Source of the DNA: Candidatus Omnitrophota bacterium
GTDB taxonomy: Bacteria; Omnitrophota; Gorgyraeia; Zapsychrales; Zapsychraceae
Reading direction: 5' to 3'
NCBI GenBank assembly: GCA_029261065.1
Contig: JAJDCB010000030.1
Coordinates: forward strand, 196,876 to 260,875
Length of the DNA stretch: 64,000 nucleotides
Shown here: positions 1 through 64,000 of the stretch, in pieces
How the letters are laid out: each line of letters starts with the position of its first letter
Numbering within the stretch: the first letter of the stretch is position 1
Translations under genes and position numbers: made by a program
The notes under the pieces: generated by a model
Databases searched by the model: none
Told to the model about the DNA's origin: nothing
The model's input: only the letters and a program-made list of their open reading frames with translations

Positions 1-165
1 TTGGAAATTAGGAGATAAGAAAAATTCTCAGATGTATCATCGTGAAGCTGATTCTATTGATGCCACGAAAAAAGGGAGTCAGGGGAAGGGGAGTAAGAAA
101 GAGTAAAAGCACGAAATAAAGTTTTCTGAGAATTATTGTATTAAATATTAAATAAAGGGAAGTTT

Positions 166-606
166 ATGAACAAGGCATTTTGGAAATTAAATGGTAAGCC
201 CATCTTATTATTGGTATGTATAGCAATCTTTTTTATTCTTTTTATGGTATTTTTTGTTAAGTATAATGCGACTATTTCAGATGATTTCAGGCGATTAGTT
301 GAAGAGGGTAATAATATTCAAGGAAACATAATAGAAATTAAGATTTTAGAAAGTGTTGTTGTGCACAATCGAAGCGGTGATAAACCAAAAATTATACCAG
401 AAGGAGTTAGAGTCGTTATAGATTATCAAGGCAATGATTTAGAAATGAATAAATTGTACGAAGAATGGTCAATAGAATATAAAGACGCGTATGTTGTTGG
501 ATCAAGCGTAGACCTTTTATATTTACCCTCTAATGCCAAGGTTAAGATTTCTTCAGTGAATAATAAGGTGATTAAGCCTTACATTCTGCATTCTAAGAAA
601 AATTAG
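166..606 (+). CDS. hypothetical membrane-anchored protein
   Basis: 146-aa ORF with N-terminal hydrophobic helix (LLLVCIAIFFILFMVFFV); no recognisable motif. Confidence 0.45.
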   Translation: MNKAFWKLNGKPILLLVCIAIFFILFMVFFVKYNATISDDFRRLVEEGNNIQGNIIEIKILESVVVHNRSGDKPKIIPEGVRVVIDYQGNDLEMNKLYEEWSIEYKDAYVVGSSVDLLYLPSNAKVKISSVNNKVIKPYILHSKKN

Positions 607-704
607 GCTCAGATGGAGGTAACTCATGAATTTGCCCGAAGTATTCGCAAAGGCGTGTGTTAGCACAAGATAATGTTCAATAATGTTTCTAATAGGTCAG
701 GAGG

Positions 705-1355
705 TTGCCAATGATTCTAAACAAATCTGTTGTTAGTAAAATAATTGGAATTTATTTTATTATCATTAGCTTATGTCCTGCTTTTGGTTCGCAGTGGTAT
801 TTTTATGAAAAAAATTTATCACAGAGGACCTATCAATCTCTCGAGAATAGGATTACGGATGTGAGTGTGGCTTTAGACAGGGATGGTTTGATAAATGAAG
901 CTGACAGGGATACATTTGAATTGTTATTTGATGATTATAAGACATCTTCCCGTAGTTATAAAAAGAAATATATTGATGGATTTCAATGGTTGTCGTTTTT
1001 TATAAGTATAATGGGTTTGATCACAGGTATTTTGTATTTTTTAGTAGGGGTGTTGATCATAAGAAGATCTAAACGTGGCGTTGGGCTCATCTCTTATGCG
1101 ATACTTACGAGTTTACTCTATTTTGTTCTGCTGATGGGTTATACTTTTGGTCAAGTAACCAACATTTGTGTGTCTATTACGAAGGTGACGACATTAGGTT
1201 CCTATATTAATCCCGAAATCGTCTCCATCCAACTGTCTTTTTATCAGTTTCTTGGCAAACCAGGGGCTGTATGTTCATTGATGTTTATTGTTATTCTTTA
1301 CTTCATTTTACCTGTGTTGTTTGCAAGAAAATTGCATAAGGATAGTGCTTCTTAA
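705..1355 (+). CDS. hypothetical polytopic membrane protein
   Basis: 216-aa ORF with several hydrophobic segments; GGAGG RBS 8 nt upstream. Confidence 0.5.
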   Translation: MPMILNKSVVSKIIGIYFIIISLCPAFGSQWYFYEKNLSQRTYQSLENRITDVSVALDRDGLINEADRDTFELLFDDYKTSSRSYKKKYIDGFQWLSFFISIMGLITGILYFLVGVLIIRRSKRGVGLISYAILTSLLYFVLLMGYTFGQVTNICVSITKVTTLGSYINPEIVSIQLSFYQFLGKPGAVCSLMFIVILYFILPVLFARKLHKDSAS

Positions 1356-1442
1356 CTCTGAAAGTCATAAACGGTGACATTTTTACTTTCACCTTGCCTG
1401 TCGGAATTCTCGCAGGTATAATAGCCCAAAAAGGGGTGAGAT

Positions 1443-1751
1443 ATGAAAAAAGGGATTGTGTTATGTGTTGTTTTGATGTTTTTGGCCACACCTAGTTTTG
1501 CTTTCTTGTATGATATGAAGTTTTTGACACCATCGGAGATTGGGGCGTTAAAGAGTGCAGATTTGCTTGATCTTTATACAGAAGCAAAAATTGAAGAGAA
1601 GGCTAGCTCTGAATTTCATGAAGCAGCGGGTTTTAATTCGGCTAAAGATTATGAGAAGCGTAAAGATTTATTGCGGTATATTGTTTATCTGCGTAAAGAA
1701 ATGCAAAAGCGTGAGATTGAGCCGGATCCGGTGGATGAGTGGTTGAGGTAG
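1443..1751 (+). CDS. hypothetical secreted protein
   Basis: signal-peptide-like N-terminus (VLCVVLMFLATPSFA), GGGGTGAG RBS. Confidence 0.5.
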   Translation: MKKGIVLCVVLMFLATPSFAFLYDMKFLTPSEIGALKSADLLDLYTEAKIEEKASSEFHEAAGFNSAKDYEKRKDLLRYIVYLRKEMQKREIEPDPVDEWLR

Positions 1752-1794
1752 AAATGTTTTTGGGCTCGTAGCAGTCATTTTGTATAGACCAACA

Positions 1795-1896
1795 ACACTG
1801 TCATTTCCGCCCCTTATGTCATTCCCGCGAAAGCGGGAATCTACTGGAGTAAACACCAATCTTTAGATCCCGGATCAAGTCCGGGATGACAAGTTC
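1795..1896. repeat. REP-like element family A (GTCATTCCCGCGAAAGCGGGAATC hairpin with GAAA tetraloop, plus CCCGGATCAAGTCCGGG hairpin)
   Basis: same unit recurs at 9 other intergenic loci in this window. Confidence 0.85.
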
Positions 1897-1937
1897 CATA
1901 GTTTTTAATATTAACAATAAGTAAACAAGGTGACAAC

Positions 1938-2498
1938 ATGTCTAGCGATACAATAAGTACCGATCGAAGTCGTTTATTAGAAATTTTAATTAAAGAAGCT
2001 TATTTTAAAGAAAAAATTATTCTCTCTTCAGGTAAAGAGAGTGATTATTATATTGATGCGCGGCGGGTGACGTTAAGTGCGGAAGGTGTTTATTTGATTG
2101 CAAAATTGATTCTTGATCATGTGAAAGATGATAACGTTGATGCTATTGGCGGACCAACACTTGGTGCTGATCCAATGGTAGGTGCTGTTGGTTCGTTAAG
2201 TTTTCAGAATCAAAGACCGGTACAAACTTTTATTATTCGCAAAGCTCCAAAAGCGCATGGGAAACAACAACAAATAGAAGGCCCTTCTATCAGTTCCGAT
2301 CAACGCATTGTCATCATCGATGATGTGGCCACTACAGGTAAAGCATTCTTAGAATCCTTAGATGTTCTCGATAAAATGGGGATTAAGCCGCTTAAGGCGA
2401 TATGCATTGTTGATCGCAATGAAGGCGCCAAAGAGGCTTTAGCCGCTCGCGGGTGTGAGCTGGTTTCCCTTTTCGACATTTCCGAAATCCACAAATGA
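1938..2498 (+). CDS. pyrE: orotate phosphoribosyltransferase
   Basis: type I PRTase PRPP-binding motif VIIDDVATTGKA; length 186 aa; overall OPRTase-like layout. Confidence 0.8.
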   Translation: MSSDTISTDRSRLLEILIKEAYFKEKIILSSGKESDYYIDARRVTLSAEGVYLIAKLILDHVKDDNVDAIGGPTLGADPMVGAVGSLSFQNQRPVQTFIIRKAPKAHGKQQQIEGPSISSDQRIVIIDDVATTGKAFLESLDVLDKMGIKPLKAICIVDRNEGAKEALAARGCELVSLFDISEIHK

Positions 2499-3823
2499 AA
2501 AAATTGATCCTTGCCTCAGGTTCTGCGCAACGAAAAACCCTTCTTAAGAATTTAGGGGTGAAGTTTATTGTTCGTCCAAGTTCTGTTGATGAAATACAGT
2601 CGGTTCAAACCACAGTTTCTGCATTAGTCAAAGATAATGCACGTCTTAAGGCTGAAGATATTGCCGCGCGTTATAAAGAAGGTGTTGTCATTGGAGCGGA
2701 CACGGTTGTTTACGCTGGTAATAAAAAAATTATCGGTAAACCGAAATCCTACAAAGAAGCTCGTCAAATCCTCAAACTTTTGTTTTCCAAACCACAATGG
2801 GTTTACACCGGTGTCGTTGTTATTGATATTGCAACGAATAAACGTATCATTGATTATGAAAAGACGCGTGTGCATATGTTGCCTTTAACGGATGAAGAGA
2901 TTAAAACATATCACAGTAAAGTAAATCCTTTTGATAAAGCGGGTGGATTTGATATTGAAGGGTGGGGGAGTATTTTCATTCATCGGATAGAAGGGTGTTA
3001 TTCAAATGTGATTGGTTTACCGATGTCCAAACTGGCGACGATGTTAAAAAAGGTAGGCGTCTCAATATTAAGTGTGTTGATGCTTTGTATTTTAAGCGGT
3101 TGTGCGACAGAATATAATTTAGCTACGGGTAAAGAAGAGACCTTGATGTATGGAACGGATAAGGAGGTGAATATTGGTCGTAAGGTATCGCAGTCCGTTG
3201 AGCGAAGGTATAAAATTAATACAGATGTGGATATTAATGAACGGATAGAAAAAATTTTTGAGCGTATTGTAGCTGTCTCTGATCGTCGTGATATTGTCTA
3301 TTTTATTAAAATTATTGATGAGGAAGATGTTGTGAATGCTGTTAGTTTGCCTGGTGGGTATGTTTATCTTTTTAAAGGGTTGTTGGATAAGCTAGAAAAC
3401 GATGATCAAATTGCCGGTGTCATCGCGCATGAGGTGGGACACATTACGGCAAAACACGGTATTAAAAGATTACAAGCTTCTTATGGGGCGATGTTATTAC
3501 AGATCGCCTCCACACAAGCCAATGGTAATGTGGCAGGGGGCTTAAGTTTTGCGTTACAGTCCTTATTTTTGGAGTATTCACAGAAAGCAGAGTTTGAGTC
3601 TGATCGATTAGCGGTTAAGTATACAAAAAAGGCCGGCTATGATCCCAATGAAATGCTTTATGTTTTAAAAGTTTTAAAAGAAGAGAATGACAAATCTCCT
3701 TTGCGTCAATATTCTTACTGGCGCACACACCCTTTTGTCTCTCAGCGTATTGCTGTTGTTAATGAAGCGATTACGGGGAAGTTAGAGTATCGGGATTATT
3801 TGAAGTTGATTGATAGTTATTGA
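2495..3823 (+). CDS. maf: Maf-like nucleoside triphosphate pyrophosphatase (aa 1-~185) continuous in-frame with a lipoprotein M48-family Zn metallopeptidase (HEVGH)
   Basis: N-terminus MKKLILASGSAQRK... is typical Maf; after aa 183 a lipobox signal peptide (MLKKVGVSILSVLMLCILSGC) and HEVGHITAKH motif; no stop between the two. Confidence 0.6.
   Translation: MKKLILASGSAQRKTLLKNLGVKFIVRPSSVDEIQSVQTTVSALVKDNARLKAEDIAARYKEGVVIGADTVVYAGNKKIIGKPKSYKEARQILKLLFSKPQWVYTGVVVIDIATNKRIIDYEKTRVHMLPLTDEEIKTYHSKVNPFDKAGGFDIEGWGSIFIHRIEGCYSNVIGLPMSKLATMLKKVGVSILSVLMLCILSGCATEYNLATGKEETLMYGTDKEVNIGRKVSQSVERRYKINTDVDINERIEKIFERIVAVSDRRDIVYFIKIIDEEDVVNAVSLPGGYVYLFKGLLDKLENDDQIAGVIAHEVGHITAKHGIKRLQASYGAMLLQIASTQANGNVAGGLSFALQSLFLEYSQKAEFESDRLAVKYTKKAGYDPNEMLYVLKVLKEENDKSPLRQYSYWRTHPFVSQRIAVVNEAITGKLEYRDYLKLIDSY
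3041..3823 (+). CDS. alternative model: separate lipoprotein M48 peptidase initiating at internal ATG
   Basis: ATG at 3041 starts a canonical lipoprotein signal peptide (LSGC lipobox) followed by HExxH peptidase. Confidence 0.35.
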   Translation: MLKKVGVSILSVLMLCILSGCATEYNLATGKEETLMYGTDKEVNIGRKVSQSVERRYKINTDVDINERIEKIFERIVAVSDRRDIVYFIKIIDEEDVVNAVSLPGGYVYLFKGLLDKLENDDQIAGVIAHEVGHITAKHGIKRLQASYGAMLLQIASTQANGNVAGGLSFALQSLFLEYSQKAEFESDRLAVKYTKKAGYDPNEMLYVLKVLKEENDKSPLRQYSYWRTHPFVSQRIAVVNEAITGKLEYRDYLKLIDSY

Positions 3824-3844
3824 GGGGTGATTTCGGGCATGGGA

Positions 3845-3995
3845 TCCTCGCTGGAGTTTACCCCATGGATTCCCGCTTTTGCGGGAATGTCAGATGGGGA
3901 GGGGATGACAAATCCTTGTCATTCCCGTGAGTTTGTCATTCTCGAGAGCTTGTCATTCTCGCGAGTTTGTCATTCCCGCGAAAGCGGGAATCTAT
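3845..3995. repeat. REP-like element family A cluster (several GTCATTC units)
   Basis: GTCATTCCCGCGAAAGCGGGAATC plus degenerate GTCATTCTCG copies; inverted partner GGATTCCCGCTTTTGCGGGAATG. Confidence 0.85.
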
Positions 3996-4008
3996 TTTCG
4001 GTTGCCCT

Positions 4009-4461
4009 ATGATGCTAAAATTAAAATACTACCTCACAGCAGCAATACTCCTTACCCTCAGCGCTTGCTCAAATCAATTAAGCAATAAAGTCTGCTTTGA
4101 AAAACAATGCATAGACGTTGAGGTTGTTACGAAACAAGAAGATGTCATGCGAGGTTTACAGGAACGGGAATCATTGCGAAAAAATTCTGGTATGTTGTTC
4201 GTGTTTCCTAAAAGGGGCAAACATTCCTTTTGGATGAAGGATACCTGGATTCCCTTAGATATGATTTGGTTGGATGCCTCTCAAAGAATTATATATATTC
4301 AAAACAATGTGCCACCTTGCAAAAATGATCCATGCCCATCTTATGGTCCTGATGGTGATTCTTTTTATGTGCTGGAAGTTAATACCGGCTACGTAAAGGA
4401 GTTAGGGTTAAAGGTAGGAGATCGAGCGGAATTTCATATTGTCGATGAGGCACAGTCTTAA
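4009..4461 (+). CDS. DUF192 family lipoprotein
   Basis: lipobox LSAC; conserved DUF192-like IPLDMIWLD...YVLEVNTGY; the ORF-track start at 3967 lies inside the repeat, so ATG 4009 is used. Confidence 0.65.
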   Translation: MMLKLKYYLTAAILLTLSACSNQLSNKVCFEKQCIDVEVVTKQEDVMRGLQERESLRKNSGMLFVFPKRGKHSFWMKDTWIPLDMIWLDASQRIIYIQNNVPPCKNDPCPSYGPDGDSFYVLEVNTGYVKELGLKVGDRAEFHIVDEAQS

Positions 4462-4475
4462 AATAAAGCTACCTT

Positions 4476-6185
4476 ATGAATAAATTTAAAGTATGCGCAA
4501 TTGGCGTCTTGCTCGTAATATTTTCTCTATCTTGTGTTTTTTTCCTTGATCGGATGTTCGCCGCCTCCCAAAGCCCTCTCTGGCTTGATGAACATTATGG
4601 GTTAAAACGTTCGACCCGTTATCCTAGTTATGGAGAACTCATTGTTCGTGGTGCCCAGTCCCAAGGAAGTGCCGCCCCGCTAGATTTTCTTATTATTAAA
4701 AGTATTGATAAGATGAAAACATCTCTTAATTGGTTGGGATTAAGACCGCATGTTTATTATCGTTTATTCGCTAACCTTGTAACCGTTTTTAGTGGGCTGC
4801 TTATTTTTATTTTGTTTCTAAAAGAGGTTTATCGGGAAAAAGAACACCTCTGGCTAAGGTATGTTCAGCTGCTCCTACTGATACTTGGCATCATGTCTTA
4901 TTATTATGCCCCCGTTATTCATCATTATGCGGCTGAGATGCGACCATATGCTTTGTGGAGTTCTCTTTGGTTTATTGTTCTTGGTTTAACATTATTGAGA
5001 GTGGCATGGATGCCGTATATCTTCGTTACTCTCATTTTATTATCCTTTAGCGCCACAGCTTCTATTTTTCAGATGGGGGCCTTGGGTATTTGTTATTTTT
5101 TTCTTAGCGCATCTTCAAATCGAAAACAAAGTCTTGTTGAGATAGTCAAAGTTTTTGGTTTACCAATTTTCATTGCACTGTATTACTGCTTACAAGTTCA
5201 ACAGTTTGATCACCCAGCTGAAAGCAATACCTGGAATAATTTTTTCACCTTTTGGAGTCATAAAGCTTATTTGCTTCCTTTATTGATTATGGTTACAGGG
5301 TTTTGTTTATTTCAGAAAAAGAGTAAGTCGTTGGCGATTGCACCTGCAAGTGTTGTATTGTTAACTCTTATGGGCCCCTTAATTTTCTTCATTACAAGAT
5401 TAAAGGGCGTCTTTTTAGCGGAAAGGCATTACATTTATTATGATCATATTCTGCCAATAACGATATTGACACTTGTTGTTGTATTTCCAATAATTATTGA
5501 GCGTATTAATAGTAAAGTTTGGCAAAAGGGAGTCGTTATTGGGTTAGTTCTTATTGCAATAATAGTCACTTTTCGTCCTGCGGTGAATAAGCGCTTTAAG
5601 GCTAGTGTTATTAATGGTTTGTATTTGTTGAAAGATGCTTCTTTGATTAAACAGACATCTCTTGATAAAAAGTTTACGGTTCCTTATTGGGATTCCGATA
5701 AACTAATTTGGGAGGCGAAAGATTTTTCAAGGGCGTCTCAGCATATAATAGGTCAGGCCGTTTGGTTTTTTGATGAGAAGAATCCAAGAATTGCATTGGT
5801 TCATGAAGTGGGTGATGATAAGATAAATCAACAGTCTTTAATTGAGATCGTTAAGCAGCACTATTCTACGGGAGAATTAAAGGTAACTGTTCCCTATCTG
5901 GATGGCGAAATCCATGGGGATCTAGAAATGTTTTATAAAGATGGTTCGTATAAAGCTTTGGCTCAGTATGTTAAAGGCCAACAGCATGGTTTGACGCGTA
6001 AATATTATAAAAATGGTAAGCTTCAAGCTGAAGGGGCGTTTGTTGCAGGTAAAACACAAGGAAAGTCTCTTTTTTATTATGAAAATGGGAGTGTCCAACG
6101 TGAAGATCATTTTGAAAAAGGGCAGTTGCTACAACGAAAACAATTTAATCAAGATGGTCAATTAATCTCAGAAAAAAAGTTCTAA
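4476..6185 (+). CDS. polytopic membrane protein with C-terminal MORN/YwqK-type repeats
   Basis: ~10 predicted TM segments, then YxxGxxxxxxxYxxGxxxG repeats in the last ~90 aa. Confidence 0.6.
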   Translation: MNKFKVCAIGVLLVIFSLSCVFFLDRMFAASQSPLWLDEHYGLKRSTRYPSYGELIVRGAQSQGSAAPLDFLIIKSIDKMKTSLNWLGLRPHVYYRLFANLVTVFSGLLIFILFLKEVYREKEHLWLRYVQLLLLILGIMSYYYAPVIHHYAAEMRPYALWSSLWFIVLGLTLLRVAWMPYIFVTLILLSFSATASIFQMGALGICYFFLSASSNRKQSLVEIVKVFGLPIFIALYYCLQVQQFDHPAESNTWNNFFTFWSHKAYLLPLLIMVTGFCLFQKKSKSLAIAPASVVLLTLMGPLIFFITRLKGVFLAERHYIYYDHILPITILTLVVVFPIIIERINSKVWQKGVVIGLVLIAIIVTFRPAVNKRFKASVINGLYLLKDASLIKQTSLDKKFTVPYWDSDKLIWEAKDFSRASQHIIGQAVWFFDEKNPRIALVHEVGDDKINQQSLIEIVKQHYSTGELKVTVPYLDGEIHGDLEMFYKDGSYKALAQYVKGQQHGLTRKYYKNGKLQAEGAFVAGKTQGKSLFYYENGSVQREDHFEKGQLLQRKQFNQDGQLISEKKF

Positions 6186-6188
6186 GGT

Positions 6189-7649
6189 ATGTATTATTTT
6201 AATCCATATGCTATTGGGCCGTTATTAACGGGAGTGATGTGTTTTGCTTTAGGGCAATATGTGCATCAGATGGATCGTGAAGATCGGACACGTCAGGCTT
6301 TTTTTGGTTTGAATGTGTTAGCGAGTCTTTGGTGTTTGAGTCAAGCGATGGTGTTAAGTGCTACAGATTTAACGTTAGCCAGCTTTTGGTCTCATGTTAT
6401 GTTCTCAGCCATCATCCTTATGCCTGTCAGCATGTTTCATTTGGCCAGTCATTGGTGTAAGAGATATCAACGACAAAAGCTTATTCGATGGGTGATAAAT
6501 TTTCAAGCCTTATGCCTTGTGATCTTAAGTTGGGGACCCGATTTTTTATCGGGATACACGCCATACTTTTTCGGTCTTTTTCCGCGAGCAGGTGCTTTGA
6601 TGTATTTAGTTGTTTTCTTTATGTTGTCTAATTTCACAATCAGTTTTTTAAACATTAATAAGTATCATTTTTCTCAAAAAAAATTAAAAAAAAGACAAGA
6701 AGCTCGTTTTGTGATGTTATCGTTCTTGATTCTTCTTTTAAGTTATTCGGATGTTTTTGTTAGTTATCAACAAAGTTTGTATCCTTTAGGTTATATTGTT
6801 CTCTTTGGATTTTCTTTAAGTATGTCATTGTTTCTTTTAAGAAAAAGTGTGGCTTTATTGCATGAGCGTGTAAGGAGTGTTGAGGAGCAAATGCAATTTA
6901 AATCTAATGAGGCATCTATAGTTTCTGAAGAACTGAAAGGCGTGCAGTTTCAGCTCTTGGAAGCTGGAAAAAAATCAGCATTAGTAAGTTTGAGTGCAGG
7001 AATCCTTCATCAAATTAGCCAACCTATTACAGCAATTTATGGGTTTATCAAATTTTTAAAAAAAGAGGTAAAAGAAGATCACGAGTTTTATAAGCCGATC
7101 CATCTGGTAGATGAGCAAACGATGTATTTAAAGCAGATGCTTGGAAATTTGATGGAGCTTGTGCAGCATAAAGATATAAAGAAGGAAGCTATTAATGTTA
7201 ATGAACCTGTAGAAAATGCTGTTAATTTATTAACGGATGAATTACGCATTGGACGGGTTAAGTGGGAGTTAGACCTAGCTGAGGATTTGCCTCAGATTTG
7301 TGCGGATAACATTAATCTTCAACAAATTTTCATGAACTTTATTATTAATGCCATTCAAGCCCTTGGAACGTTGCCCAAGGGGGAGGAGCGTCAGTTATTG
7401 GTGTCGAGTAAGGTTGATGAGGATAACAAATTTGTTGCAGTGTCTTTTCAAGATTCTGGTCCGGGGGTCAGTAAAGGAGAGGTGGAGCGGATATTTGAGC
7501 CGTTTTATTCTACGAAAGAAAAGGCTGTTGGGATTGGCTTAGCCCTTTGTCAGGATTTGGTTGAGGAGCATGGGGGGCAGATTTTGGTGGATTCAAGTGT
7601 TAAGCAGGGTGTTAGTTTTGTGGTGAAGTTGCCGGTGATTGGATCGTAA
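6189..7649 (+). CDS. sensor histidine kinase (membrane N-terminal domain, HisKA, HATPase_c)
   Basis: H-box LHQISQPITAIYGF; G-box region GIGLALCQDLVEEHGGQI; multi-TM N-terminus. Confidence 0.8.
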   Translation: MYYFNPYAIGPLLTGVMCFALGQYVHQMDREDRTRQAFFGLNVLASLWCLSQAMVLSATDLTLASFWSHVMFSAIILMPVSMFHLASHWCKRYQRQKLIRWVINFQALCLVILSWGPDFLSGYTPYFFGLFPRAGALMYLVVFFMLSNFTISFLNINKYHFSQKKLKKRQEARFVMLSFLILLLSYSDVFVSYQQSLYPLGYIVLFGFSLSMSLFLLRKSVALLHERVRSVEEQMQFKSNEASIVSEELKGVQFQLLEAGKKSALVSLSAGILHQISQPITAIYGFIKFLKKEVKEDHEFYKPIHLVDEQTMYLKQMLGNLMELVQHKDIKKEAINVNEPVENAVNLLTDELRIGRVKWELDLAEDLPQICADNINLQQIFMNFIINAIQALGTLPKGEERQLLVSSKVDEDNKFVAVSFQDSGPGVSKGEVERIFEPFYSTKEKAVGIGLALCQDLVEEHGGQILVDSSVKQGVSFVVKLPVIGS

Positions 7650-7689
7650 AGTATTGGAGTGTAGTTGTTTATGTGTAAGTTGTAGAAAT

Positions 7690-7772
7690 CATGTCGTCCC
7701 CGCGGAAGCGGAGATCCAATAATAGAAATATTATTACTTATTGGAGGTTCACGCTTCTGCGGGAATGACATG
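7690..7772. repeat. REP-like element family A (variant)
   Basis: GTCGTCCCCGCGGAAGCGGAGATC ... TCTGCGGGAATGACATG inverted pair. Confidence 0.75.
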
Positions 7773-7913
7773 TTTACTATGACACGATTACGATGACTTG
7801 TTTTAAGCGGATTATGTTGTATATTTAAAGTAGCACAAAGGGGGGATAAACCATTTAGGTTTATGCCCCTATTTTTTTGGATCTTAGGCTTGTTGCAATG
7901 TAAAGGACATCTA

Positions 7914-8291
7914 ATGGATAAGATCAATGTGTTAGTGGTGGATGATAAGAAAATTATTCGAGATCTCTTTGACTACATTTTGGGCTATCATGGTCATCAT
8001 ATTACGGCCGTCAGTAACGGTACGGATGCTATTGAGGCTGTGATTCAGAATCAGTTTGATGTTGTTTTTTTGGATATTGTGATGCCTGGAACGGATGGTG
8101 TTACGGTCCTTGAAAGGTTTAAAGAAATAAAACCCCAAATGCCGGTTGTCATGATGAGTGGCTATTCCGTAAAAGCTAAACAAGAGAGAGTTGCTGAGTT
8201 AGGAGCTGTGACGTGTCTTAGAAAGCCGTTTGAGATGGATGAGGTTGCTGAGGTTTTAAAGGTGGCTTTGGGTAAAGAGATTCAGGAATGA
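7914..8291 (+). CDS. single-domain response regulator (CheY-like receiver)
   Basis: MDKINVLVVDD...FDVVFLDIVMPGTDG...MSGY; start moved to ATG 7914. Confidence 0.8.
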   Translation: MDKINVLVVDDKKIIRDLFDYILGYHGHHITAVSNGTDAIEAVIQNQFDVVFLDIVMPGTDGVTVLERFKEIKPQMPVVMMSGYSVKAKQERVAELGAVTCLRKPFEMDEVAEVLKVALGKEIQE

Positions 8292-8303
8292 TAATATTAC
8301 GTA

Positions 8304-10070
8304 TTATTTTCTTTTCGGTCGATATATATGCGTACTCTGACCATAGAAGCTTTCCGCTGCTTCCATAATCGTTTCGCTAAGAGTGGGATGAGGATGTATG
8401 GTGAGTTTCAGATCAGAGGCAAGTGCGCCCATTTCTAAAGCGAGGACACCTTCGGCGATCATCTCACCGGCACCAGCTCCAACAATGGAGACACCTAAAA
8501 TACGTTCGGTATCAGGATCAATAAGAAGTTTTGTAAGGCCATCGGTACGATCCAATGTGATAGCACGACCGGATGCGGCCCAAGGAAACTTTTGTACAAC
8601 GTAATTTCGATTCTGGGCTTTAGCTTCTGTTTCGGTTAACCCGCACCAAGCAATCTCAGGATCTGTAAAGACAACGCATGGAATGGCATTGGGTTCAAAG
8701 GCAACTTTGTGACCGGCGATGGTTTCAGCCGCGACAATACCTTCATGAGATGCTTTGTGGGCTAACATGGGTTGTCCTACAATATCACCAATAGCAAAAA
8801 TGGATGGATCTGCCGTTTGCATCTGTGCGTTAACGTCAATAAATTTTTGTTCATTAAGAGTGATTTTTGTCTTTTCTAATCCGATGTTTTCCGTGTTTGG
8901 ACGACGACCGATGGCCATTAATACTTTTTCATATTCTTTATCAAATGTCTTTCCATCTTTATCTTCAAATGTAACTTTAAGACCCTTTTCAACTTCTTCA
9001 ATTTTAGCCACTTTTGTTTCAACCATAATATCGCGTAGGATTGTTTTTAATCTCTTCTCTAAAATGTTAGCCACATCTCGATCGGCGCCAGCCATAAGGG
9101 TAGGAAGCATTTCAACGACGTCAAGCTCGCTTCCTAATTCAGCATAGACCGTACCTAATTCAAGTCCGATGTATCCACCGCCCACAAGCAACATGGTCTC
9201 TGGAACGCTTTCGATATCAAGGGCTGTTGTTGAATCGAGTATGCGTGGGGAATCTGGTAAGTTAGGAATCATGATAGGTCGTGATCCTGTTGCCAGAATG
9301 GCTTTTTCAAATTTTAACTCTTCATTAGATCCATCGGCTTTGGCAATGTTCAGTGTGTTAGAGTCAACAAAGGTGCAGCGGCCTTGAATGAATTTAACTT
9401 TACGTTGTTTGGCTAGTTGTCCTAAACCACTTGTCAGTCGATCAACCACACTATTTTTCCACGCTCGTAATTTATCTAAGTAGATCTTAGGACGACCAAA
9501 TTCAATACCAAAATTCGCAGCTTCTTTGGCTTCTGATAAAACTTTAGCAGCATGAAGAAGAGCTTTAGAAGGAATACATCCGCGGTACAAACAGACGCCT
9601 CCGGGATTAACATCCAAATCAATTAAGGTCACATCTAATCCAAGATCAGCGGCCATGAAGGCGGCCGTGTAACCACCAGGTCCACCACCGATGACAACAA
9701 CACTTTTGTTTTCTGTTGGAACTGTTTCTTCAACGGCGGCAGGTTTCGGTTGCGATTCTGTTTTGGGAGCTTCGGGTGTTGATTTTTGTTCGGTCACAGG
9801 TTTGCTTTCAGGCGCGGATGATTTTTCAGCTGCAGCGGATTCTTCGATTGTTAAGACAACAGAGCCAACTTTAATTTCATCACCTTCTTTAACTAAGATT
9901 TCTTTAACGACACCTCCTACAGGCGAGGGGACAGGAAGGGATGCTTTATCTGTCTCTAATTCAATAAGGTCTTGATCTTTGGTAATGGTGTCACCGACAG
10001 CGACAAAGATTTTAACAATTGTACCTGATTCTATATTTTCACCGACTTCGGGGAGTTTGAATTCGAACAT
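8304..10070 (-). CDS. lpdA: dihydrolipoyl dehydrogenase E3 with N-terminal lipoyl domain
   Basis: lipoyl motif LELETDKASLPVPSP; FAD-binding GGGPGGYTAAF; redox-active CLYRGCIPSK; Ala/Pro/Glu linker. Confidence 0.9.
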   Translation of the reverse strand: MFEFKLPEVGENIESGTIVKIFVAVGDTITKDQDLIELETDKASLPVPSPVGGVVKEILVKEGDEIKVGSVVLTIEESAAAEKSSAPESKPVTEQKSTPEAPKTESQPKPAAVEETVPTENKSVVVIGGGPGGYTAAFMAADLGLDVTLIDLDVNPGGVCLYRGCIPSKALLHAAKVLSEAKEAANFGIEFGRPKIYLDKLRAWKNSVVDRLTSGLGQLAKQRKVKFIQGRCTFVDSNTLNIAKADGSNEELKFEKAILATGSRPIMIPNLPDSPRILDSTTALDIESVPETMLLVGGGYIGLELGTVYAELGSELDVVEMLPTLMAGADRDVANILEKRLKTILRDIMVETKVAKIEEVEKGLKVTFEDKDGKTFDKEYEKVLMAIGRRPNTENIGLEKTKITLNEQKFIDVNAQMQTADPSIFAIGDIVGQPMLAHKASHEGIVAAETIAGHKVAFEPNAIPCVVFTDPEIAWCGLTETEAKAQNRNYVVQKFPWAASGRAITLDRTDGLTKLLIDPDTERILGVSIVGAGAGEMIAEGVLALEMGALASDLKLTIHPHPTLSETIMEAAESFYGQSTHIYRPKRK

Positions 10071-10099
10071 GATTGCCTTGTTTGTATTGTTGATTATGG

Positions 10100-10195
10100 A
10101 AGCGAGTGATAGAGTGCTAGAGTGATAAAGTGGTAGGTTGAGTTTTTATTAACAATTTTTATTATCACTTTATCACTCTAGCACTTTACCACTAA
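10100..10195. repeat. inverted array of 8-mer units (GAGTGATA/CACTCTAC family B) forming a long hairpin
   Basis: left arm GAGTGATAGAGTGCTAGAGTGATAAAGTGGTAG, right arm ATCACTTTATCACTCTAGCACTTTACCACT; located between aceF stop and lpdA start. Confidence 0.8.
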
Positions 10196-10217
10196 ATAAA
10201 TTTAATCTTAATCCAAT

Positions 10218-11498
10218 CTATCCCTCAAGTTCCATCATAAACGGTTGCTCAATCGCCTCACACACCCATTTTAAAAACCGAGCGCCATCAGCGCCATCGA
10301 TGATGCGATGGTCGTAGGACAAGGAAAGGGGGAGCTTAAAGCGTGGGATGAATTGTTTATTTTCATAAACAGGTTCCCATCCCCCTCGAGAAACGCCAAG
10401 AATAGAAACTTCAGGCCAATTGACAATTGGTGTAAAACTTGTGCCATAAATGCCACCCAAATTTGTTAAGGTGATACATCCGCCTCGCAAATCATCAATC
10501 ACAGTCTTTTTTGTGCGTGCTTTCTCAGCCATATCGTTTAATTCTTCATGAATTTCAAAAATACTCTTTTTCTCAACATCTCGAATAACAGGAACGAGTA
10601 AGCCTCGATCTGTGTCAACGGCAACGCCAATACTAAAGTATTTTTTATATATAATTTCGTACGTATTCATATCAATGCTGCAATTAAATTGAGGAAATGT
10701 TTTAAGGGCAGCTGCCATGACTTTTAATAGAAACGGCGTGATTGTTAACTTTCGTTCGGGTGTTGAATATTTTTTGCGTAGCTTTTCTAGGTCTGTAATA
10801 TCCGCCTTGCCAAATTGAGTCACATGAGGGATGTTTTGCCAGCAATAGCTTAAATGATCAGCGGTGACTTTTCTAATTTTAGGCATGGGTTCACGATTAA
10901 TCTCACCCCATTTTGAAAAATCTGGTAAAGCTTTCTGTGCCATGCTAGCACCAGACGCGGCTCCACCACCGGATGTGTTTAATTGTTTGGCAAAGGCCTT
11001 AACATCATCTTTTGAAACGCGACCTGAAGGTCCTGTTCCAGGGACTTGGGAGACATCGATGCCAATCTCACGTGCAAATCGTCGAATGGAAGGGGCGGCG
11101 GCGACATCTTTTTGAGCTGGAATAGCTTTTGCTGGTGCTGCTTGTGCCTTAGGAGCAGGCTTTGATTCCGCTTTTGGTGCTTCAGCTTTAGGCTTCTCTG
11201 CTGGAGTTTCTTTTTTTGTAGTTGGAGTTTCCGGTTTGCTTGTCGTCGCTTGTTCTGCAACTTCACCAGCTTCAATGGTCATGGCCAACTGACCAATCTT
11301 CACCTCATCGCCAGCTTTAATATGGATCTCTTTAATGACACCATCTGCTGGAGAGGGAATAGGAAGAGATGCTTTATCTGTCTCAAGCTCCAATAAATCT
11401 TGATCTTTCTTAACGGAATCACCGACAGCGACAGCTAAGCTGACAACTGTTCCTGATTCAATATTTTCACCAACTTCAGGGATTTTAAATTCAAGCAT
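10218..11498 (-). CDS. aceF: dihydrolipoamide acetyltransferase E2 (pyruvate dehydrogenase complex)
   Basis: lipoyl domain LELETDKASLPIPSP; Ala/Pro-rich linkers; E3-binding region; catalytic DHRIIDGADGARF. Confidence 0.9.
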   Translation of the reverse strand: MLEFKIPEVGENIESGTVVSLAVAVGDSVKKDQDLLELETDKASLPIPSPADGVIKEIHIKAGDEVKIGQLAMTIEAGEVAEQATTSKPETPTTKKETPAEKPKAEAPKAESKPAPKAQAAPAKAIPAQKDVAAAPSIRRFAREIGIDVSQVPGTGPSGRVSKDDVKAFAKQLNTSGGGAASGASMAQKALPDFSKWGEINREPMPKIRKVTADHLSYCWQNIPHVTQFGKADITDLEKLRKKYSTPERKLTITPFLLKVMAAALKTFPQFNCSIDMNTYEIIYKKYFSIGVAVDTDRGLLVPVIRDVEKKSIFEIHEELNDMAEKARTKKTVIDDLRGGCITLTNLGGIYGTSFTPIVNWPEVSILGVSRGGWEPVYENKQFIPRFKLPLSLSYDHRIIDGADGARFLKWVCEAIEQPFMMELEG

Positions 11499-11539
11499 GA
11501 TAGTTTCCTTCTTGCAAAGCGGGATTTAAAAAGCACTAA

Positions 11540-11675
11540 TGTCATCTCAAGACAGCAATGTCATCCTCGCGAAAGCGGGGATCCATTAGTAGTTATAAAG
11601 ATTACGAAGTTCCCGCTGGGGCTTACCCAATAGGATTCCCGCTTTCGCGGGAATGACAGATGGAGCGGGGATTAC
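11540..11675. repeat. REP-like element family A (inverted pair)
   Basis: GTCATCCTCGCGAAAGCGGGGATC ... GGATTCCCGCTTTCGCGGGAATGAC. Confidence 0.85.
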
Positions 11676-11677
11676 TT

Positions 11678-14359
11678 TTACGAAATCATCGGATTCAATT
11701 TATCCGGATTAATATTCAAATCTTTCGCCGCCTGCTCAACAATACTAGCCTCAATTTTCTTTTCCTTGCATAACTGTCCTAACGCGGTAAAAGCAATGTG
11801 ACGGGCGTCGACTTCAAAGAAATCGCGAAGGGCTTGGCGTGATTCGCTGCGGCCAAAACCGTCTGTTCCAAGAGTGGCATGAGGGTTTAAGATCCATTTG
11901 GAAAGTCCATCAGGCATAATCTTCATGTTATCTGAGGCAAAGACACAAACATCATCGTTTCCTTTAAGGATATCTTGAATGTAAGGCGTCTTTTGTTCTT
12001 TTGTCGGGTTAAGCATGTTGTAACGCTCAACATCCAGACAATCGCGACGGAGTTGATTGTAGCTTGTAATGCTCCAGACATCGGAGGCGACGTCATATTT
12101 TTCTTCTAATATTTTTTGGGCTTCTAACACTTGATTAAGAATCGCCCCACTCCCAAAGAGTTGAACATGCGCTTTGTCGGTCGTTTTTTCTTCACTCTTA
12201 AATTTATACATCCCCTTTATAATGCCTTCTTTAGATCCTTCAGGCATATCTGGCATCGGATAATTTTCGTTACCCACACTAATGTAATAAAAAACATTTT
12301 CTTGTTTTTCATACATGCGATAAATACCTTCTCGGATAATCACGGCAATTTCAAAAGCGTAAGTTGGATGATAAGTAATAATGTTTGGAACGGTGGAAAG
12401 AAGGACATGGCTGTGTCCATCTTGATGTTGTAAACCTTCACCGTTAAGTGTTGTTCGACCAGCTGTACCACCGATAAGAAATCCTCGGCATCGAGAGTCA
12501 GCTGCCAACCAAATCAAATCACCCACGCGTTGAGGGCCAAACATGGAATAATAAATATAGAAGGGAATTGTGTTAATCCCGTGAGTTGAGTACGCTGTTC
12601 CAGCGGCAATAAAAGAGGAGATGGCGCCAGCTTCATTGATGCCTTCTTCTAAAATTTGACCATCGATCGCTTCTTTATAATAGAGAAGACTCTTAGCATC
12701 GACCGGTTCATAAAGTTGTCCAACATGAGAATAGATGCCGAATTGTCTAAATAATCCTTCCATCCCAAATGTTCTCGCTTCATCAGGAATGATAGGAACA
12801 ATGAGTTTTCCGATTTCTGGATCTTTGAGCAATTCTGTGAGGATACCAACATAGGCCATGGTTGTTGAGATGTCACGACCAACCATTTTACTTGTCGCCT
12901 TTTTGAAAAATTCCTCAGAAGGTGTTTTAAGCGGTTCGCTTGTTTCTTGACGAGCTGGCATGTATCCGCCAAGCGCTGTCCGACGTTCTTGAAGATATTT
13001 CATTTCTTCTGAGTCTTCGGCTGGTTTGTAGAAGGGGGCATCAGCGACTTCGTCATCAGAGATAGGAATGCTAAAACGTGTGCGAAATTCGCGCAATTCA
13101 TCTTCGTTTAACTTCTTTTGCTGATGAGTAATGTTTTTCCCTTCACCACTTTCACCAAGCCCGTATCCTTTAATTGTTTTAGCAAGAATAACAGTTGGCG
13201 CGCCCTTAAAATCAGAAGCGGCTTTATAAGCGGTATAAACTTTTTCAGGGTCATGACCACCACGTTTTAAGGTGCGTAATTGTTCGTCGGATAAATTTTT
13301 AACCAAGTCTAGCAATTCAGGATCTTTGCCAAAGAAATCATTACGAATGTATTCGCCGGATTCTACCGAATATTTTTGATATTGTCCGTCAACAACCTCG
13401 CCCATACGTTTAACGAGTAACCCTTGCTCATCATTTTCTAATAGCGGATCCCAGTCTCCTCCCCAAACAACTTTTATGACATTCCATTGGGCCCCACGAA
13501 ATAGCGCTTCAAGCTCTTGAATAATCTTTCCATTACCGCGAACAGGTCCGTCTAAACGTTGAAGGTTACAATTGATGACAAAAACCAAATTATCTAATTT
13601 CTCACGCGAAGCCATCGTTAGCGCCCCTAAAGATTCAGGTTCATCAGATTCCCCATCACCCATGTAGACCCAAATTTTGGCATCGTCTTTTTGTTTTAAT
13701 CCACGATCTTCTAAATAACGCATAAAGCGTGCTTGATAAATACTGCAAATAGGACCTAATCCCATTGATACGGTTGGAAATTGCCAGAAGTTTGGCATCA
13801 ACCAAGGGTGAGGATAAGAGGAGAGACCTTTTTCCTCTTGAAGCTCTCGTCGGAAATTTTTTAGATTTTCTTCGCTTAAACGCCCTTCAACAAAGGCGCG
13901 TGAATACATTCCAGGAGAGGCATGACCTTGAAAATAAACAAAGTCGCCACAAAAGTCTTTAGTGCGCGCGCGAAAGAAATGGTTGTATCCGACTTCATAA
14001 AGAGTCGCTGATGATGCGTACGTTGAAATATGTCCACCAATCCCCGCTTCAGCCCGATTTCCACGCACAACCATAGCCATTGCATTCCAACGAATAATAC
14101 TTTTAATGCGTCGTTCAATTTCTCGATTACCAGGGTAAGTTGGTTGTTTATCTGGGTGAATAGTGTTGACGTAAGGGGTGTTGACGGTAAAGGGAAGGGT
14201 AACGCCGGCTTCTTGAGCACGAATTTGAAGGCGGGCTAATATTTGTTGAGCTTGATCTTTCGATCCATTCTTTAAAACATATTCAAGAGAACTTAACCAC
14301 TCTTGAACTTCTATTTCATCGACCTCAGTGGATCGGTTGTTGACGCCATCTGGACTCAT
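11678..14359 (-). CDS. aceE: pyruvate dehydrogenase E1 component, homodimeric type
   Basis: 893 aa; ThDP-dependent E1 layout upstream of aceF-lpdA on the same strand. Confidence 0.9.
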   Translation of the reverse strand: MSPDGVNNRSTEVDEIEVQEWLSSLEYVLKNGSKDQAQQILARLQIRAQEAGVTLPFTVNTPYVNTIHPDKQPTYPGNREIERRIKSIIRWNAMAMVVRGNRAEAGIGGHISTYASSATLYEVGYNHFFRARTKDFCGDFVYFQGHASPGMYSRAFVEGRLSEENLKNFRRELQEEKGLSSYPHPWLMPNFWQFPTVSMGLGPICSIYQARFMRYLEDRGLKQKDDAKIWVYMGDGESDEPESLGALTMASREKLDNLVFVINCNLQRLDGPVRGNGKIIQELEALFRGAQWNVIKVVWGGDWDPLLENDEQGLLVKRMGEVVDGQYQKYSVESGEYIRNDFFGKDPELLDLVKNLSDEQLRTLKRGGHDPEKVYTAYKAASDFKGAPTVILAKTIKGYGLGESGEGKNITHQQKKLNEDELREFRTRFSIPISDDEVADAPFYKPAEDSEEMKYLQERRTALGGYMPARQETSEPLKTPSEEFFKKATSKMVGRDISTTMAYVGILTELLKDPEIGKLIVPIIPDEARTFGMEGLFRQFGIYSHVGQLYEPVDAKSLLYYKEAIDGQILEEGINEAGAISSFIAAGTAYSTHGINTIPFYIYYSMFGPQRVGDLIWLAADSRCRGFLIGGTAGRTTLNGEGLQHQDGHSHVLLSTVPNIITYHPTYAFEIAVIIREGIYRMYEKQENVFYYISVGNENYPMPDMPEGSKEGIIKGMYKFKSEEKTTDKAHVQLFGSGAILNQVLEAQKILEEKYDVASDVWSITSYNQLRRDCLDVERYNMLNPTKEQKTPYIQDILKGNDDVCVFASDNMKIMPDGLSKWILNPHATLGTDGFGRSESRQALRDFFEVDARHIAFTALGQLCKEKKIEASIVEQAAKDLNINPDKLNPMIS

Positions 14360-14389
14360 AGGAATTCCTTATGATTGGTTATAATGATT

Positions 14390-14484
14390 AGAGTGATAGA
14401 GTGGTAAAGTGATAGAGTGGTAAGAATTGCGGAATTAACTCCATACTATCACTTTATCACTCTACCACTTTATCACTTTTTTTG
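14390..14484. repeat. family B 8-mer inverted array followed by T7 run
   Basis: AGAGTGATAGAGTGGTAAAGTGATAGAGTGGTAAG ... TATCACTTTATCACTCTACCACTTTATCACT TTTTTTT; sits in the aceE 5' region. Confidence 0.8.
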
Positions 14485-14599
14485 TCTCAAGTTCACAGCA
14501 TTGTATTATGGTTTGGGGCAATGTGCAAGAATTAAATGAGGGGATGTTGATGGGGAGAAGCAAATAAGTGTCCTTCGTCCTTGTCTTGTATTTTATTTT

Positions 14600-14735
14600 T
14601 GCCTTGCATGTTATTCGTGCCCTGTATGTCATTTCCGCCCCATATGTCATTCCCGCGAAAGCGGGAATCTCCTGGAGCCAAGTTTGTTATAAAACCCTAT
14701 TTCAGATCTCGGATTAAGTCTGGTACGACAAGCTC
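14600..14735. repeat. REP-like element family A with TGTCATT tandem units
   Basis: TGTCATTTCCGCCCCATATGTCATTCCCGCGAAAGCGGGAATC + AGATCTCGGATTAAGTCTGGTACGACAAG. Confidence 0.85.
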
Positions 14736-14747
14736 AACATAATTTCT

Positions 14748-15767
14748 CTACACCACATGAGCCAACCCCGCATTAAGAAGCTCTTGATTAAGATACTTCC
14801 CTTTTTGTGCCACAATTTTGGCATCAGTTTCGTTCTTTAAATAAAAAACATCCACCAGGTAACGATCGTATTTATCGGTGGTGTAGGTTTTGTGGGTTTT
14901 GATGATGAGGGGAGAGGCGTTTTTAAGCTGTGCCTCTACAAAATTTTTGGCTTTGGCGCCTTTGGCAGATGACATCTCTGGGGTGTTGATGTGACGCAGG
15001 CGTAATCGTTGGCTGATGAAGGTGTTAAATCCGCAATCAATGATCGCGATTAAGGTATCGCCATCCACGACTCTTTGAAGATGGGCTTTGTAACAAAAAC
15101 GTTGATCGTCATCGCTGGTCACGCGATTTATTTTGGTTCCATTAACGTGAAGATAATCTTGATCCTTTAGGCGGATGCCTTTAAGGGGAGGCAGAGGTTT
15201 TAAAATTTTAAAACCGCAATCCACAAAGAGGGGCGCGTTCTTTGAAGGGATTTCAGGGACGCTTATCACTTGATAAGTGTTTAATTGGCCTCGGGTAAAA
15301 GCTAACGTTGGAGGATTTTGTGATATTTGATGAATGCGTTCACGTGTTTTGAGTGTTGTAATCTGCTGAGCTAATTCGTTAGAATTCCAATTGTTTTTTA
15401 GGGCGCGATTTTCTATCTGTAGTCTTTGTTGATCATCTTTGACGGTGAGTAAAAGCTTGTACTTGGTCCATTCCAATTCTGGCCGCGCGGCCAGTTTTGG
15501 GTAGGTTTGATAAAATTTAACCACCCGCCACAAGAGGCTCCCGCTACAATTTAAATCTTCCGCCAATCGTTCAATCACCGTCTTCCCGTATTCGGGCTTT
15601 GCCGCATTCTCCAAAATATGCTCTGAAATATATTGTCCGACACTCCAATAAGTCCCCACCGTTTCTTGTTTGATTAACCTCTCTAACCCCATCAACCGAT
15701 CCTTCACCCGCACCAACAATGTTGAATATTTAGAACCAAGTGCAATGACATTCTTTTTTTTAGGCAT
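14748..15767 (-). CDS. DUF1016 (YhcG N-terminal domain) fused to SNase-like (thermonuclease) domain
   Basis: N-terminus YWSVGQYI...YGKTVIERLAEDL...LWRVVKFYQTYP (DUF1016_N pattern); C-terminus VVDGDTLIAII...RLRLRHINTPE...YDRYLVDVF (SNase pattern). Confidence 0.6.
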   Translation of the reverse strand: MPKKKNVIALGSKYSTLLVRVKDRLMGLERLIKQETVGTYWSVGQYISEHILENAAKPEYGKTVIERLAEDLNCSGSLLWRVVKFYQTYPKLAARPELEWTKYKLLLTVKDDQQRLQIENRALKNNWNSNELAQQITTLKTRERIHQISQNPPTLAFTRGQLNTYQVISVPEIPSKNAPLFVDCGFKILKPLPPLKGIRLKDQDYLHVNGTKINRVTSDDDQRFCYKAHLQRVVDGDTLIAIIDCGFNTFISQRLRLRHINTPEMSSAKGAKAKNFVEAQLKNASPLIIKTHKTYTTDKYDRYLVDVFYLKNETDAKIVAQKGKYLNQELLNAGLAHVV

Positions 15768-15769
15768 CT

Positions 15770-16012
15770 TTAATTTCCTTTCCAGTCTAATGGTTTGCTA
15801 CCACCGACACTCATGCAGAGGTCTTTGACTTCTTTGAGCCCGTAAATAATAAGATATTCATCTTCAGTGGGTTTAAATTCTTCACTTAGCATGTCTACAG
15901 GGCGGCCGGCAATTCTCGCTTTGAGATATTGTTTGCAGTCATTGATGTACATGCAGACTTCCTTTTTAAAACTTCCTGTCCAAAATTCTGTTGGGATCTC
16001 ATCTTTATTCAT
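15770..16012 (-). CDS. small hypothetical protein, 2-nt gap to the nuclease gene
   Basis: 80-aa ORF directly upstream on same strand as 14748..15767. Confidence 0.4.
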   Translation of the reverse strand: MNKDEIPTEFWTGSFKKEVCMYINDCKQYLKARIAGRPVDMLSEEFKPTEDEYLIIYGLKEVKDLCMSVGGSKPLDWKGN

Positions 16013-16297
16013 GCGATGTTTCCTTTTCTTGTGTGTTGGTTAATTTTTATAAGTATACGTATCATTTAAAAACCTGTCAACGTTGCGTTGATGGAGGGGG
16101 TGTTTGATGTTAAACTGGAGCATAATCTGTGACACCTGTCATTATTCATACAAAAGAAATAAACTCTTTCCATTTTGGAAACAGTTTAAAATGAGGGGAT
16201 GAAGGGATCTGGTACTAAAATACTGATTTAGCTAAAGAAAGTAGAATGCTGAGTAAGTTGGATGAAATTTAAGCTAATAAACAAAGGATAAATAATT

Positions 16298-17551
16298 ATG
16301 AAACGGATAGTTCTTATGGCAGTATTCTTATGCATAATACAAATTGCATTTGCTCAGGAAAAGCTAAAAGATGGAGTTTTTAATGATTATTACGACAGCG
16401 TTAGTTTGAAGGAGGAAGTCATATATAACAATGCTGAAAAGCATGGTCCTTTTAAAAAGTATTATGAAAATGGGAGTCTTTATAGTGAAGGTGTATATGT
16501 TAATGGAAAGTTATATGGAATAGTAAAATATTATTACGACAATGGGCAGTTACATAAAGAAGTAGAATATCTGGATGGAAAGAGGAACGGTGTTGAAAAG
16601 ACCTATACAAATCCGAATCAAGGAATTGGAACAGAATCTTATTTGTATAGTGAGATTGGATATAAGGATAACAAATATCATGGTGTCTATAAAACATACT
16701 ATCCTAACGGGCAAATAATAGTTGAAAAGCAGATTGTTAATCAAAAAGAAGAGGGTGAATTAAAAGAATATTATCAAGATGGTTCATTGAAACAAAAAAG
16801 CATTGTCAAGAATGGTCGTCCTGTTGAAGAAAAGAACTTTGATGAAAGTGGTAATCTCCTTCCCAGTGGTTTTAGAGATGGAATGTATTGGCAGTATGAT
16901 GTAAGTGGAAAATTAAAATTAACTCATGAACCTGTTTATAATAGTAAAGATGGAATTATGGGAATATATCGTTATTATTATCCAAATGAAAAAATTAAAT
17001 TAGAGATACCAATTACTAAAGGTGGAAGTGAGTTAGGCTTTTGTGTTCATGGCCTTATGAAAATCTATTTTGAAGATGGTCAGTTAAAAGATGAGGTTAG
17101 GTTTAGAGATTGCAAAGAAGATGGTGGCGTTCAGCGATTTTATAATAATGGGCAGTTAAGAGAAAAAGGTGTTTACAAAGAGGGTGAATGGCTTAAAGTA
17201 AAAAGATTTAACAGAAAAGGCGAAGAACTTGCTAAAGGCCCCACAATACATATTGAGTTTGATAAAGGAAAGTATATTTCAGGGGATATAGTTACAATTT
17301 ATATTGATAATAATTTAAATAGCCATGTAAGATTAGCGTGGCTTTTTATTTGTGCAGAAGGCGATAGTGATTGGGATTGCAAATCTAAGAACTCTGATAT
17401 TAGCGGTAGTACTATTGATAAGGGTGAAACGATGATTGTAGAATTAAAAGCTGATGAACTAACCCCTGGTAAAGGTAAATTTAGAGTTTCATATGCAACG
17501 GATGGTGAATATCCCTTTTTCGAATCCCAAGAGTTTATTTTCACTAAATAA
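16298..17551 (+). CDS. secreted MORN/YwqK-repeat protein
   Basis: signal peptide; >8 repeats of YYxNGQLxxEgxYxxGKxxG. Confidence 0.7.
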   Translation: MKRIVLMAVFLCIIQIAFAQEKLKDGVFNDYYDSVSLKEEVIYNNAEKHGPFKKYYENGSLYSEGVYVNGKLYGIVKYYYDNGQLHKEVEYLDGKRNGVEKTYTNPNQGIGTESYLYSEIGYKDNKYHGVYKTYYPNGQIIVEKQIVNQKEEGELKEYYQDGSLKQKSIVKNGRPVEEKNFDESGNLLPSGFRDGMYWQYDVSGKLKLTHEPVYNSKDGIMGIYRYYYPNEKIKLEIPITKGGSELGFCVHGLMKIYFEDGQLKDEVRFRDCKEDGGVQRFYNNGQLREKGVYKEGEWLKVKRFNRKGEELAKGPTIHIEFDKGKYISGDIVTIYIDNNLNSHVRLAWLFICAEGDSDWDCKSKNSDISGSTIDKGETMIVELKADELTPGKGKFRVSYATDGEYPFFESQEFIFTK

Positions 17552-17606
17552 GGTTGTCTTAAGAAAAGAATAGAATAGGTGACAGCTTAGATTCAAAAGA
17601 GTGCAA

Positions 17607-17660
17607 AAATAATCCGTGACAGGCACTCATTATTGAAATAGCGTGCCTGTCACTATTAAT
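17607..17660. repeat. 52-bp hairpin element family C (AATCCGTGACAGGCACTCATTATT-N-GCGTGCCTGTCACTATTAAT)
   Basis: GTGACAGGCAC / GTGCCTGTCAC 11-bp inverted stem; 3 copies in window. Confidence 0.85.
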
Positions 17661-17699
17661 ATGTTACTTTACTCGTCCCAAAGTCAAAGAGCAGTTTAA

Positions 17700-18413
17700 A
17701 TGAAAAAAGTAATGCTAATTTTAATAATTATGTTTTGTTCAGTGAGCTCTTGGGCGGGGCCTATTTGTGATGGCGCAAAAGAATGTGCTAAATTACAGAT
17801 AAAGGTTGTTGAGCAAGTCGTTAATCCTGTTAATTATGTTATTGCGGCTAAAGGTGATCTTAATGCTACGAAAAGATTGATTGCTGATGTTCAGAAGTTA
17901 TCTTTTGACGTTTACAAGGTTAATTATGTTCCCGAAAAGGTCAAAGTAAAAAAGACGCATATTGCTGGGTATTACAGGGAGTTAGATGACATTCAAATAG
18001 AAACTGTTCTTAAACGGAGAAGTCGCAAACGATGGCTAGAGGATGACTATACGCCAGATGCTTGGAAGAAACGGTGGGCCGTTATAAATCAGTTTAAAGT
18101 TAAAGGCGAATTCGGATATCCAGAACGGTGTCCCTCATCGTACACACCTAAGAAGAATAAAAAGTTTTCAGACAAGTGTGAATTCTTAATAGAAACAAAA
18201 AGTGGGCTACGACTGTACAAGAACTCTCGTCATAGTAGTTACGGAGATATTGTTTATACCAGAATAAATAATACTTATATTGTTTTTTCATATTTTAGAA
18301 AATTAAGAAAAGAGGATGCTTCAGAAATAGCAAAGGTGTTTGATGCGTTAACCGTGTTTAATAAAAAAGAATTAAAAAAACAGCAAGTGAGTCATTTAAG
18401 CATACTAAGATAA
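17700..18413 (+). CDS. hypothetical secreted protein, bracketed by family C hairpins
   Basis: signal peptide MKKVMLILIIMFCSVSSWA; Cys-containing; no known motif. Confidence 0.5.
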   Translation: MKKVMLILIIMFCSVSSWAGPICDGAKECAKLQIKVVEQVVNPVNYVIAAKGDLNATKRLIADVQKLSFDVYKVNYVPEKVKVKKTHIAGYYRELDDIQIETVLKRRSRKRWLEDDYTPDAWKKRWAVINQFKVKGEFGYPERCPSSYTPKKNKKFSDKCEFLIETKSGLRLYKNSRHSSYGDIVYTRINNTYIVFSYFRKLRKEDASEIAKVFDALTVFNKKELKKQQVSHLSILR

Positions 18414-18420
18414 AGATAGA

Positions 18421-18473
18421 GATAATCCGTGACAGGCACTCATTATTTAAAAAGCGTGCCTGTCACTATTAAT
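18421..18473. repeat. family C hairpin element
   Basis: GATAATCCGTGACAGGCACTCATTATTTAAAAAGCGTGCCTGTCACTATTAAT. Confidence 0.85.
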
Positions 18474-18490
18474 TTTTCTGGAGAACGGAA

Positions 18491-19072
18491 ATGACTAAAT
18501 CAAAACAAAAAAAAGTGCGGTGCGCGTGGGTTGGGGCAAGTAAACCCCTTTACGAGGAGTATCATGATGCCGAGTGGGGTGTGCCGGTGCATGATGATCG
18601 GGTGCATTTTGAGTTTTTGATTTTGGAAGGGGCGCAGGCGGGGTTAAGTTGGTATACGATTTTGCAGAGAAGAGAGGGGTATCGTAAAGCGTTTAAGGGG
18701 TTTGATGCGCAAAAAGTTGCTAAGATGACAGATGCGCAATTGGAAAAGCAGTTGTTGAATCCTGGAATTATTCGTAATCGTCTTAAAGTTTTTTCCGCTC
18801 GTAAAAATGCACAAGTGTTTCTCAAAATTCAAAAAGAATTTGGTAGTTTTGATAAGTATGTTTGGTCTTTTGTTGGGGGTAAGCCCATCATCAATAAACG
18901 GAAGACCTTAAAAAATTTACCTGCTACAACTCCTGAAAGCGACGCCCTCTCCAAAGACCTCAAAAAACGAGGCATGTCCTTTGTTGGATCAACCATCATC
19001 TACGCGCACATGCAAGCCACGGGGTTGGTTAATGATCATACGGTGGATTGTTGGCGGCACCATAATCCGTGA
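18491..19072 (+). CDS. tag: DNA-3-methyladenine glycosylase I
   Basis: YHDAEWGVPVHDDRVHFEFLILEGAQAGLSWYTIL is the Tag family signature; Cys/His Zn site near C-terminus. Confidence 0.85.
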   Translation: MTKSKQKKVRCAWVGASKPLYEEYHDAEWGVPVHDDRVHFEFLILEGAQAGLSWYTILQRREGYRKAFKGFDAQKVAKMTDAQLEKQLLNPGIIRNRLKVFSARKNAQVFLKIQKEFGSFDKYVWSFVGGKPIINKRKTLKNLPATTPESDALSKDLKKRGMSFVGSTIIYAHMQATGLVNDHTVDCWRHHNP

Positions 19073-19114
19073 CAGGCACTCATTATTGGAAAAAGCGTGC
19101 CTGTCACTATTAAT
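19062..19114. repeat. family C hairpin element overlapping the tag stop codon
   Basis: CATAATCCGTGACAGG... ; the TGA stop of tag is the TGA inside CCGTGACAGG. Confidence 0.85.
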
Positions 19115-19158
19115 CCGATCCCTACCAATTTTATTATTTCCTGTTATAATATCTGACT

Positions 19159-19614
19159 ATGTCAAGCGCTATTGCCACCAACAAAAAAGCTTTTCGCGAT
19201 TTTTTCCTCTCTGATAAATGGGAATGCGGGATTGCCCTTTTAGGTGGTGAGGTTAAATCCATTCGAGCCGGGCATGTCAATTTTAAAGATACCTTTGCTC
19301 GCATCGATAAAGGCGAGATCTTTCTTTATAACCTTCATATTGAGCAATATAACGCTGCCAGCCACATGAATAAAGAGCCGGATCGCGTGCGTAAACTTTT
19401 GATGCATAAGAAAGAAATTAAGCGTCTTGAAGGTAAACTAAATCAGCAGGTGGGAACGCTCATTCCAACGAAGATTTATTTTAATAAGCGAGGCTTAATT
19501 AAGGTTGAGATTGCCTTGGGACGAGGAAAGAAGCTTTATGATAAGCGTGAAGCGATTAAGAAGCGGGATGTGGATCGCCAGATTGGGCGGGAGATGCGTA
19601 ATCGGCGGGGGTGA
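19159..19614 (+). CDS. smpB: SsrA-binding protein
   Basis: GIALLGGEVKSIR...YNLHIEQY...KIYFNKRG pattern typical of SmpB; 151 aa. Confidence 0.9.
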   Translation: MSSAIATNKKAFRDFFLSDKWECGIALLGGEVKSIRAGHVNFKDTFARIDKGEIFLYNLHIEQYNAASHMNKEPDRVRKLLMHKKEIKRLEGKLNQQVGTLIPTKIYFNKRGLIKVEIALGRGKKLYDKREAIKKRDVDRQIGREMRNRRG

Positions 19615-19616
19615 TT

Positions 19617-19812
19617 GAGTGATAGAGCTAATTAGTGATAGAGTGGTAGAGTGGTAAGAGGGTATTGAAAAGGAAGTTAGTGATAGGTTCTTATCTATTT
19701 GTAAATATTTAATTTAACACCAATAAGCATTCAATCAACTCTATCACGTTACCACTCTACCACTCTACCACTCTACCACTTTACCACTTTATCACTCTAT
19801 CACTTAATCACT
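19617..19812. repeat. family B 8-mer arrays in inverted orientation (7 tandem CACTCTAC-like units on right arm)
   Basis: GAGTGATAGAG...GTGGTAGAGTGGTAAG / CCACTCTACCACTCTACCACTCTACCACTTTACCACTTTATCACTCTATCAC. Confidence 0.85.
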
Positions 19813-19846
19813 AACTCCCCTTATCAAAACAACCAACAACATACTC

Positions 19847-22039
19847 ATGTCAAATCCTAAACTAACCCTTATTAAATCGATTACCTTCTTATCGGCCTTT
19901 TTGATGTTTCAAATTGAGCTTATTATAGGAAAGATTTTTTTGCCAAATTTTGGCGGAAGTTTTGTCGTTTGGGGAGCCTGTGTCGTTTTTTTTCAAGCGG
20001 CATTGTTGTTAGGGTATATGTATTCCCATTGTGTCGTTCAAAAAATAGGTATATATAAATATCGTTATATTCATCTCATTTTATTAGGGCTGCCATTTTT
20101 GTTCTTTCCAGGAAAGCCGTTGGCGATGCGTTATGAGATTAGTACGCTTCCTATGGTTCTTGAAATATTTTTAAAGCTTATTTTTACCATTGGTCCAGCT
20201 TTTTTTGTGCTCTCAACGATGAGCATTATTTGGCAGGCATGGTTGTCACAATCCACTATTGAAGAGCGATCAAATCCGTATACTCTCTTTGCCGTTTCCA
20301 ATTTTGGCTCTTTTGCAGCTCTTCTTACATATCCTTTTTTTATAGAATCTTATTTAGATCTTTTTCAACAGCAACATATCTGGCGGTGGATGTATGTAGG
20401 AATGTTTTTTCTTCAGGCGCTGGCTTTATTTGTAGTGAATGTCGATAAAAAACTGGATAGCAAGCGTGAGAAGGTTAAGAAAGTCTCTCTCTCTAAAGGA
20501 ATGCCAATCTTAATTTATGGAGCTGCGGGTGTCATGATTTTTTTATCTGTCACAAGCATTATCACAGCCGAGATTGTACCCATGCCTTTGTTGTGGGTTC
20601 TACCGTTAACACTCTATTTGTTTTCTTTTGTTTTGATTTTTAAAAAGAAGTCCTGGGCTCCTGCGTGGATGGTTAAGCGTTTTGATGTGTTAGTAGGGTT
20701 TGCTGTTCTTTTTTATTTTTTTACACAGATGAAGGCCTTTCCTATTTTGTTTGAATTAGCTGTGCTTTTGATGATTACATTTTGGACATGTCTTTACTGT
20801 CAGTATCAGGTTTTTCGTCTTCGCCCTAAAGATTTAAGAAATTTAACATCCTTTTATTTGTATTTGGCTTTAGGTGGGTTCTTAGGAGGTGTTCTTGTGA
20901 CGTGGTTTGTTCCTTTGTTTTCGACGACATTTGTTGAATACTTCTTATCATTTTTTGTTATTTATTTGGCGGGTCTTAAGGATAAATCTTTACGATTAAA
21001 TAAATTTTATGTCGCTCGTCTTTGTCTTTATGTTCTTGCTATTCTTTTTGTCTGGCCTTTGGTGTTTAAGCAGTACAATTTTTGGGGAATGATTTTGATT
21101 ATTGCTGTGATGAGTTTTGCCTTTAAGGAATTAGCTCGGCATCGCTTTGGGATACTTAGCGTATTGTTGATTTTATCTTCTTCTTTAAATGTTCTGGAGC
21201 CGATTTGGAACAAGCAAGTCGACATTTATCGTGATCGTAATTACTATGGTATTAGCAAAATTTCAGAAGAAGAGGGGGTAAGGTATTTTCTTCATGGGGC
21301 AACAATTCACGGGGCGCAATTTTTAAACCCAAAAGGCCTCGATATTCCTTTAACTTATTTTTCATCCACGTCTCCGATTGGAGAAGTTATGCAATCCGAT
21401 AATTTTGATTTTAGAAAAATTGGTGTAATCGGTTTAGGTGTTGGGACGTTAGCTACATATTTAAATGATGGGGAACATCTAGATTTTTTTGAGTTGGATC
21501 CTGATGTTGAAAGTTTGGCGAAGAATTATTTTTCATATTTAAAGAACGCCAAAGGAAAGATTCAACATTTTACGGGTGATGCCCGAATTACTTTAGAAAA
21601 GATGCCGTTACAGAACTATCAATTGTTAGTAGCAGATGCCTTTAGCGGTGATGCCGTTCCTGTCCATTTGATAACAGAGGAGGCTATGCATCTTTATCAA
21701 AAACATTTAGCCCCGGAAGGGTTGGTGTTATTTAACATCACGAATCGCTATATTAATAATCAATACCCCATATTAAGCACGGCTCTTAGTACTGATGCTA
21801 AATTGTGTTATAAGGTTGCAAATTTTGATAGTGTTGTGTTTTTTTCATCCACTTGGGTTGCGGTCACATGGAATGATGAGGTTTATAAGACATTAACAGA
21901 AGAGATGGGGTGGTTAACAGTGGATAAAAATTTGGCAAAAAGGGTAAGAAAATGGAATGATCGATATACGAATATTCTACCTTATGTCAAATTTAAAGAA
22001 CTTGGCTATGCCCTTAAAAATTTTGATTTTTTAAGATGA
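19847..22039 (+). CDS. membrane-anchored spermidine synthase-like (PABS) protein
   Basis: ~12 TM segments then IGVIGLGVGTLATYL...FELDP...GDA...LLVADAFSGD (SAM-dependent aminopropyltransferase fold). Confidence 0.7.
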   Translation: MSNPKLTLIKSITFLSAFLMFQIELIIGKIFLPNFGGSFVVWGACVVFFQAALLLGYMYSHCVVQKIGIYKYRYIHLILLGLPFLFFPGKPLAMRYEISTLPMVLEIFLKLIFTIGPAFFVLSTMSIIWQAWLSQSTIEERSNPYTLFAVSNFGSFAALLTYPFFIESYLDLFQQQHIWRWMYVGMFFLQALALFVVNVDKKLDSKREKVKKVSLSKGMPILIYGAAGVMIFLSVTSIITAEIVPMPLLWVLPLTLYLFSFVLIFKKKSWAPAWMVKRFDVLVGFAVLFYFFTQMKAFPILFELAVLLMITFWTCLYCQYQVFRLRPKDLRNLTSFYLYLALGGFLGGVLVTWFVPLFSTTFVEYFLSFFVIYLAGLKDKSLRLNKFYVARLCLYVLAILFVWPLVFKQYNFWGMILIIAVMSFAFKELARHRFGILSVLLILSSSLNVLEPIWNKQVDIYRDRNYYGISKISEEEGVRYFLHGATIHGAQFLNPKGLDIPLTYFSSTSPIGEVMQSDNFDFRKIGVIGLGVGTLATYLNDGEHLDFFELDPDVESLAKNYFSYLKNAKGKIQHFTGDARITLEKMPLQNYQLLVADAFSGDAVPVHLITEEAMHLYQKHLAPEGLVLFNITNRYINNQYPILSTALSTDAKLCYKVANFDSVVFFSSTWVAVTWNDEVYKTLTEEMGWLTVDKNLAKRVRKWNDRYTNILPYVKFKELGYALKNFDFLR

Positions 22040-22061
22040 TCGTTGAGCGCGGCTTTATTTT

Positions 22062-22089
22062 TGCATATATCTTCAGAACCCGTTATAAT
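22062..22089 (+). promoter_or_regulatory. sigma70-like promoter for ssrA (TTGCAT-16 nt-TATAAT)
   Basis: TTGCAT at 22062-22067, TATAAT at 22084-22089, ~37 nt before the tmRNA 5' end. Confidence 0.55.
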
Positions 22090-22126
22090 TAATGACATAG
22101 ATTTGATCATTTAAATTAAAGGCTCC

Positions 22127-22542
22127 GGGGGTGACATGGTTTCGACTTGGGTTATCGGAGTTTGAGTGGCATGCGGAGGACGTCTGGTTGGCCTCCTAAA
22201 AAATCCAGGCACACAATAAACGCTAACGATGAAACGTTGACGTTTGCTAGCTTGACTAATTCAACAATGGACAGCGATGTTCCTGTTGAACCATCACTAG
22301 CAACAGCACCAGCCTTATCGGTCTAATTCACTGGTAAGCCCTCTTGTAGCAGGCCTGTGGGTTACAAGTGGAACAAGCAGGCTGGTCTTATAAATTTGCT
22401 TCATTTATAAGATAAGATTTAGAAGCTAGTTTCATTTACGTTTGTTTATTTAGAGAAGTGAAGCGAAATTAAAAATAAACTAAGCATGTAGAAGCTCTTA
22501 CAAAGGAACCAAAGGACCGGGGTTCGATTCCCCGCACCTCCA
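22127..22542 (+). ncRNA. ssrA: tmRNA (transfer-messenger RNA)
   Basis: 5' GGGGGTGACATGGTTTCGAC and 3' GGACCGGGGTTCGATTCCCCGCACCTCCA (T-arm + acceptor) match tmRNA ends; tag frame starts GCT AAC GAT GAA (ANDE...) at 22222, stop at 22324. Confidence 0.85.
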
Positions 22543-22683
22543 TTTAGTTGTAGTGCATCTCCACCCCATTGAGGTGCATAGGCTTATGATAGTATATTGT
22601 TTTAATTCTCGATTGGTGCCCATTTAGTGCCCAAAGTATCACATTTTTCTTGCATTCATTCTATTGACTATTATAATAAACCC

Positions 22684-22893
22684 ATGAGTAAGATTTTTAA
22701 TCCTTTAAAAGATGTAGGTCGATTGATTGAGCCATTTCCTGGCGAATGGGTCACATTATCTTCTGATAAAAAGCAAGTTGTTGGGCATTCAAAAAAAATG
22801 GAAACAGCATTAAATCAAGCTTACAAAAAAGGCGTTGAACATCCTTTCCTTATTAAATCTCCTGATGGTAACATCGCTGCAGTCATCTATTGA
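22684..22893 (+). CDS. small DUF5678-like protein (cassette 1, gene A)
   Basis: GEWVTLSSDKKQVVGHSKKMETALNQAYKKG...P.LIKSP fits the DUF5678 pattern (recalled from memory); 64% identical paralog at 23661. Confidence 0.6.
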   Translation: MSKIFNPLKDVGRLIEPFPGEWVTLSSDKKQVVGHSKKMETALNQAYKKGVEHPFLIKSPDGNIAAVIY

Positions 22894-23333
22894 GTTATAT
22901 CACTCTCCCATATACAGAATTAGTTATTCCGGCAAAAAACAATAGGCCAAGAAAGATTGTTCGTCGTCCATTATTAAATACAAAATTATTTTATGGTAAG
23001 GCAGAAACGATGTTTGATTTTTCATCTCTTGTAGACTCTGGTGCCGATTTTTGTATCTTTCCTGCAAAGTATGGATCGATACTCGGGTTGGATGTTAAAA
23101 AAGCTCAATCAATTATGACTTATGGCATTGGTGGCCAAGAGACGATATATTTTCATAAAGTTAAGATAGGTGTGTTTATTGGAAATGAGATTTGGAAATT
23201 TACAGTCAAAGCTGGATTTTCTTATAGAATGAATATAGAAGGAACAGGCTTGCTTGGTCGCAAAGGTTTTTTTGATCAATTTAAAGAAATTGTATTTAAT
23301 CAAAAGAAAAAGATGTTTCGTATAATGGAATAA
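22890..23333 (+). CDS. retropepsin-like aspartic protease (cassette 1, gene B)
   Basis: LVDSGADFCIFP (D-S-G-A catalytic motif), GIGG flap-like, GLLGRKGFF; TTG start overlapping gene A stop (TTGA). Confidence 0.65.
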   Translation: MSYITLPYTELVIPAKNNRPRKIVRRPLLNTKLFYGKAETMFDFSSLVDSGADFCIFPAKYGSILGLDVKKAQSIMTYGIGGQETIYFHKVKIGVFIGNEIWKFTVKAGFSYRMNIEGTGLLGRKGFFDQFKEIVFNQKKKMFRIME

Positions 23334-23460
23334 TTTAGTGCCCAAACGGTGCCCATCTTACACCAAAACAACGGTAACGAACCGTAACCAAATGTAAACA
23401 ACCGCATAGTTTAAATTAGTTGTATTCGACGACAATTTAGTTAATCGGTTGATATTTATG

Positions 23461-23500
23461 GGGTTACACCGACGGGGATTATCGATTCCCCGTACCTCCA
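23461..23500 (+). repeat. tmRNA 3'-end-like fragment (T-arm + acceptor half)
   Basis: GGGTTACACCGACGGGGATTATCGATTCCCCGTACCTCCA vs tmRNA GGACCGGGGTTCGATTCCCCGCACCTCCA; similarity continues ~45 nt downstream. Confidence 0.8.
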
Positions 23501-23660
23501 TTTAGTTGAAGTGCATATCCATCCTGTTGCGATGTATAGACTTATGATTTCATAAAGTATTAATTTTCAATTGGTGCCCATTTAGTGCCCAAAAGTTATA
23601 GTAATTTCAATATGATTTATAATTGCAAACATTATAGTTTTGTAATATGATAAATTAATT

Positions 23661-23870
23661 ATGAAAAAGAAATTTATTCCTGAAAAAGATATGGCAGACG
23701 TTATACTCCCCTTTGCAGGGCAATGGGTCACGTTGTCGTCGGATAAGACGAAGGTTTTGGGGCATTCTAAAAAGATGGAAACCGCTTTAAACCAAGCCTA
23801 CAAAAAGGGTGAGAGTACACCACATTTAATCAAATCTCCAGATTCCAGCACCTCAGTATTTATTTTTTGA
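23661..23870 (+). CDS. small DUF5678-like protein (cassette 2, gene A)
   Basis: paralog of 22684..22893 (GQWVTLSSDKTKVLGHSKKMETALNQAYKKG). Confidence 0.6.
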   Translation: MKKKFIPEKDMADVILPFAGQWVTLSSDKTKVLGHSKKMETALNQAYKKGESTPHLIKSPDSSTSVFIF

Positions 23871-24310
23871 AAACACATACTTTACAATACACAAAACTAT
23901 CAATCCCCTCTCAAGGAAAAGTTCCAAAAAAGGAATTATACTGTCCTCTTTTAGATACTTTTTTATTTAACAAGTCTATTCAAACTCATTTTTCATTCAA
24001 ATCCATTGTTGATTCTGGAGCCGATTTTTGTGTGTTTCCTGAAAAGTTTGGAAAGTTGATTGGATTAGATGTTAAAGCTGGTGATAAAGTTTTAACTTTT
24101 GGTGTTGGTGGTATTGAGACACTTTATTTTCATAAAATTCAGATAGGGGTACATATTAAAGGTGAACTTTGGAAATTAGATTGTAAAGCTGGCTTTTCTG
24201 CAAAGCTAAATCCAAAAGGAATTGGTCTGCTTGGACGGAAAGGATTTTTTGATCAATTTGCAGAGATTGCCTTTAATCAAAATAAAAAAATGTTCCGTAT
24301 TAAAGAATAA
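23867..24310 (+). CDS. retropepsin-like aspartic protease (cassette 2, gene B)
   Basis: IVDSGADFCVFP, GVGG, GLLGRKGFF; TTG start overlapping stop, same as cassette 1. Confidence 0.65.
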   Translation: MKTHTLQYTKLSIPSQGKVPKKELYCPLLDTFLFNKSIQTHFSFKSIVDSGADFCVFPEKFGKLIGLDVKAGDKVLTFGVGGIETLYFHKIQIGVHIKGELWKLDCKAGFSAKLNPKGIGLLGRKGFFDQFAEIAFNQNKKMFRIKE

Positions 24311-24438
24311 TGTAGTGCCCAAATGGTGCCCATCTTACACCAAAACAACGGAAAACAACCGTACTCAAATGTAAACAATCGCACAGTTTAAATTAGTTGT
24401 TTCCGACGATATTTTAGTTAATTTGTTGATATTAATGA

Positions 24439-24477
24439 GGTTACAGCGACGGGGCTTATCGATTCCCCGCACCTCCA
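24439..24477 (+). repeat. tmRNA 3'-end-like fragment (third copy)
   Basis: GGTTACAGCGACGGGGCTTATCGATTCCCCGCACCTCCA. Confidence 0.8.
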
Positions 24478-24675
24478 CTTTGATTCGCTCAAATGCTTTC
24501 GCGTTTGAGCTACGCAGAAGTAAATTCTTACTCAGATCTAAAAGTTTGAGCGAGGCGAGTGCTTCTACGAAGCTCCAACACGAAAGTATTGGAGCGTAGT
24601 AGAGCGCTGCAGTTCAAGATTATTAATTGAACGAAGCCTAAAAAATTCAAATGGTTAAAAAGTAAGGGTGAAAAA

Positions 24676-25245
24676 ATGATAAAGAAAAGTCTTCTGATTA
24701 TAATTTTACTCATGATGATATGTCCTCGCACATCAGCTGAAAGTGTGCGTGAGCGATTAAGAAAAGCTCGGATGCCTAAGGATAGTACCCATGAAAATGA
24801 GACACCTAAAAAAGTAAAACAAAAGACTACTTCTCAAGAAAGTTTATTTGGAAAACCTTTCAACCCAAGTAAGATCGAATTTAGCCCTTATTATGCAGGG
24901 CAATTATTTTTTACCGAAATTAACGAAAAAGATCTGTCATCAAGGACTGTTAGTATTATCACCCTTATTGGTGCCCATAAAGATACATTCGAGGAGGAGA
25001 AAATTGCTAGTGAGAATCAGGTTTTCCAAAAATCTAATTCTAATACGGGGAATAAGGGTGGTGGCCTGACTTTAGTTAATAAAGGAAGAATAGTACCTAT
25101 TGAGGGAGATTGGGACGTGAAGGTATCTTTAGGAAAAGTTGAAAATAATAAGATATCAGGGCATATATTGATTACCGTACCTGAGCATAATACGAAGTTA
25201 AACAGAAATTTTATCGCAAATATAAAGCCTCGTCGAAAAGAATAG
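24676..25245 (+). CDS. secreted hypothetical protein (cassette 3 cargo)
   Basis: signal peptide then AESVRERLRKAR; ends before the third copy of the right-boundary motif. Confidence 0.55.
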   Translation: MIKKSLLIIILLMMICPRTSAESVRERLRKARMPKDSTHENETPKKVKQKTTSQESLFGKPFNPSKIEFSPYYAGQLFFTEINEKDLSSRTVSIITLIGAHKDTFEEEKIASENQVFQKSNSNTGNKGGGLTLVNKGRIVPIEGDWDVKVSLGKVENNKISGHILITVPEHNTKLNRNFIANIKPRRKE

Positions 25246-25582
25246 AAAACTGTTTTAGTGCCCCAAGGGTGCCCATCTTGCATCAAAACAACGGCATTTT
25301 AGTGTAACCAAATGTAAGCAACTGCGAAACGCCTCTCCTACATAATTCTTCCCCCCATAAGGCAGTCCCAAATAATTTTGATAGACGATTATCTAACATA
25401 ATAATCGTCAAACCACAGGTCATACTAAAAAGTATGGGCCTTGGGAGCTAAAGTTGTATATAATGTTTCAAGATAAAGTCAAAGACTATCAATTTGAAAA
25501 ACATTTAAAGTCCTATGCAGAAACGGCTTTTTTAAGAAAAAGATTAGTTTCAGGAATAAAAGGGCGAAGGAGTGTTAAGGTC

Positions 25583-26107
25583 ATGAAAAAATTATTATTA
25601 TGTGTATTAATTTTTAGTCTCACGACACCCACATTTGCTGAATCTATCAAAGAAAGGTTGAGAAAGACGCGAGAAAAAGAAAAGATGGGACTGGAAAAAA
25701 ATACTACAAGTAATAACTCTAAATTGAGAAGTAAACAGAAAAAACAAGAAACGTATGATCCTTATAAGAAAGAGGATGATGCGGTTATTCAAGAATTGCA
25801 AAAATCAGTTGATAAATCTTTAACGGATATGAAAAGAAGTGAAAAAGGTATGGTTAACGGTTTTGGCGAAACGACAGGCAATATTATTAGTAACACGGAA
25901 GAAATTCTAAAAGGAAAAAGTCTGGAAGATATTAATAGAATCAATGCAAAAATGGAACGACAATTTGAAGAAATGAAGAAGAAAGATAAAAAAGAGCGAA
26001 ATGAAAGAACTGAAAAGATGCTAGAGGATATGCGCAAAGATTCTAAACAGTGGCAGGAGCAGAATAAAGGAAAAAAGATGTCAGTTGAGAAAATATATGG
26101 CAAATAA
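25583..26107 (+). CDS. secreted Lys/Glu-rich protein, N-terminal paralog of 24676
   Basis: MKKLLLCVLIFSLTTPTFAESIKERLRKTREKEK; RBS AAGGAG; start moved from 25454 to ATG 25583. Confidence 0.5.
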   Translation: MKKLLLCVLIFSLTTPTFAESIKERLRKTREKEKMGLEKNTTSNNSKLRSKQKKQETYDPYKKEDDAVIQELQKSVDKSLTDMKRSEKGMVNGFGETTGNIISNTEEILKGKSLEDINRINAKMERQFEEMKKKDKKERNERTEKMLEDMRKDSKQWQEQNKGKKMSVEKIYGK

Positions 26108-26230
26108 TAGTCTTTAGGGTCAATTAAGGGGGCTGAGAGCCCGTATTTGATTTGCTATTCATTAGTGGAGGGAGAGTTAGTTAAAGCGTTTGCTATTTTC
26201 TTAATTTTTTCTAAAAGGTATGGTTGAAGG

Positions 26231-26974
26231 ATGAAAGTTGCGAATATATCAATAATTAAAGGAATTATTAAAAGACGGTTTTTATTAAATTTTAGGTTGG
26301 ATCCTAAAGTTGTAGAAGACATTCTTCCCGCTCCTTTTGTTCCTAAAACTTATAATGGGTATGCTATTGCAGGTATTTGTTTGATACGCCTTGAGAATAT
26401 GCATCCAAAAATGATGCCTATTAATTGTGGATTTTCAAGCGAAAATGCTGCGCATCGTTTTGCTGTGCAGTGGCAAGATGAACATGGGAATCTTTTATCA
26501 GGCGTTTATATTCCAAGGAGGGATACTAATTCATTATTGAACCGATTGGCAGGAGGACGAATATTTTCAGGAATTCAAAATAAAGCGTACTTTGATGTTA
26601 AAGGAAATAATAATGCTTATCAGTTTGAAATGAAATCTCAAGATGAAAAAGTGTTTATCAATTTTAAAGGAAGTATATCAGCTGAGTTTCCCGCTACTTC
26701 TTGTTTTGAAAGTTTGGAACAATCATCCTCTTTTTTTGAAGGTGGTTCGTTAGGTTACTCTAAAACAGATTCACAAAATACATATGATGGAATAGTATTA
26801 GATGCCTTTGATTGGAAAGTTAAGAATTTTCATATAGATGAGTGTTATTCAAATTATTTTATGAACGAAGATCAATTCCCCAAAGGGTCTGTCGAATTTG
26901 ATCATGCTCTTATAATGGAAGACATTGATCATGAATGGCATCGAGCGCAAGAGTTGTGTTGCAAAAATGAATGA
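26231..26974 (+). CDS. hypothetical protein
   Basis: 247-aa ORF, no clear motif. Confidence 0.45.
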   Translation: MKVANISIIKGIIKRRFLLNFRLDPKVVEDILPAPFVPKTYNGYAIAGICLIRLENMHPKMMPINCGFSSENAAHRFAVQWQDEHGNLLSGVYIPRRDTNSLLNRLAGGRIFSGIQNKAYFDVKGNNNAYQFEMKSQDEKVFINFKGSISAEFPATSCFESLEQSSSFFEGGSLGYSKTDSQNTYDGIVLDAFDWKVKNFHIDECYSNYFMNEDQFPKGSVEFDHALIMEDIDHEWHRAQELCCKNE

Positions 26975-27515
26975 AAAATTCCTACAACATTTTCGCGAAT
27001 CAAAATCATCAAATTCGATTTGGAATATTCTAAAAACATTATTCCAAACAGTAATTTTTTGGACGTTATTTCTTCTGATCATTCCGTATGCTATCTACAA
27101 TATGGAAATAGCTTTAAAGGTTCCATCATTTCATTTTTCTTATCAACAGTTAGTTAGCTGCAGTATCTTTTTATTAGCTAGTATATTGGGTTTGAGTAGC
27201 GGTGTTGTTTTGGCGCATTTTGGAAAAGGCACACCATTGCCATTAAATGGTACGCAATTATTAGTTATAAATGGTCCGTATCGATATATACGAAATCCCA
27301 TGGCTGTTGCGGGATTATCTCAAGGTGTTGCTGTAGGTATTTGGTATGGTTCGTGGGGTGTTATCTTATATGTTTTTTTAGGAATGTTTATATGGGATAG
27401 ATTTGTTCGGCCAATAGAAGAAGCTTATCTATTTAATAAATTTGGTGATGTATACGAGACTTATCGAAAGCACATTAAGTGTTGGTGTCCTAGTCTTTCC
27501 GGTTATTCTAAATAA
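26967..27515 (+). CDS. isoprenylcysteine carboxyl methyltransferase (ICMT/PEMT) family membrane protein
   Basis: GPYRYIRNPMAVAG and EEAYLFNKFGDVYETYRKHIK motifs; 4-5 TM segments. Confidence 0.7.
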   Translation: MNEKFLQHFRESKSSNSIWNILKTLFQTVIFWTLFLLIIPYAIYNMEIALKVPSFHFSYQQLVSCSIFLLASILGLSSGVVLAHFGKGTPLPLNGTQLLVINGPYRYIRNPMAVAGLSQGVAVGIWYGSWGVILYVFLGMFIWDRFVRPIEEAYLFNKFGDVYETYRKHIKCWCPSLSGYSK

Positions 27516-27532
27516 AGAATAAGATTTTTTTA

Positions 27533-29089
27533 TTATGGCTTAACCATCCGCAAAACAGTTTTACCCTCCTCACAAAAATCAATAGCATAAGAACTGACTC
27601 GCATGAAGATGAGGGGGAGTTTTTCACGATTTTTACATTGAACGCCTTCTCTTCCTCCAAAGGGATTTCTGTGGCCTACTTTGGCAATGGAGAAAGGGCC
27701 ACCGGTGTAGAGTTGCCAGGTTTGGTCGATCATATTTCCATTGATGTCCTGTTGATTAAAATGAGTGAAGTTAGGTTCTATGCCAAGAACATGAGTGACT
27801 TTTCCATAGGCGTCGTGAGTAAGAATTTCTTTGCGAATTTTTGTCCATTGGTCTTTTTTGTAAGATTCTTTTAATTGAGGCTTTCTCCAATAGGTGAGAC
27901 TGGTGGGTGGAAAAATAAGATATAACATTAATCCCGCCAAACACACGTAACCACCCCATTTCATTTCCCAGTTTTTTTTGATCACATCGCGTGCAAAATA
28001 ACTTAAAAAGAAAATAAACGGAAGTAACCCAGCCATCGCATAGCGACCAATCCACGTCTCAGGCCCCCAGGACCATTTGAAGTATTTAACGGAAAGAAGT
28101 AACATCAACGCAAGTTGGGCTAGGCCTAATCCCGCGACAATAAGAAGTTTTAATCGATCATTTCGATTTTTATTTTGAATAATAGTATAACCTATACAAA
28201 AAAGAAATAATCCTACCCAAAGCCAAATGTTTGGAATAAATAAATATTTGCTTAAACTTTGTAAGCTTAGCGAAATGGCTTCAGACGTGTTTGATGTTAT
28301 TTCTGTACGAAGCGCAGGTTTTGTCATTACGAAACGCAGGAATAGCCCTTCTATAATTCCAACGCCATAAACGAGAAGGAGGCAAGCACTTTTAAATAGG
28401 TCGTTTAATTTCTCAAGCGAAAGAGAAGGAATGCAATGGTGATTAGTCAGAACAAAAACAAAGACTTGGATAAACAAAGAGTAGGTCGAATAAATGTGTG
28501 CGGCTCCTGCAATAAGGACTGAAATACTCCAACACATAAGCAGGATGTGAGAGGCGAGCTTTGATTTATGTTCGCTTGTTAAGAGTAGCGTTAATAAACA
28601 CCAAGAAAGGGCGCTATGAGCAAAGCCGCTTGTATGAAATCTTAGCTCTGTTCCCAAATGAGAAGACATATAATTAATGGTGACCAATAACACCGTAATA
28701 AATGTTGCAAAGAGATTTGATCGAGAGAGGCGACGGCTGATAATAAAAACGCTTGTTATAAAGATGATGCTGTAAAGAGTAAGGGGAAGTCTTAAGATCA
28801 ATTCAACATGTTCCATAATACTATTTAAAGGCAAACTGGCCTTTAAGAGTTTTAGATAAGCCCAATACTCAACAAATGACCAAGGCATAGCAGCAATCAG
28901 ATCACGGAGGGCTACGTAGAAATAGGGAGAGAATGGTTTATGATTGGCCACATAGAGCATCAACGTTTCATCTTGCCAAAGAGGGGTGTACCAACTATAG
29001 AGAATGCGTCCAATGAGGGTGTGCAGGACGATAATAATAAAAGAAAGATAGATAAGGAGCGAGCTGAAGTGAGTTTGGGGGCGTTTCAT
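27533..29089 (-). CDS. polytopic membrane protein (possible glycosyltransferase-like)
   Basis: 518 aa, >10 TM segments. Confidence 0.5.
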   Translation of the reverse strand: MKRPQTHFSSLLIYLSFIIIVLHTLIGRILYSWYTPLWQDETLMLYVANHKPFSPYFYVALRDLIAAMPWSFVEYWAYLKLLKASLPLNSIMEHVELILRLPLTLYSIIFITSVFIISRRLSRSNLFATFITVLLVTINYMSSHLGTELRFHTSGFAHSALSWCLLTLLLTSEHKSKLASHILLMCWSISVLIAGAAHIYSTYSLFIQVFVFVLTNHHCIPSLSLEKLNDLFKSACLLLVYGVGIIEGLFLRFVMTKPALRTEITSNTSEAISLSLQSLSKYLFIPNIWLWVGLFLFCIGYTIIQNKNRNDRLKLLIVAGLGLAQLALMLLLSVKYFKWSWGPETWIGRYAMAGLLPFIFFLSYFARDVIKKNWEMKWGGYVCLAGLMLYLIFPPTSLTYWRKPQLKESYKKDQWTKIRKEILTHDAYGKVTHVLGIEPNFTHFNQQDINGNMIDQTWQLYTGGPFSIAKVGHRNPFGGREGVQCKNREKLPLIFMRVSSYAIDFCEEGKTVLRMVKP

Positions 29090-29173
29090 TTGAAATCACC
29101 TTAACAGGTAAGAGAAATATTGTCAAAAAGTTAAGAAAGACTGCTGGGGTCTTCAAGAGGTCGAATTGATTTA

Positions 29174-30019
29174 TTGAGACCGTATAGTATACTGGTAATC
29201 ATGGATTATCAAAACAGTGCTCGTGACATTCTAAATAATCGACTTAAAAAACCTAAAGCAGGTTTGTTTCAGGTTGATACCTGTTTAAAAAACTTTGCCC
29301 TCATAAACTATGCCTTACCTAAGAGTCGTTTGGAGCGGCATATTCCAGCGCAACATTTTGATATCCCTGAATTTGAGATAGGTGGCAAAAAGATGGCTCT
29401 TATGAGTGTCGTGCCTTTTTATGACGAAGATTTTCGATTTGTGAATATATGTCCATTCTTAAAATTTGGTTTTCCTCAAACCAATTTTCGTGTTTATGTG
29501 ATCAACAAAAAAACAAACGAACATGTGGCTTGGTTTTTGGGAACAACGCTAGGCTCTCCCTTGGTTAAAATTTCACAATTGTTCTGGAAATTACCTTGGC
29601 ATTTTGCGAGATATGATTTTAAATGCCAATTTAATGCTGCTGAGAATAGGTTTCAAAAATACAACGTAGAATTTACTTCTGATTGGTGTCAAGCATCACT
29701 TGAAATAGAAGACACCGGACATCCGATTGATACGGTTGAAGGATTTAGCTCTTTTGATGAGATGATGTTAATATTAACGCACCCGGTAGAAGGTTATTTC
29801 TTTAGAACGGATGGTAAGGTAGGAACGTATTCAATTTGGCACGAAGAGATGACATTAACGAAAGCGCATTCAAAACATCTATATTTTAGTCTTTTTGAAA
29901 AGTTAGGACTTCTCTCGAAAGAAGAGATGAATAGCCCTCATTCTATCTTTGTGTGTCCTGAGATAGGGTTTAAAATTTTGTTGCCGCCAAAAGAACAATT
30001 AGGGCTCCGACCCTATTAA
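29174..30019 (+). CDS. hypothetical protein
   Basis: 281-aa ORF; no motif recognised. Confidence 0.45.
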   Translation: MRPYSILVIMDYQNSARDILNNRLKKPKAGLFQVDTCLKNFALINYALPKSRLERHIPAQHFDIPEFEIGGKKMALMSVVPFYDEDFRFVNICPFLKFGFPQTNFRVYVINKKTNEHVAWFLGTTLGSPLVKISQLFWKLPWHFARYDFKCQFNAAENRFQKYNVEFTSDWCQASLEIEDTGHPIDTVEGFSSFDEMMLILTHPVEGYFFRTDGKVGTYSIWHEEMTLTKAHSKHLYFSLFEKLGLLSKEEMNSPHSIFVCPEIGFKILLPPKEQLGLRPY

Positions 30020-30026
30020 TATTATT

Positions 30027-30476
30027 ATGAAAATAATAAGAAACCTTTTTCTAGTTTTTATTATCCTAATTTTTACAGGTTGTGCCAGCCTATTTATGGA
30101 GAAAGATAGTTATTCTCAACGTATATCTATTAAGACTAATCCTTCTGGTGCTGCAATTTTTGTGGATGGAATTCCTGAGTATGAAAATGATCGTTTGAAA
30201 GCTCCTTCTGGTGGTGCTATTCTCAAAACATCAGAACGTATGCGAAGGACACCAAATATAATTTCTTTAACGAAAAATAAAGGCCCGTATATCATTAGGC
30301 TGGAAAAAGAGGGTTATCAGTCTGTTGAGATTGAAGTCAGTGAAAAATTTAACAACATGGCATTGCTTAATACTGTAAATTTTATTGCTTGGGATATTGA
30401 TAGTCAAATGGGTTTTACAAAAGTCTTCAAACCTAGAAAAATTAAAATCAAACTTGAGAAGATTGAGGTAGAATAA
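30027..30476 (+). CDS. PEGA-domain lipoprotein
   Basis: lipobox FTGCAS; SIKTNPSGAAIFVDG PEGA-like. Confidence 0.6.
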   Translation: MKIIRNLFLVFIILIFTGCASLFMEKDSYSQRISIKTNPSGAAIFVDGIPEYENDRLKAPSGGAILKTSERMRRTPNIISLTKNKGPYIIRLEKEGYQSVEIEVSEKFNNMALLNTVNFIAWDIDSQMGFTKVFKPRKIKIKLEKIEVE

Positions 30477-30527
30477 TTGGTATTTTTTATTGAGCTATAA
30501 GATGTTGTGTGTCAATATTTGAATAAT

Positions 30528-30577
30528 AGGGGTCAGCGCCCTAATTATTAAAAAGAACAGCTAGGGCGCTGACCCCT
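30528..30577. promoter_or_regulatory. perfect 16-bp inverted repeat (AGGGGTCAGCGCCCTA...TAGGGCGCTGACCCCT), terminator/operator-like
   Basis: GC-rich palindrome with 18-nt loop between PEGA gene and purB. Confidence 0.5.
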
Positions 30578-30599
30578 ATTATTGTAAGAAAGAGGTTAT

Positions 30600-31958
30600 A
30601 TGTCACAACTAAAATCACTTACATCTCTCGACGGCCGATATCAGAAATCGGTCGAAGAGTTGAGGGATATTTTTTCCGAATTTGGATTAATGAAATCGCG
30701 TGTTTTTGTGGAGGTTCAGTGGTTTAAGTTTTTGGCGGCTGACTTAAAAGTTTTTACTGTTGCGAATGATAAGTTGAAGGAAATTGATCATATTGTTGAT
30801 GGGTTTGATTTAAAAGACGCACAAGAGATTAAAGATATTGAGAAAACAACGAATCATGATGTGAAGGCTGTGGAATATTTTCTTAAGAAGAAGTTTGTGG
30901 CGCTTGGGCTAGAAGAGCTTCAAGAATGGATTCATTTTTCATGTACGTCAGCTGATATCAACAATACTTCTTATGCCTTGATGCTTAAAGAGGGGCGGGG
31001 GTTTTTGTTAAATTCTTTTCAAGAGACATTAACGCGGTGTGAGGATCTTGCCAAACAATATAAATCTGTTCCCATGATGTCCCGCACCCATGGGCAGCCA
31101 GCGACACCTACGACGGTGGGGAAAGAATTTGTTAATTTCGCTTGGCGAATCAAAAGAGAGCTTGAAATTTTAGAACGTCTTCCTATTGAGGCTAAGTTTA
31201 ATGGCGCTACAGGAAGTTTTAATGCGCATCATTTTGTTTATCCTGATATCGATTGGATACAGGCAAGTCAAAAATATTTGTCAGAATATTTAGGCGTTAC
31301 CCCACTTCTTTACACCATTCAAATTAACCCCAACAATTATATCTCCGAACTATTGCATTGTTTGATTCGTCTATCTTCCATTCTCATTGATTTGGATCGT
31401 GATATGTGGGGTTACATCTCGCTTGGTTATTTTAAACAAAAATTAAAAGCGGGTGAGGTTGGTTCCTCAACCATGCCGCACAAAGTAAATCCGATTGATT
31501 TTGAAAACAGTGAAGGCAATTTAGGACTTGGCATTTCTCTTATGCAACATCTCTCAACAAAACTCTTAAACTCCCGTTTTCAGCGTGATCTCACCGACAG
31601 CACTGTCATGCGTAATCTTGGTGCTGTGTTTGGATATGTGTTGTTAGGCATTAAGAGCACGCAAAAGGGTTTAAATAAAATTGATATTAATGAAGAAGGC
31701 ATCGCCGCAGATCTTAACAATAACTGGGAACTTCTCGCTGAACCCATTCAAACCGTTATGCGCGTTTATGGGGAGGAGAACCCTTATGAGAAACTCAAAG
31801 AACTAACGCGAGGTGTCAAGATTTCACAAAAGGAGTTGGTTGCCTTTGTCGATAATCTTAAAAATGTGCCAGAAGATGTCAAACAAAGAATGAGAGCGTT
31901 AACACCGTCAAGTTATGTTGGGGTAGCCGAGCAATTGGTGGATCGTTATTTTGCTTAA
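30600..31958 (+). CDS. purB: adenylosuccinate lyase
   Basis: fumarate-lyase signature GSSTMPHKVNP; N-terminus SLDGRYQ typical of PurB; 452 aa. Confidence 0.9.
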   Translation: MSQLKSLTSLDGRYQKSVEELRDIFSEFGLMKSRVFVEVQWFKFLAADLKVFTVANDKLKEIDHIVDGFDLKDAQEIKDIEKTTNHDVKAVEYFLKKKFVALGLEELQEWIHFSCTSADINNTSYALMLKEGRGFLLNSFQETLTRCEDLAKQYKSVPMMSRTHGQPATPTTVGKEFVNFAWRIKRELEILERLPIEAKFNGATGSFNAHHFVYPDIDWIQASQKYLSEYLGVTPLLYTIQINPNNYISELLHCLIRLSSILIDLDRDMWGYISLGYFKQKLKAGEVGSSTMPHKVNPIDFENSEGNLGLGISLMQHLSTKLLNSRFQRDLTDSTVMRNLGAVFGYVLLGIKSTQKGLNKIDINEEGIAADLNNNWELLAEPIQTVMRVYGEENPYEKLKELTRGVKISQKELVAFVDNLKNVPEDVKQRMRALTPSSYVGVAEQLVDRYFA

Positions 31959-32043
31959 CCTAATGTTGTTTTGAAAGCAGAAAATGATCGTTAGTTTTTT
32001 TCTGGTGTGATATACTTATGAAAAAATAAAAAGGTATTAAGAG

Positions 32044-32337
32044 ATGAAATCAATTAAAAATATAAAGAGTTTGCTTGAGAAAAAACGCGATAAATTGGAT
32101 CAAGAGTATAACATTAAGAAGCTTGGTATTTTTGGATCTTACAGTAAAGGAACGGCTTCCAAGAAAAGTGATTTAGATATTCTTGTAGAATTTTCTGAAC
32201 CTCCAACAATATTTAAATTTGTACAACTTGAAAGGCGTCTTAGTCGTATATTAGGAATTAAAGTGGATCTTGTTACGAAGAATGCCTTAAAATCATTAAT
32301 GAAAAAAGAAGTTTTAACTGAGACTGTTTTTTTATGA
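32044..32337 (+). CDS. mntA: MNT-type nucleotidyltransferase antitoxin
   Basis: LGIFGSYSKGTASKKSDLDILVEF (Pol-beta NTase GS...D.D motif). Confidence 0.75.
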   Translation: MKSIKNIKSLLEKKRDKLDQEYNIKKLGIFGSYSKGTASKKSDLDILVEFSEPPTIFKFVQLERRLSRILGIKVDLVTKNALKSLMKKEVLTETVFL

Positions 32338-32672
32338 CTAAGAGAAAAGATGATCTTTATCTGAAAGATATGCTGGGTGCCATAAAAAATATTGAAAATT
32401 ATACAAAAAATATTTCTTTTAAAAAATTTTCTTCAACGCAAATGATTATCGATGCTGTTGTTAGAAACTTCGAAATCATAGGTGAAGCTTCCAAAAATCT
32501 ATCCCAGAAAACCAAATCCACCATTTCTGATATTCCATGGAAAGACGTGACAGGTATGCGAAATAAGATTGTTCATGAATACTTTGGAGTTGATTTACAA
32601 ATTATTTGGACAACGATCCATGAAGCTTTACCCGTTTTTAAGAAAGCAATTAAGAAATGGAATAAAGTTTGA
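32334..32672 (+). CDS. hepT: HepT-like (DUF86) toxin RNase
   Basis: RNKIVHEY (Rx4HxY motif); overlaps mntA by 4 nt. Confidence 0.75.
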   Translation: MTKRKDDLYLKDMLGAIKNIENYTKNISFKKFSSTQMIIDAVVRNFEIIGEASKNLSQKTKSTISDIPWKDVTGMRNKIVHEYFGVDLQIIWTTIHEALPVFKKAIKKWNKV

Positions 32673-32704
32673 GTCCTGCTTTGTATTTAAATAACTTCTA
32701 AAAA

Positions 32705-33382
32705 ATGAACAAGATACTCATCCTCATCCCCCCTTCAGAAGGAAAGCAGCCCAATGGCCATTCTAATCCTTTAAAAAAAGTTGAAGAACCAGCACGGAGC
32801 ATGGTCTCTAAGATTAATGAATATGAGGGCGAGTGGGGTAAGGTGTTGGGAGTTAAGGATAAGGCTTTAGAGAAGGCGTTGGATGCCAATAAGAAGATAT
32901 TAAGTTCTAAAACATTACCCGCGATTGAACGGTATACAGGCGTTGTTTACAACGCTATTGGTTATCCTTCCTTTTCAAAGGAGTCGAAGAATTTTTTTGA
33001 TCAACATGTGCGCATTGTTTCAGCTCTTTGGGGATTAGTTAAGCCCACGGATCTCATTCCGGATTATAAATTAAAGATTGATAAATTGGGGGCAGATAAA
33101 TATTGGTTGCCTATTAATCGCGAAATATTAAAAAATGTTTTTGTCATTGATTTATTACCTAAGGCGCATAAAAAGGCTGTTGCTTTTGACAGTGGTGTTT
33201 CGGTTGATTTTATTGTAACCAAAAATGGCAAGTCGGTTCCCGCAGGTCATCAGGGAAAACACATTAAAGGTCGTTTTATTCGTTGGTTGGCTCAGCAGCA
33301 ATCTTGCGATCCTAAGATGTTTAAAGAATTTAAGGAAGAGGGTTTTCAATGGTGTGGAGAAAAATTTGTGAAGGTTTCCTAG
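32705..33382 (+). CDS. yaaA: YaaA/UPF0246 (DUF328) peroxide-stress protein family
   Basis: N-terminus MNKILILIPPSEGK and ERYTGVVYNAIG resemble YaaA. Confidence 0.7.
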   Translation: MNKILILIPPSEGKQPNGHSNPLKKVEEPARSMVSKINEYEGEWGKVLGVKDKALEKALDANKKILSSKTLPAIERYTGVVYNAIGYPSFSKESKNFFDQHVRIVSALWGLVKPTDLIPDYKLKIDKLGADKYWLPINREILKNVFVIDLLPKAHKKAVAFDSGVSVDFIVTKNGKSVPAGHQGKHIKGRFIRWLAQQQSCDPKMFKEFKEEGFQWCGEKFVKVS

Positions 33383-33589
33383 AAACAATTGAGCTATTAT
33401 TGGATACAGAAGCGCTAAAGCGAATTAAGCGATCTAAAAAGGCTATTTTAAAAGGCGAGGTTTTCTCGCTTAAAGATATTAGACGAAAGCTTGAAAAGAA
33501 TGTATGATGTTGAATTATCGCTTGTTTTTTTGAAGGGTAATGGCATATAAGCATTGTTTGTTATTTCAATCCTGGCTGTTCTGTTCTTC

Positions 33590-33790
33590 ATGGATGTCAT
33601 TCTCGCCTCTTATGTCATTCCCGCGAAAGCGGGAATCCTATGGGATAAACTCCAGCGGGAATCTACAGGAGCAGAACTTGTTATAAATACCAAATTTTAG
33701 ATCCCGGATCAAGTCTGGGACGACAATTTCCGCTTTGTTACCTTAATTGTGATGAAGTACAGAAAGCGGGAATGACATTATGTCTTTTAA
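33590..33790. repeat. REP-like element family A composite
   Basis: GTCATTCCCGCGAAAGCGGGAATCC...CCAGCGGGAATC...AGATCCCGGATCAAGTCTGGGACGACAA...AGAAAGCGGGAATGACA. Confidence 0.85.
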
Positions 33791-33828
33791 GACATTTATT
33801 ATCAATACCAAATCGAAAGGTGCCTTCC

Positions 33829-34896
33829 ATGGATCAAGAATCAAAAGAGTTTTTAAAAGGCCTTTTGGCCCAATGCGGACCTAGTGGGTTTGAGGAAAGT
33901 GTGCAGAAGTTTTGGACAAAGCGAACTAAAAATTATGCCGATAACATCACACGTGATGTGCATGGCAATGCGATTGCGGTTTTAAATGAATCAGCCAAAT
34001 TTAAAGTGATGCTTGCCGGACATTGCGATGAGATTGGTTTTATTATTTCGCATATTTCTGAAAAAGGTTTTTTGCACGTCGTCCCTATTGGTGGAATTGA
34101 TTCAGGTGTTTTGCCTGGATCGCAAGTCAAGATTCAGACGGAGAAGGGATGGGTTGATGGGATTATTGGAAAGAAGGCTATTCATCTTTTGGAACCTGAA
34201 GAACGTAAAAAAGCCATTCCCTTAAAAGATCTTTGGATTGATATTGGAGCGAAAAATAAAAAAGAAGCTCTAAAGGTTGTTTCTCTAGGAGATCCTGTTT
34301 CTTATGCGCCTAATTTTTTAGAATTATGTAACAATAATTTTTCTTCTAAGGGATGTGATAATAAGATGGGTGCTTTTGTTGTTTCAGAGGTTTTAAAAAT
34401 TTTATCTAAGCGCAAAAGTAGTTTAAAGGTTGCCGTGTATTCGGTATCAACCGTTCAAGAAGAAGTTGGGTTAAGGGGGGCAACGACAAGTGCTTACGGG
34501 ATTGATCCTGATGTGGGTATCGCTGTTGATGTTGGTCATGCTTCAGATTTACCGGATGTTGATAAAAGAGAAGTGGGCGATGTTTCTTTAGGTCTTGGTC
34601 CGATTCTTCATTTAGGTCCTGTTGTTAATCGAACTCTTGGCGCGCTTTTAATTAATACCGCCAAAAAGAAAAAAATTCCTTACCAATACTGTTCACTTGG
34701 TCGACCAGGTGGCACAGATACATCTGCTATGCAGTTAACACGAGCGGGAGTTGCTACAGCTTTAGTTAGCGTTCCGAATCGATATATGCATACCATGGTT
34801 GAAACGTGTTCCTTTACCGATTTGATTAACTCTGCCAAGCTCATCGCGGAAACAATATTGACGATGACGCCAAAAACGAGTTTTATTCCGAAATAA
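33829..34896 (+). CDS. M42 family aminopeptidase
   Basis: AGHCDEIGFIISHISEKGFLHV...; start moved to ATG 33829 because the ORF-track start lies in the repeat. Confidence 0.75.
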   Translation: MDQESKEFLKGLLAQCGPSGFEESVQKFWTKRTKNYADNITRDVHGNAIAVLNESAKFKVMLAGHCDEIGFIISHISEKGFLHVVPIGGIDSGVLPGSQVKIQTEKGWVDGIIGKKAIHLLEPEERKKAIPLKDLWIDIGAKNKKEALKVVSLGDPVSYAPNFLELCNNNFSSKGCDNKMGAFVVSEVLKILSKRKSSLKVAVYSVSTVQEEVGLRGATTSAYGIDPDVGIAVDVGHASDLPDVDKREVGDVSLGLGPILHLGPVVNRTLGALLINTAKKKKIPYQYCSLGRPGGTDTSAMQLTRAGVATALVSVPNRYMHTMVETCSFTDLINSAKLIAETILTMTPKTSFIPK

Positions 34897-34902
34897 TAAT
34901 AG

Positions 34903-35022
34903 TGTCATTCCCGCCCCTTATGTCATTCCCGCGAAAGCGGGAATCCTACGGGGTAAACTCCAGCGGGGAACTATTAATAGTTATCATCCTTATGAGGTCC
35001 CCGCTTTCGCGGGGATGACACG
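34903..35022. repeat. REP-like element family A (inverted pair)
   Basis: GTCATTCCCGCGAAAGCGGGAATCC...CCCCGCTTTCGCGGGGATGACA. Confidence 0.85.
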
Positions 35023-35041
35023 TTTACTTTAAATATCTAGT

Positions 35042-36430
35042 ATGCCCCCAAAATCCAAACCCAAACTCACCGAAGGCCCTGTTGGCGCGCTTCTTATCAG
35101 ACTTACCATCCCCATGATCTGGGGACTGTTTTCAATTTTTACATTTAATTTAGTCGACACCATTTTCGTTGCGCGTCTTGGAACGACACATCTAGCTGCC
35201 ATTAGTTTTACATTTCCGGTTGTTATGGTTGCCACCAATCTTGCTATTGGTTTAGGGATTGGAACCTCATCGGTTGTCGCTCGGGCCATTGGTGAAAATG
35301 ATCATAAAAAAATTCAAAATTTAGCGACTAGTAGTTTAGTTTTGTCTTTAAGTGTTGTGTTTATATTTATGACGATTGGTTTTTTAACGATGGATCCGTT
35401 GTTTAAATTTATTGGTGCCAACGAAGAAACGTTAGTGCTCATTAAAGATTATATGAACATATGGTATGTTGGTTTGGTTTTTCTTTTTGTTCCACTGGTT
35501 GGAAATTATATTATTCGTGCGACAGGAGATATGTTTTGGCCCGGTATTATTATGGTGATCTCCTCAGTGGTTAATTTGATTTTAGATCCTATCTTCATTT
35601 TTGGTTTGTTTGGTTTTCCACGTTTAGAGATGAAGGGAGCGGCCTTGGCGACATTGGTGGCTTGGGTGATGACATTTTGTGCATCAAGCGCGATTCTATT
35701 TTTTCGAGAAAAATTTATTTCTCTACGTTGTCCGTCTTGGTCTGTGATTGTGAAATCTTGGAAGTCTATCATGCATGTCGCGCTTCCAGCGGCTGGCACG
35801 CATATGATTGTTCCTGTGGGAGTAGGTATTGTTATGAGTATGGTCGCCGTCTATGGAAAGGAAGCTGTAGCGGCTTTTGGTGCAGCTAGCCGTATTGAGA
35901 TGTTTGCGTTCATTATTGTTCTCGCTCTTTCTGCTGTGATAGGCCCATTTGTCGGACAGAATGTGGGGGCTAAAAGATGCGATCGTATTAATGAGGCGCT
36001 AAAAAAGTGTTATCGGTTTTGTATCTATTTTGGACTTCTGGAAGCGATTGTGTTAGCCTACTTCTCTAAAGAGGTGATGATGCTTTTTGATAGTGATCCG
36101 CTTGTGATTTATTACGGTCGGATGTTTCTTCTTATCATGCCTTTGGCTTATTGCGCTCATGGAATCATTTTTATTGCCTCAGGCGTCTTTAATGGTTCAG
36201 GGCATCCGTTACCAGCTGTTGTTGTATCGGTGTGTCGTATGTTTGTGCTTTATATTCCTTTGGCGTTTTGTTTTAAGGGTATGTTTGGGGTTCTGGGGAT
36301 TTATAGCGCTTATACTATTGCGACTTTGATTATGGGTGTGGTTGCGGTGAAGTGGAGTTTTAAGTATATTAGATCTTTTGAAAGTAATAATGTTGTTCCC
36401 GCGAAAACGGGGACCTCGGAATCGTTATAA
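35042..36430 (+). CDS. MATE family efflux transporter
   Basis: 12-TM layout, 462 aa; C-terminal ~12 codons are encoded by a family A repeat. Confidence 0.75.
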   Translation: MPPKSKPKLTEGPVGALLIRLTIPMIWGLFSIFTFNLVDTIFVARLGTTHLAAISFTFPVVMVATNLAIGLGIGTSSVVARAIGENDHKKIQNLATSSLVLSLSVVFIFMTIGFLTMDPLFKFIGANEETLVLIKDYMNIWYVGLVFLFVPLVGNYIIRATGDMFWPGIIMVISSVVNLILDPIFIFGLFGFPRLEMKGAALATLVAWVMTFCASSAILFFREKFISLRCPSWSVIVKSWKSIMHVALPAAGTHMIVPVGVGIVMSMVAVYGKEAVAAFGAASRIEMFAFIIVLALSAVIGPFVGQNVGAKRCDRINEALKKCYRFCIYFGLLEAIVLAYFSKEVMMLFDSDPLVIYYGRMFLLIMPLAYCAHGIIFIASGVFNGSGHPLPAVVVSVCRMFVLYIPLAFCFKGMFGVLGIYSAYTIATLIMGVVAVKWSFKYIRSFESNNVVPAKTGTSESL

Positions 36431-36548
36431 TTATTAATGGATTCCCACTTTCGTGGGAATGACAAGGGTAATATGTCATCCCCGCGAAAGCGGGGATCTC
36501 GAAACAGTAATATTATTAATGGATCCCCGTTTTCACGGGGACGACACT
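36391..36548. repeat. REP-like element family A cluster (3 hairpin units)
   Basis: GTTCCCGCGAAAACGGGGAC, GATTCCCACTTTCGTGGGAATGACA, GTCATCCCCGCGAAAGCGGGGATC, GGATCCCCGTTTTCACGGGGACGACA. Confidence 0.85.
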
Positions 36549-36561
36549 AAAGGAGCAGACT

Positions 36562-36981
36562 ATGGGATTGGAAATTAACAATGTTGTTGTAAGTGGAAAT
36601 TTAACAAGAGACGTTGAGCTTAAGGAGTTATCTTCAGGACGTAAGGTCTGTGCGATGGGAATCGCGAATAACCGAACTTATGTGAGTAATGGTCAAAAGA
36701 CAGAAGAGGTATCTTTTTTTGATGTCGAAGTATGGGGCGTGATTGCTGAGAATTGTGCTAAGTATTTAAGTAAAGGGAGTCCTGTGGTTGTTGTTGGACG
36801 GATCAAACAAGAGAGATGGGAAACGGAACAAGGGGATAAGCGGAGTCGGATTAAGGTTGTTGCCGCGACAGTGCAATTTCTTATGTCAGGAAATAAGGGT
36901 GGAGATGGGAGTTCACAAACATCAACCGCATCAGCAGCACCAGCAGCATCAACAAGCACTACGGCTGAGGCGTGGAGTTAG
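36562..36981 (+). CDS. ssb: single-stranded DNA-binding protein lacking the canonical acidic C-terminal tip
   Basis: OB-fold SSB N-terminus (VSGNLTRDVEL...VVVGRIKQERWE); tail ends ...STTAEAWS rather than DDDIPF. Confidence 0.75.
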   Translation: MGLEINNVVVSGNLTRDVELKELSSGRKVCAMGIANNRTYVSNGQKTEEVSFFDVEVWGVIAENCAKYLSKGSPVVVVGRIKQERWETEQGDKRSRIKVVAATVQFLMSGNKGGDGSSQTSTASAAPAASTSTTAEAWS

Positions 36982-37700
36982 AGCAAGCTCAAATCAGTTG
37001 GGATGAGAATGGGCTTCCCCATTCCACTCAGTTTGACGATAAGTATTTTTGCATCGAGAATGGCTTGTTGGAATCCCAATATATTTTTTGTGAGGGCAAC
37101 GCGTTACAGTCACGATTCGAAAACTTATCGTCAGAGGCCCCTGGAATCTTTATTATTGTTGAAACCGGTTTTGGCACAGGGCTTAATTTTTGTTGTGCCT
37201 GGCAACTTTGGAAACAACACGCGCCACAAAACTGGCAGTTGCAATATGTCTCTATGGATTTATATCCTTTGTCCCAAGAACAACTCAAAACATCTCTAGC
37301 CCTTTGGCCGGGAATAACGGACTTTACTCAACCGTTAGTTAAGATGTATCCCTCTTTGATAAATGAATCACGCTATGAATTATCATTTGAAAAAACACGC
37401 GTCAAACTTGTTTTGTTGTTTGATCATGTCAATGATGCTTTAAGTCAATTGATTGAGGATAAATGCGTGGCAGATGCGTGGTTTTTGGATGGTTTTGATC
37501 CAGCTAAAAATCCTCATATGTGGAGTGAAGATGTGTTCTCTCGGATGGCCAAGATGAGTAACCTTCAGACAACGTTAAGCACCTTTAGCGTTGCAGGATT
37601 CGTAAGGCGTGGATTGACAGCACAAGGTTTTACAGTTGAGAAAATTAAGGGTTTTGGGAGAAAGCGGCATATGTTAAAAGGTTTTTACGCGAAGTCATGA
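36972..37700 (+). CDS. mnmC: MnmC methyltransferase domain (DUF752) as separate gene
   Basis: ETGFGTGLNF SAM-binding motif of the MnmC N-terminal domain. Confidence 0.7.
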   Translation: MELEQAQISWDENGLPHSTQFDDKYFCIENGLLESQYIFCEGNALQSRFENLSSEAPGIFIIVETGFGTGLNFCCAWQLWKQHAPQNWQLQYVSMDLYPLSQEQLKTSLALWPGITDFTQPLVKMYPSLINESRYELSFEKTRVKLVLLFDHVNDALSQLIEDKCVADAWFLDGFDPAKNPHMWSEDVFSRMAKMSNLQTTLSTFSVAGFVRRGLTAQGFTVEKIKGFGRKRHMLKGFYAKS

Positions 37701-38743
37701 AAGATTACCTTATTGTTGGTCAAGGAGTGGCGGGTAGTTTTCTCGCCTGGGAACTCATCCAAAGACAACAAGATGTGATTGTTGTCGATGATAGTCATCA
37801 GAGTTCTTCTTCCATTATCAGCGCTGGAATTATCAATCCTATTACAGGTAAACGTTTTGTTGTCACACCTCATTTTGATCAATTTTTTTCTTTTGCCCAA
37901 TCAGCTTATGCGCAATTAGATCAAGTGTTTAATGATTCCTTTTTTGAAACAAAACCAGTGTTGAGGTTAATTCAAGATGACTTTGAGCAGGAACTCTGGC
38001 GCGAAAAACAATCCTCCGATGATATTAAAAAATATTATTCCAATATCTATCCACCGCATAAATATTCTTCAAATTTAGATGATTCTCTAGGCAGTTTTGA
38101 AATTTCTCAAGCAGGTTTTTGCAGGAGCGAAGCCTTATTAAAAGCTTTTGAAAACTACTTTCAAGAAAAGAATATTCTTAGGCCGCAGCACTTTTCTTAT
38201 GATGCCATCGAAATCGATAAGAATAGTGTGATTTTTAATAACGAACGATTTAAAAAAATAATATTTTGTGAAGGTTACAAAGCGCAAGATAATCCTTGGT
38301 TTAAGTCCTTACCTTTTGCTTGTGCTAAGGGAGAAATTTTACGGCTAAGCATGAATTCAAGCGCGTTGCCTGATGCGATTCTTAATAAGACAAAATGGTG
38401 TGTACCTGTTAAAGCAAACGAATGGATGGCCGGATCAAATTATAACTGGGATCAATGCGATTGTCTGCCAACGGATTGTGGGGCTCAAGAAATCTTAGAA
38501 GGATTGGCTTTTATTAAAAAGGGGAGACCGCACATTACTGATCATAAAGCCGGCGTTCGTCCTGTTATAAGGGATCGAAAAGCTGTGTTGGGTTTGCTGC
38601 CAAGCACTCCGGAGGTAGGTATTTTTAATGGACTAGGTTCCAAGGGTTTTTTATTAGCTCCTTATTACGCTCATCAATTGGCTGAGTCGCTAATAAAAAA
38701 GACTCAGATAAAAATATCTGTCAATATTGAGCGATTTTTTTAG
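37697..38743 (+). CDS. FAD-dependent oxidoreductase (MnmC oxidase-domain-like, DAO family)
   Basis: VGQGVAGSFLAWEL dinucleotide-binding motif; ATGA overlap with upstream gene. Confidence 0.65.
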   Translation: MKDYLIVGQGVAGSFLAWELIQRQQDVIVVDDSHQSSSSIISAGIINPITGKRFVVTPHFDQFFSFAQSAYAQLDQVFNDSFFETKPVLRLIQDDFEQELWREKQSSDDIKKYYSNIYPPHKYSSNLDDSLGSFEISQAGFCRSEALLKAFENYFQEKNILRPQHFSYDAIEIDKNSVIFNNERFKKIIFCEGYKAQDNPWFKSLPFACAKGEILRLSMNSSALPDAILNKTKWCVPVKANEWMAGSNYNWDQCDCLPTDCGAQEILEGLAFIKKGRPHITDHKAGVRPVIRDRKAVLGLLPSTPEVGIFNGLGSKGFLLAPYYAHQLAESLIKKTQIKISVNIERFF

Positions 38744-38849
38744 AAAATCGCTTTTTTTGCCAAGATAAATGATTGCCTTGCAAAATTTGAGAATCTTGTT
38801 ATCTTAGGGAAGATAAAGAGTGTGAATTAATCCATATTTATGATGTATT

Positions 38850-39758
38850 TTGATGTTGGGAGAAATGATGGAAAAAACGCCATTACATGACACAACAGAA
38901 GAAACAACCGATACCTTCCGATTGATGGCTGATACCGCGCCTGTTATGATTTGGATGTCTTGTACAGATGGGTTGTGCAATTTTTTTAATAAATTGTGGC
39001 TTGATTTTAGGGGGCGCACGATGGAGCAGGAGCTAGGTGACGGTTGGATGCAGGGCATTCACCCGTTAGATTTTGATGCTTCTACAGAGGCGTTTGAGAA
39101 GTCTGTTAAAGTTTTCGAGGCCTTTCGCTTAGAATTTCGTTTAAGACGTTTTGATGGAGAGTTTCGTTGGTTGTTAGGAACAGGCGTACCGCGTTTTGAT
39201 AAGAGAGGGCAGTGTTGTGGGTATATTGGTTCTTGTATAGATATTACGGATAGAAAAAATATGGAAGTTCAGTTAAGAAAATCTCGCGAAGAGTTGGAAG
39301 AAGGTTTTGAGCAGAGAACGAAGGAGTTAAGTAATCAAAAAGAAAATTTAGAGAAAATGAATCTGACGTTACAAGAAGTGTTGATGAAAAATGAGCTTGA
39401 AAAGAAACAGATTAAAGAAGATATCATTGCAAACGTTGAAGAACTTATTTTGCCACTTTTAAAAAAGATCAAGAAAGAAGGTTCTATTGAGTTAACGGAG
39501 TATGTGAATTTATTAGAAAAGAATATTAGACAATTAACATCACCCTTTGGTAGCCAAATTTCTGATCGAAGATGGCGACTAACACCGCGAGAAATTGAAG
39601 TGTGTGATATGATAAAAAATGGATTAAGTAGCAAAGAAATGGCAAAACTCTTAAATACCTCTCATCGCACCGTGGAAATTCATCGTCAAAATGTGAGAAG
39701 GAAATTAAAAATATCTAATTTGAACATCAATCTTATAACCTACCTTAGAACCCTTTAG
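38850..39758 (+). CDS. PAS-domain LuxR-family transcriptional regulator
   Basis: PAS-like N-terminus; C-terminal LTPREIEVCDMIKNGLSSKEMAKLLNTSHRTVEIHRQNVRRKL (GerE/LuxR HTH). Confidence 0.75.
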   Translation: MMLGEMMEKTPLHDTTEETTDTFRLMADTAPVMIWMSCTDGLCNFFNKLWLDFRGRTMEQELGDGWMQGIHPLDFDASTEAFEKSVKVFEAFRLEFRLRRFDGEFRWLLGTGVPRFDKRGQCCGYIGSCIDITDRKNMEVQLRKSREELEEGFEQRTKELSNQKENLEKMNLTLQEVLMKNELEKKQIKEDIIANVEELILPLLKKIKKEGSIELTEYVNLLEKNIRQLTSPFGSQISDRRWRLTPREIEVCDMIKNGLSSKEMAKLLNTSHRTVEIHRQNVRRKLKISNLNINLITYLRTL

Positions 39759-39781
39759 AATTTATTCTAAACGACCTCATT

Positions 39782-40537
39782 ATGAATCCACCTAACACAA
39801 TAGATAAAGAAACTCCTCTATTTATAACTGTATCAAAGTTTGCTGGTAAAGCGATTATGGAATTTGATATGATTGAAGATCAAGACAAAATCGTTGTTGC
39901 TGTTTCTGGAGGAAAGGACAGCTTATCCTTACTCCATATTTTACGTCACAGACAAAAAGTCGCGCCTATCCAATTTGATGTGTGTGCGGTTCATGTCGAT
40001 TTCGAATTATCCGATTTTGATCCTCAACCTTTAGTGGAATATTTTAAAGCGCATGGCTTTTCTTATAGGGTTGAGAAAGTAGCTTCCCTAAAGGGACAAA
40101 AATATGATGAGATTGATTGTTTCTCGTGGTCACGCGCGCGACGAAAAGCGTTGTTTGAGCTGGCTAACAAGCAAGGTTTTACTAAGATTGCCTTTGGGCA
40201 TCACATGGATGATATTGCCGAAACCATTGTCTTAAATCAATTTTATCGTGGAGAAATTGGTGCGATGAAACCCAAGCAAGAATTATTTGATGGAAAAATC
40301 GTCCTTATTCGCCCCTTAGCGTATGTTCGTGAAGATTGGATGCGGGATTTAGCTGTTGAGTTAAAAATTGACTCGATGGGCCAATCGAAATGTTCGTTTG
40401 ATGACACATCGCATCGTATGAAGATAAAGAAAATGCTTCGCGAGTTTGAAAATGATAATACACCTGTTGTTAAAAATATTTTCAATAGTCTAAGTAAGGT
40501 CCGCGAAGACTATCTTATTGATAGAAAGGATAAATAA
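39782..40537 (+). CDS. ttcA: PP-loop ATPase, TtcA-like tRNA thiolase family
   Basis: VAVSGGKDSLSLLHIL (SGGxDS PP-loop). Confidence 0.65.
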   Translation: MNPPNTIDKETPLFITVSKFAGKAIMEFDMIEDQDKIVVAVSGGKDSLSLLHILRHRQKVAPIQFDVCAVHVDFELSDFDPQPLVEYFKAHGFSYRVEKVASLKGQKYDEIDCFSWSRARRKALFELANKQGFTKIAFGHHMDDIAETIVLNQFYRGEIGAMKPKQELFDGKIVLIRPLAYVREDWMRDLAVELKIDSMGQSKCSFDDTSHRMKIKKMLREFENDNTPVVKNIFNSLSKVREDYLIDRKDK

Positions 40538-41143
40538 ATGGATAATATTATTAAGTATTGGTTTCACGATGTAAGTGATGAGCGGCCAATTGATAAGAAG
40601 GGGATGCCGGTTAAGATGTGGTTTATGAAAGATAAAGAGATTGATGTTGAAATCACTAAGAAATTTGAACAAGATATTATTAAGGCTAACGAAGGTGAGT
40701 ATAAAGATTGGGAAAAAACGGCAAGAGGATCTTTGGCTTTGATTCTTTTGTTCGATCAATTTACAAGAAATATTTATCGCAATACAAAGAGGATGTTTGC
40801 TTACGATCATTTGGCCTGTGATTTAAGTGTAAGGTGTGCAGACGCTCATATCGATCAAGATTTGTCGCTTATTCAACGTGTCTTTATGTATATGCCTTTT
40901 ATGCACGCAGAAGATCTTCGTTTGCAACAGTTATGTATTTCATCTTTTGAGGGATTAGTTAAAGATTCAAATGAAAAAAGTCCTTATAATACTTCTTATT
41001 ACGAAAGTAATTTGTTGTTTGCTAAAAAGCATAGTGAGATTATTGAACAATTTGGACGATTTCCTCATCGGAATCAAATCCTTGGGCGAGAGTCAACGAG
41101 TGAAGAGTTAGAATTTCTTAATAAACCAGGATCTTCTTTTTAG
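40538..41143 (+). CDS. DUF924 family protein
   Basis: YWF...LALILLFDQFTRNIYR is the conserved DUF924 core. Confidence 0.65.
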   Translation: MDNIIKYWFHDVSDERPIDKKGMPVKMWFMKDKEIDVEITKKFEQDIIKANEGEYKDWEKTARGSLALILLFDQFTRNIYRNTKRMFAYDHLACDLSVRCADAHIDQDLSLIQRVFMYMPFMHAEDLRLQQLCISSFEGLVKDSNEKSPYNTSYYESNLLFAKKHSEIIEQFGRFPHRNQILGRESTSEELEFLNKPGSSF

Positions 41144-41185
41144 AAAGTAGAAATTTTGTTATACTAAGAGCCGAAAGGTTCGGCT

Positions 41186-41911
41186 TTGAAAAAAAGAAAT
41201 AAGAGTAGTTTTCCCACCACATTTATTATTGTGTTTATCGTTTTTATCCTTATCGGAGTTTTTGTTTCTAATAGAATCATGGAACAAGAATTAAGGGGCC
41301 TAGAAAGTGATAAAAAATCTCGAAGTCAAATAACACGAGCCCCAGCCCTGCCAACGCAAACACCTACAAAAGAAAAAAAACAAGTTATTCGAAAAACACG
41401 CTTTGATCCTAGCCGAAAATTTGAAGAAAGTATTTTCTTTATCGAAGAGAAAGAAATCGCGCGGTATAAACATAAGGAAGAGGATATTTACGAATTTTCA
41501 GGAGAAATTCCAGATGGTAAGGTTGGTTTTATAAATGAATCTAAGCGAACTAAAGGTTATGAGCATTATAAAGGTAATAAAAGACATGGAAGGTATGTAG
41601 AGAATTATGACAATGGTCGGGTTAAAAAGGAGAAGAGGTATTTTCATGGTGAATTAAGAAAAGTTAATGAATATTTTTATGATGGGCAACTTAGAATGAA
41701 AGCTGATTATGATGATGCTATTATCTATGATGTAGAAGAAGATGTGGGGGAGGGTGCTGTATATTATCGTGATGGTCAATTGATGTATGAATGGAAGGTG
41801 ACGATTATGGGGCAGGAGAGATATAAGCGCTCTTATAATAGAGAGGGAGAATTAGTTGAGGAGAAAACGTTTGATAAATATGGCCAGCTTATAAATGTTG
41901 TAAAGCACTGA
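41186..41911 (+). CDS. membrane-anchored MORN/YwqK-repeat protein
   Basis: TTG start; N-terminal TM; repeats YxxGxxxGxxxYDNGxxKxE. Confidence 0.55.
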   Translation: MKKRNKSSFPTTFIIVFIVFILIGVFVSNRIMEQELRGLESDKKSRSQITRAPALPTQTPTKEKKQVIRKTRFDPSRKFEESIFFIEEKEIARYKHKEEDIYEFSGEIPDGKVGFINESKRTKGYEHYKGNKRHGRYVENYDNGRVKKEKRYFHGELRKVNEYFYDGQLRMKADYDDAIIYDVEEDVGEGAVYYRDGQLMYEWKVTIMGQERYKRSYNREGELVEEKTFDKYGQLINVVKH

Positions 41912-42212
41912 AAATAAACTATTTAAGTTTGTGCATTGTTATTGCTGGTAAAATAAGCTACACTTAAAATAGTAGTATGAGTGTTAATGAAAAAGGCAAA
42001 CTTCAGCCATTATTTATGGCTGGTGCGTCAAGAGTTTTGGCGCATGGGGTAACCCAAGGACGTCCCACATTTCTAGAAATTGAAGTATGTGGGACCCCGT
42101 CTAAAGAGGCGGGGCAAAGCATTAGGGTCCTATTAAGGATAGCCTGGCCGCCGTAACAATGAGAAAGTATTTTCTCGGCCTATCCTTAATAAAAATTAGG
42201 ATAGGTTTTTTT

Positions 42213-42686
42213 ATGGAAAAACTGAAGATTAAAATTTATACAAAAGGTTTTACACTCGTTGAACTCCTCGTTGTTGTTGCCATTCTTAGCTTTATTCTTA
42301 CAGGTATGATTGGGTTGTTTATTCAGACTTCGACTCATGGAAATATGTCAACCAATAAGACAATAGCCTTAAACGAAGCTCAGGGTATTCTTGAGGCTGT
42401 AAGAAATCATGATTTTGATAGTATTGTTACAGACTATAGTTTTGGCGGAAGCCCAGGAGATACGTTTGCGCTAACAAATCCAACAGGCATGGGAAAAATT
42501 TATATCAATAGTGCGGACCCAGATTTACTCACTCTTCAGGTCGTTGTGAGTTGGCAAGATAAATATAATCGTATTATCGGTGAAGATACTGATTTAGATG
42601 GTGTTCTAGATGGCGGAGAAGATATCAATGGAAATACCCAACTGGACTCACCGGTATCTTTAATGAGCATGATTACAAGAAGGTAA
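42213..42686 (+). CDS. prepilin-type (type IV pilin / pseudopilin) protein
   Basis: KGFTLVELLVVVAILSFIL class III signal/N-methylation motif. Confidence 0.75.
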   Translation: MEKLKIKIYTKGFTLVELLVVVAILSFILTGMIGLFIQTSTHGNMSTNKTIALNEAQGILEAVRNHDFDSIVTDYSFGGSPGDTFALTNPTGMGKIYINSADPDLLTLQVVVSWQDKYNRIIGEDTDLDGVLDGGEDINGNTQLDSPVSLMSMITRR

Positions 42687-42690
42687 AGAT

Positions 42691-43245
42691 ATGAGACACA
42701 GTATAACGAAAAAAATTCTGCAATCCCTGAATCAAAATTCTGGTTTTACGATTGTGGAAACATTTATCACCATGGCCATTTTTACGATTGTGATGACAGG
42801 TTTATATGCGACGGTCGCGGTGGGGGAAAGTTCTTGGCAAGTCAATCAGGCTAATGTTGAATTACAACAGCAATTGCGACAAGGAATGGGATGGATGATT
42901 AACGATTTAAGATCTTCTGGAAATAGTTCTATCGTCAACGTTCCAGCCAATGATACATTGTATACAACGATAACTTTTAAAGTGCCTACAGGTGTGACAG
43001 CAGGTTCTCTTGTTTGGGCGGCAAATACCATTCAATTTGTTTTAGGAGGCAGCGGAGGAACGGATTTACAGCGTATTGAAGGAGGAGTGACAACCGTCAT
43101 AGCTCAGAACATTCAAACATTACAATTTCGTCGTAGTTCCTCAGCATCTGATACGTTAGAAGTTTTTATGACAGCACAAAGAACGACAGCAAAAGGAAAT
43201 GTTATGGCGGCACCATTAGATTTTTCTATTCAATTAAGAAATTAA
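42691..43245 (+). CDS. prepilin-type minor pilin
   Basis: NSGFTIVETFITMAIFTIV prepilin motif. Confidence 0.7.
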   Translation: MRHSITKKILQSLNQNSGFTIVETFITMAIFTIVMTGLYATVAVGESSWQVNQANVELQQQLRQGMGWMINDLRSSGNSSIVNVPANDTLYTTITFKVPTGVTAGSLVWAANTIQFVLGGSGGTDLQRIEGGVTTVIAQNIQTLQFRRSSSASDTLEVFMTAQRTTAKGNVMAAPLDFSIQLRN

Positions 43246-43257
43246 GAGGGTGATGCG

Positions 43258-44766
43258 ATGAAAAAACAATTATTAAAGAGGCTAACGGATACAAAGGGAA
43301 GCGCATTTCTGATTTCGTATTTTGCTATTGTTGTCCTTCTTGGTTTGGGAGCTACATTTTTACTGTTAGTGACGGGCGAATCTCGTGTTTCAGAAAGACA
43401 ACGATTAACAACAGTGGCTTTTCACATTGCTGAGGCAGGTATTGAACGCGGGCTTAATGAATTAAGAGAAGACTTTGTTAATGATACATCTCCAAGTTGG
43501 GCTGATGGCCTTATTAATACTTACACGATTGGTCCAAACACTGGCACTTATTATACGATTCCTTTTTCATCAACAGTTTTTAATTCAGGATCTTACGTTG
43601 TTGAGTTATTAAATGTATCAGGTGCCGTTGATGATATTTGGTTGCGTTCGACAGGAATCATTAGTGGTGTCACGCATACCATTGATGTTTACGTGCGGAT
43701 GGTGAGTTTGTCTCCGTGGGAATATGCGATATTTGCGGGAGCTGGGGCATCAGGTGCCATGGTTAACGGGAATGTCGACATTCGTGGATCTGTTATCGTT
43801 TTGGGGTCAGGACTGTCACCAGGCGATTATGCCATTGATTTAGGTGGGACGGCAGAGCTCGTTGGAAATAATTACAATGGTCTTTCTGGGACGATTACGG
43901 CAAAAGTTCCAGCTTTGCCTACAGTGAGTTTTGGCGGGGAGACTGTTGAAACATTGAATGCGACATTGCGTGTTAAACAAGGTTTGGTTGGTTTAAGCGG
44001 GTCTTCTACAGTAGGGGAGTCGAATGCGACAGGAAATGCTGTTAAAGAAACTGTTGATGGTGTTTTTGTTACGGAAGGTTTTGGCGGAAGTCAAGGAACC
44101 TCGGGTGTGCATTCCGATAATGGTGTGACAGAAGCCTATGATCTTGGCGGAGCTGTTACATTTCCCAGTTTAAGTGATCCTTATCCTGGTCATGCGAGTT
44201 ATCAAGCGTATTTACAATCGACGGGTTATACTTTAACAGCGGCTGAGGCAGCTGTTTTGAGTAGTGGTATCAAGCCAACATCAAGTTTTTCTTTTGGAGA
44301 TGCTAATGGAAGTATTAGTGTAGATGGTAGTGGAAATTTAGCGATTGATGGAGTTGTTTATGTGGATAGTGGTGCTGATGTGAATTTTGAAAAAGATGGA
44401 TCTAATAAAACAATTAATTATACAGGAACGGGATCTTTGTTGGTCACAGGGAACGTGCAAATTGATGTTAATTTGTATACGGCTGGTAATAATTCTTTTC
44501 CTAACAATATTATGGGAATTATGACACCTAATAATATTGGTTTTAACGAAGCTAATATTGATGTCATGGGCATTTTTTACGCTGAAAATTCTGTTGTGGT
44601 TCAAAAACAGACAGATATTATGGGAACGATTGTTTCTAATTACTTTGATATGGGAACCAATGTCCCATCTATATTTCAAGTCCCCGATACCGCCAACAAT
44701 CTTCCTCCAGGGATGATTGGAGGAAATGCGACATGGTATATGGTTGTCGGATGGCTTAAATCATAG
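43258..44766 (+). CDS. PilX-like pilus assembly/minor pilin protein
   Basis: N-terminus KGSAFLISYFAIVVLLGLGATFLLLVTGESRVSERQ resembles PilX_N; Gly/Thr/Ser-rich beta-rich C-terminus. Confidence 0.6.
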   Translation: MKKQLLKRLTDTKGSAFLISYFAIVVLLGLGATFLLLVTGESRVSERQRLTTVAFHIAEAGIERGLNELREDFVNDTSPSWADGLINTYTIGPNTGTYYTIPFSSTVFNSGSYVVELLNVSGAVDDIWLRSTGIISGVTHTIDVYVRMVSLSPWEYAIFAGAGASGAMVNGNVDIRGSVIVLGSGLSPGDYAIDLGGTAELVGNNYNGLSGTITAKVPALPTVSFGGETVETLNATLRVKQGLVGLSGSSTVGESNATGNAVKETVDGVFVTEGFGGSQGTSGVHSDNGVTEAYDLGGAVTFPSLSDPYPGHASYQAYLQSTGYTLTAAEAAVLSSGIKPTSSFSFGDANGSISVDGSGNLAIDGVVYVDSGADVNFEKDGSNKTINYTGTGSLLVTGNVQIDVNLYTAGNNSFPNNIMGIMTPNNIGFNEANIDVMGIFYAENSVVVQKQTDIMGTIVSNYFDMGTNVPSIFQVPDTANNLPPGMIGGNATWYMVVGWLKS

Positions 44767-44834
44767 AGTTAACCAATTCTTCACAAGAAAATCATTTCCT
44801 TTTCAGAAAAATCAATTAGAATAAAAATTCATCA

Positions 44835-44970
44835 TGTCGTCCCCGCCCCATTTGTCATTTCCGCGAAAGCGGGAATCCATGGATTAAACTCCAGCGGGGA
44901 TCCAAAAAGAGTAATAGTAAAATTATTATTTTCTCTATTACGAGGTTCCCGGTTTCGCGGGAATGACAAT
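44835..44970. repeat. REP-like element family A (inverted pair)
   Basis: GTCATTTCCGCGAAAGCGGGAATCCATGGATTAAACTCCAGCGGGGATCC ... GGTTCCCGGTTTCGCGGGAATGACA. Confidence 0.85.
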
Positions 44971-44996
44971 ATTACTTTTTACATCAGGAGATATTT

Positions 44997-45428
44997 ATGA
45001 GCAAACAAAAAGTTCTTTTCGTCTGCATCCACAACTCCGCCCGCAGTCAAATGGCGGATGAGCTGTTAAAATTTTTAGCCCCAGAGCGTTTTGAAGTTGA
45101 AAGCGCTGGGATTGAGCCGGGTAAGTTAAATCCATTAGTGGTTCAATCGTTAAAAGATTACGACATTAACATTGAAGGGAAGGCTACCCAGTCGGTTAAA
45201 GAGATGATAGATCAGGGAAAGACATATGATTATGTGATAACCGTGTGTGATGAAACAAGTGCCGAGCGATGTCCCGTTTTCCCAGGAGACACCAAACGCA
45301 TTCATTGGAGCTTTACAGACCCTTCGCAGTTTCAAGGGAGTGATGAAGAGAGGTTAAGCAAGATTAAAGATGTTCGTGAAGAGATTAAAACAAGACTGGA
45401 ACAATGGATTAAGACAGAGGACACATAA
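44997..45428 (+). CDS. arsC: LMW-PTP family arsenate reductase/phosphatase
   Basis: VLFVCIHNSARSQMAD (CX5R P-loop). Confidence 0.7.
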   Translation: MSKQKVLFVCIHNSARSQMADELLKFLAPERFEVESAGIEPGKLNPLVVQSLKDYDINIEGKATQSVKEMIDQGKTYDYVITVCDETSAERCPVFPGDTKRIHWSFTDPSQFQGSDEERLSKIKDVREEIKTRLEQWIKTEDT

Positions 45429-45451
45429 TGTTTGTCAAAAGAGGAGTTCAA

Positions 45452-45859
45452 ATGAAAAAATTTATTGTAAGCACCATAATACTGTTTAATGTCATATTAT
45501 TGAGTATTAGCGTTAATGCGCAGGAGGCAACAGAAGCTGGTAAGTTGGAGTCAAAACAAGAGGCGATTGATCGCAAGGTGGCGGAATTTTCAAAACAACG
45601 TCAAATGATGGCGGAGTTTCAAGCCTTAAGTTTAGAGCATACTCAGTTAATACAAGAGCGTTATAAAATTTTTCAAGAAAAACTAAAACTAGCTCAAACC
45701 CCAGAAGATAAGTATCGATTACAACTTGAGTTTCAAGCTGAGCAACAGGAGTCTAAAGGAAAATTTCAGGAGAAAGTAAAAGCGTTTTACGAGCAAGCTA
45801 ATCCAGCGAAGCGTGGAAAGGGTGCTAAGGAGGAAAAAAAGCAAATGAAGGCCGAATAA
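45452..45859 (+). CDS. secreted coiled-coil hypothetical protein
   Basis: signal peptide; Gln/Glu/Lys-rich. Confidence 0.45.
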   Translation: MKKFIVSTIILFNVILLSISVNAQEATEAGKLESKQEAIDRKVAEFSKQRQMMAEFQALSLEHTQLIQERYKIFQEKLKLAQTPEDKYRLQLEFQAEQQESKGKFQEKVKAFYEQANPAKRGKGAKEEKKQMKAE

Positions 45860-45981
45860 TATTTATCCGTAATGTTTTAGGTTTAAGCACGCTCATAAAT
45901 GATTGACTTTAAACAAACTCTAGGATACGATGTTTTTAATTCATTTAAGTGTTAAATACTATTTTAAGAAAGGAATGGAGC

Positions 45982-46632
45982 ATGAAAAAAATTGATTTGA
46001 TTGCCGCATGTTTATTGTTTTTGGCAGCGATGAGTGTATCAGCTGTTGCTTATGAAAAAGGATCGATGACAGATGATGAATTAGAGAAAGGTTCGATGTC
46101 AGAAGGAATGAAAGGCTCAGGTCATGATGATATAATGGAAAAAGGCTCTATGAAAGGTGATATGTTAGAAGCGGCTGTTTTTTCAATGGCCATTGCTCAT
46201 ATCGCTCCAACTGGACCAGGATCAGATGTTGCTGGAAAAGCAGTGTTTACAGAAAATGAAGATGGTGTGACTGTTGTTGTCACATTAAAGGGTGTTCCAG
46301 ATCCAGGCAATCATGGCTTTCATATTCATCAAAACGGAAGTTGTGCGGAAGCTGGAAAAGCGGCTGGTGGTCATTATAATCCCAACAGCGTTGATCACGG
46401 TTTTCTCCCCAAAGACGGCCATAGTGCCGCTCATGCCGGAGATTTAGGAAATATTGCAATTGATGAAGACGGAAATGGAAGTCTAACCGTATTATTACCA
46501 GGACTTAGCATTGCAGATGAAAATAACGTATCCGGACGCTCTGTTATCCTCCACGCCAAAGAAGACGATTTTGGCCAACCCACCGGAAATGCGGGTGGAC
46601 GGATTGGTTGTGGTGTGATTATCTCCAAATAA
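45982..46632 (+). CDS. sodC: Cu-Zn superoxide dismutase
   Basis: HGFHIHQNGSC...GHYNP...HAGDLGNI...GGRIGCGVI; signal peptide; RBS AAGGAATGGAG. Confidence 0.9.
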   Translation: MKKIDLIAACLLFLAAMSVSAVAYEKGSMTDDELEKGSMSEGMKGSGHDDIMEKGSMKGDMLEAAVFSMAIAHIAPTGPGSDVAGKAVFTENEDGVTVVVTLKGVPDPGNHGFHIHQNGSCAEAGKAAGGHYNPNSVDHGFLPKDGHSAAHAGDLGNIAIDEDGNGSLTVLLPGLSIADENNVSGRSVILHAKEDDFGQPTGNAGGRIGCGVIISK

Positions 46633-46642
46633 TAATTCTCCA

Positions 46643-46683
46643 AAACCCCCTTTGGAATTTAACGATTCTAAGGGGGTTTTTCT
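46643..46683 (+). terminator. rho-independent terminator after sodC
   Basis: AACCCCCTTTGG...CTAAGGGGGTT then TTTTT. Confidence 0.75.
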
Positions 46684-46779
46684 ATGTTATAGCTAATTTT
46701 AGAATAAGACTTGATTTCTAACTATATGCAATTAAACAATTTAAGGTTTATATTGTCCGATTACAAAAATGATGTCAGT

Positions 46780-46821
46780 TTATAATTAACAGGGTCAATA
46801 AATTCATGTATACTTAATTAG
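46780..46821 (+). promoter_or_regulatory. conserved promoter/operator motif TTATAATTAACAGG-N15-TATACTTAATTA (copy 1)
   Basis: identical motif and spacing at 48483-48524; ~35 nt before gene 46857. Confidence 0.5.
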
Positions 46822-46856
46822 TTTGTTGCGTGTCGTTTAAGGAGAGGACAGTCTAA

Positions 46857-47777
46857 ATGGATTCTGATTTCGAAGGTCTTGCGTATACTATTATACTTTT
46901 AGTTTTAGGTGTTTTTGGCTTTTTTTGGGGATTCAAGCGCTTTAAGAGAAAGCGGCTCATTGAAAATACGCCAACTTCGACGATTCGGGGTATGGCTATG
47001 GGGCTTGTTGAGATTCTGGGAAAGGCTCGTAAAACGCCTTTGATTCATAGTCCTTTGATTAAAGAAAAATGCGTCTACTATCAATATCAGATTGAAGAGT
47101 ATCGCTCTGATGGGGAAGATAGTAGTTGGTATACCCTTGTTCGGGGAAATAGCAAAAATGCTCCTTTTCGAATCGAAGATGAAACTGGGGTCGTTTCTAT
47201 TATTCCGAAAAGGTCAGAAGTTGTGATACCAAAAACATACACATTGACGACAGGTTTGGGCGTTTCTATTCCGCAAAGTATTAAGCAGTTTATGATAGAT
47301 AGAAAAATAAAATATCGAGGATTATTCGGAAGTAAAAAACTACGTTTTACGGAATGGCGTATTCATAGTGAAGAAACGGTTTATATTTTAGGAACGGCTC
47401 AAAAAGAAAATGATCTTGTCAATGTTCAGAAAATGAAAATGGACAGTTACCTTTCAGATTTAGCAACTAATCCAGAAGCGTTAAATGCTATTGATAAAAA
47501 TAAGGATGGAGATGTTGATCAGAAAGAATGGGATGCGGCTGTTAAACAAGTTGAGAAAGAACTTATAGAAGAGGAAGGCAAGTCTGTCCATCTATCTCAA
47601 TTAAATGATGTATATATCTCTTGGAGTGATGTTGATAAAGTGTTTATGATTTCCAATCATCCGCAGAAAGATTTAACTAAGAAATTGTTTTGGCAGTCGA
47701 TGCTTGGAATTTATGGTGGTTCTGCGTTAGCGGTTGCGATGTTAGTGTTGCTATTACATTATTTTCAAATATTTTAA
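46857..47777 (+). CDS. membrane protein with EF-hand Ca-binding loop
   Basis: N- and C-terminal TM helices; DKNKDGDVDQKE canonical EF-hand loop. Confidence 0.55.
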   Translation: MDSDFEGLAYTIILLVLGVFGFFWGFKRFKRKRLIENTPTSTIRGMAMGLVEILGKARKTPLIHSPLIKEKCVYYQYQIEEYRSDGEDSSWYTLVRGNSKNAPFRIEDETGVVSIIPKRSEVVIPKTYTLTTGLGVSIPQSIKQFMIDRKIKYRGLFGSKKLRFTEWRIHSEETVYILGTAQKENDLVNVQKMKMDSYLSDLATNPEALNAIDKNKDGDVDQKEWDAAVKQVEKELIEEEGKSVHLSQLNDVYISWSDVDKVFMISNHPQKDLTKKLFWQSMLGIYGGSALAVAMLVLLLHYFQIF

Positions 47778-47852
47778 TTTAGGAATTTCGAAGCTTTAAC
47801 GAAATTCCAGGTTGGCTTAATACCTTAGATAATTGAGTCCAGAGGTTCATAC
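47777..47852 (+). repeat. ~85-nt conserved element with perfect hairpin GGAATTTCG-N-CGAAATTCC (copy 1)
   Basis: second copy at 62127-62217 has the same orientation and a shared GAGTCCAGA...TTCATAC tail. Confidence 0.7.
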
Positions 47853-47876
47853 TTTTAATTAAAGAAGGAGATGAGA

Positions 47877-48458
47877 ATGGGAACAGTGATTGTTGTTTTA
47901 GCAGTATTATTTTTTATTGTTGTCGGTTTAATTATGTACGGCGTCTCGATCTATAATGGCTTGATTAGTCTTTTTCATAATGTGGATAAGGCTTGGTCGA
48001 ATATTGATGTGTTGCTTAAGCAGCGGCATGATGAGATTCCGAAGTTGATTAAGGTGTGTGAAGGGTATATGAAGCATGAACGCGATACGCTTGAAAGTAT
48101 TACTAAAGCGCGTACAAGTTGTATAAACGCGGGAAGTGTTGGGGAATCAGCGCAATCAGAGGGTATGCTAACTCAGGCTTTGAAATCTTTATTTGCAGTG
48201 GCGGAAAATTATCCGGATCTTAAGGCGAATACAGGGTTTTTACAGCTTCAGGATCGGGTTAGTTATTTGGAAAGTCAAATCGCTGATCGACGTGAAATGT
48301 ATAACGATTCCACAAATAACTACAATATCCGGATTCATCAAATTCCAGATATGTTTGTCGCGGGCATGATGAATATGAAGGATAAAGAATTGTTTAAGGT
48401 CTCAGAGACAGATCGTCAGGATGTGGATATTAAATTTAATTTTCCAGATGGTAAATAG
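47877..48458 (+). CDS. lemA: LemA family protein
   Basis: N-terminal TM then LemA-like ...NIDVLLKQRHDEIPKL...AENYPDLKAN. Confidence 0.75.
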   Translation: MGTVIVVLAVLFFIVVGLIMYGVSIYNGLISLFHNVDKAWSNIDVLLKQRHDEIPKLIKVCEGYMKHERDTLESITKARTSCINAGSVGESAQSEGMLTQALKSLFAVAENYPDLKANTGFLQLQDRVSYLESQIADRREMYNDSTNNYNIRIHQIPDMFVAGMMNMKDKELFKVSETDRQDVDIKFNFPDGK

Positions 48459-48482
48459 TGGCGTTATAAACTTCGTTTGGGA

Positions 48483-48524
48483 TTATAATTAACAGGAAGG
48501 TGTTTTTTGGGTATACTTAATTAA
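48483..48524 (+). promoter_or_regulatory. conserved promoter/operator motif (copy 2)
   Basis: TTATAATTAACAGG-N15-TATACTTAATTA, followed by CCCCGCCTTTGGCGGGG hairpin in the leader. Confidence 0.5.
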
Positions 48525-48625
48525 AGGTATTTGGTTAATACCCCGCCTTTGGCGGGGTCAATTCGTGCTTCTAGTTTATGCCTCCTTTGGTCGCATAAAC
48601 TAAGCTTTCATTGAGGAGATTCAAA

Positions 48626-49105
48626 GTGCAAAGGTCACATACGGTTTTAAAAAAAGCGATCAATAAGGTTGGGGTTAAGGCATTGGCTGCGAAATTGGGG
48701 GTGTCTCAGACGCTTGTTTATAAATGGTGTCAGCCCTCAGTGCATGAAGAGAGTCCAGATCTCTATGATGTGAGTGGGGCGCAAAATCCGTTGGATCGGT
48801 TAAGAAAGGTTTATGAATATACCAAAGATCCTGAAATCATTAATTGGATTTGTAAATTAGCTGATGGTTATTATGTGAAGAACCCTACTCTAAATAAGAA
48901 AAGCCATGAAACGGTTGTGGTTAAAAACACACAAAAGCTTATTAAAGAATTTTCAGAAACATTGGCAGCGATTTCAACATCTTACAGCGTTGATAAGAAA
49001 ATTACGGCTAAAGAGGCTAAGGTGATTCGTAAGGAATGGGAGGATTTGAAGAGGATTGGAGAAGGATTTGTGAAGGCGTGTGAGATGGGGAAGTTTGATA
49101 AGTAG
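48626..49105 (+). CDS. lambda CII-like HTH DNA-binding protein
   Basis: ALAAKLGVSQTLVYKWC resembles the CII HTH (AEKLGVDKSQISRWK); GTG start with GAGGAG RBS. Confidence 0.5.
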   Translation: MQRSHTVLKKAINKVGVKALAAKLGVSQTLVYKWCQPSVHEESPDLYDVSGAQNPLDRLRKVYEYTKDPEIINWICKLADGYYVKNPTLNKKSHETVVVKNTQKLIKEFSETLAAISTSYSVDKKITAKEAKVIRKEWEDLKRIGEGFVKACEMGKFDK

Positions 49106-49119
49106 TCAGCTCGCAGGAA

Positions 49120-49270
49120 GGTTCCCGCTGGAGTTTACCCCATAGGATTTCCGTTTTCACGGGAATGACATAAGGGACGGGAATGACACGATTACTTTTA
49201 ATATTTGTAGAAAACAAAAATGTTATCCCCGCCCCATTTGTCATTCCCGCAAAAGCGGGAATCCATTAAT
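49120..49270. repeat. REP-like element family A cluster
   Basis: GGATTTCCGTTTTCACGGGAATGACA...GGGAATGACACG...GTCATTCCCGCAAAAGCGGGAATCC. Confidence 0.85.
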
Positions 49271-49290
49271 AATTATAGAAGGAGTAAACC

Positions 49291-49749
49291 ATGGACATAG
49301 AAATTTTTAAAAACCCCATTCTCATCTGGTTTTTCGTAGGCGCATTTATTTTCTTACTAGAGTTCGCAGCTCCTGGCTTGATTCTTTTTTTCTTTGGAAT
49401 CGGTGCCTGGGTGGTTGCTCTATTGCTTATTGTTTGGAAAGTCTCTATTAATGTTCAACTTGTAGTGTTTTTGATTACATCAATTTTATCACTGATTCTT
49501 TTTCGTAAGATGCTAAAAGAGGCATTTCATGGCCATGTGAAAGGAAAACAAGCTTTAGAAGATGATTATAGTGATTTTATTGGACAAAAAGCAGAAGTAA
49601 GCGAAAAGATTGTTCATAATAAATCAGGAACAGTTGAGTTTAAGGGCGTTGTGTGGAAGGCAGTCGCAGATGAAGCGATTCCTGCTGGAACACGAGTGGA
49701 GATTATCAGTAAAGATAATTTAACATTGAAGGTTAAGCCGTTGGCATAG
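49291..49749 (+). CDS. NfeD-like membrane protein (short form)
   Basis: two N-terminal TM helices + C-terminal beta domain; precedes an SPFH gene. Confidence 0.7.
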   Translation: MDIEIFKNPILIWFFVGAFIFLLEFAAPGLILFFFGIGAWVVALLLIVWKVSINVQLVVFLITSILSLILFRKMLKEAFHGHVKGKQALEDDYSDFIGQKAEVSEKIVHNKSGTVEFKGVVWKAVADEAIPAGTRVEIISKDNLTLKVKPLA

Positions 49750-49778
49750 ACCGTTAATTAAGTGAAGGAGGTTGTATC

Positions 49779-50726
49779 ATGGGTGCATTTACAGTTATTT
49801 TTATAGGAATGTGTGTTTTTGCGATTATTCTCGCATTTATGTCCCTTTTGGTTGTTCCTCAAAAACAGGCTGTTATTGTGGAGCATTTGGGTAAGTATCG
49901 AGCGACATTGTTAGCAGGGTTTCATATTCTGATTCCTTTTTTGGATCGCGTCGGATATCGTCATACATTAAAAGAACAAACCATTGATGTCCCGCCACAA
50001 AGTTGTATTACAAAAGATAATATTGCTGTTACAGTAGATGGTATTTTGTATTTACAGGTGATGGATCCAAAGAAAGCGTCATATGGGATTAATGATTATC
50101 AATTTGCTTCTATTCAAATTGCACAAACAACAATGCGTAGTATTATTGGAAAGATGGAGTTGGATAAAACATTTGAGGAACGAGAAACGATTAATGCGAC
50201 AATCGTTCAAGCTGTTGATAAGGCTTCAGATCCTTGGGGTGTTAAGATTACACGTTATGAGATAAAAAATATTGTTCCTCCACAAAGTATTAAAGACGCG
50301 ATGGAGAAGCAAATGCGTGCCGAACGTGAGAAGCGCGCTCTTATCGCTGAGTCTGAAGGGGATAAGCAAGCTAAAATTAATCGTGCAGAAGGACAAAAAG
50401 AAGAAACCATTCGTTATTCTGAGGCTGAAAAGCTTAAACGTATTAATGAAGCGGAGGGTAGTGCTTTTGAAATTGAGCGCGTGGCAGGTGCAACTGCAAA
50501 AGGGATACGTGAGATTGCTCTTGCGATCAATGAAAAGGGAGGAACAGATGCTGTTAACTTACGCGTTGCTGAACAGTATTTAGAGCAATTTGGAAAGTTG
50601 GCACATAAAAATAATACGATGATTATTCCTACTAATCTTTCTGATGTTGCCGGTATTGTTGCTGCGGCAAATAGCGTGTTTGTAAAGACATCTGGAAAGA
50701 ACATTAAGCCATTAGAAAGTAAATAA
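49779..50726 (+). CDS. SPFH/band 7 (stomatin/prohibitin-like) protein
   Basis: N-terminal TM, SPFH core, Glu/Lys-rich coiled-coil region. Confidence 0.8.
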   Translation: MGAFTVIFIGMCVFAIILAFMSLLVVPQKQAVIVEHLGKYRATLLAGFHILIPFLDRVGYRHTLKEQTIDVPPQSCITKDNIAVTVDGILYLQVMDPKKASYGINDYQFASIQIAQTTMRSIIGKMELDKTFEERETINATIVQAVDKASDPWGVKITRYEIKNIVPPQSIKDAMEKQMRAEREKRALIAESEGDKQAKINRAEGQKEETIRYSEAEKLKRINEAEGSAFEIERVAGATAKGIREIALAINEKGGTDAVNLRVAEQYLEQFGKLAHKNNTMIIPTNLSDVAGIVAAANSVFVKTSGKNIKPLESK

Positions 50727-50861
50727 ATTAAAAATGAATTCTATCATTTTAAACCACCATAACATTTATTGTTATGGTGGTTTTTTTATGTGAAAGAAGT
50801 ATTCTTTTGTTTTGTGTTTAGTGGTATATTGAATTTATTCATAACTTATCAAGGAATAATA

Positions 50862-51233
50862 GTGAAGCGTATTGTAATAGTGGAAGATGATGATGACATT
50901 AGGGAATTATTCCAAAAAAAATTGGAACGAGCAGGTTATGGGGTGAGTATTGCTTGTAATGGTGTAGAGGCAAGTCGCTTATACAAGAATGAATCTCCTG
51001 ATTTAGTCATTACAGATATCATCATGCCTGAAAAGGATGGTGTTGAAGTTATTATGGAGCTAAAAAAGGATTTGCCAGAGGTAAAAATATTAGCCATATC
51101 CGGTGGAGGCTGCAAAGCTGGTCACGCTGTTGATTTTCTAAATATGGCAGAAGGCATGGGAGTTGATTTAGTGCTCGCCAAACCAATTAATCCCGATAAA
51201 TTATTAGATGAAGTAAAAAAACTTTTAGCTTAA
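50862..51233 (+). CDS. single-domain response regulator (CheY-like)
   Basis: VKRIVIVEDDDDIREL...DLVITDIIMPEKDG...; GTG start preferred over the upstream hydrophobic extension. Confidence 0.65.
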   Translation: MKRIVIVEDDDDIRELFQKKLERAGYGVSIACNGVEASRLYKNESPDLVITDIIMPEKDGVEVIMELKKDLPEVKILAISGGGCKAGHAVDFLNMAEGMGVDLVLAKPINPDKLLDEVKKLLA

Positions 51234-51294
51234 GTGTAGTTTAGGCTTCTATTAGAGACACCTCCACACAATTTGTACTTCCGAGACTTATTAA

Positions 51295-53361
51295 ATGAAA
51301 AAATATATTTTCAGTATACTACTTATATTGATGCTGATGGGCTGTGCAACGATGACATCTCAAGATAAACGAGACCCTCGTGATGTTGTTAAGGTTTGGG
51401 TTAAGCAAACTGCTGCTGTTACGGTTGACGAGGCTTATAGTGATGGACAAGAATTATATGTCAACTTCAATTCTTTGTTAAAAGATAGTAGTCACCAAAA
51501 AGGTTTCTACGCGTATGCCAACCTAGATCCCAATGAGAATAAGAATGTTGATTTTACCAAGAATCTTGCCGTGTCTATTGATATCATATCCTTTGATCAA
51601 TGGAAGCAAAAAGGATCTCAGTTACAGAAATTAGTTAGTTTAGATAATACGTATTGGCTGGAATATCGAAAATACTTATCAAAGAATATTGCCATCAATG
51701 AAAAGAATGTTGGTGTTGTTGTGCGCAATGATGAGGAGGAGTTGATTTTCTATTATGATGAAAATCAAGAGCTTGTTGTTAAAGATCTCGTTGAGAAGCC
51801 AGTTGAGGTTATTGTGCGAAAGATATTATCGCAAATTAAATTACGTGAGATTGTTCTTTCTTCGATGGAGGATTTTTTAAAGAGTAAAAAAAATGATAGT
51901 ACTCGCATACTTATGACTATGAGTTTAGAAGATGATTATACGAATCCTTTTTTATTTGTTGATTTAGAAAACAAGGTCGTGGCAAGTTTAAAGTTTAAAA
52001 CATCAACAAAAAATAAACATCATGAAAATGTTTTTCGTAAGAGTGTTAAGTCTGTCGATTATTTGATTGAGAGTAATATCCTTGGCGTAATTACAAGACC
52101 TGTTTCCACAACGTATCGTTTATTGTCTTGGACAAAAGGAACGACCTCAGATATTGTTATTCCCTCTTCCATAAGACTTCCTAATAATGCAAAGATTGCG
52201 TCTATTTATGAAGGCCATTCTATGGATTTAGAAGTCTTTGAAAAGAAGTTGGACAATTTAGTTAAGAGCAAACGTTCATCGGGGGTTATTCAATTTTATA
52301 TTGGCGGTGATGAATATTTTCCTCGATTAATTGAGGCTTTTATTGGCGCTAAGAAATCTATTAATTTACGAACCTTTATTTTTGATAATGATGATTATGC
52401 CGTTGAGATTGCTGATGTCCTTAAGAAGAAGTCTCTTGAAAAAGGTGTGAAAGTAAAGGTGTTATTAGATGGGATGGGACAGATTATGGGGGAGGGAAAA
52501 ATTGCTGATGATTTACCGCCGGACTTTGTATCGCCCGTTTCTATTGAAAAATATTTGCTTAAAGATTCAAAAGTTAAAGTGCATGTTCGATCTTCTGCTT
52601 TATTTAAAGCTGATCATACCAAGACCACAACTATTGATGAGGATTTAAGTTTTACAGGAGGGATGAATATTGGCCGTGAATATCGTTATGATTGGCATGA
52701 TTTGATGATGGAGGTGCGTGGACCCATTGTTGGTGAAATCCTTAAAGACTTTAATTATGGTTGGGCTTATGCAAGCAAATGGGGGGATATTGGTTACTTA
52801 AAACAACGCTTTTTTAAAAGTGATGAGATAGTTGAAGGCGAAGGTTATCCTATCCGAGCGCTTTATACTAAACCCAATGACCCGCAAATTTTTAGAGCAC
52901 AGATTTTGGCTATACGTGAAGCTAAAAAGTACATATATGTTCATAACGCGTATTTTTCAGATAATGCTATTTTAGGTGAACTTATTAAGGCTCGCAAAAG
53001 AGGTGTTGATGTGCGTGTTATTTTACCCGTAAATGGCAATCATGAAATTATGAATGCGAGTAACGTGGTGACGGCTAATATTATGTTTGAGAAAGGTATT
53101 CGCGTCTATTTTTATCCAGGTATGTCTCATGTGAAGGCTGCTATTTATGATGGTTGGTTGTGTACGGGATCGGCAAATTTTGATAAATTAAGTTTTCGAG
53201 ATAATATCGAATTTAATCTTGCCACATCTGATCCGGAGTCAGTCAATTATCTTAAAGAACATCTTTTTGAGAAGGATTTTGTCAAATCATTGGAAATGAC
53301 TCAAACCTTAGAAAGCTCATGGCGTGAACGTTTGGCTGAATTTTTAGCAGAGCAACTTTAA
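51295..53361 (+). CDS. lipoprotein with C-terminal phospholipase D-like domain (two HKD motifs)
   Basis: lipobox LMGCAT; HTKTTTID and HVKAAIYD (HxKx4D) motifs; ~300-aa N-terminal region of unknown type. Confidence 0.7.
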   Translation: MKKYIFSILLILMLMGCATMTSQDKRDPRDVVKVWVKQTAAVTVDEAYSDGQELYVNFNSLLKDSSHQKGFYAYANLDPNENKNVDFTKNLAVSIDIISFDQWKQKGSQLQKLVSLDNTYWLEYRKYLSKNIAINEKNVGVVVRNDEEELIFYYDENQELVVKDLVEKPVEVIVRKILSQIKLREIVLSSMEDFLKSKKNDSTRILMTMSLEDDYTNPFLFVDLENKVVASLKFKTSTKNKHHENVFRKSVKSVDYLIESNILGVITRPVSTTYRLLSWTKGTTSDIVIPSSIRLPNNAKIASIYEGHSMDLEVFEKKLDNLVKSKRSSGVIQFYIGGDEYFPRLIEAFIGAKKSINLRTFIFDNDDYAVEIADVLKKKSLEKGVKVKVLLDGMGQIMGEGKIADDLPPDFVSPVSIEKYLLKDSKVKVHVRSSALFKADHTKTTTIDEDLSFTGGMNIGREYRYDWHDLMMEVRGPIVGEILKDFNYGWAYASKWGDIGYLKQRFFKSDEIVEGEGYPIRALYTKPNDPQIFRAQILAIREAKKYIYVHNAYFSDNAILGELIKARKRGVDVRVILPVNGNHEIMNASNVVTANIMFEKGIRVYFYPGMSHVKAAIYDGWLCTGSANFDKLSFRDNIEFNLATSDPESVNYLKEHLFEKDFVKSLEMTQTLESSWRERLAEFLAEQL

Positions 53362-53469
53362 GAACGGGTATACAAAATTTATTAATTCCATATTGTGTAA
53401 CCCTTATTCTTGGAATATTATAGATAAAGACGAGAATTGAAGATTTGGCGTTATTTAAGGAGAGTCTAA

Positions 53470-53907
53470 ATGGATAAGAAAGTGTTATTTGTCGAAGATG
53501 AGGATGTCATTCGAGAAATGGCCGGAAATAAATTGAAACGTGAAGGTTATGAGGTTTTTGTAGCGGCTGATGGTGTTGAGGCTTTGGAATTAGTTGAGAA
53601 GAACGACCCGGATCTTATTATTACGGATGTCGTTATGCCGCGAATGGATGGATATGAATTTTTTAAAAGTGTTAGATCTGATCCTAGCACAGCAACCATT
53701 CCTTTTATTATATTAACAGCAAGAGGTATGATGGAGGATGCGTTTTTAGCTTTAGGGGCTGAGGAATTTATTGCTAAACCTTTTGCACCAGAAGATCTTT
53801 CCAAGCTTGTTAGTAAAGCGCTAAAGGATTCGAAGAAGGAATATCGTCAAGAAGTAAAAGATAATGCCAATTTAATGAACATAATTAGAAAAAATAAAGA
53901 AGAGTAA
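53470..53907 (+). CDS. single-domain response regulator (CheY-like)
   Basis: MDKKVLFVEDEDVIREM...DLIITDVVMPRMDG...AKPF. Confidence 0.8.
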   Translation: MDKKVLFVEDEDVIREMAGNKLKREGYEVFVAADGVEALELVEKNDPDLIITDVVMPRMDGYEFFKSVRSDPSTATIPFIILTARGMMEDAFLALGAEEFIAKPFAPEDLSKLVSKALKDSKKEYRQEVKDNANLMNIIRKNKEE

Positions 53908-53943
53908 AGGTTTTTTGTTTTTAACACATAAAGGTTTTCATCT

Positions 53944-54972
53944 ATGAGTCCGGCGATGATCGGCATAGTTTTTTGTTTGGCACACTCAGCGCTGTTTTCG
54001 GGGCTTAATCTAGGCTTTTTTGGAGTAAGTCGATTAAGACTTGTTGTGCAAGCGGAAACAGGGGATGCCGATGCCCAACGCATTTTAAGTTTAAGACGAG
54101 ATGCTCATTTGTTGCTGGCTACGTTATTATGGGGTAATGTTGCTAGTAATGTTTTATTAGCGCTATTGGCCGATTCTCTAATGAGCGGTATTGGCGCTTT
54201 TTTCTTCTCCACCATTGGTATCACATTTTTTGGTGAAATCATTCCACAAGCGTATCTTTCCAAAAATGCTTTAAAAGCAAGTGTTGTTTTAGTTCCTATC
54301 GTAAAATTTTATCAAATTATATTATTGCCTATCACGAAGCCTACCGCTTTATTGCTTGATAAGTGGTTGGGTAAAGAAAAAATTAGTTATTTTCAAGAAG
54401 ACGAAATAACGGTTCTCCTTGAAAGACATGCGCAATCCAAATTAACAGATTTGGCGAAGTTAGAGACTTTGGGGGCTGTTAATTTTTTAAAGATCGATGA
54501 TGTCAAAGTTGAGGAAGAAGGAGAGGTTATTAATCCTAAAAGTATCATAACACTTCCTGTTTCGGAAAAAGGATTACCTCTATTTCCAAATTTTGATAAA
54601 GAATCGGACGATTTATTTCTACAAAAAATTCATGCTTCGCAAGAAAAATGGGTGATTATTGTTGATGAAGGTGAAAAGCCTGTATTGGTGCTCAATGCCG
54701 ATCAATTTTTAAGAGATGTCATGTATGGTAAAGAAGTAAAAAGCGTTTATACTTATTGTCATCGTCCCATTATTATTTCTGAGGCTGGCACGAAATTAGG
54801 GGATGTGATGCTCAACTTTAAGGTGCGAGCGGAACATGCTGAGGATGACGTTGTGGATAATGATATTGTGCTGTATTGGAGTCAGCAAAAGCGTATTATT
54901 ACGGGTGCCGACATTTTAGGGCGATTATTAAGAGGTATTGTCAAACGTGATCAGATTACACCGCAAGAATAA
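53944..54972 (+). CDS. DUF21/CNNM-family membrane protein
   Basis: N-terminal DUF21-like 4-TM region (...LLATLLWGNVASNVLLALLAD...); degenerate CBS region. Confidence 0.6.
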   Translation: MSPAMIGIVFCLAHSALFSGLNLGFFGVSRLRLVVQAETGDADAQRILSLRRDAHLLLATLLWGNVASNVLLALLADSLMSGIGAFFFSTIGITFFGEIIPQAYLSKNALKASVVLVPIVKFYQIILLPITKPTALLLDKWLGKEKISYFQEDEITVLLERHAQSKLTDLAKLETLGAVNFLKIDDVKVEEEGEVINPKSIITLPVSEKGLPLFPNFDKESDDLFLQKIHASQEKWVIIVDEGEKPVLVLNADQFLRDVMYGKEVKSVYTYCHRPIIISEAGTKLGDVMLNFKVRAEHAEDDVVDNDIVLYWSQQKRIITGADILGRLLRGIVKRDQITPQE

Positions 54973-55220
54973 AATCTTCAAATGGGTTGTTAAGCGTCAA
55001 CCGATCCATTGCAAAGCATATTATTAATGCCTATCAAGAAGAAATTTGCGTTTCAATCAACTGAAAAAAATTAATTATTTTCTTTCATTTACAAAATATG
55101 ACTGTAAATTGAAGGTAATAGTAAATTATTACTAAAAGCTTTGTAATAATAAGTTGTCTAGATTATTATAATAAATTTATAAGTTTTATTTGAATGTTGA
55201 GAAAACAAAAGGGGAAGGCA

Positions 55221-56567
55221 ATGAAAAAAACTTTAAGTGTTTTAATAGTAATGTGTTTGGCTTTCGTAGCGCCTGCAGATGCTGGGAAGTATATTAATGA
55301 GCATTTACCGGAATGGGTAAATGTAGATGTTCAGTTGCGTCATCGTTATAGTTGGAAAGATAATGCTGACTTTGATGATGGCGTTGATGATGGCAAGGGG
55401 AAACATGAATGGAGGGGTCGACTTAGTATTGCGTTGATGCCTATGGAGAATTTAAAACTTTTTTATCAACTTCAAGATTCTCGTATTTCTCATGACAGTA
55501 AATTATCAACTTCTGTAGCAGGTTTTCAAGACTTTGCTGATACTAGACAACTTTATCTGCAAGTGACAGATATAGCTTCTTTTCTTAATGTTGATTCAAA
55601 CATTGATTATGGGGTTCGGCTGGGACGTCAGGAGTTGTCTTATGGGGCTCAAAGACTTGTAGGTGGATTTAATTGGTCGAACGTTGCTCAGACTTTTGAT
55701 GCCGGTAAGGTCATGCTAAGGTTTGATGATTTAGATCTTACGGTTGACGGTTTTGGTGGTACAAAAACACCAAACAATGCCCCTCGTGAAGCCGATGGGT
55801 TTTTTGATGGTTCTACGCACGATTTGTTGGCTGGTTATTATGCCACTTATAAGGGTGTGGAGAACATGACGATTGAGCAATACTTGTTACATCGTAAAAC
55901 AAACAAAAATATCACATATCGCCCTGGAACAACGGGTGAGCTTGATATTACTACTATAGGTGGTCGTTTTAAGGGAAAAATTGCGGATACACATTTTGAT
56001 TATGAACTGGAGGGAGCCGCTCAATTTGGTGATCATAATAGCTTAGATGTTGAGTCAAAAATGGCAGTGGCCATTTTAGGTTATACTTTTGATCATGATT
56101 GGAAACCTCGATTTGCATTTGAATTTGATTATGGATCAGGAGATACGAATTCTTCTGACCAAACTCAAGGAACATTTGATAATCTTTTTCCAACAAATCA
56201 TCTTCATTTTGGCTATATGGATTTAGCCAGTTTACAAAATATCAATAATTATCGTCTTCAATTAACGGCTAAACCTACAAAGAAGTTGGCGATGCAAGCT
56301 GACCTGCATTTTATCTTTTTGGATACAGCCAAAGATTCACTATTTAATGCCGGTCGTTCTGCTAAACGTACAGCAACAGGAAATGGAACAGGCGAGACGC
56401 ATGTTGGGAATGAGTTGGACCTTAAGGCGAAGTATAAAGTTACAAAATATGCCAATGTATTGGTAGGATACTCTCATTTTTGGGCTGGTGACTTTCTTCA
56501 TGAGTCTGGAAGTGGTGCACAAGATGATGGAGATTATTTTTATATTCAATCTTTATTAAATTTTTAA
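55221..56567 (+). CDS. outer-membrane beta-barrel protein (alginate-export/porin-like)
   Basis: signal peptide; alternating amphipathic strands; C-terminal ...LLNF. Confidence 0.55.
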   Translation: MKKTLSVLIVMCLAFVAPADAGKYINEHLPEWVNVDVQLRHRYSWKDNADFDDGVDDGKGKHEWRGRLSIALMPMENLKLFYQLQDSRISHDSKLSTSVAGFQDFADTRQLYLQVTDIASFLNVDSNIDYGVRLGRQELSYGAQRLVGGFNWSNVAQTFDAGKVMLRFDDLDLTVDGFGGTKTPNNAPREADGFFDGSTHDLLAGYYATYKGVENMTIEQYLLHRKTNKNITYRPGTTGELDITTIGGRFKGKIADTHFDYELEGAAQFGDHNSLDVESKMAVAILGYTFDHDWKPRFAFEFDYGSGDTNSSDQTQGTFDNLFPTNHLHFGYMDLASLQNINNYRLQLTAKPTKKLAMQADLHFIFLDTAKDSLFNAGRSAKRTATGNGTGETHVGNELDLKAKYKVTKYANVLVGYSHFWAGDFLHESGSGAQDDGDYFYIQSLLNF

Positions 56568-56696
56568 ATAAGTTTCATTTTGCCGATTGGATTAAGAAAT
56601 AAGTGCTATTTTTAAGATTGTTACTAAAAATAGTACTTATTTTTTTGAAATTAGAGGAAAGTGGTTATAATATAACTACTATAAAGGAAGTAATGT

Positions 56697-56963
56697 ATGT
56701 CTTATGTTCCAAAGAAAAAGTGTCGTTATTGCGCCAATGAGTTTTCTGGTATGAATGTGGAATGTCCGGAATGCGGGAGTCGAGATCTTATTGAGACAGA
56801 TCTTCATAAGGGAGCTCAAGATTCTCAAGAAACTAAGAATTACTTTGCTCTTGGATTAATCGGAACATTTATTGTGGCAGGTGCAGCATATTACGTTACA
56901 GGAAAAGTGGTAATTTCATTTATTGTCGTTACTGCTTTTGTTGTTTATCAATTAAAGAAATGA
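56697..56963 (+). CDS. zinc-ribbon small membrane protein
   Basis: CRYC...CPECG then a TM helix. Confidence 0.5.
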   Translation: MSYVPKKKCRYCANEFSGMNVECPECGSRDLIETDLHKGAQDSQETKNYFALGLIGTFIVAGAAYYVTGKVVISFIVVTAFVVYQLKK

Positions 56964-56988
56964 GTCAAAGAATAATAAGGAGTATATA

Positions 56989-57414
56989 ATGAAAAATATC
57001 ATCATACTTATGTTTGTTCTAGTCGTAGCAGCTTCAGGTTGTGAAACAATGGGTGAGAAGACCAAAAAAGGGGCTGCCATTGGCGCCATAACTGGGGCGG
57101 CTATTGGAGGAATTGTTGGGTATCAAGATGGTCATGCTTGGGAGGGTGCTCTTATTGGAGGGGCCGCAGGTGGTGTTGGAGGTGGATTGATTGGAAATCA
57201 GATGGAGAAGAATCAGATGGCAACCAATACCGATTATCTTTCTACTGTCCAAATTTCTCAAATGGCTCAAGATAATGTTCCTGATGGGGTTATTATTAGT
57301 GAAATTGATCGAACGAAATCCAAGTATGAGTTAACCTCAGAGGTTATCGACTATTTAGAAGAGAATGGTGTGAGTGATAAAGTTATCGATCATATGCTGG
57401 CAACGGTTAGATAA
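56989..57414 (+). CDS. glycine-zipper lipoprotein
   Basis: lipobox ASGCET; GAAIGAITGAAIGGIVG glycine zipper. Confidence 0.6.
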   Translation: MKNIIILMFVLVVAASGCETMGEKTKKGAAIGAITGAAIGGIVGYQDGHAWEGALIGGAAGGVGGGLIGNQMEKNQMATNTDYLSTVQISQMAQDNVPDGVIISEIDRTKSKYELTSEVIDYLEENGVSDKVIDHMLATVR

Positions 57415-57542
57415 CCTTTTTTAGAAAATTATATAATTGTGGTATCATGAATTAGGGTAGATAAAGACTTATCTACCCTTTTTTTGTTCCGTCAAACGGG
57501 AGAACCTCGGCGTAGCCCAAAGGGCGAAGACGGGTAAATAAA

Positions 57543-60500
57543 ATGAAAGAATTAAAAGATTCCACACATTGGTTTCAATCCAATATTGTAAAAAAGCTTG
57601 AGAAGTTAGAAATGCAATATTGTAAATTGCTTTCCCAGTTTAATCATGAAGTTTTTCTAAATTTAGAACGCGTTGACTCATTAAAAAATATATACTCTCA
57701 AATCTCTCAATACCTTACTCGATTACAAGTCTTTCCAAAAGAACAAGATGTCAAATTTGTGGGAATTATAAAGCGATATTCAAATCATTTTGATTCATTG
57801 CATCAAAATAATTTGCGCTGGATCTATGCGTATTGCGAATTAAGATGGCCTAGTGATGATTATTTATCAAGAAAATTTAAAAAGAAATTAAAGCAAATTT
57901 ATCCAGATGTTGTATTACGGGCTAATAAGTTTTGGTTAAGCGTAGAAACCCTAAAGAAAGAGGATGACATAAATCACTACAAATTTAGTAGGGTCTTAAG
58001 TATTAAAAAAATGAGAGATTCATACGATTATGGTTCCCCTATTTGGCATAAATGGCATAAGCAATTGGTTGTTATGGTTTTTCGTCTAATGTCTGCGAAT
58101 CTTAAGAATAACAGACATCAAATGGATGGCTTGTTTAAAGAAAGCATCTATCAGGAAGTATTAAGTAGTGATGTGCTTAACGGTAAAGAGAATGTGAGCT
58201 CACAGCGTATATCGGGGTTGTTTAATACTGGTTCTCTTACTAATAATTTAATTAAATCTAGGGTGAATCATTGGTTTAAAGGTTACAAAAAATTTAGCGG
58301 AGAGGATGAAAAGCTTATTCATGCGCATGTTCATGGCTTTATAAAAGATGAATTGCAGAAAGGGGAAAGAAATTATTGGAGAAATAAAATTTTTCATTTA
58401 GCAACGTTTTCATTTATTGTTGCTGTGTTAGCTTTAAGTTTATATCAGATTCGAGTTCCACAGGCAATGGCAATGCATACAACCCAGTTTATCAATACTA
58501 TCAAATCTTTTCGAATTTTTACCAAGAAAGAAAATAAAATGCAGCAGTTTTTTCTAAATGAGATGATTACAATGGAATCTGATTATACTCAAGAAGACAT
58601 TCTCTCAAACCTAAAAATATTTAGCGAGGAGGGTTGGTATCTAAAAGAGGGTGGATATTATTATTTTGCTCAGGAAATATTAAAAGGAATGTTGGTATTA
58701 TGGGCAGATGGTCAGTCCAATGATGAGCTTAATGAAGAAGTGATTAAGGCCGCTAACCTTTTAAATGCTGAATTAGGCTCTAATCTAAGCAATATTCTTG
58801 CACTTTATCAAAAAATGTTAATGAGAGAGTCAAAATTAAGAGAAAATATGTTGGAGCTTAGAAGACTTTTCATTAAACAAGGCGTGTATCCATTTATGTT
58901 CCTTGTGCTTAATGATTATTCACCATTTATCTTTATGTATCCTGAGAAAATTATAAATGAATATATTTTTGAAGATGATTATGCCCAAGTTTTGGGTATG
59001 AATGTCGAATATTATTCAAAACTCGAGCATTGGCCTCCAAAAGCGTACGTTCTTAAACCCGACTCCTATCCGTTTGAAAATAAAGCTGGTTATTTTGAGG
59101 GTGAATTTGCTGTTGTTTTTGAAAGTTTTGCAGCTAACGTAAGATGGACCGCTTGGCACGAGCTTGGCCATGTTATTGAGAACTTTAAATATGAGCATGA
59201 ATCAAAACGTTTGTTTGATAATGTCGAGCTAAATGCCATGATTTTTCCTGTGATTTTTGATAAAGATGCAAGGGCCTATCTGACACATTATGTGGTGCCA
59301 TTGGCAGATAGAAAGATGGCGAAGAGTTATTATGGGCAGGCGGCCAAGGGGATTTTAAATGGATTAGTTATTTATGAAAAGTTGCATAATGGTCGTGAGT
59401 TAACACCTCTATTAACGAATCGAATGGAAGAAGATCGTAAAGAAGTTATTAAGAATTACATTTTATCATTAACGTCCAAGGAAATTCGTAAAATCGGGTA
59501 TACGATGTATTTTCATCCAGATCGTTATTTGTATACCACAGAGGCAGGAAAGTACCGGGGGATTGTAACAAATGCAGAAGAAATAATTTTTGGAGCACAT
59601 TCTTCTCCAGAACAAGATGTGGTCATGGCCAGTTCTGGATTAGGAGGTTTCCGACTTGGTTCAAAAATGATTAGAGATGGGGATGGAAGCTCAACGAATT
59701 GGGCCATGCAACAACTCGCTGCTTTTATTGATGCTATTATTGTATTTATTTTATTTGAATCTAGTTTTGTCTTCATGCATATTTTAGGAACGCCCATTCG
59801 TATAAAGAAATTTAAAGGAAGACGCGTTGTTTTAATTTTGAATAACATGTTTAAAAAGAATCAAAGTTCAGATGGTCATGGTTTAGGAGAAGAGGTCGGT
59901 TTAAGGCAATTGTTGACAAAGATTTATGAAAGTCACGGCAATTTTGATCAATCTTTAATAGCAGACATCCAAGCATTCAAACTGACAGCAAATAGTCGAG
60001 ACCTTTTATTGTTTCAGTTGGGCTTAACCTTTGCATCAGAAAATCCAAAAATTTCTGAAATTAAAAATCCATTTCATCTTATTCAATTTTATCTTCCCTT
60101 TTTGGGTCCGTATATTGCTCGTTCTAAATGGTTATATGGAAAACAAAAAGCGTTTGATGAAAGGGAAGTATTTAATAAAAGGTTAGAGCATTTCTTGGTG
60201 TCGCTTGAGAAAGATAAATCTATAGAGGAGGTTTCTAATCAATATAATGAATTGATCAAGCCTTACGCGCAGCCTGGTAAGGAGATGGGGGATAGTCATC
60301 AAATTTTAAAAAATATTAAATTGCTTGAGAAAACGATGTCAGAATTCTTTTTACCGAATAAAGATTCCAGTAGGAAAATAAATGGAGTCAGGTCGAATAA
60401 GAATGGAGAGTCTTTGTTGAAGCGTAATGCAGGAGATATAGATTTTGATCGATTAGAAGTTTATACGCCGGGAGATGATGTGCGAGAAATCGACTGGAAT

Positions 60501-61070
60501 GTTACAGCGCGATCCGCAAAGAATGATGTGATCGTACGAAAGCGAGTAGGACATGAATCGTTTGAAATGAGTTTGTTGTTGGATATGTCTGTACTAAGTG
60601 ATGAAACTTTATTGGAGAGTTGGGTGCAAGATTATTTGATGACGCTCAAATTGCTGGGAAAAGAAAAGAGAATGCAGAAAATCATGATTGTCATGCCCTA
60701 CGGAAAAGTCATTCAAAGAGCCATAAAGGTCAATACTCATCTTGGATTTAGACAAACGGCATTAAAAACTTTTTCTAGATTAAAAGAATATATTTATGAT
60801 GAACTAGAAGGGGAATATCTTGAATCTATCAATGGGCTTAAATTTTATGATGAAGAAGAAAATAATCAATATTTGAAACGCATCAAATTATGCCGATTTA
60901 AGGGAAGGGGAGCGTCGTTGCAAGCGAATGCATTGCGTGGACATCATCAGAATATATTTTTAGTGGGGGTTATCCCCCATAAACGGCTTGACTATGTAAA
61001 GTCATTGGGGCGAACTAACAGTATTTATTTTTGGCATGAACAAAATGCTCAATTAAATAAAATTCCATAA
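57543..61070 (+). CDS. large multidomain protein: N-terminal unknown region, HExxH motif, TM helices, C-terminal DUF58-like domain
   Basis: WHELGHVIENF; DUF58 hallmark YTPGDDVREIDWNVTARS; TM segments near aa 285-305 and 715-740. Confidence 0.6.
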   Translation: MKELKDSTHWFQSNIVKKLEKLEMQYCKLLSQFNHEVFLNLERVDSLKNIYSQISQYLTRLQVFPKEQDVKFVGIIKRYSNHFDSLHQNNLRWIYAYCELRWPSDDYLSRKFKKKLKQIYPDVVLRANKFWLSVETLKKEDDINHYKFSRVLSIKKMRDSYDYGSPIWHKWHKQLVVMVFRLMSANLKNNRHQMDGLFKESIYQEVLSSDVLNGKENVSSQRISGLFNTGSLTNNLIKSRVNHWFKGYKKFSGEDEKLIHAHVHGFIKDELQKGERNYWRNKIFHLATFSFIVAVLALSLYQIRVPQAMAMHTTQFINTIKSFRIFTKKENKMQQFFLNEMITMESDYTQEDILSNLKIFSEEGWYLKEGGYYYFAQEILKGMLVLWADGQSNDELNEEVIKAANLLNAELGSNLSNILALYQKMLMRESKLRENMLELRRLFIKQGVYPFMFLVLNDYSPFIFMYPEKIINEYIFEDDYAQVLGMNVEYYSKLEHWPPKAYVLKPDSYPFENKAGYFEGEFAVVFESFAANVRWTAWHELGHVIENFKYEHESKRLFDNVELNAMIFPVIFDKDARAYLTHYVVPLADRKMAKSYYGQAAKGILNGLVIYEKLHNGRELTPLLTNRMEEDRKEVIKNYILSLTSKEIRKIGYTMYFHPDRYLYTTEAGKYRGIVTNAEEIIFGAHSSPEQDVVMASSGLGGFRLGSKMIRDGDGSSTNWAMQQLAAFIDAIIVFILFESSFVFMHILGTPIRIKKFKGRRVVLILNNMFKKNQSSDGHGLGEEVGLRQLLTKIYESHGNFDQSLIADIQAFKLTANSRDLLLFQLGLTFASENPKISEIKNPFHLIQFYLPFLGPYIARSKWLYGKQKAFDEREVFNKRLEHFLVSLEKDKSIEEVSNQYNELIKPYAQPGKEMGDSHQILKNIKLLEKTMSEFFLPNKDSSRKINGVRSNKNGESLLKRNAGDIDFDRLEVYTPGDDVREIDWNVTARSAKNDVIVRKRVGHESFEMSLLLDMSVLSDETLLESWVQDYLMTLKLLGKEKRMQKIMIVMPYGKVIQRAIKVNTHLGFRQTALKTFSRLKEYIYDELEGEYLESINGLKFYDEEENNQYLKRIKLCRFKGRGASLQANALRGHHQNIFLVGVIPHKRLDYVKSLGRTNSIYFWHEQNAQLNKIP

Positions 61071-61086
61071 GCTTAAGGAGGATGAA

Positions 61087-61548
61087 ATGTCAAAGGCAAC
61101 GTTTGCCGCTGGATGTTTTTGGGGGGTTGAGGAGGAGTTTCGTCAATTAAAAGGCGTGCTCAAAACCCAAGTAGGATATACAGGTGGGCATCTAGAAAAA
61201 CCTACGTATAGGGATGTCTGTACAGGCGCAACTGGACATGCCGAGGCTGTTGAGATTGAATTTGATGACAATATAATATCCTATAAAGAGTTATTAGACT
61301 TTTTTTGGAAAATTCATAATCCTACAACCTTAAATCAACAAGGCCCGGATGTTGGTTCTCAGTATCGTTCAGCTATTTTTACACACAATGAAGAGCAGGT
61401 GAAAATTGCCCAATTATCAAAAGAAGAGCTAAACAATGAAGGTTATTTTCCTGAACCAATAGTTTCTGAGATTTGTGATGTTACAGAATTTTTTCCAGCA
61501 GAAACTTATCATCAGCAGTATGTTGCCAAGCAAAGAGGTGAGTTGTAA
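61087..61548 (+). CDS. msrA: peptide methionine sulfoxide reductase A
   Basis: GCFWGVEEEF...GYTGG MsrA active-site motif. Confidence 0.9.
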   Translation: MSKATFAAGCFWGVEEEFRQLKGVLKTQVGYTGGHLEKPTYRDVCTGATGHAEAVEIEFDDNIISYKELLDFFWKIHNPTTLNQQGPDVGSQYRSAIFTHNEEQVKIAQLSKEELNNEGYFPEPIVSEICDVTEFFPAETYHQQYVAKQRGEL

Positions 61549-61693
61549 CGTGTTACAATGGAACGCTTTGCATATTTTAGTATTGATGGACGCTTCTTTT
61601 TAGAACTATTTGAAGTTTTTGCGAAACTTTTTTCTTCCTTTTGAGTTTAATACATTGAATCCATTCGAAACAATTAAACGTATATAAACCAAA

Positions 61694-61702
61694 GGGGGGG
61701 GG
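61694..61702 (+). repeat. G9 homopolymeric tract inside the RBS of the downstream gene
   Basis: AAAGGGGGGGGGCAATAATG; only long G tract in this AT-rich window. Confidence 0.9.
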
Positions 61703-61707
61703 CAATA

Positions 61708-62067
61708 ATGAGAAAAGAACTTATTGTTTTGGTCTTGTTATCAACAGGTGTTTTTTTTACCGGGACTTCTGAGGCGAGCAAAAAAAGTTCCAAAAAGGAT
61801 GATTATCATTATGGTGTTGGTATAGGCCACGACGGTTTTTATTTTCACGTAAATACTCATCATCCTAAATACTATCCCCGTTATAAAAAGAGATATCATT
61901 ATCCTGAGGGTAGGTATCATCGCAGACATCATCGTAGGGCTTATCGAAAATATAAACGTGTCAGAAGGCATCATCGTAGACACCATCGTATAGATTATTA
62001 CGAAGAGCCTGTTTATCACAATGGTCATTATCACTATTATGACTATGACTATGATTGTGAAAGATAA
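61708..62067 (+). CDS. secreted His/Tyr/Arg-rich low-complexity protein
   Basis: signal peptide then HRRHHRRAYRKYKRVRRHHRRHHRIDYY...YHYYDYDYDCER. Confidence 0.55.
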   Translation: MRKELIVLVLLSTGVFFTGTSEASKKSSKKDDYHYGVGIGHDGFYFHVNTHHPKYYPRYKKRYHYPEGRYHRRHHRRAYRKYKRVRRHHRRHHRIDYYEEPVYHNGHYHYYDYDYDCER

Positions 62068-62090
62068 CGAGTAATATAAATTATAAAAAA

Positions 62091-62127
62091 GGCATAGCCG
62101 ATATTGAAACGGTTATGCCTTTTTTTA
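62091..62127 (+). terminator. rho-independent terminator
   Basis: GGCATAGCCG-ATATTGAAA-CGGTTATGCC then TTTTTTT. Confidence 0.75.
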
Positions 62128-62217
62128 TTTAGGAATTTCGAAGCTTTTACGAAAATTCCAGGTTGGTTTAATCTTTCTGCGGGTAATCGAGTCCAGAACT
62201 TGCTCTGGGATTCATAC
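62127..62217 (+). repeat. ~85-nt conserved element with GGAATTTCG hairpin (copy 2)
   Basis: ATTTAGGAATTTCGAAGCTTTTACGAAAATTCCAGGTTGG...GAGTCCAGA...TTCATAC. Confidence 0.7.
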
Positions 62218-62237
62218 CCTTGATTTAGTAAAAAATA

Positions 62238-62660
62238 TTAACGTTCGTTAAGTATGGATTGAATTTGAGAGATGAGAATTTTAGGGCTTATAGGCTTTGT
62301 TAGGAAATTATCAGCTTCGGATTCAAAACTATCGAGGATGATTTTTGGGGTGTTTTTATTGGTGATGACAATAATAGGAATGTTTTGTGTTCTCTCATCC
62401 GATTTAAGTTCTTTGCAGATATCCAATCCTCTATTTTCAGAAATTTCTAAATCAAGTAATATAAGATGTGGGATATTATTGAATGCCATTTCAAGGGCTA
62501 AAGAGAAATTGTTTGCTGTCAGCGTCAAGTATCCTATTTTTTGAATGATTCTTGAAAACTCGTTAAGATCATCAAGGTTTTCTTCAATAATGAGGATCGA
62601 TAGTTTGGAGTTTTTAACGTTTTTGTTTTTTTTATAAATGGTGGATAGTCTTTTAAACAT
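62238..62660 (-). CDS. single-domain response regulator (CheY-like)
   Basis: LSILIIEENLDD...LILLDLEI... receiver fold. Confidence 0.7.
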   Translation of the reverse strand: MFKRLSTIYKKNKNVKNSKLSILIIEENLDDLNEFSRIIQKIGYLTLTANNFSLALEMAFNNIPHLILLDLEISENRGLDICKELKSDERTQNIPIIVITNKNTPKIILDSFESEADNFLTKPISPKILISQIQSILNER

Positions 62661-62717
62661 GAGCGGCGTTTTTAGAAAAATTACGCTGATAAATAGCGTA
62701 AAATTGTTTTTGCGTTT

Positions 62718-63221
62718 TTAGTTTAGGTTTTTGGCCGCGGCGGCAATTTTTTTGACCTTATCAACTGGAATGTTCATTTCTTGCGCGATTTCTTCAGGAA
62801 GAGGTTTACGATTGAGCTGTTGGGTTAGTGTATCCACAGAAGAGGTGTATCTATTTAGTTCTGGTTTTAGATATATGGGTATTCCGATCATTTTTCCTTG
62901 GTCAATGATAAATTGGGATAAGCGATGTTTAATGCACCATCGAAGGTAGGTATCTAGAGCGAAACCTTTGCTTGCATCAAACTTTTTAATACTTTCTTCG
63001 ACGCATTCGTTGCCGGCTTCAACGAGATCGTCTAAAGGAATGCCTAGCTGACTATAATTTTTGGCGATTTTGGTAATATATTGTTGATTAAATTGTACCA
63101 TACGATTTTTGGCCTCTAAGTCGCCATTTTTTATTCGATCCACCAATTGTTGCTGTTCTAGAGAGGTTGTAGCTTTTTGCTTTAGGCTAGCATTCTTAGA
63201 GTTTTCATTGGATTTGTACAT
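62718..63221 (-). CDS. sigma-70 family fragment (regions 2-3 only, no region 4)
   Basis: DLVEAGNECVEESIKKFDASKGFALDTYLRWCIKHRLSQFI (region 2.2-2.4), IGIPIYLKPELNRY...PLPEEIAQEMNIPVDKVKKI (region 3); stops before any region 4 HTH. Confidence 0.55.
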   Translation of the reverse strand: MYKSNENSKNASLKQKATTSLEQQQLVDRIKNGDLEAKNRMVQFNQQYITKIAKNYSQLGIPLDDLVEAGNECVEESIKKFDASKGFALDTYLRWCIKHRLSQFIIDQGKMIGIPIYLKPELNRYTSSVDTLTQQLNRKPLPEEIAQEMNIPVDKVKKIAAAAKNLN

Positions 63222-63554
63222 TCTATTCTAATCCTCATAAGTGTTACGCGCAAGCTTTGAAGAATGTATTGTGATAAACGCAATTTGAAATGAACAAGGG
63301 TATGGTCGCCTTGAAAAGTCTTCTTTTATTTGTAAAATACTTTAGCATAGTATTGGTATGCTGTCAATTTGATTTGATAATAAATCAACTCATAAAATGA
63401 TATACACCAGTAATTTACGGAAATACTCTAGAGTTATTTTGGAAATGAGGTGTAAATAATTGATGCTAGATGAAAGTTAATTGACTCAAGATCAATATAT
63501 GTTAAGCTAAATAATAATATTTTTGAGTTAATTGGGAAAAAGAAGGAACTATAT

Positions 63555-64000
63555 ATGTTTATTGGCAAAAAAATTAAAGAAATAAGAGAAACTCAGGGGA
63601 TGAGTTTGTCTGAATTGGCAGAAAGAAGTAAGGTTCAGATAGCTACTTTAAGCCGATTAGAAAATTTAAAGATGACTGGCAGTTTAGAGTCTCACATGAA
63701 TATTGCTCGCGCCTTAGGTGTAGATATTACTAAGTTGTACGCTGGGATAGTGAAAGAAGAGAGTAGGGTTGATGTCAAAACTCAAAATAGTTCAACAGAT
63801 GTATATATTCACAATGATAAATCTTCTTATGAAATACTAACTAATAAAGTGCTCTCTAAGAAAATAATGCCTATTTTGTTACAGATTGAACCTGAAGGGA
63901 AGACAAATAAAGAAGAGAACCTGGTGGGAACCGAGAAATTTATATATGTTATAGAAGGTAAAGTTATGGCATATATCGGTCAAGAAAACTACTCCTTATC
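63555..64000 (+). CDS. XRE-family HTH regulator with cupin-like C-terminus (3' partial at window end)
   Basis: MFIGKKIKEIRETQGMSLSELAERSKVQIATLSRLEN HTH_3; continues to window edge. Confidence 0.6.
   Translation, partial: MFIGKKIKEIRETQGMSLSELAERSKVQIATLSRLENLKMTGSLESHMNIARALGVDITKLYAGIVKEESRVDVKTQNSSTDVYIHNDKSSYEILTNKVLSKKIMPILLQIEPEGKTNKEENLVGTEKFIYVIEGKVMAYIGQENYSL

What the first reader, a model, noticed from the sequence alone, without database searches (positions are those of the whole stretch)
1795..49270. Abundant REP-like palindromic element (GTCATTCCCGCGAAAGCGGGAATC, GAAA tetraloop) at 10 intergenic loci
The unit forms a CCCGC-GAAA-GCGGG hairpin. It usually occurs as inverted pairs 40-60 nt apart, plus accessory modules (GGAGTTTACCCC, AGATCCCGGATCAAGTCCGGGA). 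It lies after many genes, runs into ORF ends (the MATE C-terminus is repeat-encoded), and creates spurious ORF starts (3967, 33772). Likely a MITE or REP/BIME-type element. Density is ~1 per 6 kb.
Basis: seen in the sequence. Interest (0 to 1): 0.55.

Follow-up and report, generated by a model that had tools for sequence, protein, structure and literature searches.

The report
Ssn-nuclease hairpin repeats, gene-less miniature copies
The repeated 24-base hairpin belongs to an already described repeat family found across bacteria (Neisseria dRS3/NTS, the 'CGTC-tagged' REPs), which small GIY-YIG 'Ssn' nucleases cut as single-stranded DNA; in this uncultured Omnitrophota genome it occurs as gene-less miniature copies inserted between genes, so it is a new member of a known kind.

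Summary
There are 22 hairpin units at 11-12 intergenic loci (0 expected by chance). The stems keep pairing through compensatory changes.

The elements are REP/MITE-like, but they are not RAYT-type REPs.
- The unit, (T/C)GTC-ATTCCCGC-GAAA-GCGGGAAT-C, is the CGTC-1 REP of Di Nocera et al. 2013. This is the same as Neisseria dRS3/NTS, the "Ssn-related motif" of Chenal et al. 2025. Small GIY-YIG Ssn nucleases bind and cut it only as single-stranded DNA.
- The exact 24-mer occurs in at least 120 genome stretches from many phyla and in 109 viral contigs.
One is a second hairpin type with a CTTGA loop, in inverted orientation. The other is the leader that sits directly upstream of ssn in three metagenome loci.
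- The window copies are therefore ssn-less miniatures of an NTS-ssn-NTS unit.
- Four of four orthologous intergenic sites in a syntenic Omnitrophota relative are empty, so the copies were most likely gained by insertion.
- No target-site duplications were found, and the window holds no RAYT, other transposase or ssn gene.
- Whether the host genome encodes ssn could not be tested.

Verdict: new member of a known kind, moderate interest.

The parts
1799..1893 (+). Miniature element, heterodimer: 5'-arm half-site (1799-1810), GAAA hairpin (1818-1841, +), inverted CTTGA-loop hairpin (1866-1890, -)
   Evidence: The orthologous gap in L271 is 10 nt against 186 nt here.
3844..3910 (-). Short form (nested hairpin only): half-site 3899-3910, GAAA hairpin 3868-3891, leader plus extra 3' arm 3845-3864. 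It begins right after the ancestral DUF192 ATG (3841-3843).
3917..3995 (+). Tandem array of three 17-nt 5'-arm half-sites (3917, 3934, 3951), then a full GAAA hairpin 3969-3992. It creates the spurious TTG start at 3967.
   Evidence: (family D16)
7692..7770 (+).
   Evidence: The HK|RR gap is 213 nt here against 45 nt in L271.
11559..11676 (-). Full miniature between aceE and aceF: half-site, hairpin 11634-11657 (-), leader 11610-11629, AT-rich spacer, partner hairpin 11560-11583 (+)
   Evidence: The orthologous gap is 17-19 nt in L271 and L272.
14589..14733 (+). Half-site array (14589-14644), GAAA hairpin 14646-14669, inverted CTTGA-type hairpin 14705-14729
   Evidence: (D7)
33595..33779 (+). 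Half-site, hairpin 33614-33637, leader 33642-33665, inverted CTTGA hairpin 33700-33724, orphan half-site 33766-33777 (-) that creates the ATG at 33772
34903..35020 (+). Best-preserved miniature: half-site 34903-34914, hairpin 34922-34945, leader 34950-34973, spacer, partner 34996-35019 (-)
   Evidence: Sub-threshold Rfam WsnRNA46 match.
36391..36546 (+). Two tandem doublets (36392/36440 and 36475/36522). The first unit encodes the C-terminal tail of the MATE protein.
44835..44968 (+). Full miniature: half-site, hairpin 44854-44877, leader 44881-44904, 39-nt AT-rich spacer, partner 44944-44967 (-)
49121..49188 (-). Short form (nested hairpin only): half-site 49177-49188, hairpin 49146-49169, leader plus 3' arm 49121-49141
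49221..49266 (+). Half-site 49221-49232 plus hairpin 49240-49263, with no partner

Best explanation
The repeats are members of the CGTC-1 REP, dRS3/NTS or 'Ssn-related motif' (SRM) family. Here they take the form of gene-less miniature derivatives of an NTS-ssn-NTS unit.

Shown here.
1. The unit has a (T/C)GTC tag, an 8-bp stem ATTCCCGC, a GAAA loop and a C tail. Its core is identical to the Neisseria NTS core.
2. The stem is maintained by compensatory changes. The tag G and the tail C are invariant.
3. A full copy consists of one or more 5'-arm half-sites, the hairpin, a 26-nt leader ending in an extra 3' arm, an AT-rich spacer, and an inverted partner hairpin (GAAA or CTTGA loop).
4. The left 70 nt folds as a hairpin nested inside a hairpin. 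It is the same sequence that lies 30-40 nt upstream of ssn in related metagenome loci.
5. Four orthologous intergenic sites are empty in a syntenic relative.
6. There are no target-site duplications.

Taken from the literature. As single-stranded DNA the hairpin is bound, and cut a few bases 5' of the tag, by a ~95-aa GIY-YIG Ssn nuclease. In Neisseria this lowers the integration of transforming DNA that carries the motif.

Inferred.
- The window copies arose by loss of ssn from full units.
- They spread through a single-strand, TSD-less route. This could resemble REPIN/IS200-type hairpin-guided movement, or it could be repair and gene conversion after Ssn nicking.
- A trans-acting Ssn encoded elsewhere in this genome, or formerly so, drives or drove the spread.
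- Side effects on neighbouring genes (C-terminal extensions, displaced starts) are by-products.
For: Identity of the unit.
- The published SRM pattern gives 9 hits against 0.04 in shuffles.
- The NTS consensus and the Ssn biochemistry come from PMC11893778.
- The CGTC-1 definition comes from PMC3733652.
- The exact 24-mer is in >=120 genome stretches across phyla and 109 viral stretches.

Structure.
- Fold of the unit and of whole elements.
- Covariation and invariant G1 and C24.
- Nested fold with mid-stem covariation: cognate against permuted partners, 6 of 5000.

Link to ssn.
- The only neighbouring family recurring in 3 of the 120 genome loci and consistently sited right next to the motif is a small GIY-YIG protein.
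- IS-like hairpin-ssn-hairpin units with half-site arrays.
- The composite lies directly upstream of ssn in L235, L238 and L255.
- The left module is collinear in alignment A1.
- 34 of 37 composite matches in metagenome loci have no ssn next to the match, and many are followed by an inverted partner hairpin.

Gain by insertion.
- Empty sites in L271, and also in L272 and L273 for aceE|aceF.
- L271 holds no such hairpin in 22.7 kb.
Against: - No ssn gene lies in the 64-kb window (best tblastn E = 0.09).
- The rest of the genome could not be read. None of the top 120 Ssn homologues sits on a contig of the window's length.
- The strict 28-nt Neisseria NTS is not matched at <=1 mismatch, because the flanks differ.
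- The AT-rich spacer cannot be shown to derive from the 3' end of ssn.
- A GIY-YIG nuclease has no known strand-transfer activity, so the spreading mechanism is unproven.
- The relatives are only about 80% identical in AceE. Exact insertion junctions, and the choice between gain and loss, therefore rest on parsimony.
Confidence: 0.75

Rival explanations
1. RAYT-mobilised REP/REPIN/BIME elements. A domesticated IS200-like tyrosine transposase elsewhere in the genome would recognise the hairpins and spread them.
For: The general anatomy is REPIN-like: inverted doublets with a lineage-conserved spacer, no TSD and an intergenic position.
Against: - The tag is (C/T)GTC, not GTAG.
- Di Nocera et al. 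found no RAYT flanked by CGTC repeats in any species.
- No transposase-like family recurs within 300 bp of the motif in 120 loci.
- None of about 57 window ORFs matches a Y1 transposase.
- The left module is the ssn leader.
Confidence: 0.04
2. Immobile structural or regulatory hairpins, such as transcription terminators, mRNA 3'-end stabilisers or sRNA genes, kept by selection at each site.
For: - The copies lie between co-directional genes, often just after stop codons.
- The GAAA loop is also a stable RNA tetraloop.
- The whole element gives a sub-threshold match to the Wolbachia sRNA family WsnRNA46 (29.5 bits against a gathering score of 65.3).
Against: - Only 1 of 22 hairpins is followed by a T tract. 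The window's convincing terminator-like sites are unrelated sequences.
- A local regulatory role cannot explain an identical 24-mer in many phyla.
- The orthologous sites are empty in relatives.
- Copies overrun a start codon and a C-terminus.
Confidence: 0.12
3. Target sites for a site-specific recombinase of the IS110/Piv type. In Neisseria, dRS3 is the integration site of filamentous Nf prophages.
For: Chenal et al. state that dRS3 is the target of a specific phage recombinase, and they cite Kawai et al. 2005. From my own knowledge, IS110-family elements often target REPs.
Against: - No IS110-type gene or prophage lies next to any of the 12 copies.
- No such family recurs next to the motif in 120 loci.
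- This role would not explain how the repeats arose.
Confidence: 0.05

Closest known systems
Neisseria dRS3 / NTS repeats and the SsnA GIY-YIG ssDNA nuclease (Chenal et al. 2025, PMC11893778)
   Same: - The 24-nt core is identical (GTCATTCCCGCGAAAGCGGGAATC lies inside CGTCATTCCCGCGMAVGCGGGAATCYRG).
- The copies are oriented hairpins with a GTC tag and a C tail, and they are numerous.
- In related metagenome loci the same composite flanks a ~95-aa GIY-YIG gene in a hairpin-ssn-hairpin arrangement.
   Different: - The first base is T, not C.
- The YRG tail is not kept.
- The host is an Omnitrophota MAG of about 37% GC.
- Copies carry extra modules (half-site arrays, a nested hairpin leader, a CTTGA-loop partner) that the main text of that paper does not describe.
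- No ssn lies in the window, and a role in transformation is unknown for this host.
CGTC-tagged REPs, family CGTC-1 (and CGTC-2) of Di Nocera et al. 2013 (PMC3733652); Rickettsia RPE-6
   Same: - The tag is CGTC or TGTC.
- The stem is 8 bp and begins with AT.
- The loop is 4 nt (5 nt for the second hairpin type), followed by a short tail.
- Most copies are inverted dimers, both homo- and heterodimers.
- Copies lie between co-directional genes, and some run into coding sequence.
   Different: That survey found them mainly in Alphaproteobacteria and reported no dedicated enzyme. Here the link to the ssn unit is visible, and the host phylum is new relative to that list.
REPIN/REP-RAYT systems and IS200/IS605
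   Same: - The doublets are hairpin-based and TSD-less, with a conserved spacer.
- There are many non-autonomous copies against few protein-coding copies.
- Recognition is presumably of single-stranded DNA.
   Different: The tag differs (GTAG against CGTC). The associated protein is a GIY-YIG nuclease rather than an HUH tyrosine transposase. No strand-transfer chemistry is known for it.
Rfam RF02625 WsnRNA46 (Wolbachia sRNA 46)
   Same: The model is itself a long hairpin built from two inverted tag/tail units (GUGUCAU...GAUGACAC). The whole element 34906-35033 aligns end to end with it.
   Different: The score of 29.5 bits is far below the gathering score of 65.3, and the stem sequences differ. 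The element is not a member of this family.

Membership tests
NTS / Ssn-related motif (SRM) repeats | Match to the strict Neisseria NTS 28-mer CGTCATTCCCGCGMAVGCGGGAATCYRG with at most 1 mismatch | tested here: not met
   0 hits at <=1 mismatch, 2 at <=2 and 8 at <=3. The inner 24 nt are identical. The differences are the first base (T) and the 3' YRG.
NTS / Ssn-related motif (SRM) repeats | Match to the published degenerate SRM pattern HGTCWYN(0-2)YYVSBRHN(0-5)WNVSBRGN(0-2)RNCYNB, enriched over shuffles | tested here: met
   9 hits against a mean of 0.04 (maximum 1) in 50 dinucleotide shuffles.
NTS / Ssn-related motif (SRM) repeats | Forms a hairpin as single-stranded DNA, with conserved unpaired tag and tail (the bases critical for SsnA cutting and binding) | tested here: met
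   DNA fold -9.0 kcal/mol, z = -4.8. 92.9% of stem cells are paired, and 4 of 8 pairs show compensatory changes. G1 and C24 are invariant, and T2 and C3 are >=90% conserved.
NTS / Ssn-related motif (SRM) repeats | A cd10448-type ssn gene in the same genome, typically flanked by the motif | tested here: inconclusive
   There is none in the 64-kb window. The rest of the genome was not retrievable. The same composite lies directly upstream of ssn in L235, L238 and L255. ssn is present in 6 of 120 genome stretches that carry the 24-mer.
NTS / Ssn-related motif (SRM) repeats | Strand-specific cleavage by Ssn on ssDNA only | not testable with these tools
   This needs purified protein and oligonucleotides.
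CGTC-1 REP (Di Nocera et al. 2013) | CGTC or TGTC tag, 8-bp stem beginning AT, 4-nt loop, short unpaired tail, mostly inverted dimers | tested here: met
   Alignment A2. Nine doublets have spacers of 23-66 nt.
RAYT-associated REP / REPIN / BIME | GTAG tag at one end of the palindrome | tested here: not met
   The tag is TGTC or CGTC in all copies.
RAYT-associated REP / REPIN / BIME | A Y1 (HUH) transposase gene flanked by the repeats | tested here: not met
   No such ORF appears among about 57 Pfam-scanned window ORFs. No transposase-like family recurs near the motif in 120 loci. The whole genome was not tested.
Classical (DDE-type) MITE | Target-site duplications flanking terminal inverted repeats | tested here: not met
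   In 95 dimers from the window and all loci, identical flanks of 2-9 nt occur at chance level: 2 of length 2 and 1 of length 4, against expectations of 0.7 and 0.08.
Non-autonomous derivative of a protein-coding element (MITE in the broad sense) | Ends collinear with those of a coding unit, and presence/absence at orthologous sites | tested here: met
   The left 70 nt aligns with the ssn-upstream region (A1). The right hairpin aligns, but the spacer does not. Four of 4 syntenic sites are empty in L271.
Intrinsic terminator | GC-rich hairpin followed by a T tract | tested here: not met
   Only the unit at 3972-3991 qualifies, 1 of 22.
Rfam RF02625 WsnRNA46 | Score at or above the gathering threshold | tested here: not met
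   29.5 bits against 65.3. No family reaches its threshold on any element.

The most novel reading that the evidence does not exclude
Hairpin-ssn-hairpin units may be genuinely mobile selfish elements driven by a GIY-YIG single-strand nuclease. They would spread without target duplications and would be exchanged between phyla. Three observations point this way: Ssn proteins 75-89% identical in Nitrospirota, Chloroflexi, Acidobacteriota and others, an identical 24-mer from CPR bacteria to Proteobacteria, and copies on viral contigs. These units would spawn gene-less miniatures like the ones here. The tandem half-site arrays and the hairpin-in-hairpin leader would then be footprints of the insertion mechanism, namely insertion into hairpin loops or repeated nick-and-repair. 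This would answer the question left open in 2013 of how CGTC REPs multiply.
Probability: 0.35. Interest if true: 0.7.

Novelty: new member of a known kind. Interest (0 to 1): 0.38.

Why it matters
The repeat family and its nuclease are published, so the window adds a host and some anatomy rather than a new principle.
- The host, Candidatus Omnitrophota, is new.
- The miniatures are ssn-less, and their left end is the ssn leader.
- That leader folds as a nested hairpin with covariation.
- 5'-arm half-sites occur in tandem arrays.
- Four orthologous sites are filled here and empty in a relative.

These points bear on an open question: whether Ssn-associated repeats are mobile, and by what mechanism.

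For annotation, the copies create false starts (3967, 33772) and false C-terminal extensions (the MATE tail). They also give rise to the familiar junk peptides 'VIPAKAGI' and 'IPAFAGMT'.

Tried and rejected
- Rfam at gathering thresholds found only the tmRNA, with nothing on the elements.
- A transposase next to the motif was sought by clustering all ORFs within 300 bp of 161 motif copies. This gave only repeat-encoded junk ORFs, unrelated housekeeping and ABC-type families each seen in 3 loci, and the small GIY-YIG family.
- ssn in the window: no hit.
- Retrieving the source genome failed. The exact proteins sit on a 395,355-bp NCBI contig that the contig look-up does not hold, and only a 5.5-kb Logan contig came back.
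- An empty-site test through the MATE gene failed because its relatives are not syntenic.
- L238 and L255 were tested for synteny with the window's pilin region. They are not syntenic.
- Homology between the AT-rich spacer and the 3' end of ssn is not demonstrable.
- NCBIfam has no curated model for these proteins. The closest solved structure is the UPF0213 protein BH0048, 1ZG2.
- The CRISPR idea raised by the tandem 36-bp units in L117 was dropped. The spacers between units are identical, so it is a plain tandem array.

Full report
**1. The observation**

The 24-mer GTCATTCCCGCGAAAGCGGGAATC occurs 15 times at <=3 mismatches. None occurs in 100 dinucleotide-preserving shuffles. The core CCCGCGAAAGCGGG occurs 14 times against 0.01 expected.

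A Hamming scan finds 19 GAAA-loop units. It also finds 3 units of a second hairpin, GTCATCCCGGACTTGATCCGGGATC, with a CTTGA loop, always in inverted orientation.

The units lie at 11-12 intergenic loci between 1799 and 49266. All copies sit between co-directional genes.

The unit folds as single-stranded DNA at -9.0 kcal/mol, z = -4.8. Whole elements fold with z between -3.6 and -6.9. Across the 19 units, 92.9% of stem cells are paired. Four of 8 pairs carry compensatory changes, and no shuffle out of 500 reaches the observed covariation score.

- The last 14 residues or so of the MATE protein (NNVVPAKTGTSESL) are repeat-encoded. Its relatives end earlier.
- The TTG start at 3967 is spurious; the real start is 4009.
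- The ATG at 33772 lies in an orphan half-site.

**2. What it is**

They come from Alpha-, Beta-, Gamma- and Deltaproteobacteria, Bacteroidota, Chloroflexi, CPR groups, Verrucomicrobia, Planctomycetes, Acidobacteria, Nitrospirae, Omnitrophota and a Rickettsia endosymbiont. My own estimate of the chance expectation is about 0.004, from 4^24 and the stated 596 Gb.

In these genomes the motif typically forms an inverted doublet, GTCATTCCCGCGAAAGCGGGAATC-CAG..spacer..CTG-GATTCCCGCTTTCGCGGGAATGAC. The flanks outside the doublet are unconserved.

I clustered every ORF within 300 bp of 161 motif copies. Among the families recurring in 3 loci, the only one consistently sited right next to the motif was a ~95-aa GIY-YIG protein. 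It is present in 6 of the 120 stretches.

A literature search on the sequence led to Chenal et al. 2025 (PMC11893778).
- The Neisseria 'NTS' is CGTCATTCCCGCGMAVGCGGGAATCYRG, and it contains the classical dRS3 repeat.
- It is bound and cut, only as ssDNA and only on one strand, by the GIY-YIG nuclease SsnA.
- The cut lies a few bases 5' of the motif.
- The three bases before the palindrome matter most for cutting, and the C after it matters most for binding.
- Homologues with their own 'Ssn-related motifs' (SRM) are widespread.
- NTS-ssnA-NTS resembles an insertion sequence.

Di Nocera et al. 2013 (PMC3733652) had already classified the same repeats as 'CGTC-tagged REPs'.
- CGTC-1 has a CGTC or TGTC tag, an 8-bp stem starting AT and a 4-nt loop. 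It equals Neisseria dRS3 and Rickettsia RPE-6.
- CGTC-2 has a 5-nt loop.
- Most copies are inverted dimers, and they 'apparently lack a dedicated transposase'.

The window units fit CGTC-1, and the CTTGA-loop units fit CGTC-2. The published SRM pattern gives 9 hits against 0.04 in shuffles. The strict Neisseria 28-mer is not matched at <=1 mismatch, because the first base is T and the YRG tail is not kept. In the 19 window copies the tag G and the tail C are invariant. These lie within the positions (tag and tail) that the mutational scan of SsnA singled out.

From my own memory, not checked here: d(GCGAAAGC), the apex of this hairpin, is a classic unusually stable DNA mini-hairpin.

**3. Anatomy in this lineage**

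A full copy is 118-134 nt (34903-35020, 44835-44968, 11676-11559 on the minus strand). It has five parts:
- one or more 5'-arm half-sites, TGTCATTCCCGC plus 6-7 nt, with a period of 17-18 nt;
- the hairpin;
- a 26-nt 'leader', CTAYGGGGTAAACTCCA-GCGGGRAWC, ending in an extra 3' arm;
- an AT-rich spacer;
- an inverted partner hairpin.

Two copies are a short form, consisting of the left 68 nt only (3844-3910, 49121-49188). Half-sites form arrays of 3-4 at 3917-3967 and 14589-14644.

The left module folds as a hairpin within a hairpin.
- The outer stem is ATTCCCGC:GCGGGAAT.
- A 3' bulge, TAAACTCCA, follows.
- The mid stem is CCCnnn:nnnGGG.
- The inner element is the NTS hairpin.

Among 17 distinct copies from the window and other loci, the mid stem covaries (TTT/AAA, GT/AC, GCT/AGC). 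Cognate partners pair better than permuted ones, with 6 of 5000 permutations doing as well. Chenal et al. showed that SsnA tolerates extensions in the loop. The outer hairpin could therefore be a second substrate; this is inference.

**4. Link to ssn**

One metagenome scan used the hairpin 3' arm plus leader (GCGGGAATCCN{5,8}TAAACTCCAGCG). It returned 36 loci.

In L235, L238 and L255 the match lies 30-40 nt directly upstream of an ssn start. After the stop codon comes an inverted hairpin. The L238 and L255 unit reads: TGTCATTCCCGCCCCTTTGTCATTCCCGCGGAAGCGGGAATCCAGGGGTAAACTCCAGCGGGAATCC...ATG-ssn-TAATGACTGGATTCCTGCATTCGCAGGAATGAC.

Alignment A1 shows the window's left module collinear with this region. 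The other 34 of the 37 matches have no ssn next to the match, and many are followed by a GAAA- or CTTGA-type partner. That is the same miniature as in the window.

Units from unrelated phyla (L048, L088, L115, L120) show the same hairpin-ssn-hairpin plan. L120 and L048 carry symmetric half-site arrays.

The AT-rich spacer cannot be shown to derive from the ssn 3' end. The window itself has no ssn. No RAYT, IS110 or other transposase appears among about 57 Pfam-scanned ORFs.

**5. Host and gain or loss**

All named close homologues of the window's AceE (72-81% identity) come from Candidatus Omnitrophota MAGs.

Locus L271 (AceE 81%) is syntenic with window 1.4-14.4 kb. It holds no such hairpin in 22.7 kb.

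| Site | Window gap (nt) | L271 gap (nt) |
|---|---|---|
| 102-aa ORF \| PRT | 186 | 10 |
| Maf-M48 \| DUF192 | 185 | 14 |
| HK \| RR | 213 | 45 |
| aceE \| aceF | 179 | 19 |

For aceE|aceF the gap is 17 nt in L272 and 46 nt in L273. In L275 it is 84 nt and holds an unrelated palindrome.

At the DUF192 site, both genomes keep TGA..GTGATTTCnGGCATG. In L271 that ATG is the start codon. In the window the element begins immediately after it, an in-frame stop follows, and the gene starts at 4009.

The copies are therefore most parsimoniously insertions in the window's lineage. No target-site duplications are seen around 95 dimers. This fits a single-strand, REPIN/IS200-like route, or a repair-mediated route, rather than a DDE route.

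Only 1 of 22 hairpins looks like an intrinsic terminator.

**6. Mechanism and its status**

- Shown: family identity, structure, the link of the left module to ssn, and polymorphism between filled and empty sites.
- From the literature: the ssDNA-specific, strand-specific cut by Ssn, and its effect on transformation in Neisseria.
- Inferred: the window copies are ssn-deletion derivatives mobilised in trans. How a GIY-YIG nuclease would achieve insertion is unknown.
- Not resolved: whether this genome encodes ssn.

Two further observations agree with a multi-copy, horizontally moving unit, though they do not prove it. Close Ssn homologues (75-89% identity) occur in Nitrospirota, Chloroflexi, Desantisbacteria, Syntrophales and Acidobacteriota, mostly on very short contigs. 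The exact 24-mer is on 109 IMG/VR stretches, two of them with ssn.

**7. Comparison and verdict**

The closest known systems are Neisseria dRS3/NTS with SsnA, and the CGTC-1 and CGTC-2 REPs. The functional analogy is with REPIN-RAYT, but membership there fails on both the tag and the enzyme.

The best Rfam similarity is a sub-threshold, end-to-end match to Wolbachia sRNA WsnRNA46, whose model is itself such a dimer (29.5 bits against 65.3).

The finding is a new member of a known kind. It has some anatomical detail that the main text of the 2025 paper does not mention: a search of that text for 'tandem' and 'Omnitroph' found nothing. It also gives comparative evidence that the copies were gained by insertion. 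Interest is moderate.

Noticed in passing
window 10096-10201, 14383-14485, 19609-19812: A second repeat family: inverted arrays of 8-bp tandem units, (GAGTGATA/GAGTGGTA)n ... (TATCACTC/TACCACTC)n. The arrays are separated by 20-110 nt. They lie in three intergenic or promoter regions: E3|E2, upstream of aceE, and upstream of ORF 19847. They could be iterated binding sites or another hairpin element.
   Followed up: partly
window 17609-17660, 18422-18473, 19062-19113: Three copies of a 52-nt hairpin, ATAATCCGTGACAGGCACTCATTATTGAAATAGCGTGCCTGTCACTATTAAT, each just after one of three consecutive genes.
   Followed up: no
window 22127-25325: Rfam finds a full tmRNA at 22127-22545 (179.8 bits), which ARAGORN did not report. 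Its 3' end is followed by repeats of about 977 bp (22524-25325) that carry 147-aa ORFs without Pfam matches. This may be an array of integrated elements at the tmRNA gene.
   Followed up: no
window 3829-3843 and 3993-4011: The sequence before the ancestral DUF192 start (GTGATTTCGGGCATG) resembles the sequence before the present start (TATTTTCGGTTGCCCTATG). This could be a ~15-nt duplication made when the two back-to-back copies were inserted, or it could be chance.
   Followed up: partly
L273 6100-7000: An Omnitrophota relative carries a different small GIY-YIG gene (85 aa, 6382-6639, minus strand). It is flanked on both sides by its own ~130-bp repeat (GGGGGTGATCTGGTTCTGCTTCGTTTCCGACATTTTGAATTGGAG...) and not by NTS hairpins. 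This may be a parallel nuclease-repeat pair.
   Followed up: no
L275 6711-6794: In the closest AceE relative, the aceE|aceF gap is filled by an unrelated long palindrome (CGGATAGCGGTTAGCG...CGCTAACCGCTAT). The same site is thus occupied by different hairpin elements in different lineages.
   Followed up: no
L117 5790-5930 (Ignavibacterium album MAG): The 24-mer occurs as a head-to-tail tandem array of 36-bp units (hairpin plus TATTTTTTCTCT), rather than as inverted doublets.
   Followed up: no
L126-L234 (IMG/VR contigs): The exact 24-mer is on 109 stretches of viral contigs. In 26 of them a 5'-arm half-site lies upstream of the motif (most often 18-19 nt), and two of the viral stretches (L149, L198) carry ssn. 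Phages may carry the system between hosts.
   Followed up: partly
window 7765-7794 and 35015-43: The right end of the element (ATGACA) supplies a -35-like hexamer for promoter-like matches facing the downstream genes. These are consensus matches only.
   Followed up: no

Follow-up and report, generated by a model that had tools for sequence, protein, structure and literature searches.

The window, by which we mean the whole stretch of 64,000 nucleotides analysed, from a Candidatus Omnitrophota MAG, carries the PDH operon and, beyond it, smpB followed by ORF730; the identities of these host genes were verified with NCBIfam. Inverted arrays of the octamer CACTYTAY occupy three places among these genes: 10104-10193 (locus 1), 14389-14479 (locus 2) and 19611-19812 (locus 3). 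The features are as follows.

8304..14359, minus strand: PDH operon (aceE 11678-14359, aceF 10218-11498, lpdA 8304-10070)
10104..10136: locus 1, purine-rich arm (AGTGATAG AGTGCTAG AGTGATAA AGTGGTA)
10137..10161: locus 1, AT-rich loop of about 27 nt
10162..10197: locus 1, pyrimidine-rich arm (TATCACTT TATCACTC TAGCACTT TACCACT)
14389..14423: locus 2, purine-rich arm of four units with a super-period of 16 nt
14424..14446: locus 2, loop
14447..14481: locus 2, pyrimidine-rich arm
14500..14528, minus strand: probable promoter of aceE (TTGCAC-N17-TACAAT), with conservation across four related Omnitrophota loci
19159..22039, plus strand: smpB (19159-19614) and ORF730 (19847-22039)
19611..19664: locus 3, purine-rich arm, interrupted, of about 5 units, starting within the region of the smpB stop codon
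19665..19736: locus 3, internal spacer of about 72 nt without an ORF
19737..19812: locus 3, pyrimidine-rich arm of 8-9 units

Architecture of the three repeat loci

A sequence-only reading of this DNA had described tandem 8-nt units facing their complements at these three places, and the arrays are there as described. CACTYTAYCACT has 18 matches in the window, compared with 0.03 expected from shuffles; all of them fall within the three loci and none elsewhere in the window. A 16-mer with one mismatch also has 18 matches in the window (0.02 expected). Tandem Repeats Finder reports period 8 for both arms of each locus, at 10104-10136 and 10162-10193 for locus 1, at 14389-14423 and 14447-14479 for locus 2, and at 19634-19664 and 19738-19812 for locus 3. 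For the last of these arms, the right one of locus 3, the earlier count of seven consecutive units is too low; it comprises 8-9. One contig terminates within the locus 3 array.

The proposal that the arms form hairpins is borne out at all three loci. In locus 1, the arm pair 10105-10135 / 10163-10193 (31 nt) is 90% complementary around a loop of 27 nt; in locus 2, the pair 14392-14422 / 14447-14477 (also 31 nt) is 87% complementary around 24 nt; in locus 3, the pair 19611-19656 / 19766-19811 extends over 46 nt with a complementarity of 83%. The predicted RNA folds have energies of -39.5 to -87 kcal/mol (z from -7.4 to -11.0) and stems of 27-45 bp. All three loci have terminal inverted repeats that can form a long stem (>20 bp), a feature of intervening-sequence-like (IVS-like) elements. 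The loops, 24-72 nt in length, contain no ORF.

Genomic context and related genomes

Locus 1 falls within the operon, in the gap that separates the stop of aceF (10218) from the start of lpdA (10070). Locus 2 is found 30-120 nt upstream of the aceE ATG and begins about 20 nt past the -10 box of the probable aceE promoter; because that conserved promoter lies upstream, we place locus 2 in the aceE 5'UTR. Locus 3 fills the smpB-ORF730 spacer. These positions, one 5'UTR behind a conserved promoter and two intercistronic spacers, would fit elements that are read through within transcribed units, and the ribosome-binding sites lie outside the stems. The earlier assignment to promoter-proximal and inter-gene regions of the PDH operon holds, with the correction that locus 2 is downstream of the promoter.

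Two simple classes do not describe the loci. As intrinsic terminators, which have a GC-rich stem and then a U-run on the sense strand, they fail, since no array is among the terminator-like sites of the window and the sole T-run, after locus 2, is on the antisense strand. As classical 23S rRNA IVS they also fail, since they lie between protein-coding genes, and the Rfam search of the window matches a tmRNA only. The window also contains a true REP-like family.

The same PDH operon runs without the repeat element in related Omnitrophota: the aceF-lpdA spacer is 18-66 nt long and array-free in three relatives (L122, L123 and L227). The smpB-ORF730 spacer, which has 233 nt here, has 13 nt in a further relative (L225) whose ORF730 ortholog is 43% identical. 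These short spacers at the same positions identify all three loci as lineage-specific inserts in what, judging by sequence, are transcribed spacers. At the three loci we saw no target-site duplications or flanking direct repeats, and we found no empty site at base resolution, so that the mobility of the element is something we infer.

Association with IVP genes

Elsewhere, and in many bacteria, the same architecture, polarity and unit family bracket a gene of about 120 amino acids (PF05635/TIGR02436), the very common four-helix-bundle "23S rRNA intervening-sequence protein" (IVP), related to the DGR protein Avd. In a set of 119 loci selected by the octamer pattern only, seven have such a gene between or beside the arrays, and none has a transposase between the arms. 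Cassettes with the same unit family are L243, L002, L015, L016, L044 and L088, and gene-less hairpins of the same unit occur near IVP cassettes (L126, L111, L169, L185, L015). The 64-kb window itself has no IVP gene or remnant. The position-frequency table of the unit is no evidence of conservation, six of its eight positions having been set by the search pattern itself. A single array without a partner is present in 47 of 107 pattern-selected loci, which means that some arrays are no hairpin element. Where there is a hairpin, the purine-rich arm comes first in 34 and second in 2; the 5' arm is purine-rich in 39/42 cassettes, and the IVP gene is co-oriented with its upstream gene in 60/64 cases.

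One such cassette is on contig L243, from the same sample as the window (SRR15505515) and with a similar GC content (38.1%, window 37.5%). Its right arm and six further bases are identical to locus 1 at 36 of 37 positions, including the odd CTAGCACT unit, and its left arm is the locus 1 left arm minus one unit. Sample, GC content and arm identity suggest that L243 and the window belong to the same genome.

The association also appears in the reverse direction, when IVP genes are chosen by protein alone. In a metagenome scan built on an alignment of four proteins, 52 of 70 IVP genes have upstream and downstream flanks whose complementarity exceeds that of every shuffle, at a period of 7 or 8; the score threshold is passed by 56% of IVP genes and by 8% of other genes at the same loci. 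Most contigs that bear an IVP gene are short. On finished plasmids, 10/12 IVP genes have arrays on both flanks, mostly inverted. These include a true 23S rRNA IVS of Azospirillum lipoferum (925 bits for the LSU rRNA match), the stems of which are tandem heptamers, and IVP genes with heptamer flanks on plasmids of Nostoc, Calothrix and Anabaena. There are exceptions: direct arrays at the IVP genes of L133, L173 and the plasmid case L236, and non-complementary flanks at L229. Three cases with long unique inverted repeats (L147, L157, L165) were considered as rRNA IVS and rejected, since Rfam found no rRNA in them. We conclude that IVP genes are generally associated with inverted 7-8 nt tandem arrays. 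The open-access literature that we searched contains no account of such a general link, and for the unit sequences it gives primers only.

Interpretation and alternatives

We read the three loci as gene-less members of a dispersed, IVS-like family of hairpin elements, gained in transcribed spacers, and give this reading a probability of about 0.65. The hairpins are then probably selfish inserts in the PDH and smpB transcripts and not dedicated PDH switches. The element is built from a 7-8 nt unit repeated in two arrays of opposite orientation, the purine-rich one leading (in this DNA, AGTGRTAR ... YTAYCACT). Its full-length form would hold an IVP gene in the loop, the classical 23S rRNA IVS being one special case, and gene-less copies would have been gained in the aceE 5'UTR, between aceF and lpdA, and between smpB and ORF730. 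Co-transcribed with their host genes, the loci would fold into RNA stems of 27-45 bp which, by analogy with IVS stems and the hairpin of the hmw 5'UTR, would probably be cut by RNase III. Cleavage of this kind would leave the PDH and smpB messages split or trimmed but still expressed. The number of units would drift by slippage, and the copies may spread or persist as selfish passengers, perhaps with the involvement of the IVP protein and perhaps not.

A less probable reading, and one compatible with the main explanation, is that the arrays are binding sites: an IVP pentamer or a repressor of the ribbon-helix-helix type would bind the tandem 7-8 bp units cooperatively, in either DNA or RNA form, and the potential to form a hairpin would merely follow from the symmetric layout of the sites. 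Avd, the IVP homolog, binds nucleic acids, and ribbon-helix-helix proteins bind arrays of this kind (MetJ 8-bp boxes, omega WATCACW heptads, ParG ACTC-N4). The unit is kept across phyla, and at an orthologous site it is kept although the IVP proteins there are no more than about 60% identical (L243 and L016). IVP similarity predicts the period and sequence of the unit across genomic contexts, with the same period in 86% vs 32% of pairs (Mantel p <= 0.0005), a correlation that joint inheritance of gene and arms also predicts. One genome (L241) has two IVP paralogs, 63% identical, with different units, so the unit is not simply dictated by the protein sequence. The same octamer arrays are present in the terminal repeats of phi29-like phages. 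Agreement of the unit with the DnaA box, with TetR or lambda operator half-sites and with TRAP/HutP triplet sites amounts to partial letter matches only. The mismatches in the arms count for this reading and against the main one, as G.U-compatible (87) and A.C (77) mismatches are about equally frequent (p = 0.48): there is no sign of selection for pairing in the sense RNA, and without a G.U bias a role at the DNA level is equally possible. A comparison of duplex energies favoured the sense strand in 61 cases vs 16, but base composition is a probable confounder and we give the result no weight. The binding itself is a prediction.

We consider it improbable that the arrays are selfish DNA of the MITE or REP type, with a transposase as mover and no relation to IVP, so that IVP genes would merely be flanked by a favoured landing site. 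In its favour, the elements are dispersed, multi-copy, intergenic and palindromic, some relatives have them and others do not, and the window has a REP-like family of its own. Against it, no target-site duplication accompanies these ends, and no transposase or RAYT gene was found with them; the arms lack the fixed form of a terminal repeat, being variable numbers of tandem units; an IVP cassette matches locus 1 in the arm and the six bases beyond it; and inverted flanks are concentrated at IVP genes. We also rejected the named classes: MITE, for which no direct repeat flanks the three loci and no transposase lies between the arms in the 119 loci; and REP/REPIN-RAYT, because here octamers in tandem form the arms and it is a PF05635 gene, not a Y1 transposase, that goes with them. 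The STRR-type class was also rejected, as the unit is an octamer and the organism belongs to the Omnitrophota, which leaves a relation by architecture only.

Equally improbable is a phase-variable contingency switch in which slippage in unit number tunes or switches the expression of PDH and smpB, as the sequence-only reading had suggested for the PDH operon. Its premise of slippage gains indirect support: the loci consist of tandem units, and unit number differs between orthologous elements (L174 and L199, L188 and L193, and Bacteroides intestinalis and B. oleiciplenus), as do the heptamers adjoining the Coxiella IVS ORF, which vary from 2 to 3 among strains (PMC4990558). The location of locus 2 in a 5'UTR and the hmw 5'UTR, which joins heptamer repeats, a hairpin and RNase III (PMC12721329), keep the idea alive for that locus. 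A dedicated regulatory or phase-variable role for PDH finds no support here. A phase-variable SSR locus would have its repeat in the promoter spacer, from the -35 box to the -10 box, or in an ORF, with a copy number that differs among cells or strains; the arrays are in neither position, nor do the stems include a ribosome-binding site. The host genes are housekeeping genes, and the element is not specific to PDH, since a copy follows smpB and other bacteria have it in rRNA, in tRNA clusters and in spacers of unrelated genes. Close relatives have no element, and the sole other assembly of this organism has identical unit numbers; SRR15505515 is the only sample with this organism, and its contigs agree with the window.

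Returning to the IVS-like family, the reading ties together three separate puzzles: the origin and role of the 23S rRNA IVS, the function of PF05635, and the intergenic tandem heptamers and octamers of distant phyla. It offers a testable model, a repeat-built stem inside transcripts with or without an IVP gene. In annotation, such hairpins would be treated as IVS-like inserts and not as gene-specific regulators, and for PDH in this organism the expected effect would be confined to mRNA processing or stability. The arrays would also help explain assembly breaks, such as the contig end in locus 3 and the short IVP contigs. A wider and more speculative version, in which we have rather little confidence, is that PF05635 genes and inverted 7-8 nt arrays make up one widespread, self-contained element whose home is in transcripts, among them those of rRNA, of tRNA clusters, of operon spacers and even of CRISPR-Cas operons. 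Its four-helix-bundle pentamer would recognise the units, the gene-less hairpins would be non-autonomous derivatives, as REPINs are to RAYTs, and much of the unexplained STRR-like short tandem repeat DNA of Cyanobacteria, Bacteroidota and the PVC group would belong to it.

Comparison with known systems

The hmw genes of H. influenzae have a repeat-built heptamer hairpin in the 5'UTR, which RNase III cleaves and whose repeat number varies, making it an experimental precedent for phase variation (PMC12721329). Locus 2 resembles it as a tandem array of short units that is predicted to form a long hairpin in a 5'UTR. In hmw, however, the right arm is a G-rich region without repeats, and the system, confined to one adhesin contingency gene, is not a dispersed one and has no link to IVP.

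The intergenic STRR heptamers of heterocystous cyanobacteria reportedly lengthen a helix of RNase P RNA, in work by Vioque in 1997. The TAACTGA repeats of Beggiatoaceae, Cyanobacteria and Bacteroidetes are intergenic tandem 7-nt units of variable copy number, found in distant phyla and described without a mechanism or a link to PF05635 (PMC4679880). Both share with the window loci the intergenic tandem short units common to distant phyla and the variable copy number, but they are described as direct repeats, with neither a partner arm nor an enclosed gene.

REP/REPIN sequences and their RAYT genes are alike in three respects: hairpin repeats without a gene are scattered over intergenic spacers, inverted copies of the repeat flank a gene that is itself single-copy, and each genome or lineage has a repeat sequence of its own. 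The difference is in the parts. A REP is a palindrome of 20-40 nt with a GTAG or CGTC head, whereas the arms here are variable numbers of 7-8 nt tandem units. RAYT is a Y1 transposase, whereas the enclosed gene encodes a four-helix bundle of 120 amino acids that has, to our knowledge, no known catalytic activity.

A further comparison is with the 23S rRNA IVS of Leptospira, Coxiella and Azospirillum, with which the window loci share the long repeat stem without its S23p (PF05635) gene; short IVS without an ORF are also known. In the 23S rRNA case, a long terminal stem encloses the PF05635 gene within the transcript and is excised by RNase III, and in Coxiella a variable number of tandem heptamers precedes the IVS ORF (PMC4990558). 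The IVS is located in helix 25 or 45 of 23S rRNA, whereas the window elements are located in mRNA spacers and a 5'UTR, have no ORF, are built from an octamer, and would be cleaved by RNase III by analogy with the rRNA stems.

Octamer hairpins in the spacers of the PDH operon and smpB

The sequence-only reading described three loci of tandem 8-nt units opposite their complements, and these are present as it described them. In the 64-kb window, CACTYTAYCACT has 18 matches (0.03 expected), all confined to 10105-10193 (locus 1), 14392-14477 (locus 2) and 19634-19804 (locus 3), and Tandem Repeats Finder places a period-8 array on either side of every locus. The genes around them, with NCBIfam assignments for the proteins, are:

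8304-10070, minus: lpdA
10218-11498, minus: aceF
11678-14359, minus: aceE
19159-19614, plus: smpB
22127-22545: tmRNA gene

Each locus is a hairpin built of repeats, inserted into a spacer that runs co-directional with its host genes. The arms are of 31 nt in locus 1 (90% complementary), 31 nt in locus 2 (87%) and 46 nt in locus 3 (83%), always in the order (AGTGRTAR)n left and (YTAYCACT)n right, which is valid on both strands because the element is palindromic. As RNA, each locus is predicted to fold into one long stem, with -39.5 kcal/mol for the sense and -47.0 kcal/mol for the other strand of locus 1, -39.7 and -47.7 kcal/mol for locus 2, and -87.0 kcal/mol for locus 3 (z-scores of -7.4 to -11.0, matched by no shuffle). 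No U-run follows the array on the sense strand, and no ribosome-binding site lies within it, at any of the three loci.

A protein on a 395-kb NCBI contig matches the window AceE at 100% identity, and the next relatives of AceE (83-72% identity) belong to Candidatus Omnitrophota/Omnitrophica MAGs. The aceF-lpdA spacer that holds locus 1 has 147 nt, versus 56, 66 and 18 nt in the related Omnitrophota loci L122, L123 and L227. The gap from smpB to the next gene, ORF730, is 233 nt, versus 13 nt to the ORF730 ortholog (43% identity) in the relative L225. A promoter upstream of aceE, CTTGCACA-N13-CATAATACAAT, is common to the window, L123, L225 and L227, and weaker in L122; the locus 2 hairpin starts about 20 nt past its -10 box and therefore lies within the aceE 5'UTR. 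By comparison with the orthologous loci, all three hairpins are lineage-specific additions. The aceE-aceF spacer of other Omnitrophota has gene-less inverted arrays of different heptamers (GCGGTTA/TAACCGC in L224, fold of -41.1 kcal/mol; GAGATAA/TTACCTC in L225 and L226), so that this operon has acquired such hairpins repeatedly, with units that differ by lineage.

Other features of the region are as follows. A 4.8-kb block (14748-19072) with a nuclease-like ORF, a small ORF, an adhesin-like ORF, an unknown ORF and a tag glycosylase parts aceE from smpB, which are directly adjacent and divergent in related Omnitrophota; loci 2 and 3 bound this block at some distance. At 19159-22545, smpB, ORF730 (fused MFS/spermidine-synthase-like) and the tmRNA gene form a one-strand cluster. 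A second, REP-like palindrome, GGATTCCCGCTTTCGCGGGAATGACA, is more abundant than the octamer family (about 20 matches, 0 expected; at 1817, 3871, 3968, 7749, 11559-11658, 14645-14672, 33613, 34921-35020, 36443-36495, 44853, 44947 and 49149-49260), with copies frequently paired as inverted doublets. It occupies the aceE-aceF spacer and also lies upstream of the aceE promoter, and L224 has a resembling sequence (3800-3940).

The element in other genomes and its link to PF05635 genes

A CACTYTAYCACTYTAYCACT scan over one genome per species found at least 119 loci. Among the matches listed, the phyla include Elusimicrobia, Planctomycetota, Phycisphaerae, Omnitrophota, Verrucomicrobia, Bacteroidota, Ignavibacteria and others, some genomes exceed 60% GC, and 107 loci passed the array criterion: 34 are hairpins with a partner arm in the window polarity, 2 are hairpins of reverse polarity, 47 are single arrays, and 19 are arrays inside long ORFs. 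At an orthologous site occupied in both Bacteroides intestinalis and B. oleiciplenus, the element differs in unit number between the two. In one operon (L113), CACTYTAY-type arms with complementary inner extensions (4255-4290 and 6068-6100) bracket a complete 504-aa aldehyde dehydrogenase gene; the loop can thus carry an ordinary gene. Five phi29-like podovirus contigs from IMG/VR (L207, L212, L213, L216, L218; 12-13 kb; closest GenBank record MT836125, human faeces) encode a protein-primed DNA polymerase, packaging ATPase, major head protein, upper collar and endolysin. Their inverted terminal repeats contain arrays of 5-7 AAGTGGTA units, located 60-110 nt from either end, and the ends are true linear termini because L207 has Illumina adapter sequence at both ends.

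ORFs near the arrays were clustered, and a profile search followed. Among the matches listed, seven loci (L002, L015, L016, L024, L044, L088, L111) have a gene of about 120 aa between or beside the arrays, identified at E-values of 1e-13 to 1e-40 as PF05635 (23S_rRNA_IVP)/TIGR02436 (four helix bundle protein). This protein, IVP, has weak similarity to the DGR protein Avd; its relatives 2GSC and 2RLD have solved structures. The Omnitrophota MAG locus L016 reads (AGTGGTAA)6 - gene - (TTACCACT)n, and a tRNA cluster (L015) has a cassette and a gene-less copy in neighbouring spacers. A Logan contig with smpB (L001, 983 nt) stops within the locus 3 right arm and IVP-carrying contigs are mostly just 0.5-3 kb, which suggests that short-read assemblies regularly break at such arrays.

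One IVP cassette comes from sample SRR15505515, the source of the window-matching Logan contigs. It lies on contig L243 (38.1% GC, versus 37.5% for the window), which by sample and GC content probably belongs to the window's genome, and has the order leuB-like gene, AGTGGTAAAGTGATAAAGTGATAA, IVP (P0140), TATCACTTTATCACTCTAGCACTCTACCACT, asd-like gene. Its right arm plus 6 bases beyond is identical to the locus 1 right arm at 36 of 37 positions, including the odd CTAGCACT unit, and its left arm equals the other locus 1 arm minus one unit. The three loci are thus homologous to IVP cassette arms. L016, whose cassette lies upstream of asd in the orthologous position, uses the same unit; the two IVP proteins are just 62% identical. 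That the unit is kept while the proteins have diverged to about 60% identity speaks for some sequence-specific constraint on it.

IVP genes chosen by protein similarity

The reverse test started from 80 metagenome loci selected by IVP protein similarity alone, 70 of which have both flanks. In 52 of the 70, complementarity between the upstream and downstream flanks exceeds that of all shuffles, and the flank period is nearly always 7 or 8. The score threshold was passed by 56% of 71 IVP genes, versus 8% of 37 non-IVP genes from these loci. Units vary by locus (GGATTAA, AAGCTAT, AGTGATTG, AAGTTTCA, GGCACAGA, one 9-mer, one 11-mer); the period is 7 in 24 cassettes and 8 in 15, 39 of 42 cassettes have a purine-rich 5' arm, and 60 of 64 IVP genes point the same way as their upstream neighbour. 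IVP protein similarity predicts unit period and sequence even across genomic contexts (Mantel p <= 0.0005): pairs at least 50% identical in different contexts have the same period in 86% and a 6-mer in common in 50%, versus 32% and 22% for pairs below 35% identity. A counter-case is the Omnitrophota contig L241, where paralogs 63% identical have unlike units. Its two cassettes (9920-10400 and 13260-13735) are 3.3 kb apart, with heptamers GTGATCA and GGGATAA/GTGAGAA and arms matched within each cassette.

On finished plasmids, 10 of 12 IVP genes have tandem arrays on both flanks, mostly inverted, such as (CAGGAGT)n in Nostoc punctiforme, (GGGTGTA)n in Calothrix and (GGAGATA)n in Picosynechococcus. 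The arrays are direct in L236 (at least 14 AAAGCTA upstream, 290-400; about 10 AAAGCCA downstream, 760-870), as also in L133 and L173. On three plasmids (L230 Picosynechococcus PCC 7003, L236 Pseudanabaena galeata, L239 Anabaena sp. 90), the IVP gene with its repeat arms lies inside a CRISPR-Cas operon, at cmr2/cmr3 or, in two different cyanobacteria, at cas6/cas4. One of the 12 genes, in Azospirillum lipoferum, sits within a 23S rRNA gene, between (GACAGAG/GACGGAG)n and the complementary array, so the classical intervening sequence (IVS) shares the repeat-built stem. In Coxiella, tandem GACAGAT heptamers of variable number precede the S23p ORF of the IVS, whose 28-bp terminal stem is excised by RNase III (PMC4990558).

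Possible mechanism and mobility

The hairpins would be transcribed and then fold, and RNase III would cut their stems, as in the IVS (PMC4990558) and in the heptamer-built hairpin of the hmw 5'UTR, whose stem RNase III cuts (PMC12721329). The likely outcome would be a processed aceE leader, or one of altered stability, at locus 2, separation of lpdA from the aceEF mRNA at locus 1, and separation of smpB from ORF730 at locus 3. The sense-strand mismatch test for selection on RNA pairing gave no bias (87 G.U-compatible versus 77 A.C mismatches), and as the two kinds are equally common, the element may have a role at the DNA level or in protein binding. Presence and absence among relatives, multiple copies, and gene-less copies with the same unit near cassettes suggest that the hairpins are mobile.

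Comparison with known systems

The window loci are modest by themselves; their interest is the general link between IVP genes and arrays reached from them. In the open-access literature we found no description of inverted 7-8 nt tandem arrays as a general feature on both sides of PF05635 genes, nor of gene-less derivatives in mRNA spacers; an earlier one elsewhere is possible. The hmw 5'UTR hairpin is among the closest known systems. STRR/TAACTGA repeats are alike in the kind of unit but are described without a partner arm or enclosed gene. REPIN/RAYT systems share the logic of a gene plus orphan hairpins, with a different repeat and protein. The 23S rRNA IVS has the same gene and shares the logic of the stem, in a different host RNA.

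Follow-up and report, generated by a model that had tools for sequence, protein, structure and literature searches.

The window, by which we mean the whole 64,000-nucleotide stretch of DNA that was analysed, encodes a protein in which a DUF1016_N domain is fused to a thermonuclease (SNase) domain. The gene for a conserved 80-aa partner protein is directly adjacent to it. We argue that the likeliest reading of this pair, tentative as it is, is a DNA-targeted nuclease effector that belongs to a toxin-antitoxin (TA)-like or defence module and is regulated by the partner. The N-domain would bind DNA, or possibly another nucleic acid, and bring the SNase domain to it. The SNase domain would be active in vivo and would then cleave the bound nucleic acid. 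The partner would physically bind the nuclease and restrain or tune it in the manner of an antitoxin or immunity protein; one can imagine this contact being inhibiting or activating. Together the two may make up a TA-like or single-effector defence cassette of the YhcG (PDC-S02 candidate) kind.

The nuclease gene (14748..15767, minus strand) was called as an ORF of 339 aa with domain and fold matches. The partner gene (15770..16012, minus strand) rests on an ORF call, on its relatives and on its linkage to DUF1016_N-SNase genes. The partner's stop codon and the nuclease's start are 2 nt apart (...GGA AAT TAA ag ATG CCT...), so the coordinates and gap given in an earlier note on this DNA are correct. 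An AAGGAA Shine-Dalgarno-like motif lies ahead of the nuclease gene, within the 3' end of the 80-aa ORF. A candidate sigma-70-like promoter (TTGACA-17 nt-TATACT; 16052..16080, minus strand) is predicted ~40 nt 5' of the 80-aa gene's ATG. It is an 11/12 consensus match and nothing else, in a region where promoter-like sites total what is expected from shuffled sequence. No comparable site was found between the two genes, and the upstream one likely serves both. This is a TA-style layout: a small gene directly 5' of the nuclease, the sole promoter-like site upstream, and the ribosome binding site inside the first gene. The pair is a predicted two-gene operon, co-transcribed and translationally coupled. 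The two-gene unit that the earlier note suggested is also borne out in other genomes, since close relatives of the partner are directly 5' of a DUF1016_N-SNase gene in 8 of the 10 contexts examined.

The unit stands solitary in the window. On one side is the aceE-aceF-lpd (pyruvate dehydrogenase) operon, and on the other are MORN, Tag, SmpB and the tmRNA, which is the sole match in an Rfam scan of the window. MORN-repeat proteins and a histidine kinase are also among the neighbours. With aceE-aceF-lpd, MORN-repeat, histidine kinase, Tag, SmpB and tmRNA around it, the locus is ruled out as a defence island.

The C-terminal part of the nuclease is an SNase catalytic domain with an OB-fold (aa 225-339; 14751..15095, minus strand). 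Pfam SNase (PF00565) spans aa 254-338 with an E of 2.8e-7 and 31.4 bits against a cut-off of 21. A phmmer search of the PDB aligns staphylococcal thermonuclease over aa 228-310 (E 7.7e-5). The AF2 model of the nuclease has a pLDDT of 92, and its top Foldseek match in the PDB is an SNase (E 5e-7, TM(target) 0.69, rmsd 2.1 A). The phage family phrog_452 ('endonuclease') matches aa 218-337 with an E of 3.6e-26, and the domain is 38-39% identical to Staphylococcus phage endonucleases. The two motifs quoted earlier were located at aa 232-238 (VVDGDTL) and aa 254-264 (RLRLRHINTPE).

One can imagine that this half is really a divergent PD-(D/E)XK nuclease misread as SNase, which the earlier note had offered as its own refutation, or that the small ORF is there by chance. 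We regard either as extremely improbable. Pfam gives no match to YhcG_C (PF06250) up to E = 1, and no PD-(D/E)XK family is reported in the C-terminal half by Pfam, NCBIfam or PADLOC. The Pfam profile, the PDB sequence match, the AF2 and Foldseek fold and the invariant catalytic residues all say SNase, which rules out the misreading. Nothing was found that supports either idea, and the lone PADLOC PD_DExK match (E 1.8e-4) is at aa 100-140, within the N-domain. The small ORF has 19 close relative clusters and is under constraint, as described below.

The catalytic residues of SNase are D21, R35, E43 and R87 in S. aureus numbering. In the window nuclease D235 and D237 are the equivalents of D19 and D21, R256 of R35, E264 of E43 and R302 of R87, and a Y85 equivalent is also present. 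All 78 of 78 family members have the D19, D21, R35 and R87 equivalents without variation, and 72/78 keep E43. The Ca2+ ligand D40 is replaced by N261, so metal use and activity may differ in this protein; among the 78 relatives the position is D in 66 and N in 12. The T41 position is T in the window nuclease and C or A in most relatives. There is also an extra insertion, an 'IDxGF' hairpin after the DGDT strand. We conclude that the domain looks catalytically equipped and is a predicted phosphodiesterase. No signal peptide or transmembrane segment is present in the sequence at the N-terminus, so the nuclease is presumably intracellular.

The N-terminal domain (aa 12-149; 15321..15734, minus strand) is all-helical in the AF2 model, with high pLDDT. 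Pfam places DUF1016_N (PF17761) at aa 31-138 (E 2.5e-18, 66.9 bits against a cut-off of 32.8). The earlier note had claimed a fusion of DUF1016 to SNase by domain swapping. Pfam checks on both halves do give DUF1016_N and then SNase, and homology to the canonical YhcG protein P0109 ends where the N-domain ends, so that claim stands. PADLOC matches 23 PDC-S02 models to the N-half, the best with an E of 2.2e-22 over aa 30-145. These matches are confined to aa ~8-155 and to the N-terminal part of the models, and none is full-length. There is weak similarity to the ParB HTH, with an HTH_ParB E of 0.081 for the window protein in Pfam, 0.0017 for the L084 homolog, and a weak 0.04 against Spo0J/ParB 6sdk. 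PF17762 is co-annotated on two DUF1016_N proteins. We presume the DUF1016_N domain to be a nucleic-acid recognition or sensing module. Between the two main domains the AF2 model and hhalign place a small beta-strand middle domain (aa ~160-218; 15114..15290, minus strand). Its first hairpin repeats the first SNase strands in degenerate form and has no DGD (hhalign probability 89.5%, E 2e-6, 31 columns). Short family members of ~275 aa lack the middle domain.

The window is not alone in having this fusion. Over 100 protein clusters share the architecture, and 201 copies of it were seen in genomes, among them Omnitrophota, Leptospira plasmids and Latescibacterota. Automatic annotation already labels members 'thermonuclease family protein' or 'DUF1016 N-terminal domain-containing protein'. 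Mean identity within the family is 53% in the SNase domain, 31% in the N-domain and 29% in the middle domain. Conservation peaks in the SNase domain, which fits a fixed catalytic module with diversifying recognition modules. YhcG_C and SNase are the only effector domains seen fused to DUF1016_N among 119 matches. We found no functional study in the literature of DUF1016/YhcG, PDC-S02 or a DUF1016_N-SNase fusion, nor of SNase in TA or defence.

The partner is a genuine protein under strong constraint. Its family has 20 clusters at 61-74% identity, with 29 invariant columns and an invariant block that reads FK..VCMYINDC.QYL...EF.PT..E.LIIYG.K..K. The dN is 0.13-0.28, the dS is saturated, and DNA identity is ~71% against 72% for the protein. 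The 29 invariant columns, saturated dS and low dN rule out a chance ORF or an RNA or DNA element. Two helices are predicted. The AF2 model is poor (pLDDT 60), too poor for a fold search. No homolog of known function was found in Pfam, NCBIfam, PADLOC or a PDB profile search, and the lone PHROG match is non-significant (E 0.16). No family or structure match to a recognised antitoxin fold (RHH, HTH, AbrB/MazE, Phd) is significant.

The partner is directly 5' of the nuclease with gaps of 2 nt in the window, 5 in L065, 12 in L020, 11 in L014, 13 in L084, 0 in L092, 13 in L088 and 215 in L089. It is downstream of a nuclease in L086. In L082 it has no nuclease and adjoins an AAA_14/DUF4143 ATPase. 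Conservation is far higher in the partner than in the nuclease. The nucleases linked to it are scattered over the nuclease NJ tree, which rules out a single partner-linked clade. Such a pattern is unusual for a co-evolving antitoxin. There are also long forms (P0132, P0135 and a 207-aa ORF in L020) in which the partner is fused to an SNase-like domain. Full-length identity among these forms is 43-53%. Their SNase-like domain has none of D21, R35 and E43, and it is predicted to be catalytically dead. One would expect a pseudo-nuclease of this sort to pair with the active domain or to mimic it.

The upstream slot can hold other genes. In L019 and L032 a 55-aa ORF with a MazE/AbrB-type antitoxin domain (PF04014, E 5.8e-8) has a 4-nt overlap with the start of the nuclease, and in L022 a PF04014 MazE-type ORF abuts the start with a single-base overlap. 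A scan of the neighbours of L019 and L022 found no MazF-like domain. The MazE-type gene is in this slot at 3/80 nuclease loci, and the 80-aa family is likewise carried by only 3/80. This implies that the nuclease is not obligatorily toxic, or that it is self-restrained. The upstream ORFs of the nuclease loci make up 48 singletons and a few small clusters. Near and far neighbours are mixed in their Pfam domains, and the idea of one partner or neighbour conserved across the whole family is ruled out.

The earlier note had asked whether homologs sit in defence islands, and the answer is divided. Some copies do lie beside restriction-modification (RM) or TA-type genes. Relatives adjoin DarT-DarG, an SLFN-type helicase or an OLD-TOPRIM ATPase, the L089 nuclease follows a type III-like RM system with RhuM-Fic, and in L076 the nuclease comes after hsdM and what is left of HsdR, a type I RM system in decay. 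The window locus does not, and its neighbours are mostly housekeeping genes. The same is true of the 150 nearest neighbours of the 80 loci, which include few RM and TA domains, and compared with a distal control set these neighbours show no clear enrichment. Canonical DUF1016 genes are enriched beside RM and BREX loci (PMC9881135), and PDC systems are 'guilt-by-embedding' candidates (bioRxiv 10.1101/2024.01.29.577857). A role in defence or abortive infection is plausible from the context in other genomes.

On the side of the conflict reading we counted the PDC-S02 matches, the 2-4 paralogs, the defence-gene neighbours, the Leptospira plasmids and the MazE-type slot. On the other side we counted the scarcity of the partner, the housekeeping neighbours, the non-island locus of the window, the N at D40 and the weakness of the ParB-HTH similarity. 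Also on that side were the partner without a nuclease in L082, its distant relatives in phage-like contigs, its poor model and its having no antitoxin fold.

It is worth weighing other scenarios for the same genes. The nuclease could be a selfish, mobile, free-standing gene similar to a homing endonuclease. The N-domain would pick the site, the SNase domain would cut it, repair would copy the gene in, and the small gene would be a passenger or a regulator. Many genomes do carry 2-4 divergent paralogs in unrelated, mostly housekeeping neighbourhoods. In the Latescibacterota CBDCJO01 there are four copies whose DNA homology begins and ends within ~10 nt of the ORF. Phage endonucleases are nearest to the SNase domain outside the family, and some copies are on Leptospira plasmids. 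However, the paralogs within a genome are mostly old, with 40-70% identity, and the nuclease loci showed no recurrent insertion target, no host gene for an intron or intein and no target-site duplication; their flanking genes vary from locus to locus. Homing genes would not be expected to have MazE-type and 80-aa partners in their upstream slot. SNase is a non-specific nuclease, and we know of no precedent for it as a homing enzyme. We consider this scenario improbable. We give about the same low weight to a housekeeping role in nucleic-acid processing or repair, be it at the nucleoid, on recombination intermediates or in RNA turnover, with the small protein as an accessory subunit and no part in conflict. 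The core metabolic or translation neighbours in the window and at many loci would fit this, as would the purifying selection that acts on both the nuclease and the partner. But the distribution is patchy, the copy number varies, the gene is plasmid-borne in Leptospira, and there is no conserved synteny with repair or replication genes. The relatives of the N-domain are candidates embedded in RM and BREX loci, and some copies have MazE-type partners, neither of which suits a housekeeping gene.

The remaining scenarios concern what the partner does. It could be an activator, sensor, adaptor or transcription regulator of the operon. It would come from a phage protein family, and only once it had sensed a phage cue would the nuclease become active. 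The partner's conservation and its shuffling among divergent nucleases suggest contact with something conserved, whether the core of the SNase, the DNA, or a factor from phage or host. Its distant relatives (E 1e-14 to 1e-23) turn up in phage-like contigs beside endolysin or integrase genes, and the copy beside the AAA_14/DUF4143 ATPase has no nuclease. Against this, the partner has no DNA-binding signature or structural match, a tblastn search of 50,697 phage genomes found nothing, and the analogy with MazE in the upstream slot would favour an inhibitor. We think an activator unlikely, if less so than homing or housekeeping. A little more weight, still well short of likely, goes to the idea that the 80-aa protein and the pseudo-SNase long forms are undescribed cognate partners of an intracellular SNase. 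Together with the nuclease they would form a two-component conflict system that puts a YhcG-type, DNA-targeted SNase effector under the control of a pseudo-nuclease or mini-protein, and the partner would be an immunity or antitoxin-like protein or a factor that senses the trigger. If that is true, the distant partner relatives borne by phages could be counter-defence inhibitors of such nucleases. The nuclease effector with a regulatory partner is still the reading we prefer.

YhcG/DUF1016 proteins are among the commonest uncharacterised genes within RM and BREX loci, and we know of none with a demonstrated mechanism. Here the PD-(D/E)XK domain has been replaced by SNase, the best-understood nuclease fold in biochemistry. 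A natural variant of this kind implies that DUF1016_N can be carried from protein to protein as a targeting or sensing module, with the nuclease as an effector that can be exchanged. Given that assays and active-site mutants of SNase are routine, the variant could be used to learn what DUF1016_N recognises. The mini-partner, the pseudo-SNase fusions and the MazE-type substitutes bear on how a non-specific cytoplasmic nuclease is tamed. Even if the functional reading fails, the gene has still been read correctly, as an ordinary domain shuffle in an uncharacterised family.

Of the known systems, the ParB/Spo0J/Noc HTH (PF17762) has a weak similarity to the C-terminal helices of the N-domain (aa ~90-140). 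The SNase family (PF00565; S. aureus Nuc, B. subtilis YncB, phrog_452) shares the fold and the D19, D21, R35, E43, Y85 and R87 equivalents, and the closest relatives of the domain outside its own family are the phage endonucleases. Set against the SNase family, the window nuclease has no secretion signal, is tethered to DUF1016_N, has N at D40 and carries the extra 'IDxGF' hairpin. YhcG/DUF1016 (PF17761 and PF06250; PADLOC PDC-S02) has the helical DUF1016_N domain in common with it, and both follow the same plan of an N-terminal recognition module and then a C-terminal nuclease. The family also has the habits of YhcG: a solitary gene, sometimes at or inside RM loci (L076, L089), on plasmids and in multiple copies per genome. 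The differences are that SNase with its OB-fold takes the place of the PD-(D/E)XK YhcG_C and that there is an extra beta middle domain. Canonical YhcG P0109 (YhcG_C E 4e-55) gives a credible alignment to the window nuclease over the N-domain only. A subset of the family that includes the window also has a dedicated 80-aa partner gene, and to our knowledge canonical YhcG has no partner of this type. Compared with type II TA systems, the partner lacks any recognisable antitoxin fold and exceeds the putative toxin in conservation, and most nuclease paralogs are partnerless. The arrangement nevertheless resembles the MazE-MazF layout, in which a small gene is tightly coupled 5' of the nuclease gene, and like TA systems it comes as two-gene cassettes that stand alone, a genome having several divergent paralogs.

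The 339-aa nuclease (window 14748-15767, minus strand) carries a YhcG-type N-domain on a thermonuclease domain, and the nuclease swap proposed in the earlier note is correct. Pfam places DUF1016_N at aa 31-138 (E 2.5e-18) and SNase at aa 254-338 (E 2.8e-7), both above the curated cut-offs. The top NCBIfam matches are thermonuclease-type equivalogs, all well under their cut-offs. Models for PDC-S02, the PADLOC candidate class that holds YhcG-type proteins, match the N-half only (best E 2.2e-22). The other half matches staphylococcal nuclease in a phmmer search of the PDB (aa 228-310) and the PHROGs 'endonuclease' family phrog_452 (aa 218-337, E 3.6e-26). An AF2 model built from 55 relatives (pLDDT 92) resolves three domains: one helical (aa 12-149), one small and made of beta strands (~160-218), and the SNase fold (225-339). 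Foldseek pairs this model with SNase structures in the PDB (E 5e-7, TM(target) 0.69, rmsd 2.1 A) and with TNase-like phage proteins among viral models. Credible alignment to P0109, a canonical YhcG that joins DUF1016_N to YhcG_C, is limited to the N-domain, in line with the swap. The profile check that the earlier note had advised, for a cryptic PD-(D/E)XK domain in the C-half, went against that candidate: the Pfam search finds no YhcG_C in the nuclease, and Pfam, PDB, fold and catalytic residues are all those of SNase.

Across 78 aligned family members the equivalents of D19, D21, R35 and R87 (S. aureus numbering) never vary, and 72 keep E43. At the D40 position 66 have D; the other 12, with the window nuclease among them, have N. 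Conservation across the family is 53% in the SNase domain, 31% in the N-domain and 29% in the middle domain. In the middle domain, hairpin 1 repeats the first SNase strands in degenerate form and without the DGD (hhalign probability 89.5%, E 2e-6). Outside its own family the N-domain resembles only ParB-type HTH domains, and these weakly. Pfam HTH_ParB gives E 0.081 in the window nuclease and 0.0017 in a homolog, a profile search of the PDB reaches Spo0J (6sdk, E 0.04) and Noc (~0.9), and the ParB-type HTH family PF17762 is co-annotated on two DUF1016_N proteins. Since this similarity is weak, nucleic-acid binding by the N-domain is something we infer from sequence. Among 119 N-domain relatives the only domains recorded as joined to DUF1016_N are YhcG_C and SNase.

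The 80-aa partner gene (15770-16012, minus strand) stops 2 nt before the nuclease gene. The junction reads GGA AAT TAA ag ATG CCT, with an AAGGAA motif 8 nt ahead of the nuclease ATG. The coordinates of the two-gene unit suggested earlier are confirmed, and the adjacency recurs in relatives. A near-consensus sigma-70-type site (TTGACA-17 nt-TATACT, 16080-16052, minus strand) lies ~40 nt 5' of the partner ATG, and no promoter-like site of comparable quality lies between the two genes. The total of such sites in the region is not above that of shuffled sequence, so this one should be read as a consensus match only. The arrangement fits a putative bicistronic, translationally coupled operon. Eight A's (15754-15761, minus strand) run from nuclease codon 3 (ATG CCT AAA AAA AAG) and code for a Lys-rich N-terminus, as is usual in this family. 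They are also a potential slippage tract.

Searches of Pfam, NCBIfam, PADLOC and PDB give no match for the partner, and PHROG gives a non-significant one (E 0.16). Its AF2 model is a helical hairpin of low confidence (pLDDT 60). Its family has 22 representatives among 1.84 billion proteins and forms 20 clusters at 61-74% identity, with 29 invariant columns that include FK..VCMYINDC.QYL and EF.PT..E.LIIYG. Pairwise dN is 0.13-0.28 and synonymous sites are saturated. Judged by these sequences, the partner is a real, strongly constrained protein. It lies directly 5' of a DUF1016_N-SNase gene in the window and at L065, L020, L014, L084, L092 and L088 (gaps 0-13 nt), the L088 nuclease being frameshifted. 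It is 215 nt upstream of the nuclease at L089, 122 nt downstream at L086, and without a nuclease at L082, beside an AAA_14/DUF4143 ATPase. The L082 ATPase gene comes after the partner gene; an AAA_14/DUF4143 ATPase is present at L076 too. The partner is present at only 3 of 80 nuclease loci, and the nucleases linked to it are dispersed over the nuclease tree.

The window unit is followed by a 388-nt repeat-rich spacer and then by the aceE-aceF-lpd operon on the same strand. Divergent genes 5' of the partner encode a MORN-repeat protein, an unknown 237-aa protein, Tag, SmpB (19159-19614) and a full-length tmRNA (22127-22545, 179.8 bits). These flanks are housekeeping genes, so the unit is solitary among them. 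Its G+C is ~42%, close to aceE; the other flank is lower, at 31-35%. Over its whole length the window has two MORN_2-repeat proteins (4476-6185 and 16298-17551) and a 7TM-type histidine kinase (6189-7649), and plus-strand GC skew is strongly positive throughout. Between the nuclease stop and aceE is a REP-like palindrome, ATTCCCGCTTTCGCGGGAAT (14627-14670), flanked by 'GGAAATGACATA'-type repeats. Spurious ORFs ('...SFPRKRES...' and 'VIPAKAGI') arise from this region. Copies, 24-45 nt long and 84-100% identical, turn up at unrelated loci of Omnitrophota and Deltaproteobacteria (L006 4227-4271; L009, twice; L063 20181-20204). An inverted repeat made of units with an 8-nt period (TAGAGTGA / TAAAGTGG) is found 30-120 nt 5' of the aceE start codon. 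Its ~32-nt arms (14389-14420 and 14441-14477) are 84-88% complementary, and it may serve the pyruvate dehydrogenase operon as an operator or as a structured leader.

The architecture is not unique to the window. There are 109 protein clusters, nearly all with both Pfam domains, and 201 tblastn-confirmed copies in representative genomes, mostly in Omnitrophota and 'Planctomycetales' MAGs, Leptospiraceae, Latescibacterota and Marinamargulisbacteria. The closest relative of the window nuclease is 44% identical. Copies are also present on 24 Leptospira plasmids, and many genomes have 2-4 paralogs, usually 40-70% identical. Four paralogs on Latescibacterota CBDCJO010000002.1 (L059, L060, L071 and L057, ~9910-10945) share 83-94% DNA homology that is confined to the ORF, with edges within ~10 nt of it. 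After each of the four come arrays of short repeats, pyrimidine-rich and degenerate (~11000-12800), e.g. CTGACCTCTGACCCCTG and CGAATCACGATCCACGAACC, and a ~1.5-kb repeat, 97.6% identical, lies a few kb away. For the nuclease in general one can imagine a selfish, homing-like gene, but we consider this improbable, and a housekeeping role just as improbable. The 150 nearest-neighbour genes sampled from 80 loci are heterogeneous and mostly housekeeping, with a minority of ORF6N, N6_Mtase, Eco57I, PIN_2, HTH_3 and nucleotidyltransferase domains, and they do not differ clearly from a distal control set. The earlier note asked about defence islands around homologs. Four of the close-relative partner loci are clear defence islands, carrying one or more of DarT-DarG, an SLFN-type helicase, MazG, an OLD-TOPRIM ATPase, Mut7-C, type III-like RM, RhuM-Fic and TnsA-like genes. 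Some single nuclease loci do sit at RM systems. At L076 (6392-10987) the order is hsdM (N6_Mtase + HsdM_N), AAA_14/DUF4143 ATPase, a 66-aa HsdR C-terminal remnant (T1RH-like_C, E 7e-13) and nuclease, which leaves the nuclease bordering a type I RM system that has decayed. The L032 nuclease adjoins a ResIII helicase.

It is worth considering what else occupies the upstream slot. Long partner forms (P0132, 213 aa; P0135, 220 aa; the L020 ORF, 207 aa; P0134) share 43-53% full-length identity. In each, the 80-aa domain is joined to an SNase-like domain that has DKQ, NPD or TPR for DGD and H, T or A for R35, and that lacks E43. At L020 and L092 the order is a pseudo-nuclease-plus-partner gene, then an active-type nuclease gene. 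At L019, L022 and L032 the slot holds a 55-aa MazE/AbrB-type antitoxin-domain ORF (PF04014, E 5.8e-8) whose overlap with the start of the nuclease gene is one base in L022 and 4 nt in both L019 and L032. No MazF-like domain was found among the neighbours scanned at L019 and L022. In two Omnitrophota loci (L010 1382-1786; L011 9560-9922) the gene 3-27 nt 5' of the nuclease encodes a conserved protein of 120-134 aa, Cys-rich and zinc-ribbon-like but unmatched in Pfam, which is a candidate third kind of partner. The pseudo-SNase fusions and MazE-type ORFs favour a slot product that binds or restrains the nuclease. Two points count against this: the partner is more conserved than its supposed target, and its distant relatives (L093 1225-1467; L095 526-780; L096 5001-5255; E 1e-14 to 1e-23) belong to phage-like contigs, where the genes around them are short and overlap, with no SNase gene near any of the three. 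The L093 relative adjoins an Amidase_2-type endolysin, the ORF upstream of the L095 relative is amidase-like in sequence, and the L096 relative is just ahead of an integrase and a cI-like HTH gene. The partner could instead be an activator, sensor or regulator, which is unlikely but the best placed of the alternatives. That the C-half is a PD-(D/E)XK domain mis-called as SNase, or that the small ORF is spurious, is refuted and deserves practically no weight. Our tentative preference, drawn from anatomy and falling somewhat short of an even chance as a whole, is an SNase effector of the YhcG kind that is directed at DNA in the cytoplasm. Recognition of a nucleic-acid feature would fall to DUF1016_N together with the middle domain, the SNase domain would cleave, and the co-translated partner would gate the nuclease in an antitoxin- or immunity-like manner.

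Our literature search found no paper describing DUF1016 function or a DUF1016_N-SNase fusion. The fusion is already in databases under generic names, some clusters being called 'thermonuclease family protein' or 'DUF1016 N-terminal domain-containing protein', and its kind is still uncharacterised. DUF1016 genes are reported to be enriched beside RM and BREX loci (PMC9881135), and PDC systems are candidates named through guilt-by-embedding and still untested (bioRxiv 10.1101/2024.01.29.577857). The swap by itself would not surprise a specialist; the ultra-conserved partner, its fusions to a pseudo-SNase and the MazE substitutes lend moderate interest and testability. The nuclease is a member of the SNase superfamily in its sequence, its fold and, with D40N as the exception, its catalytic residues. 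It has the N-domain of YhcG (PF17761 + PF06250) but lacks YhcG_C, so it is a variant of that architecture and not a member. In its working it would resemble both an SNase and the single-effector candidates of YhcG/PDC-S02.
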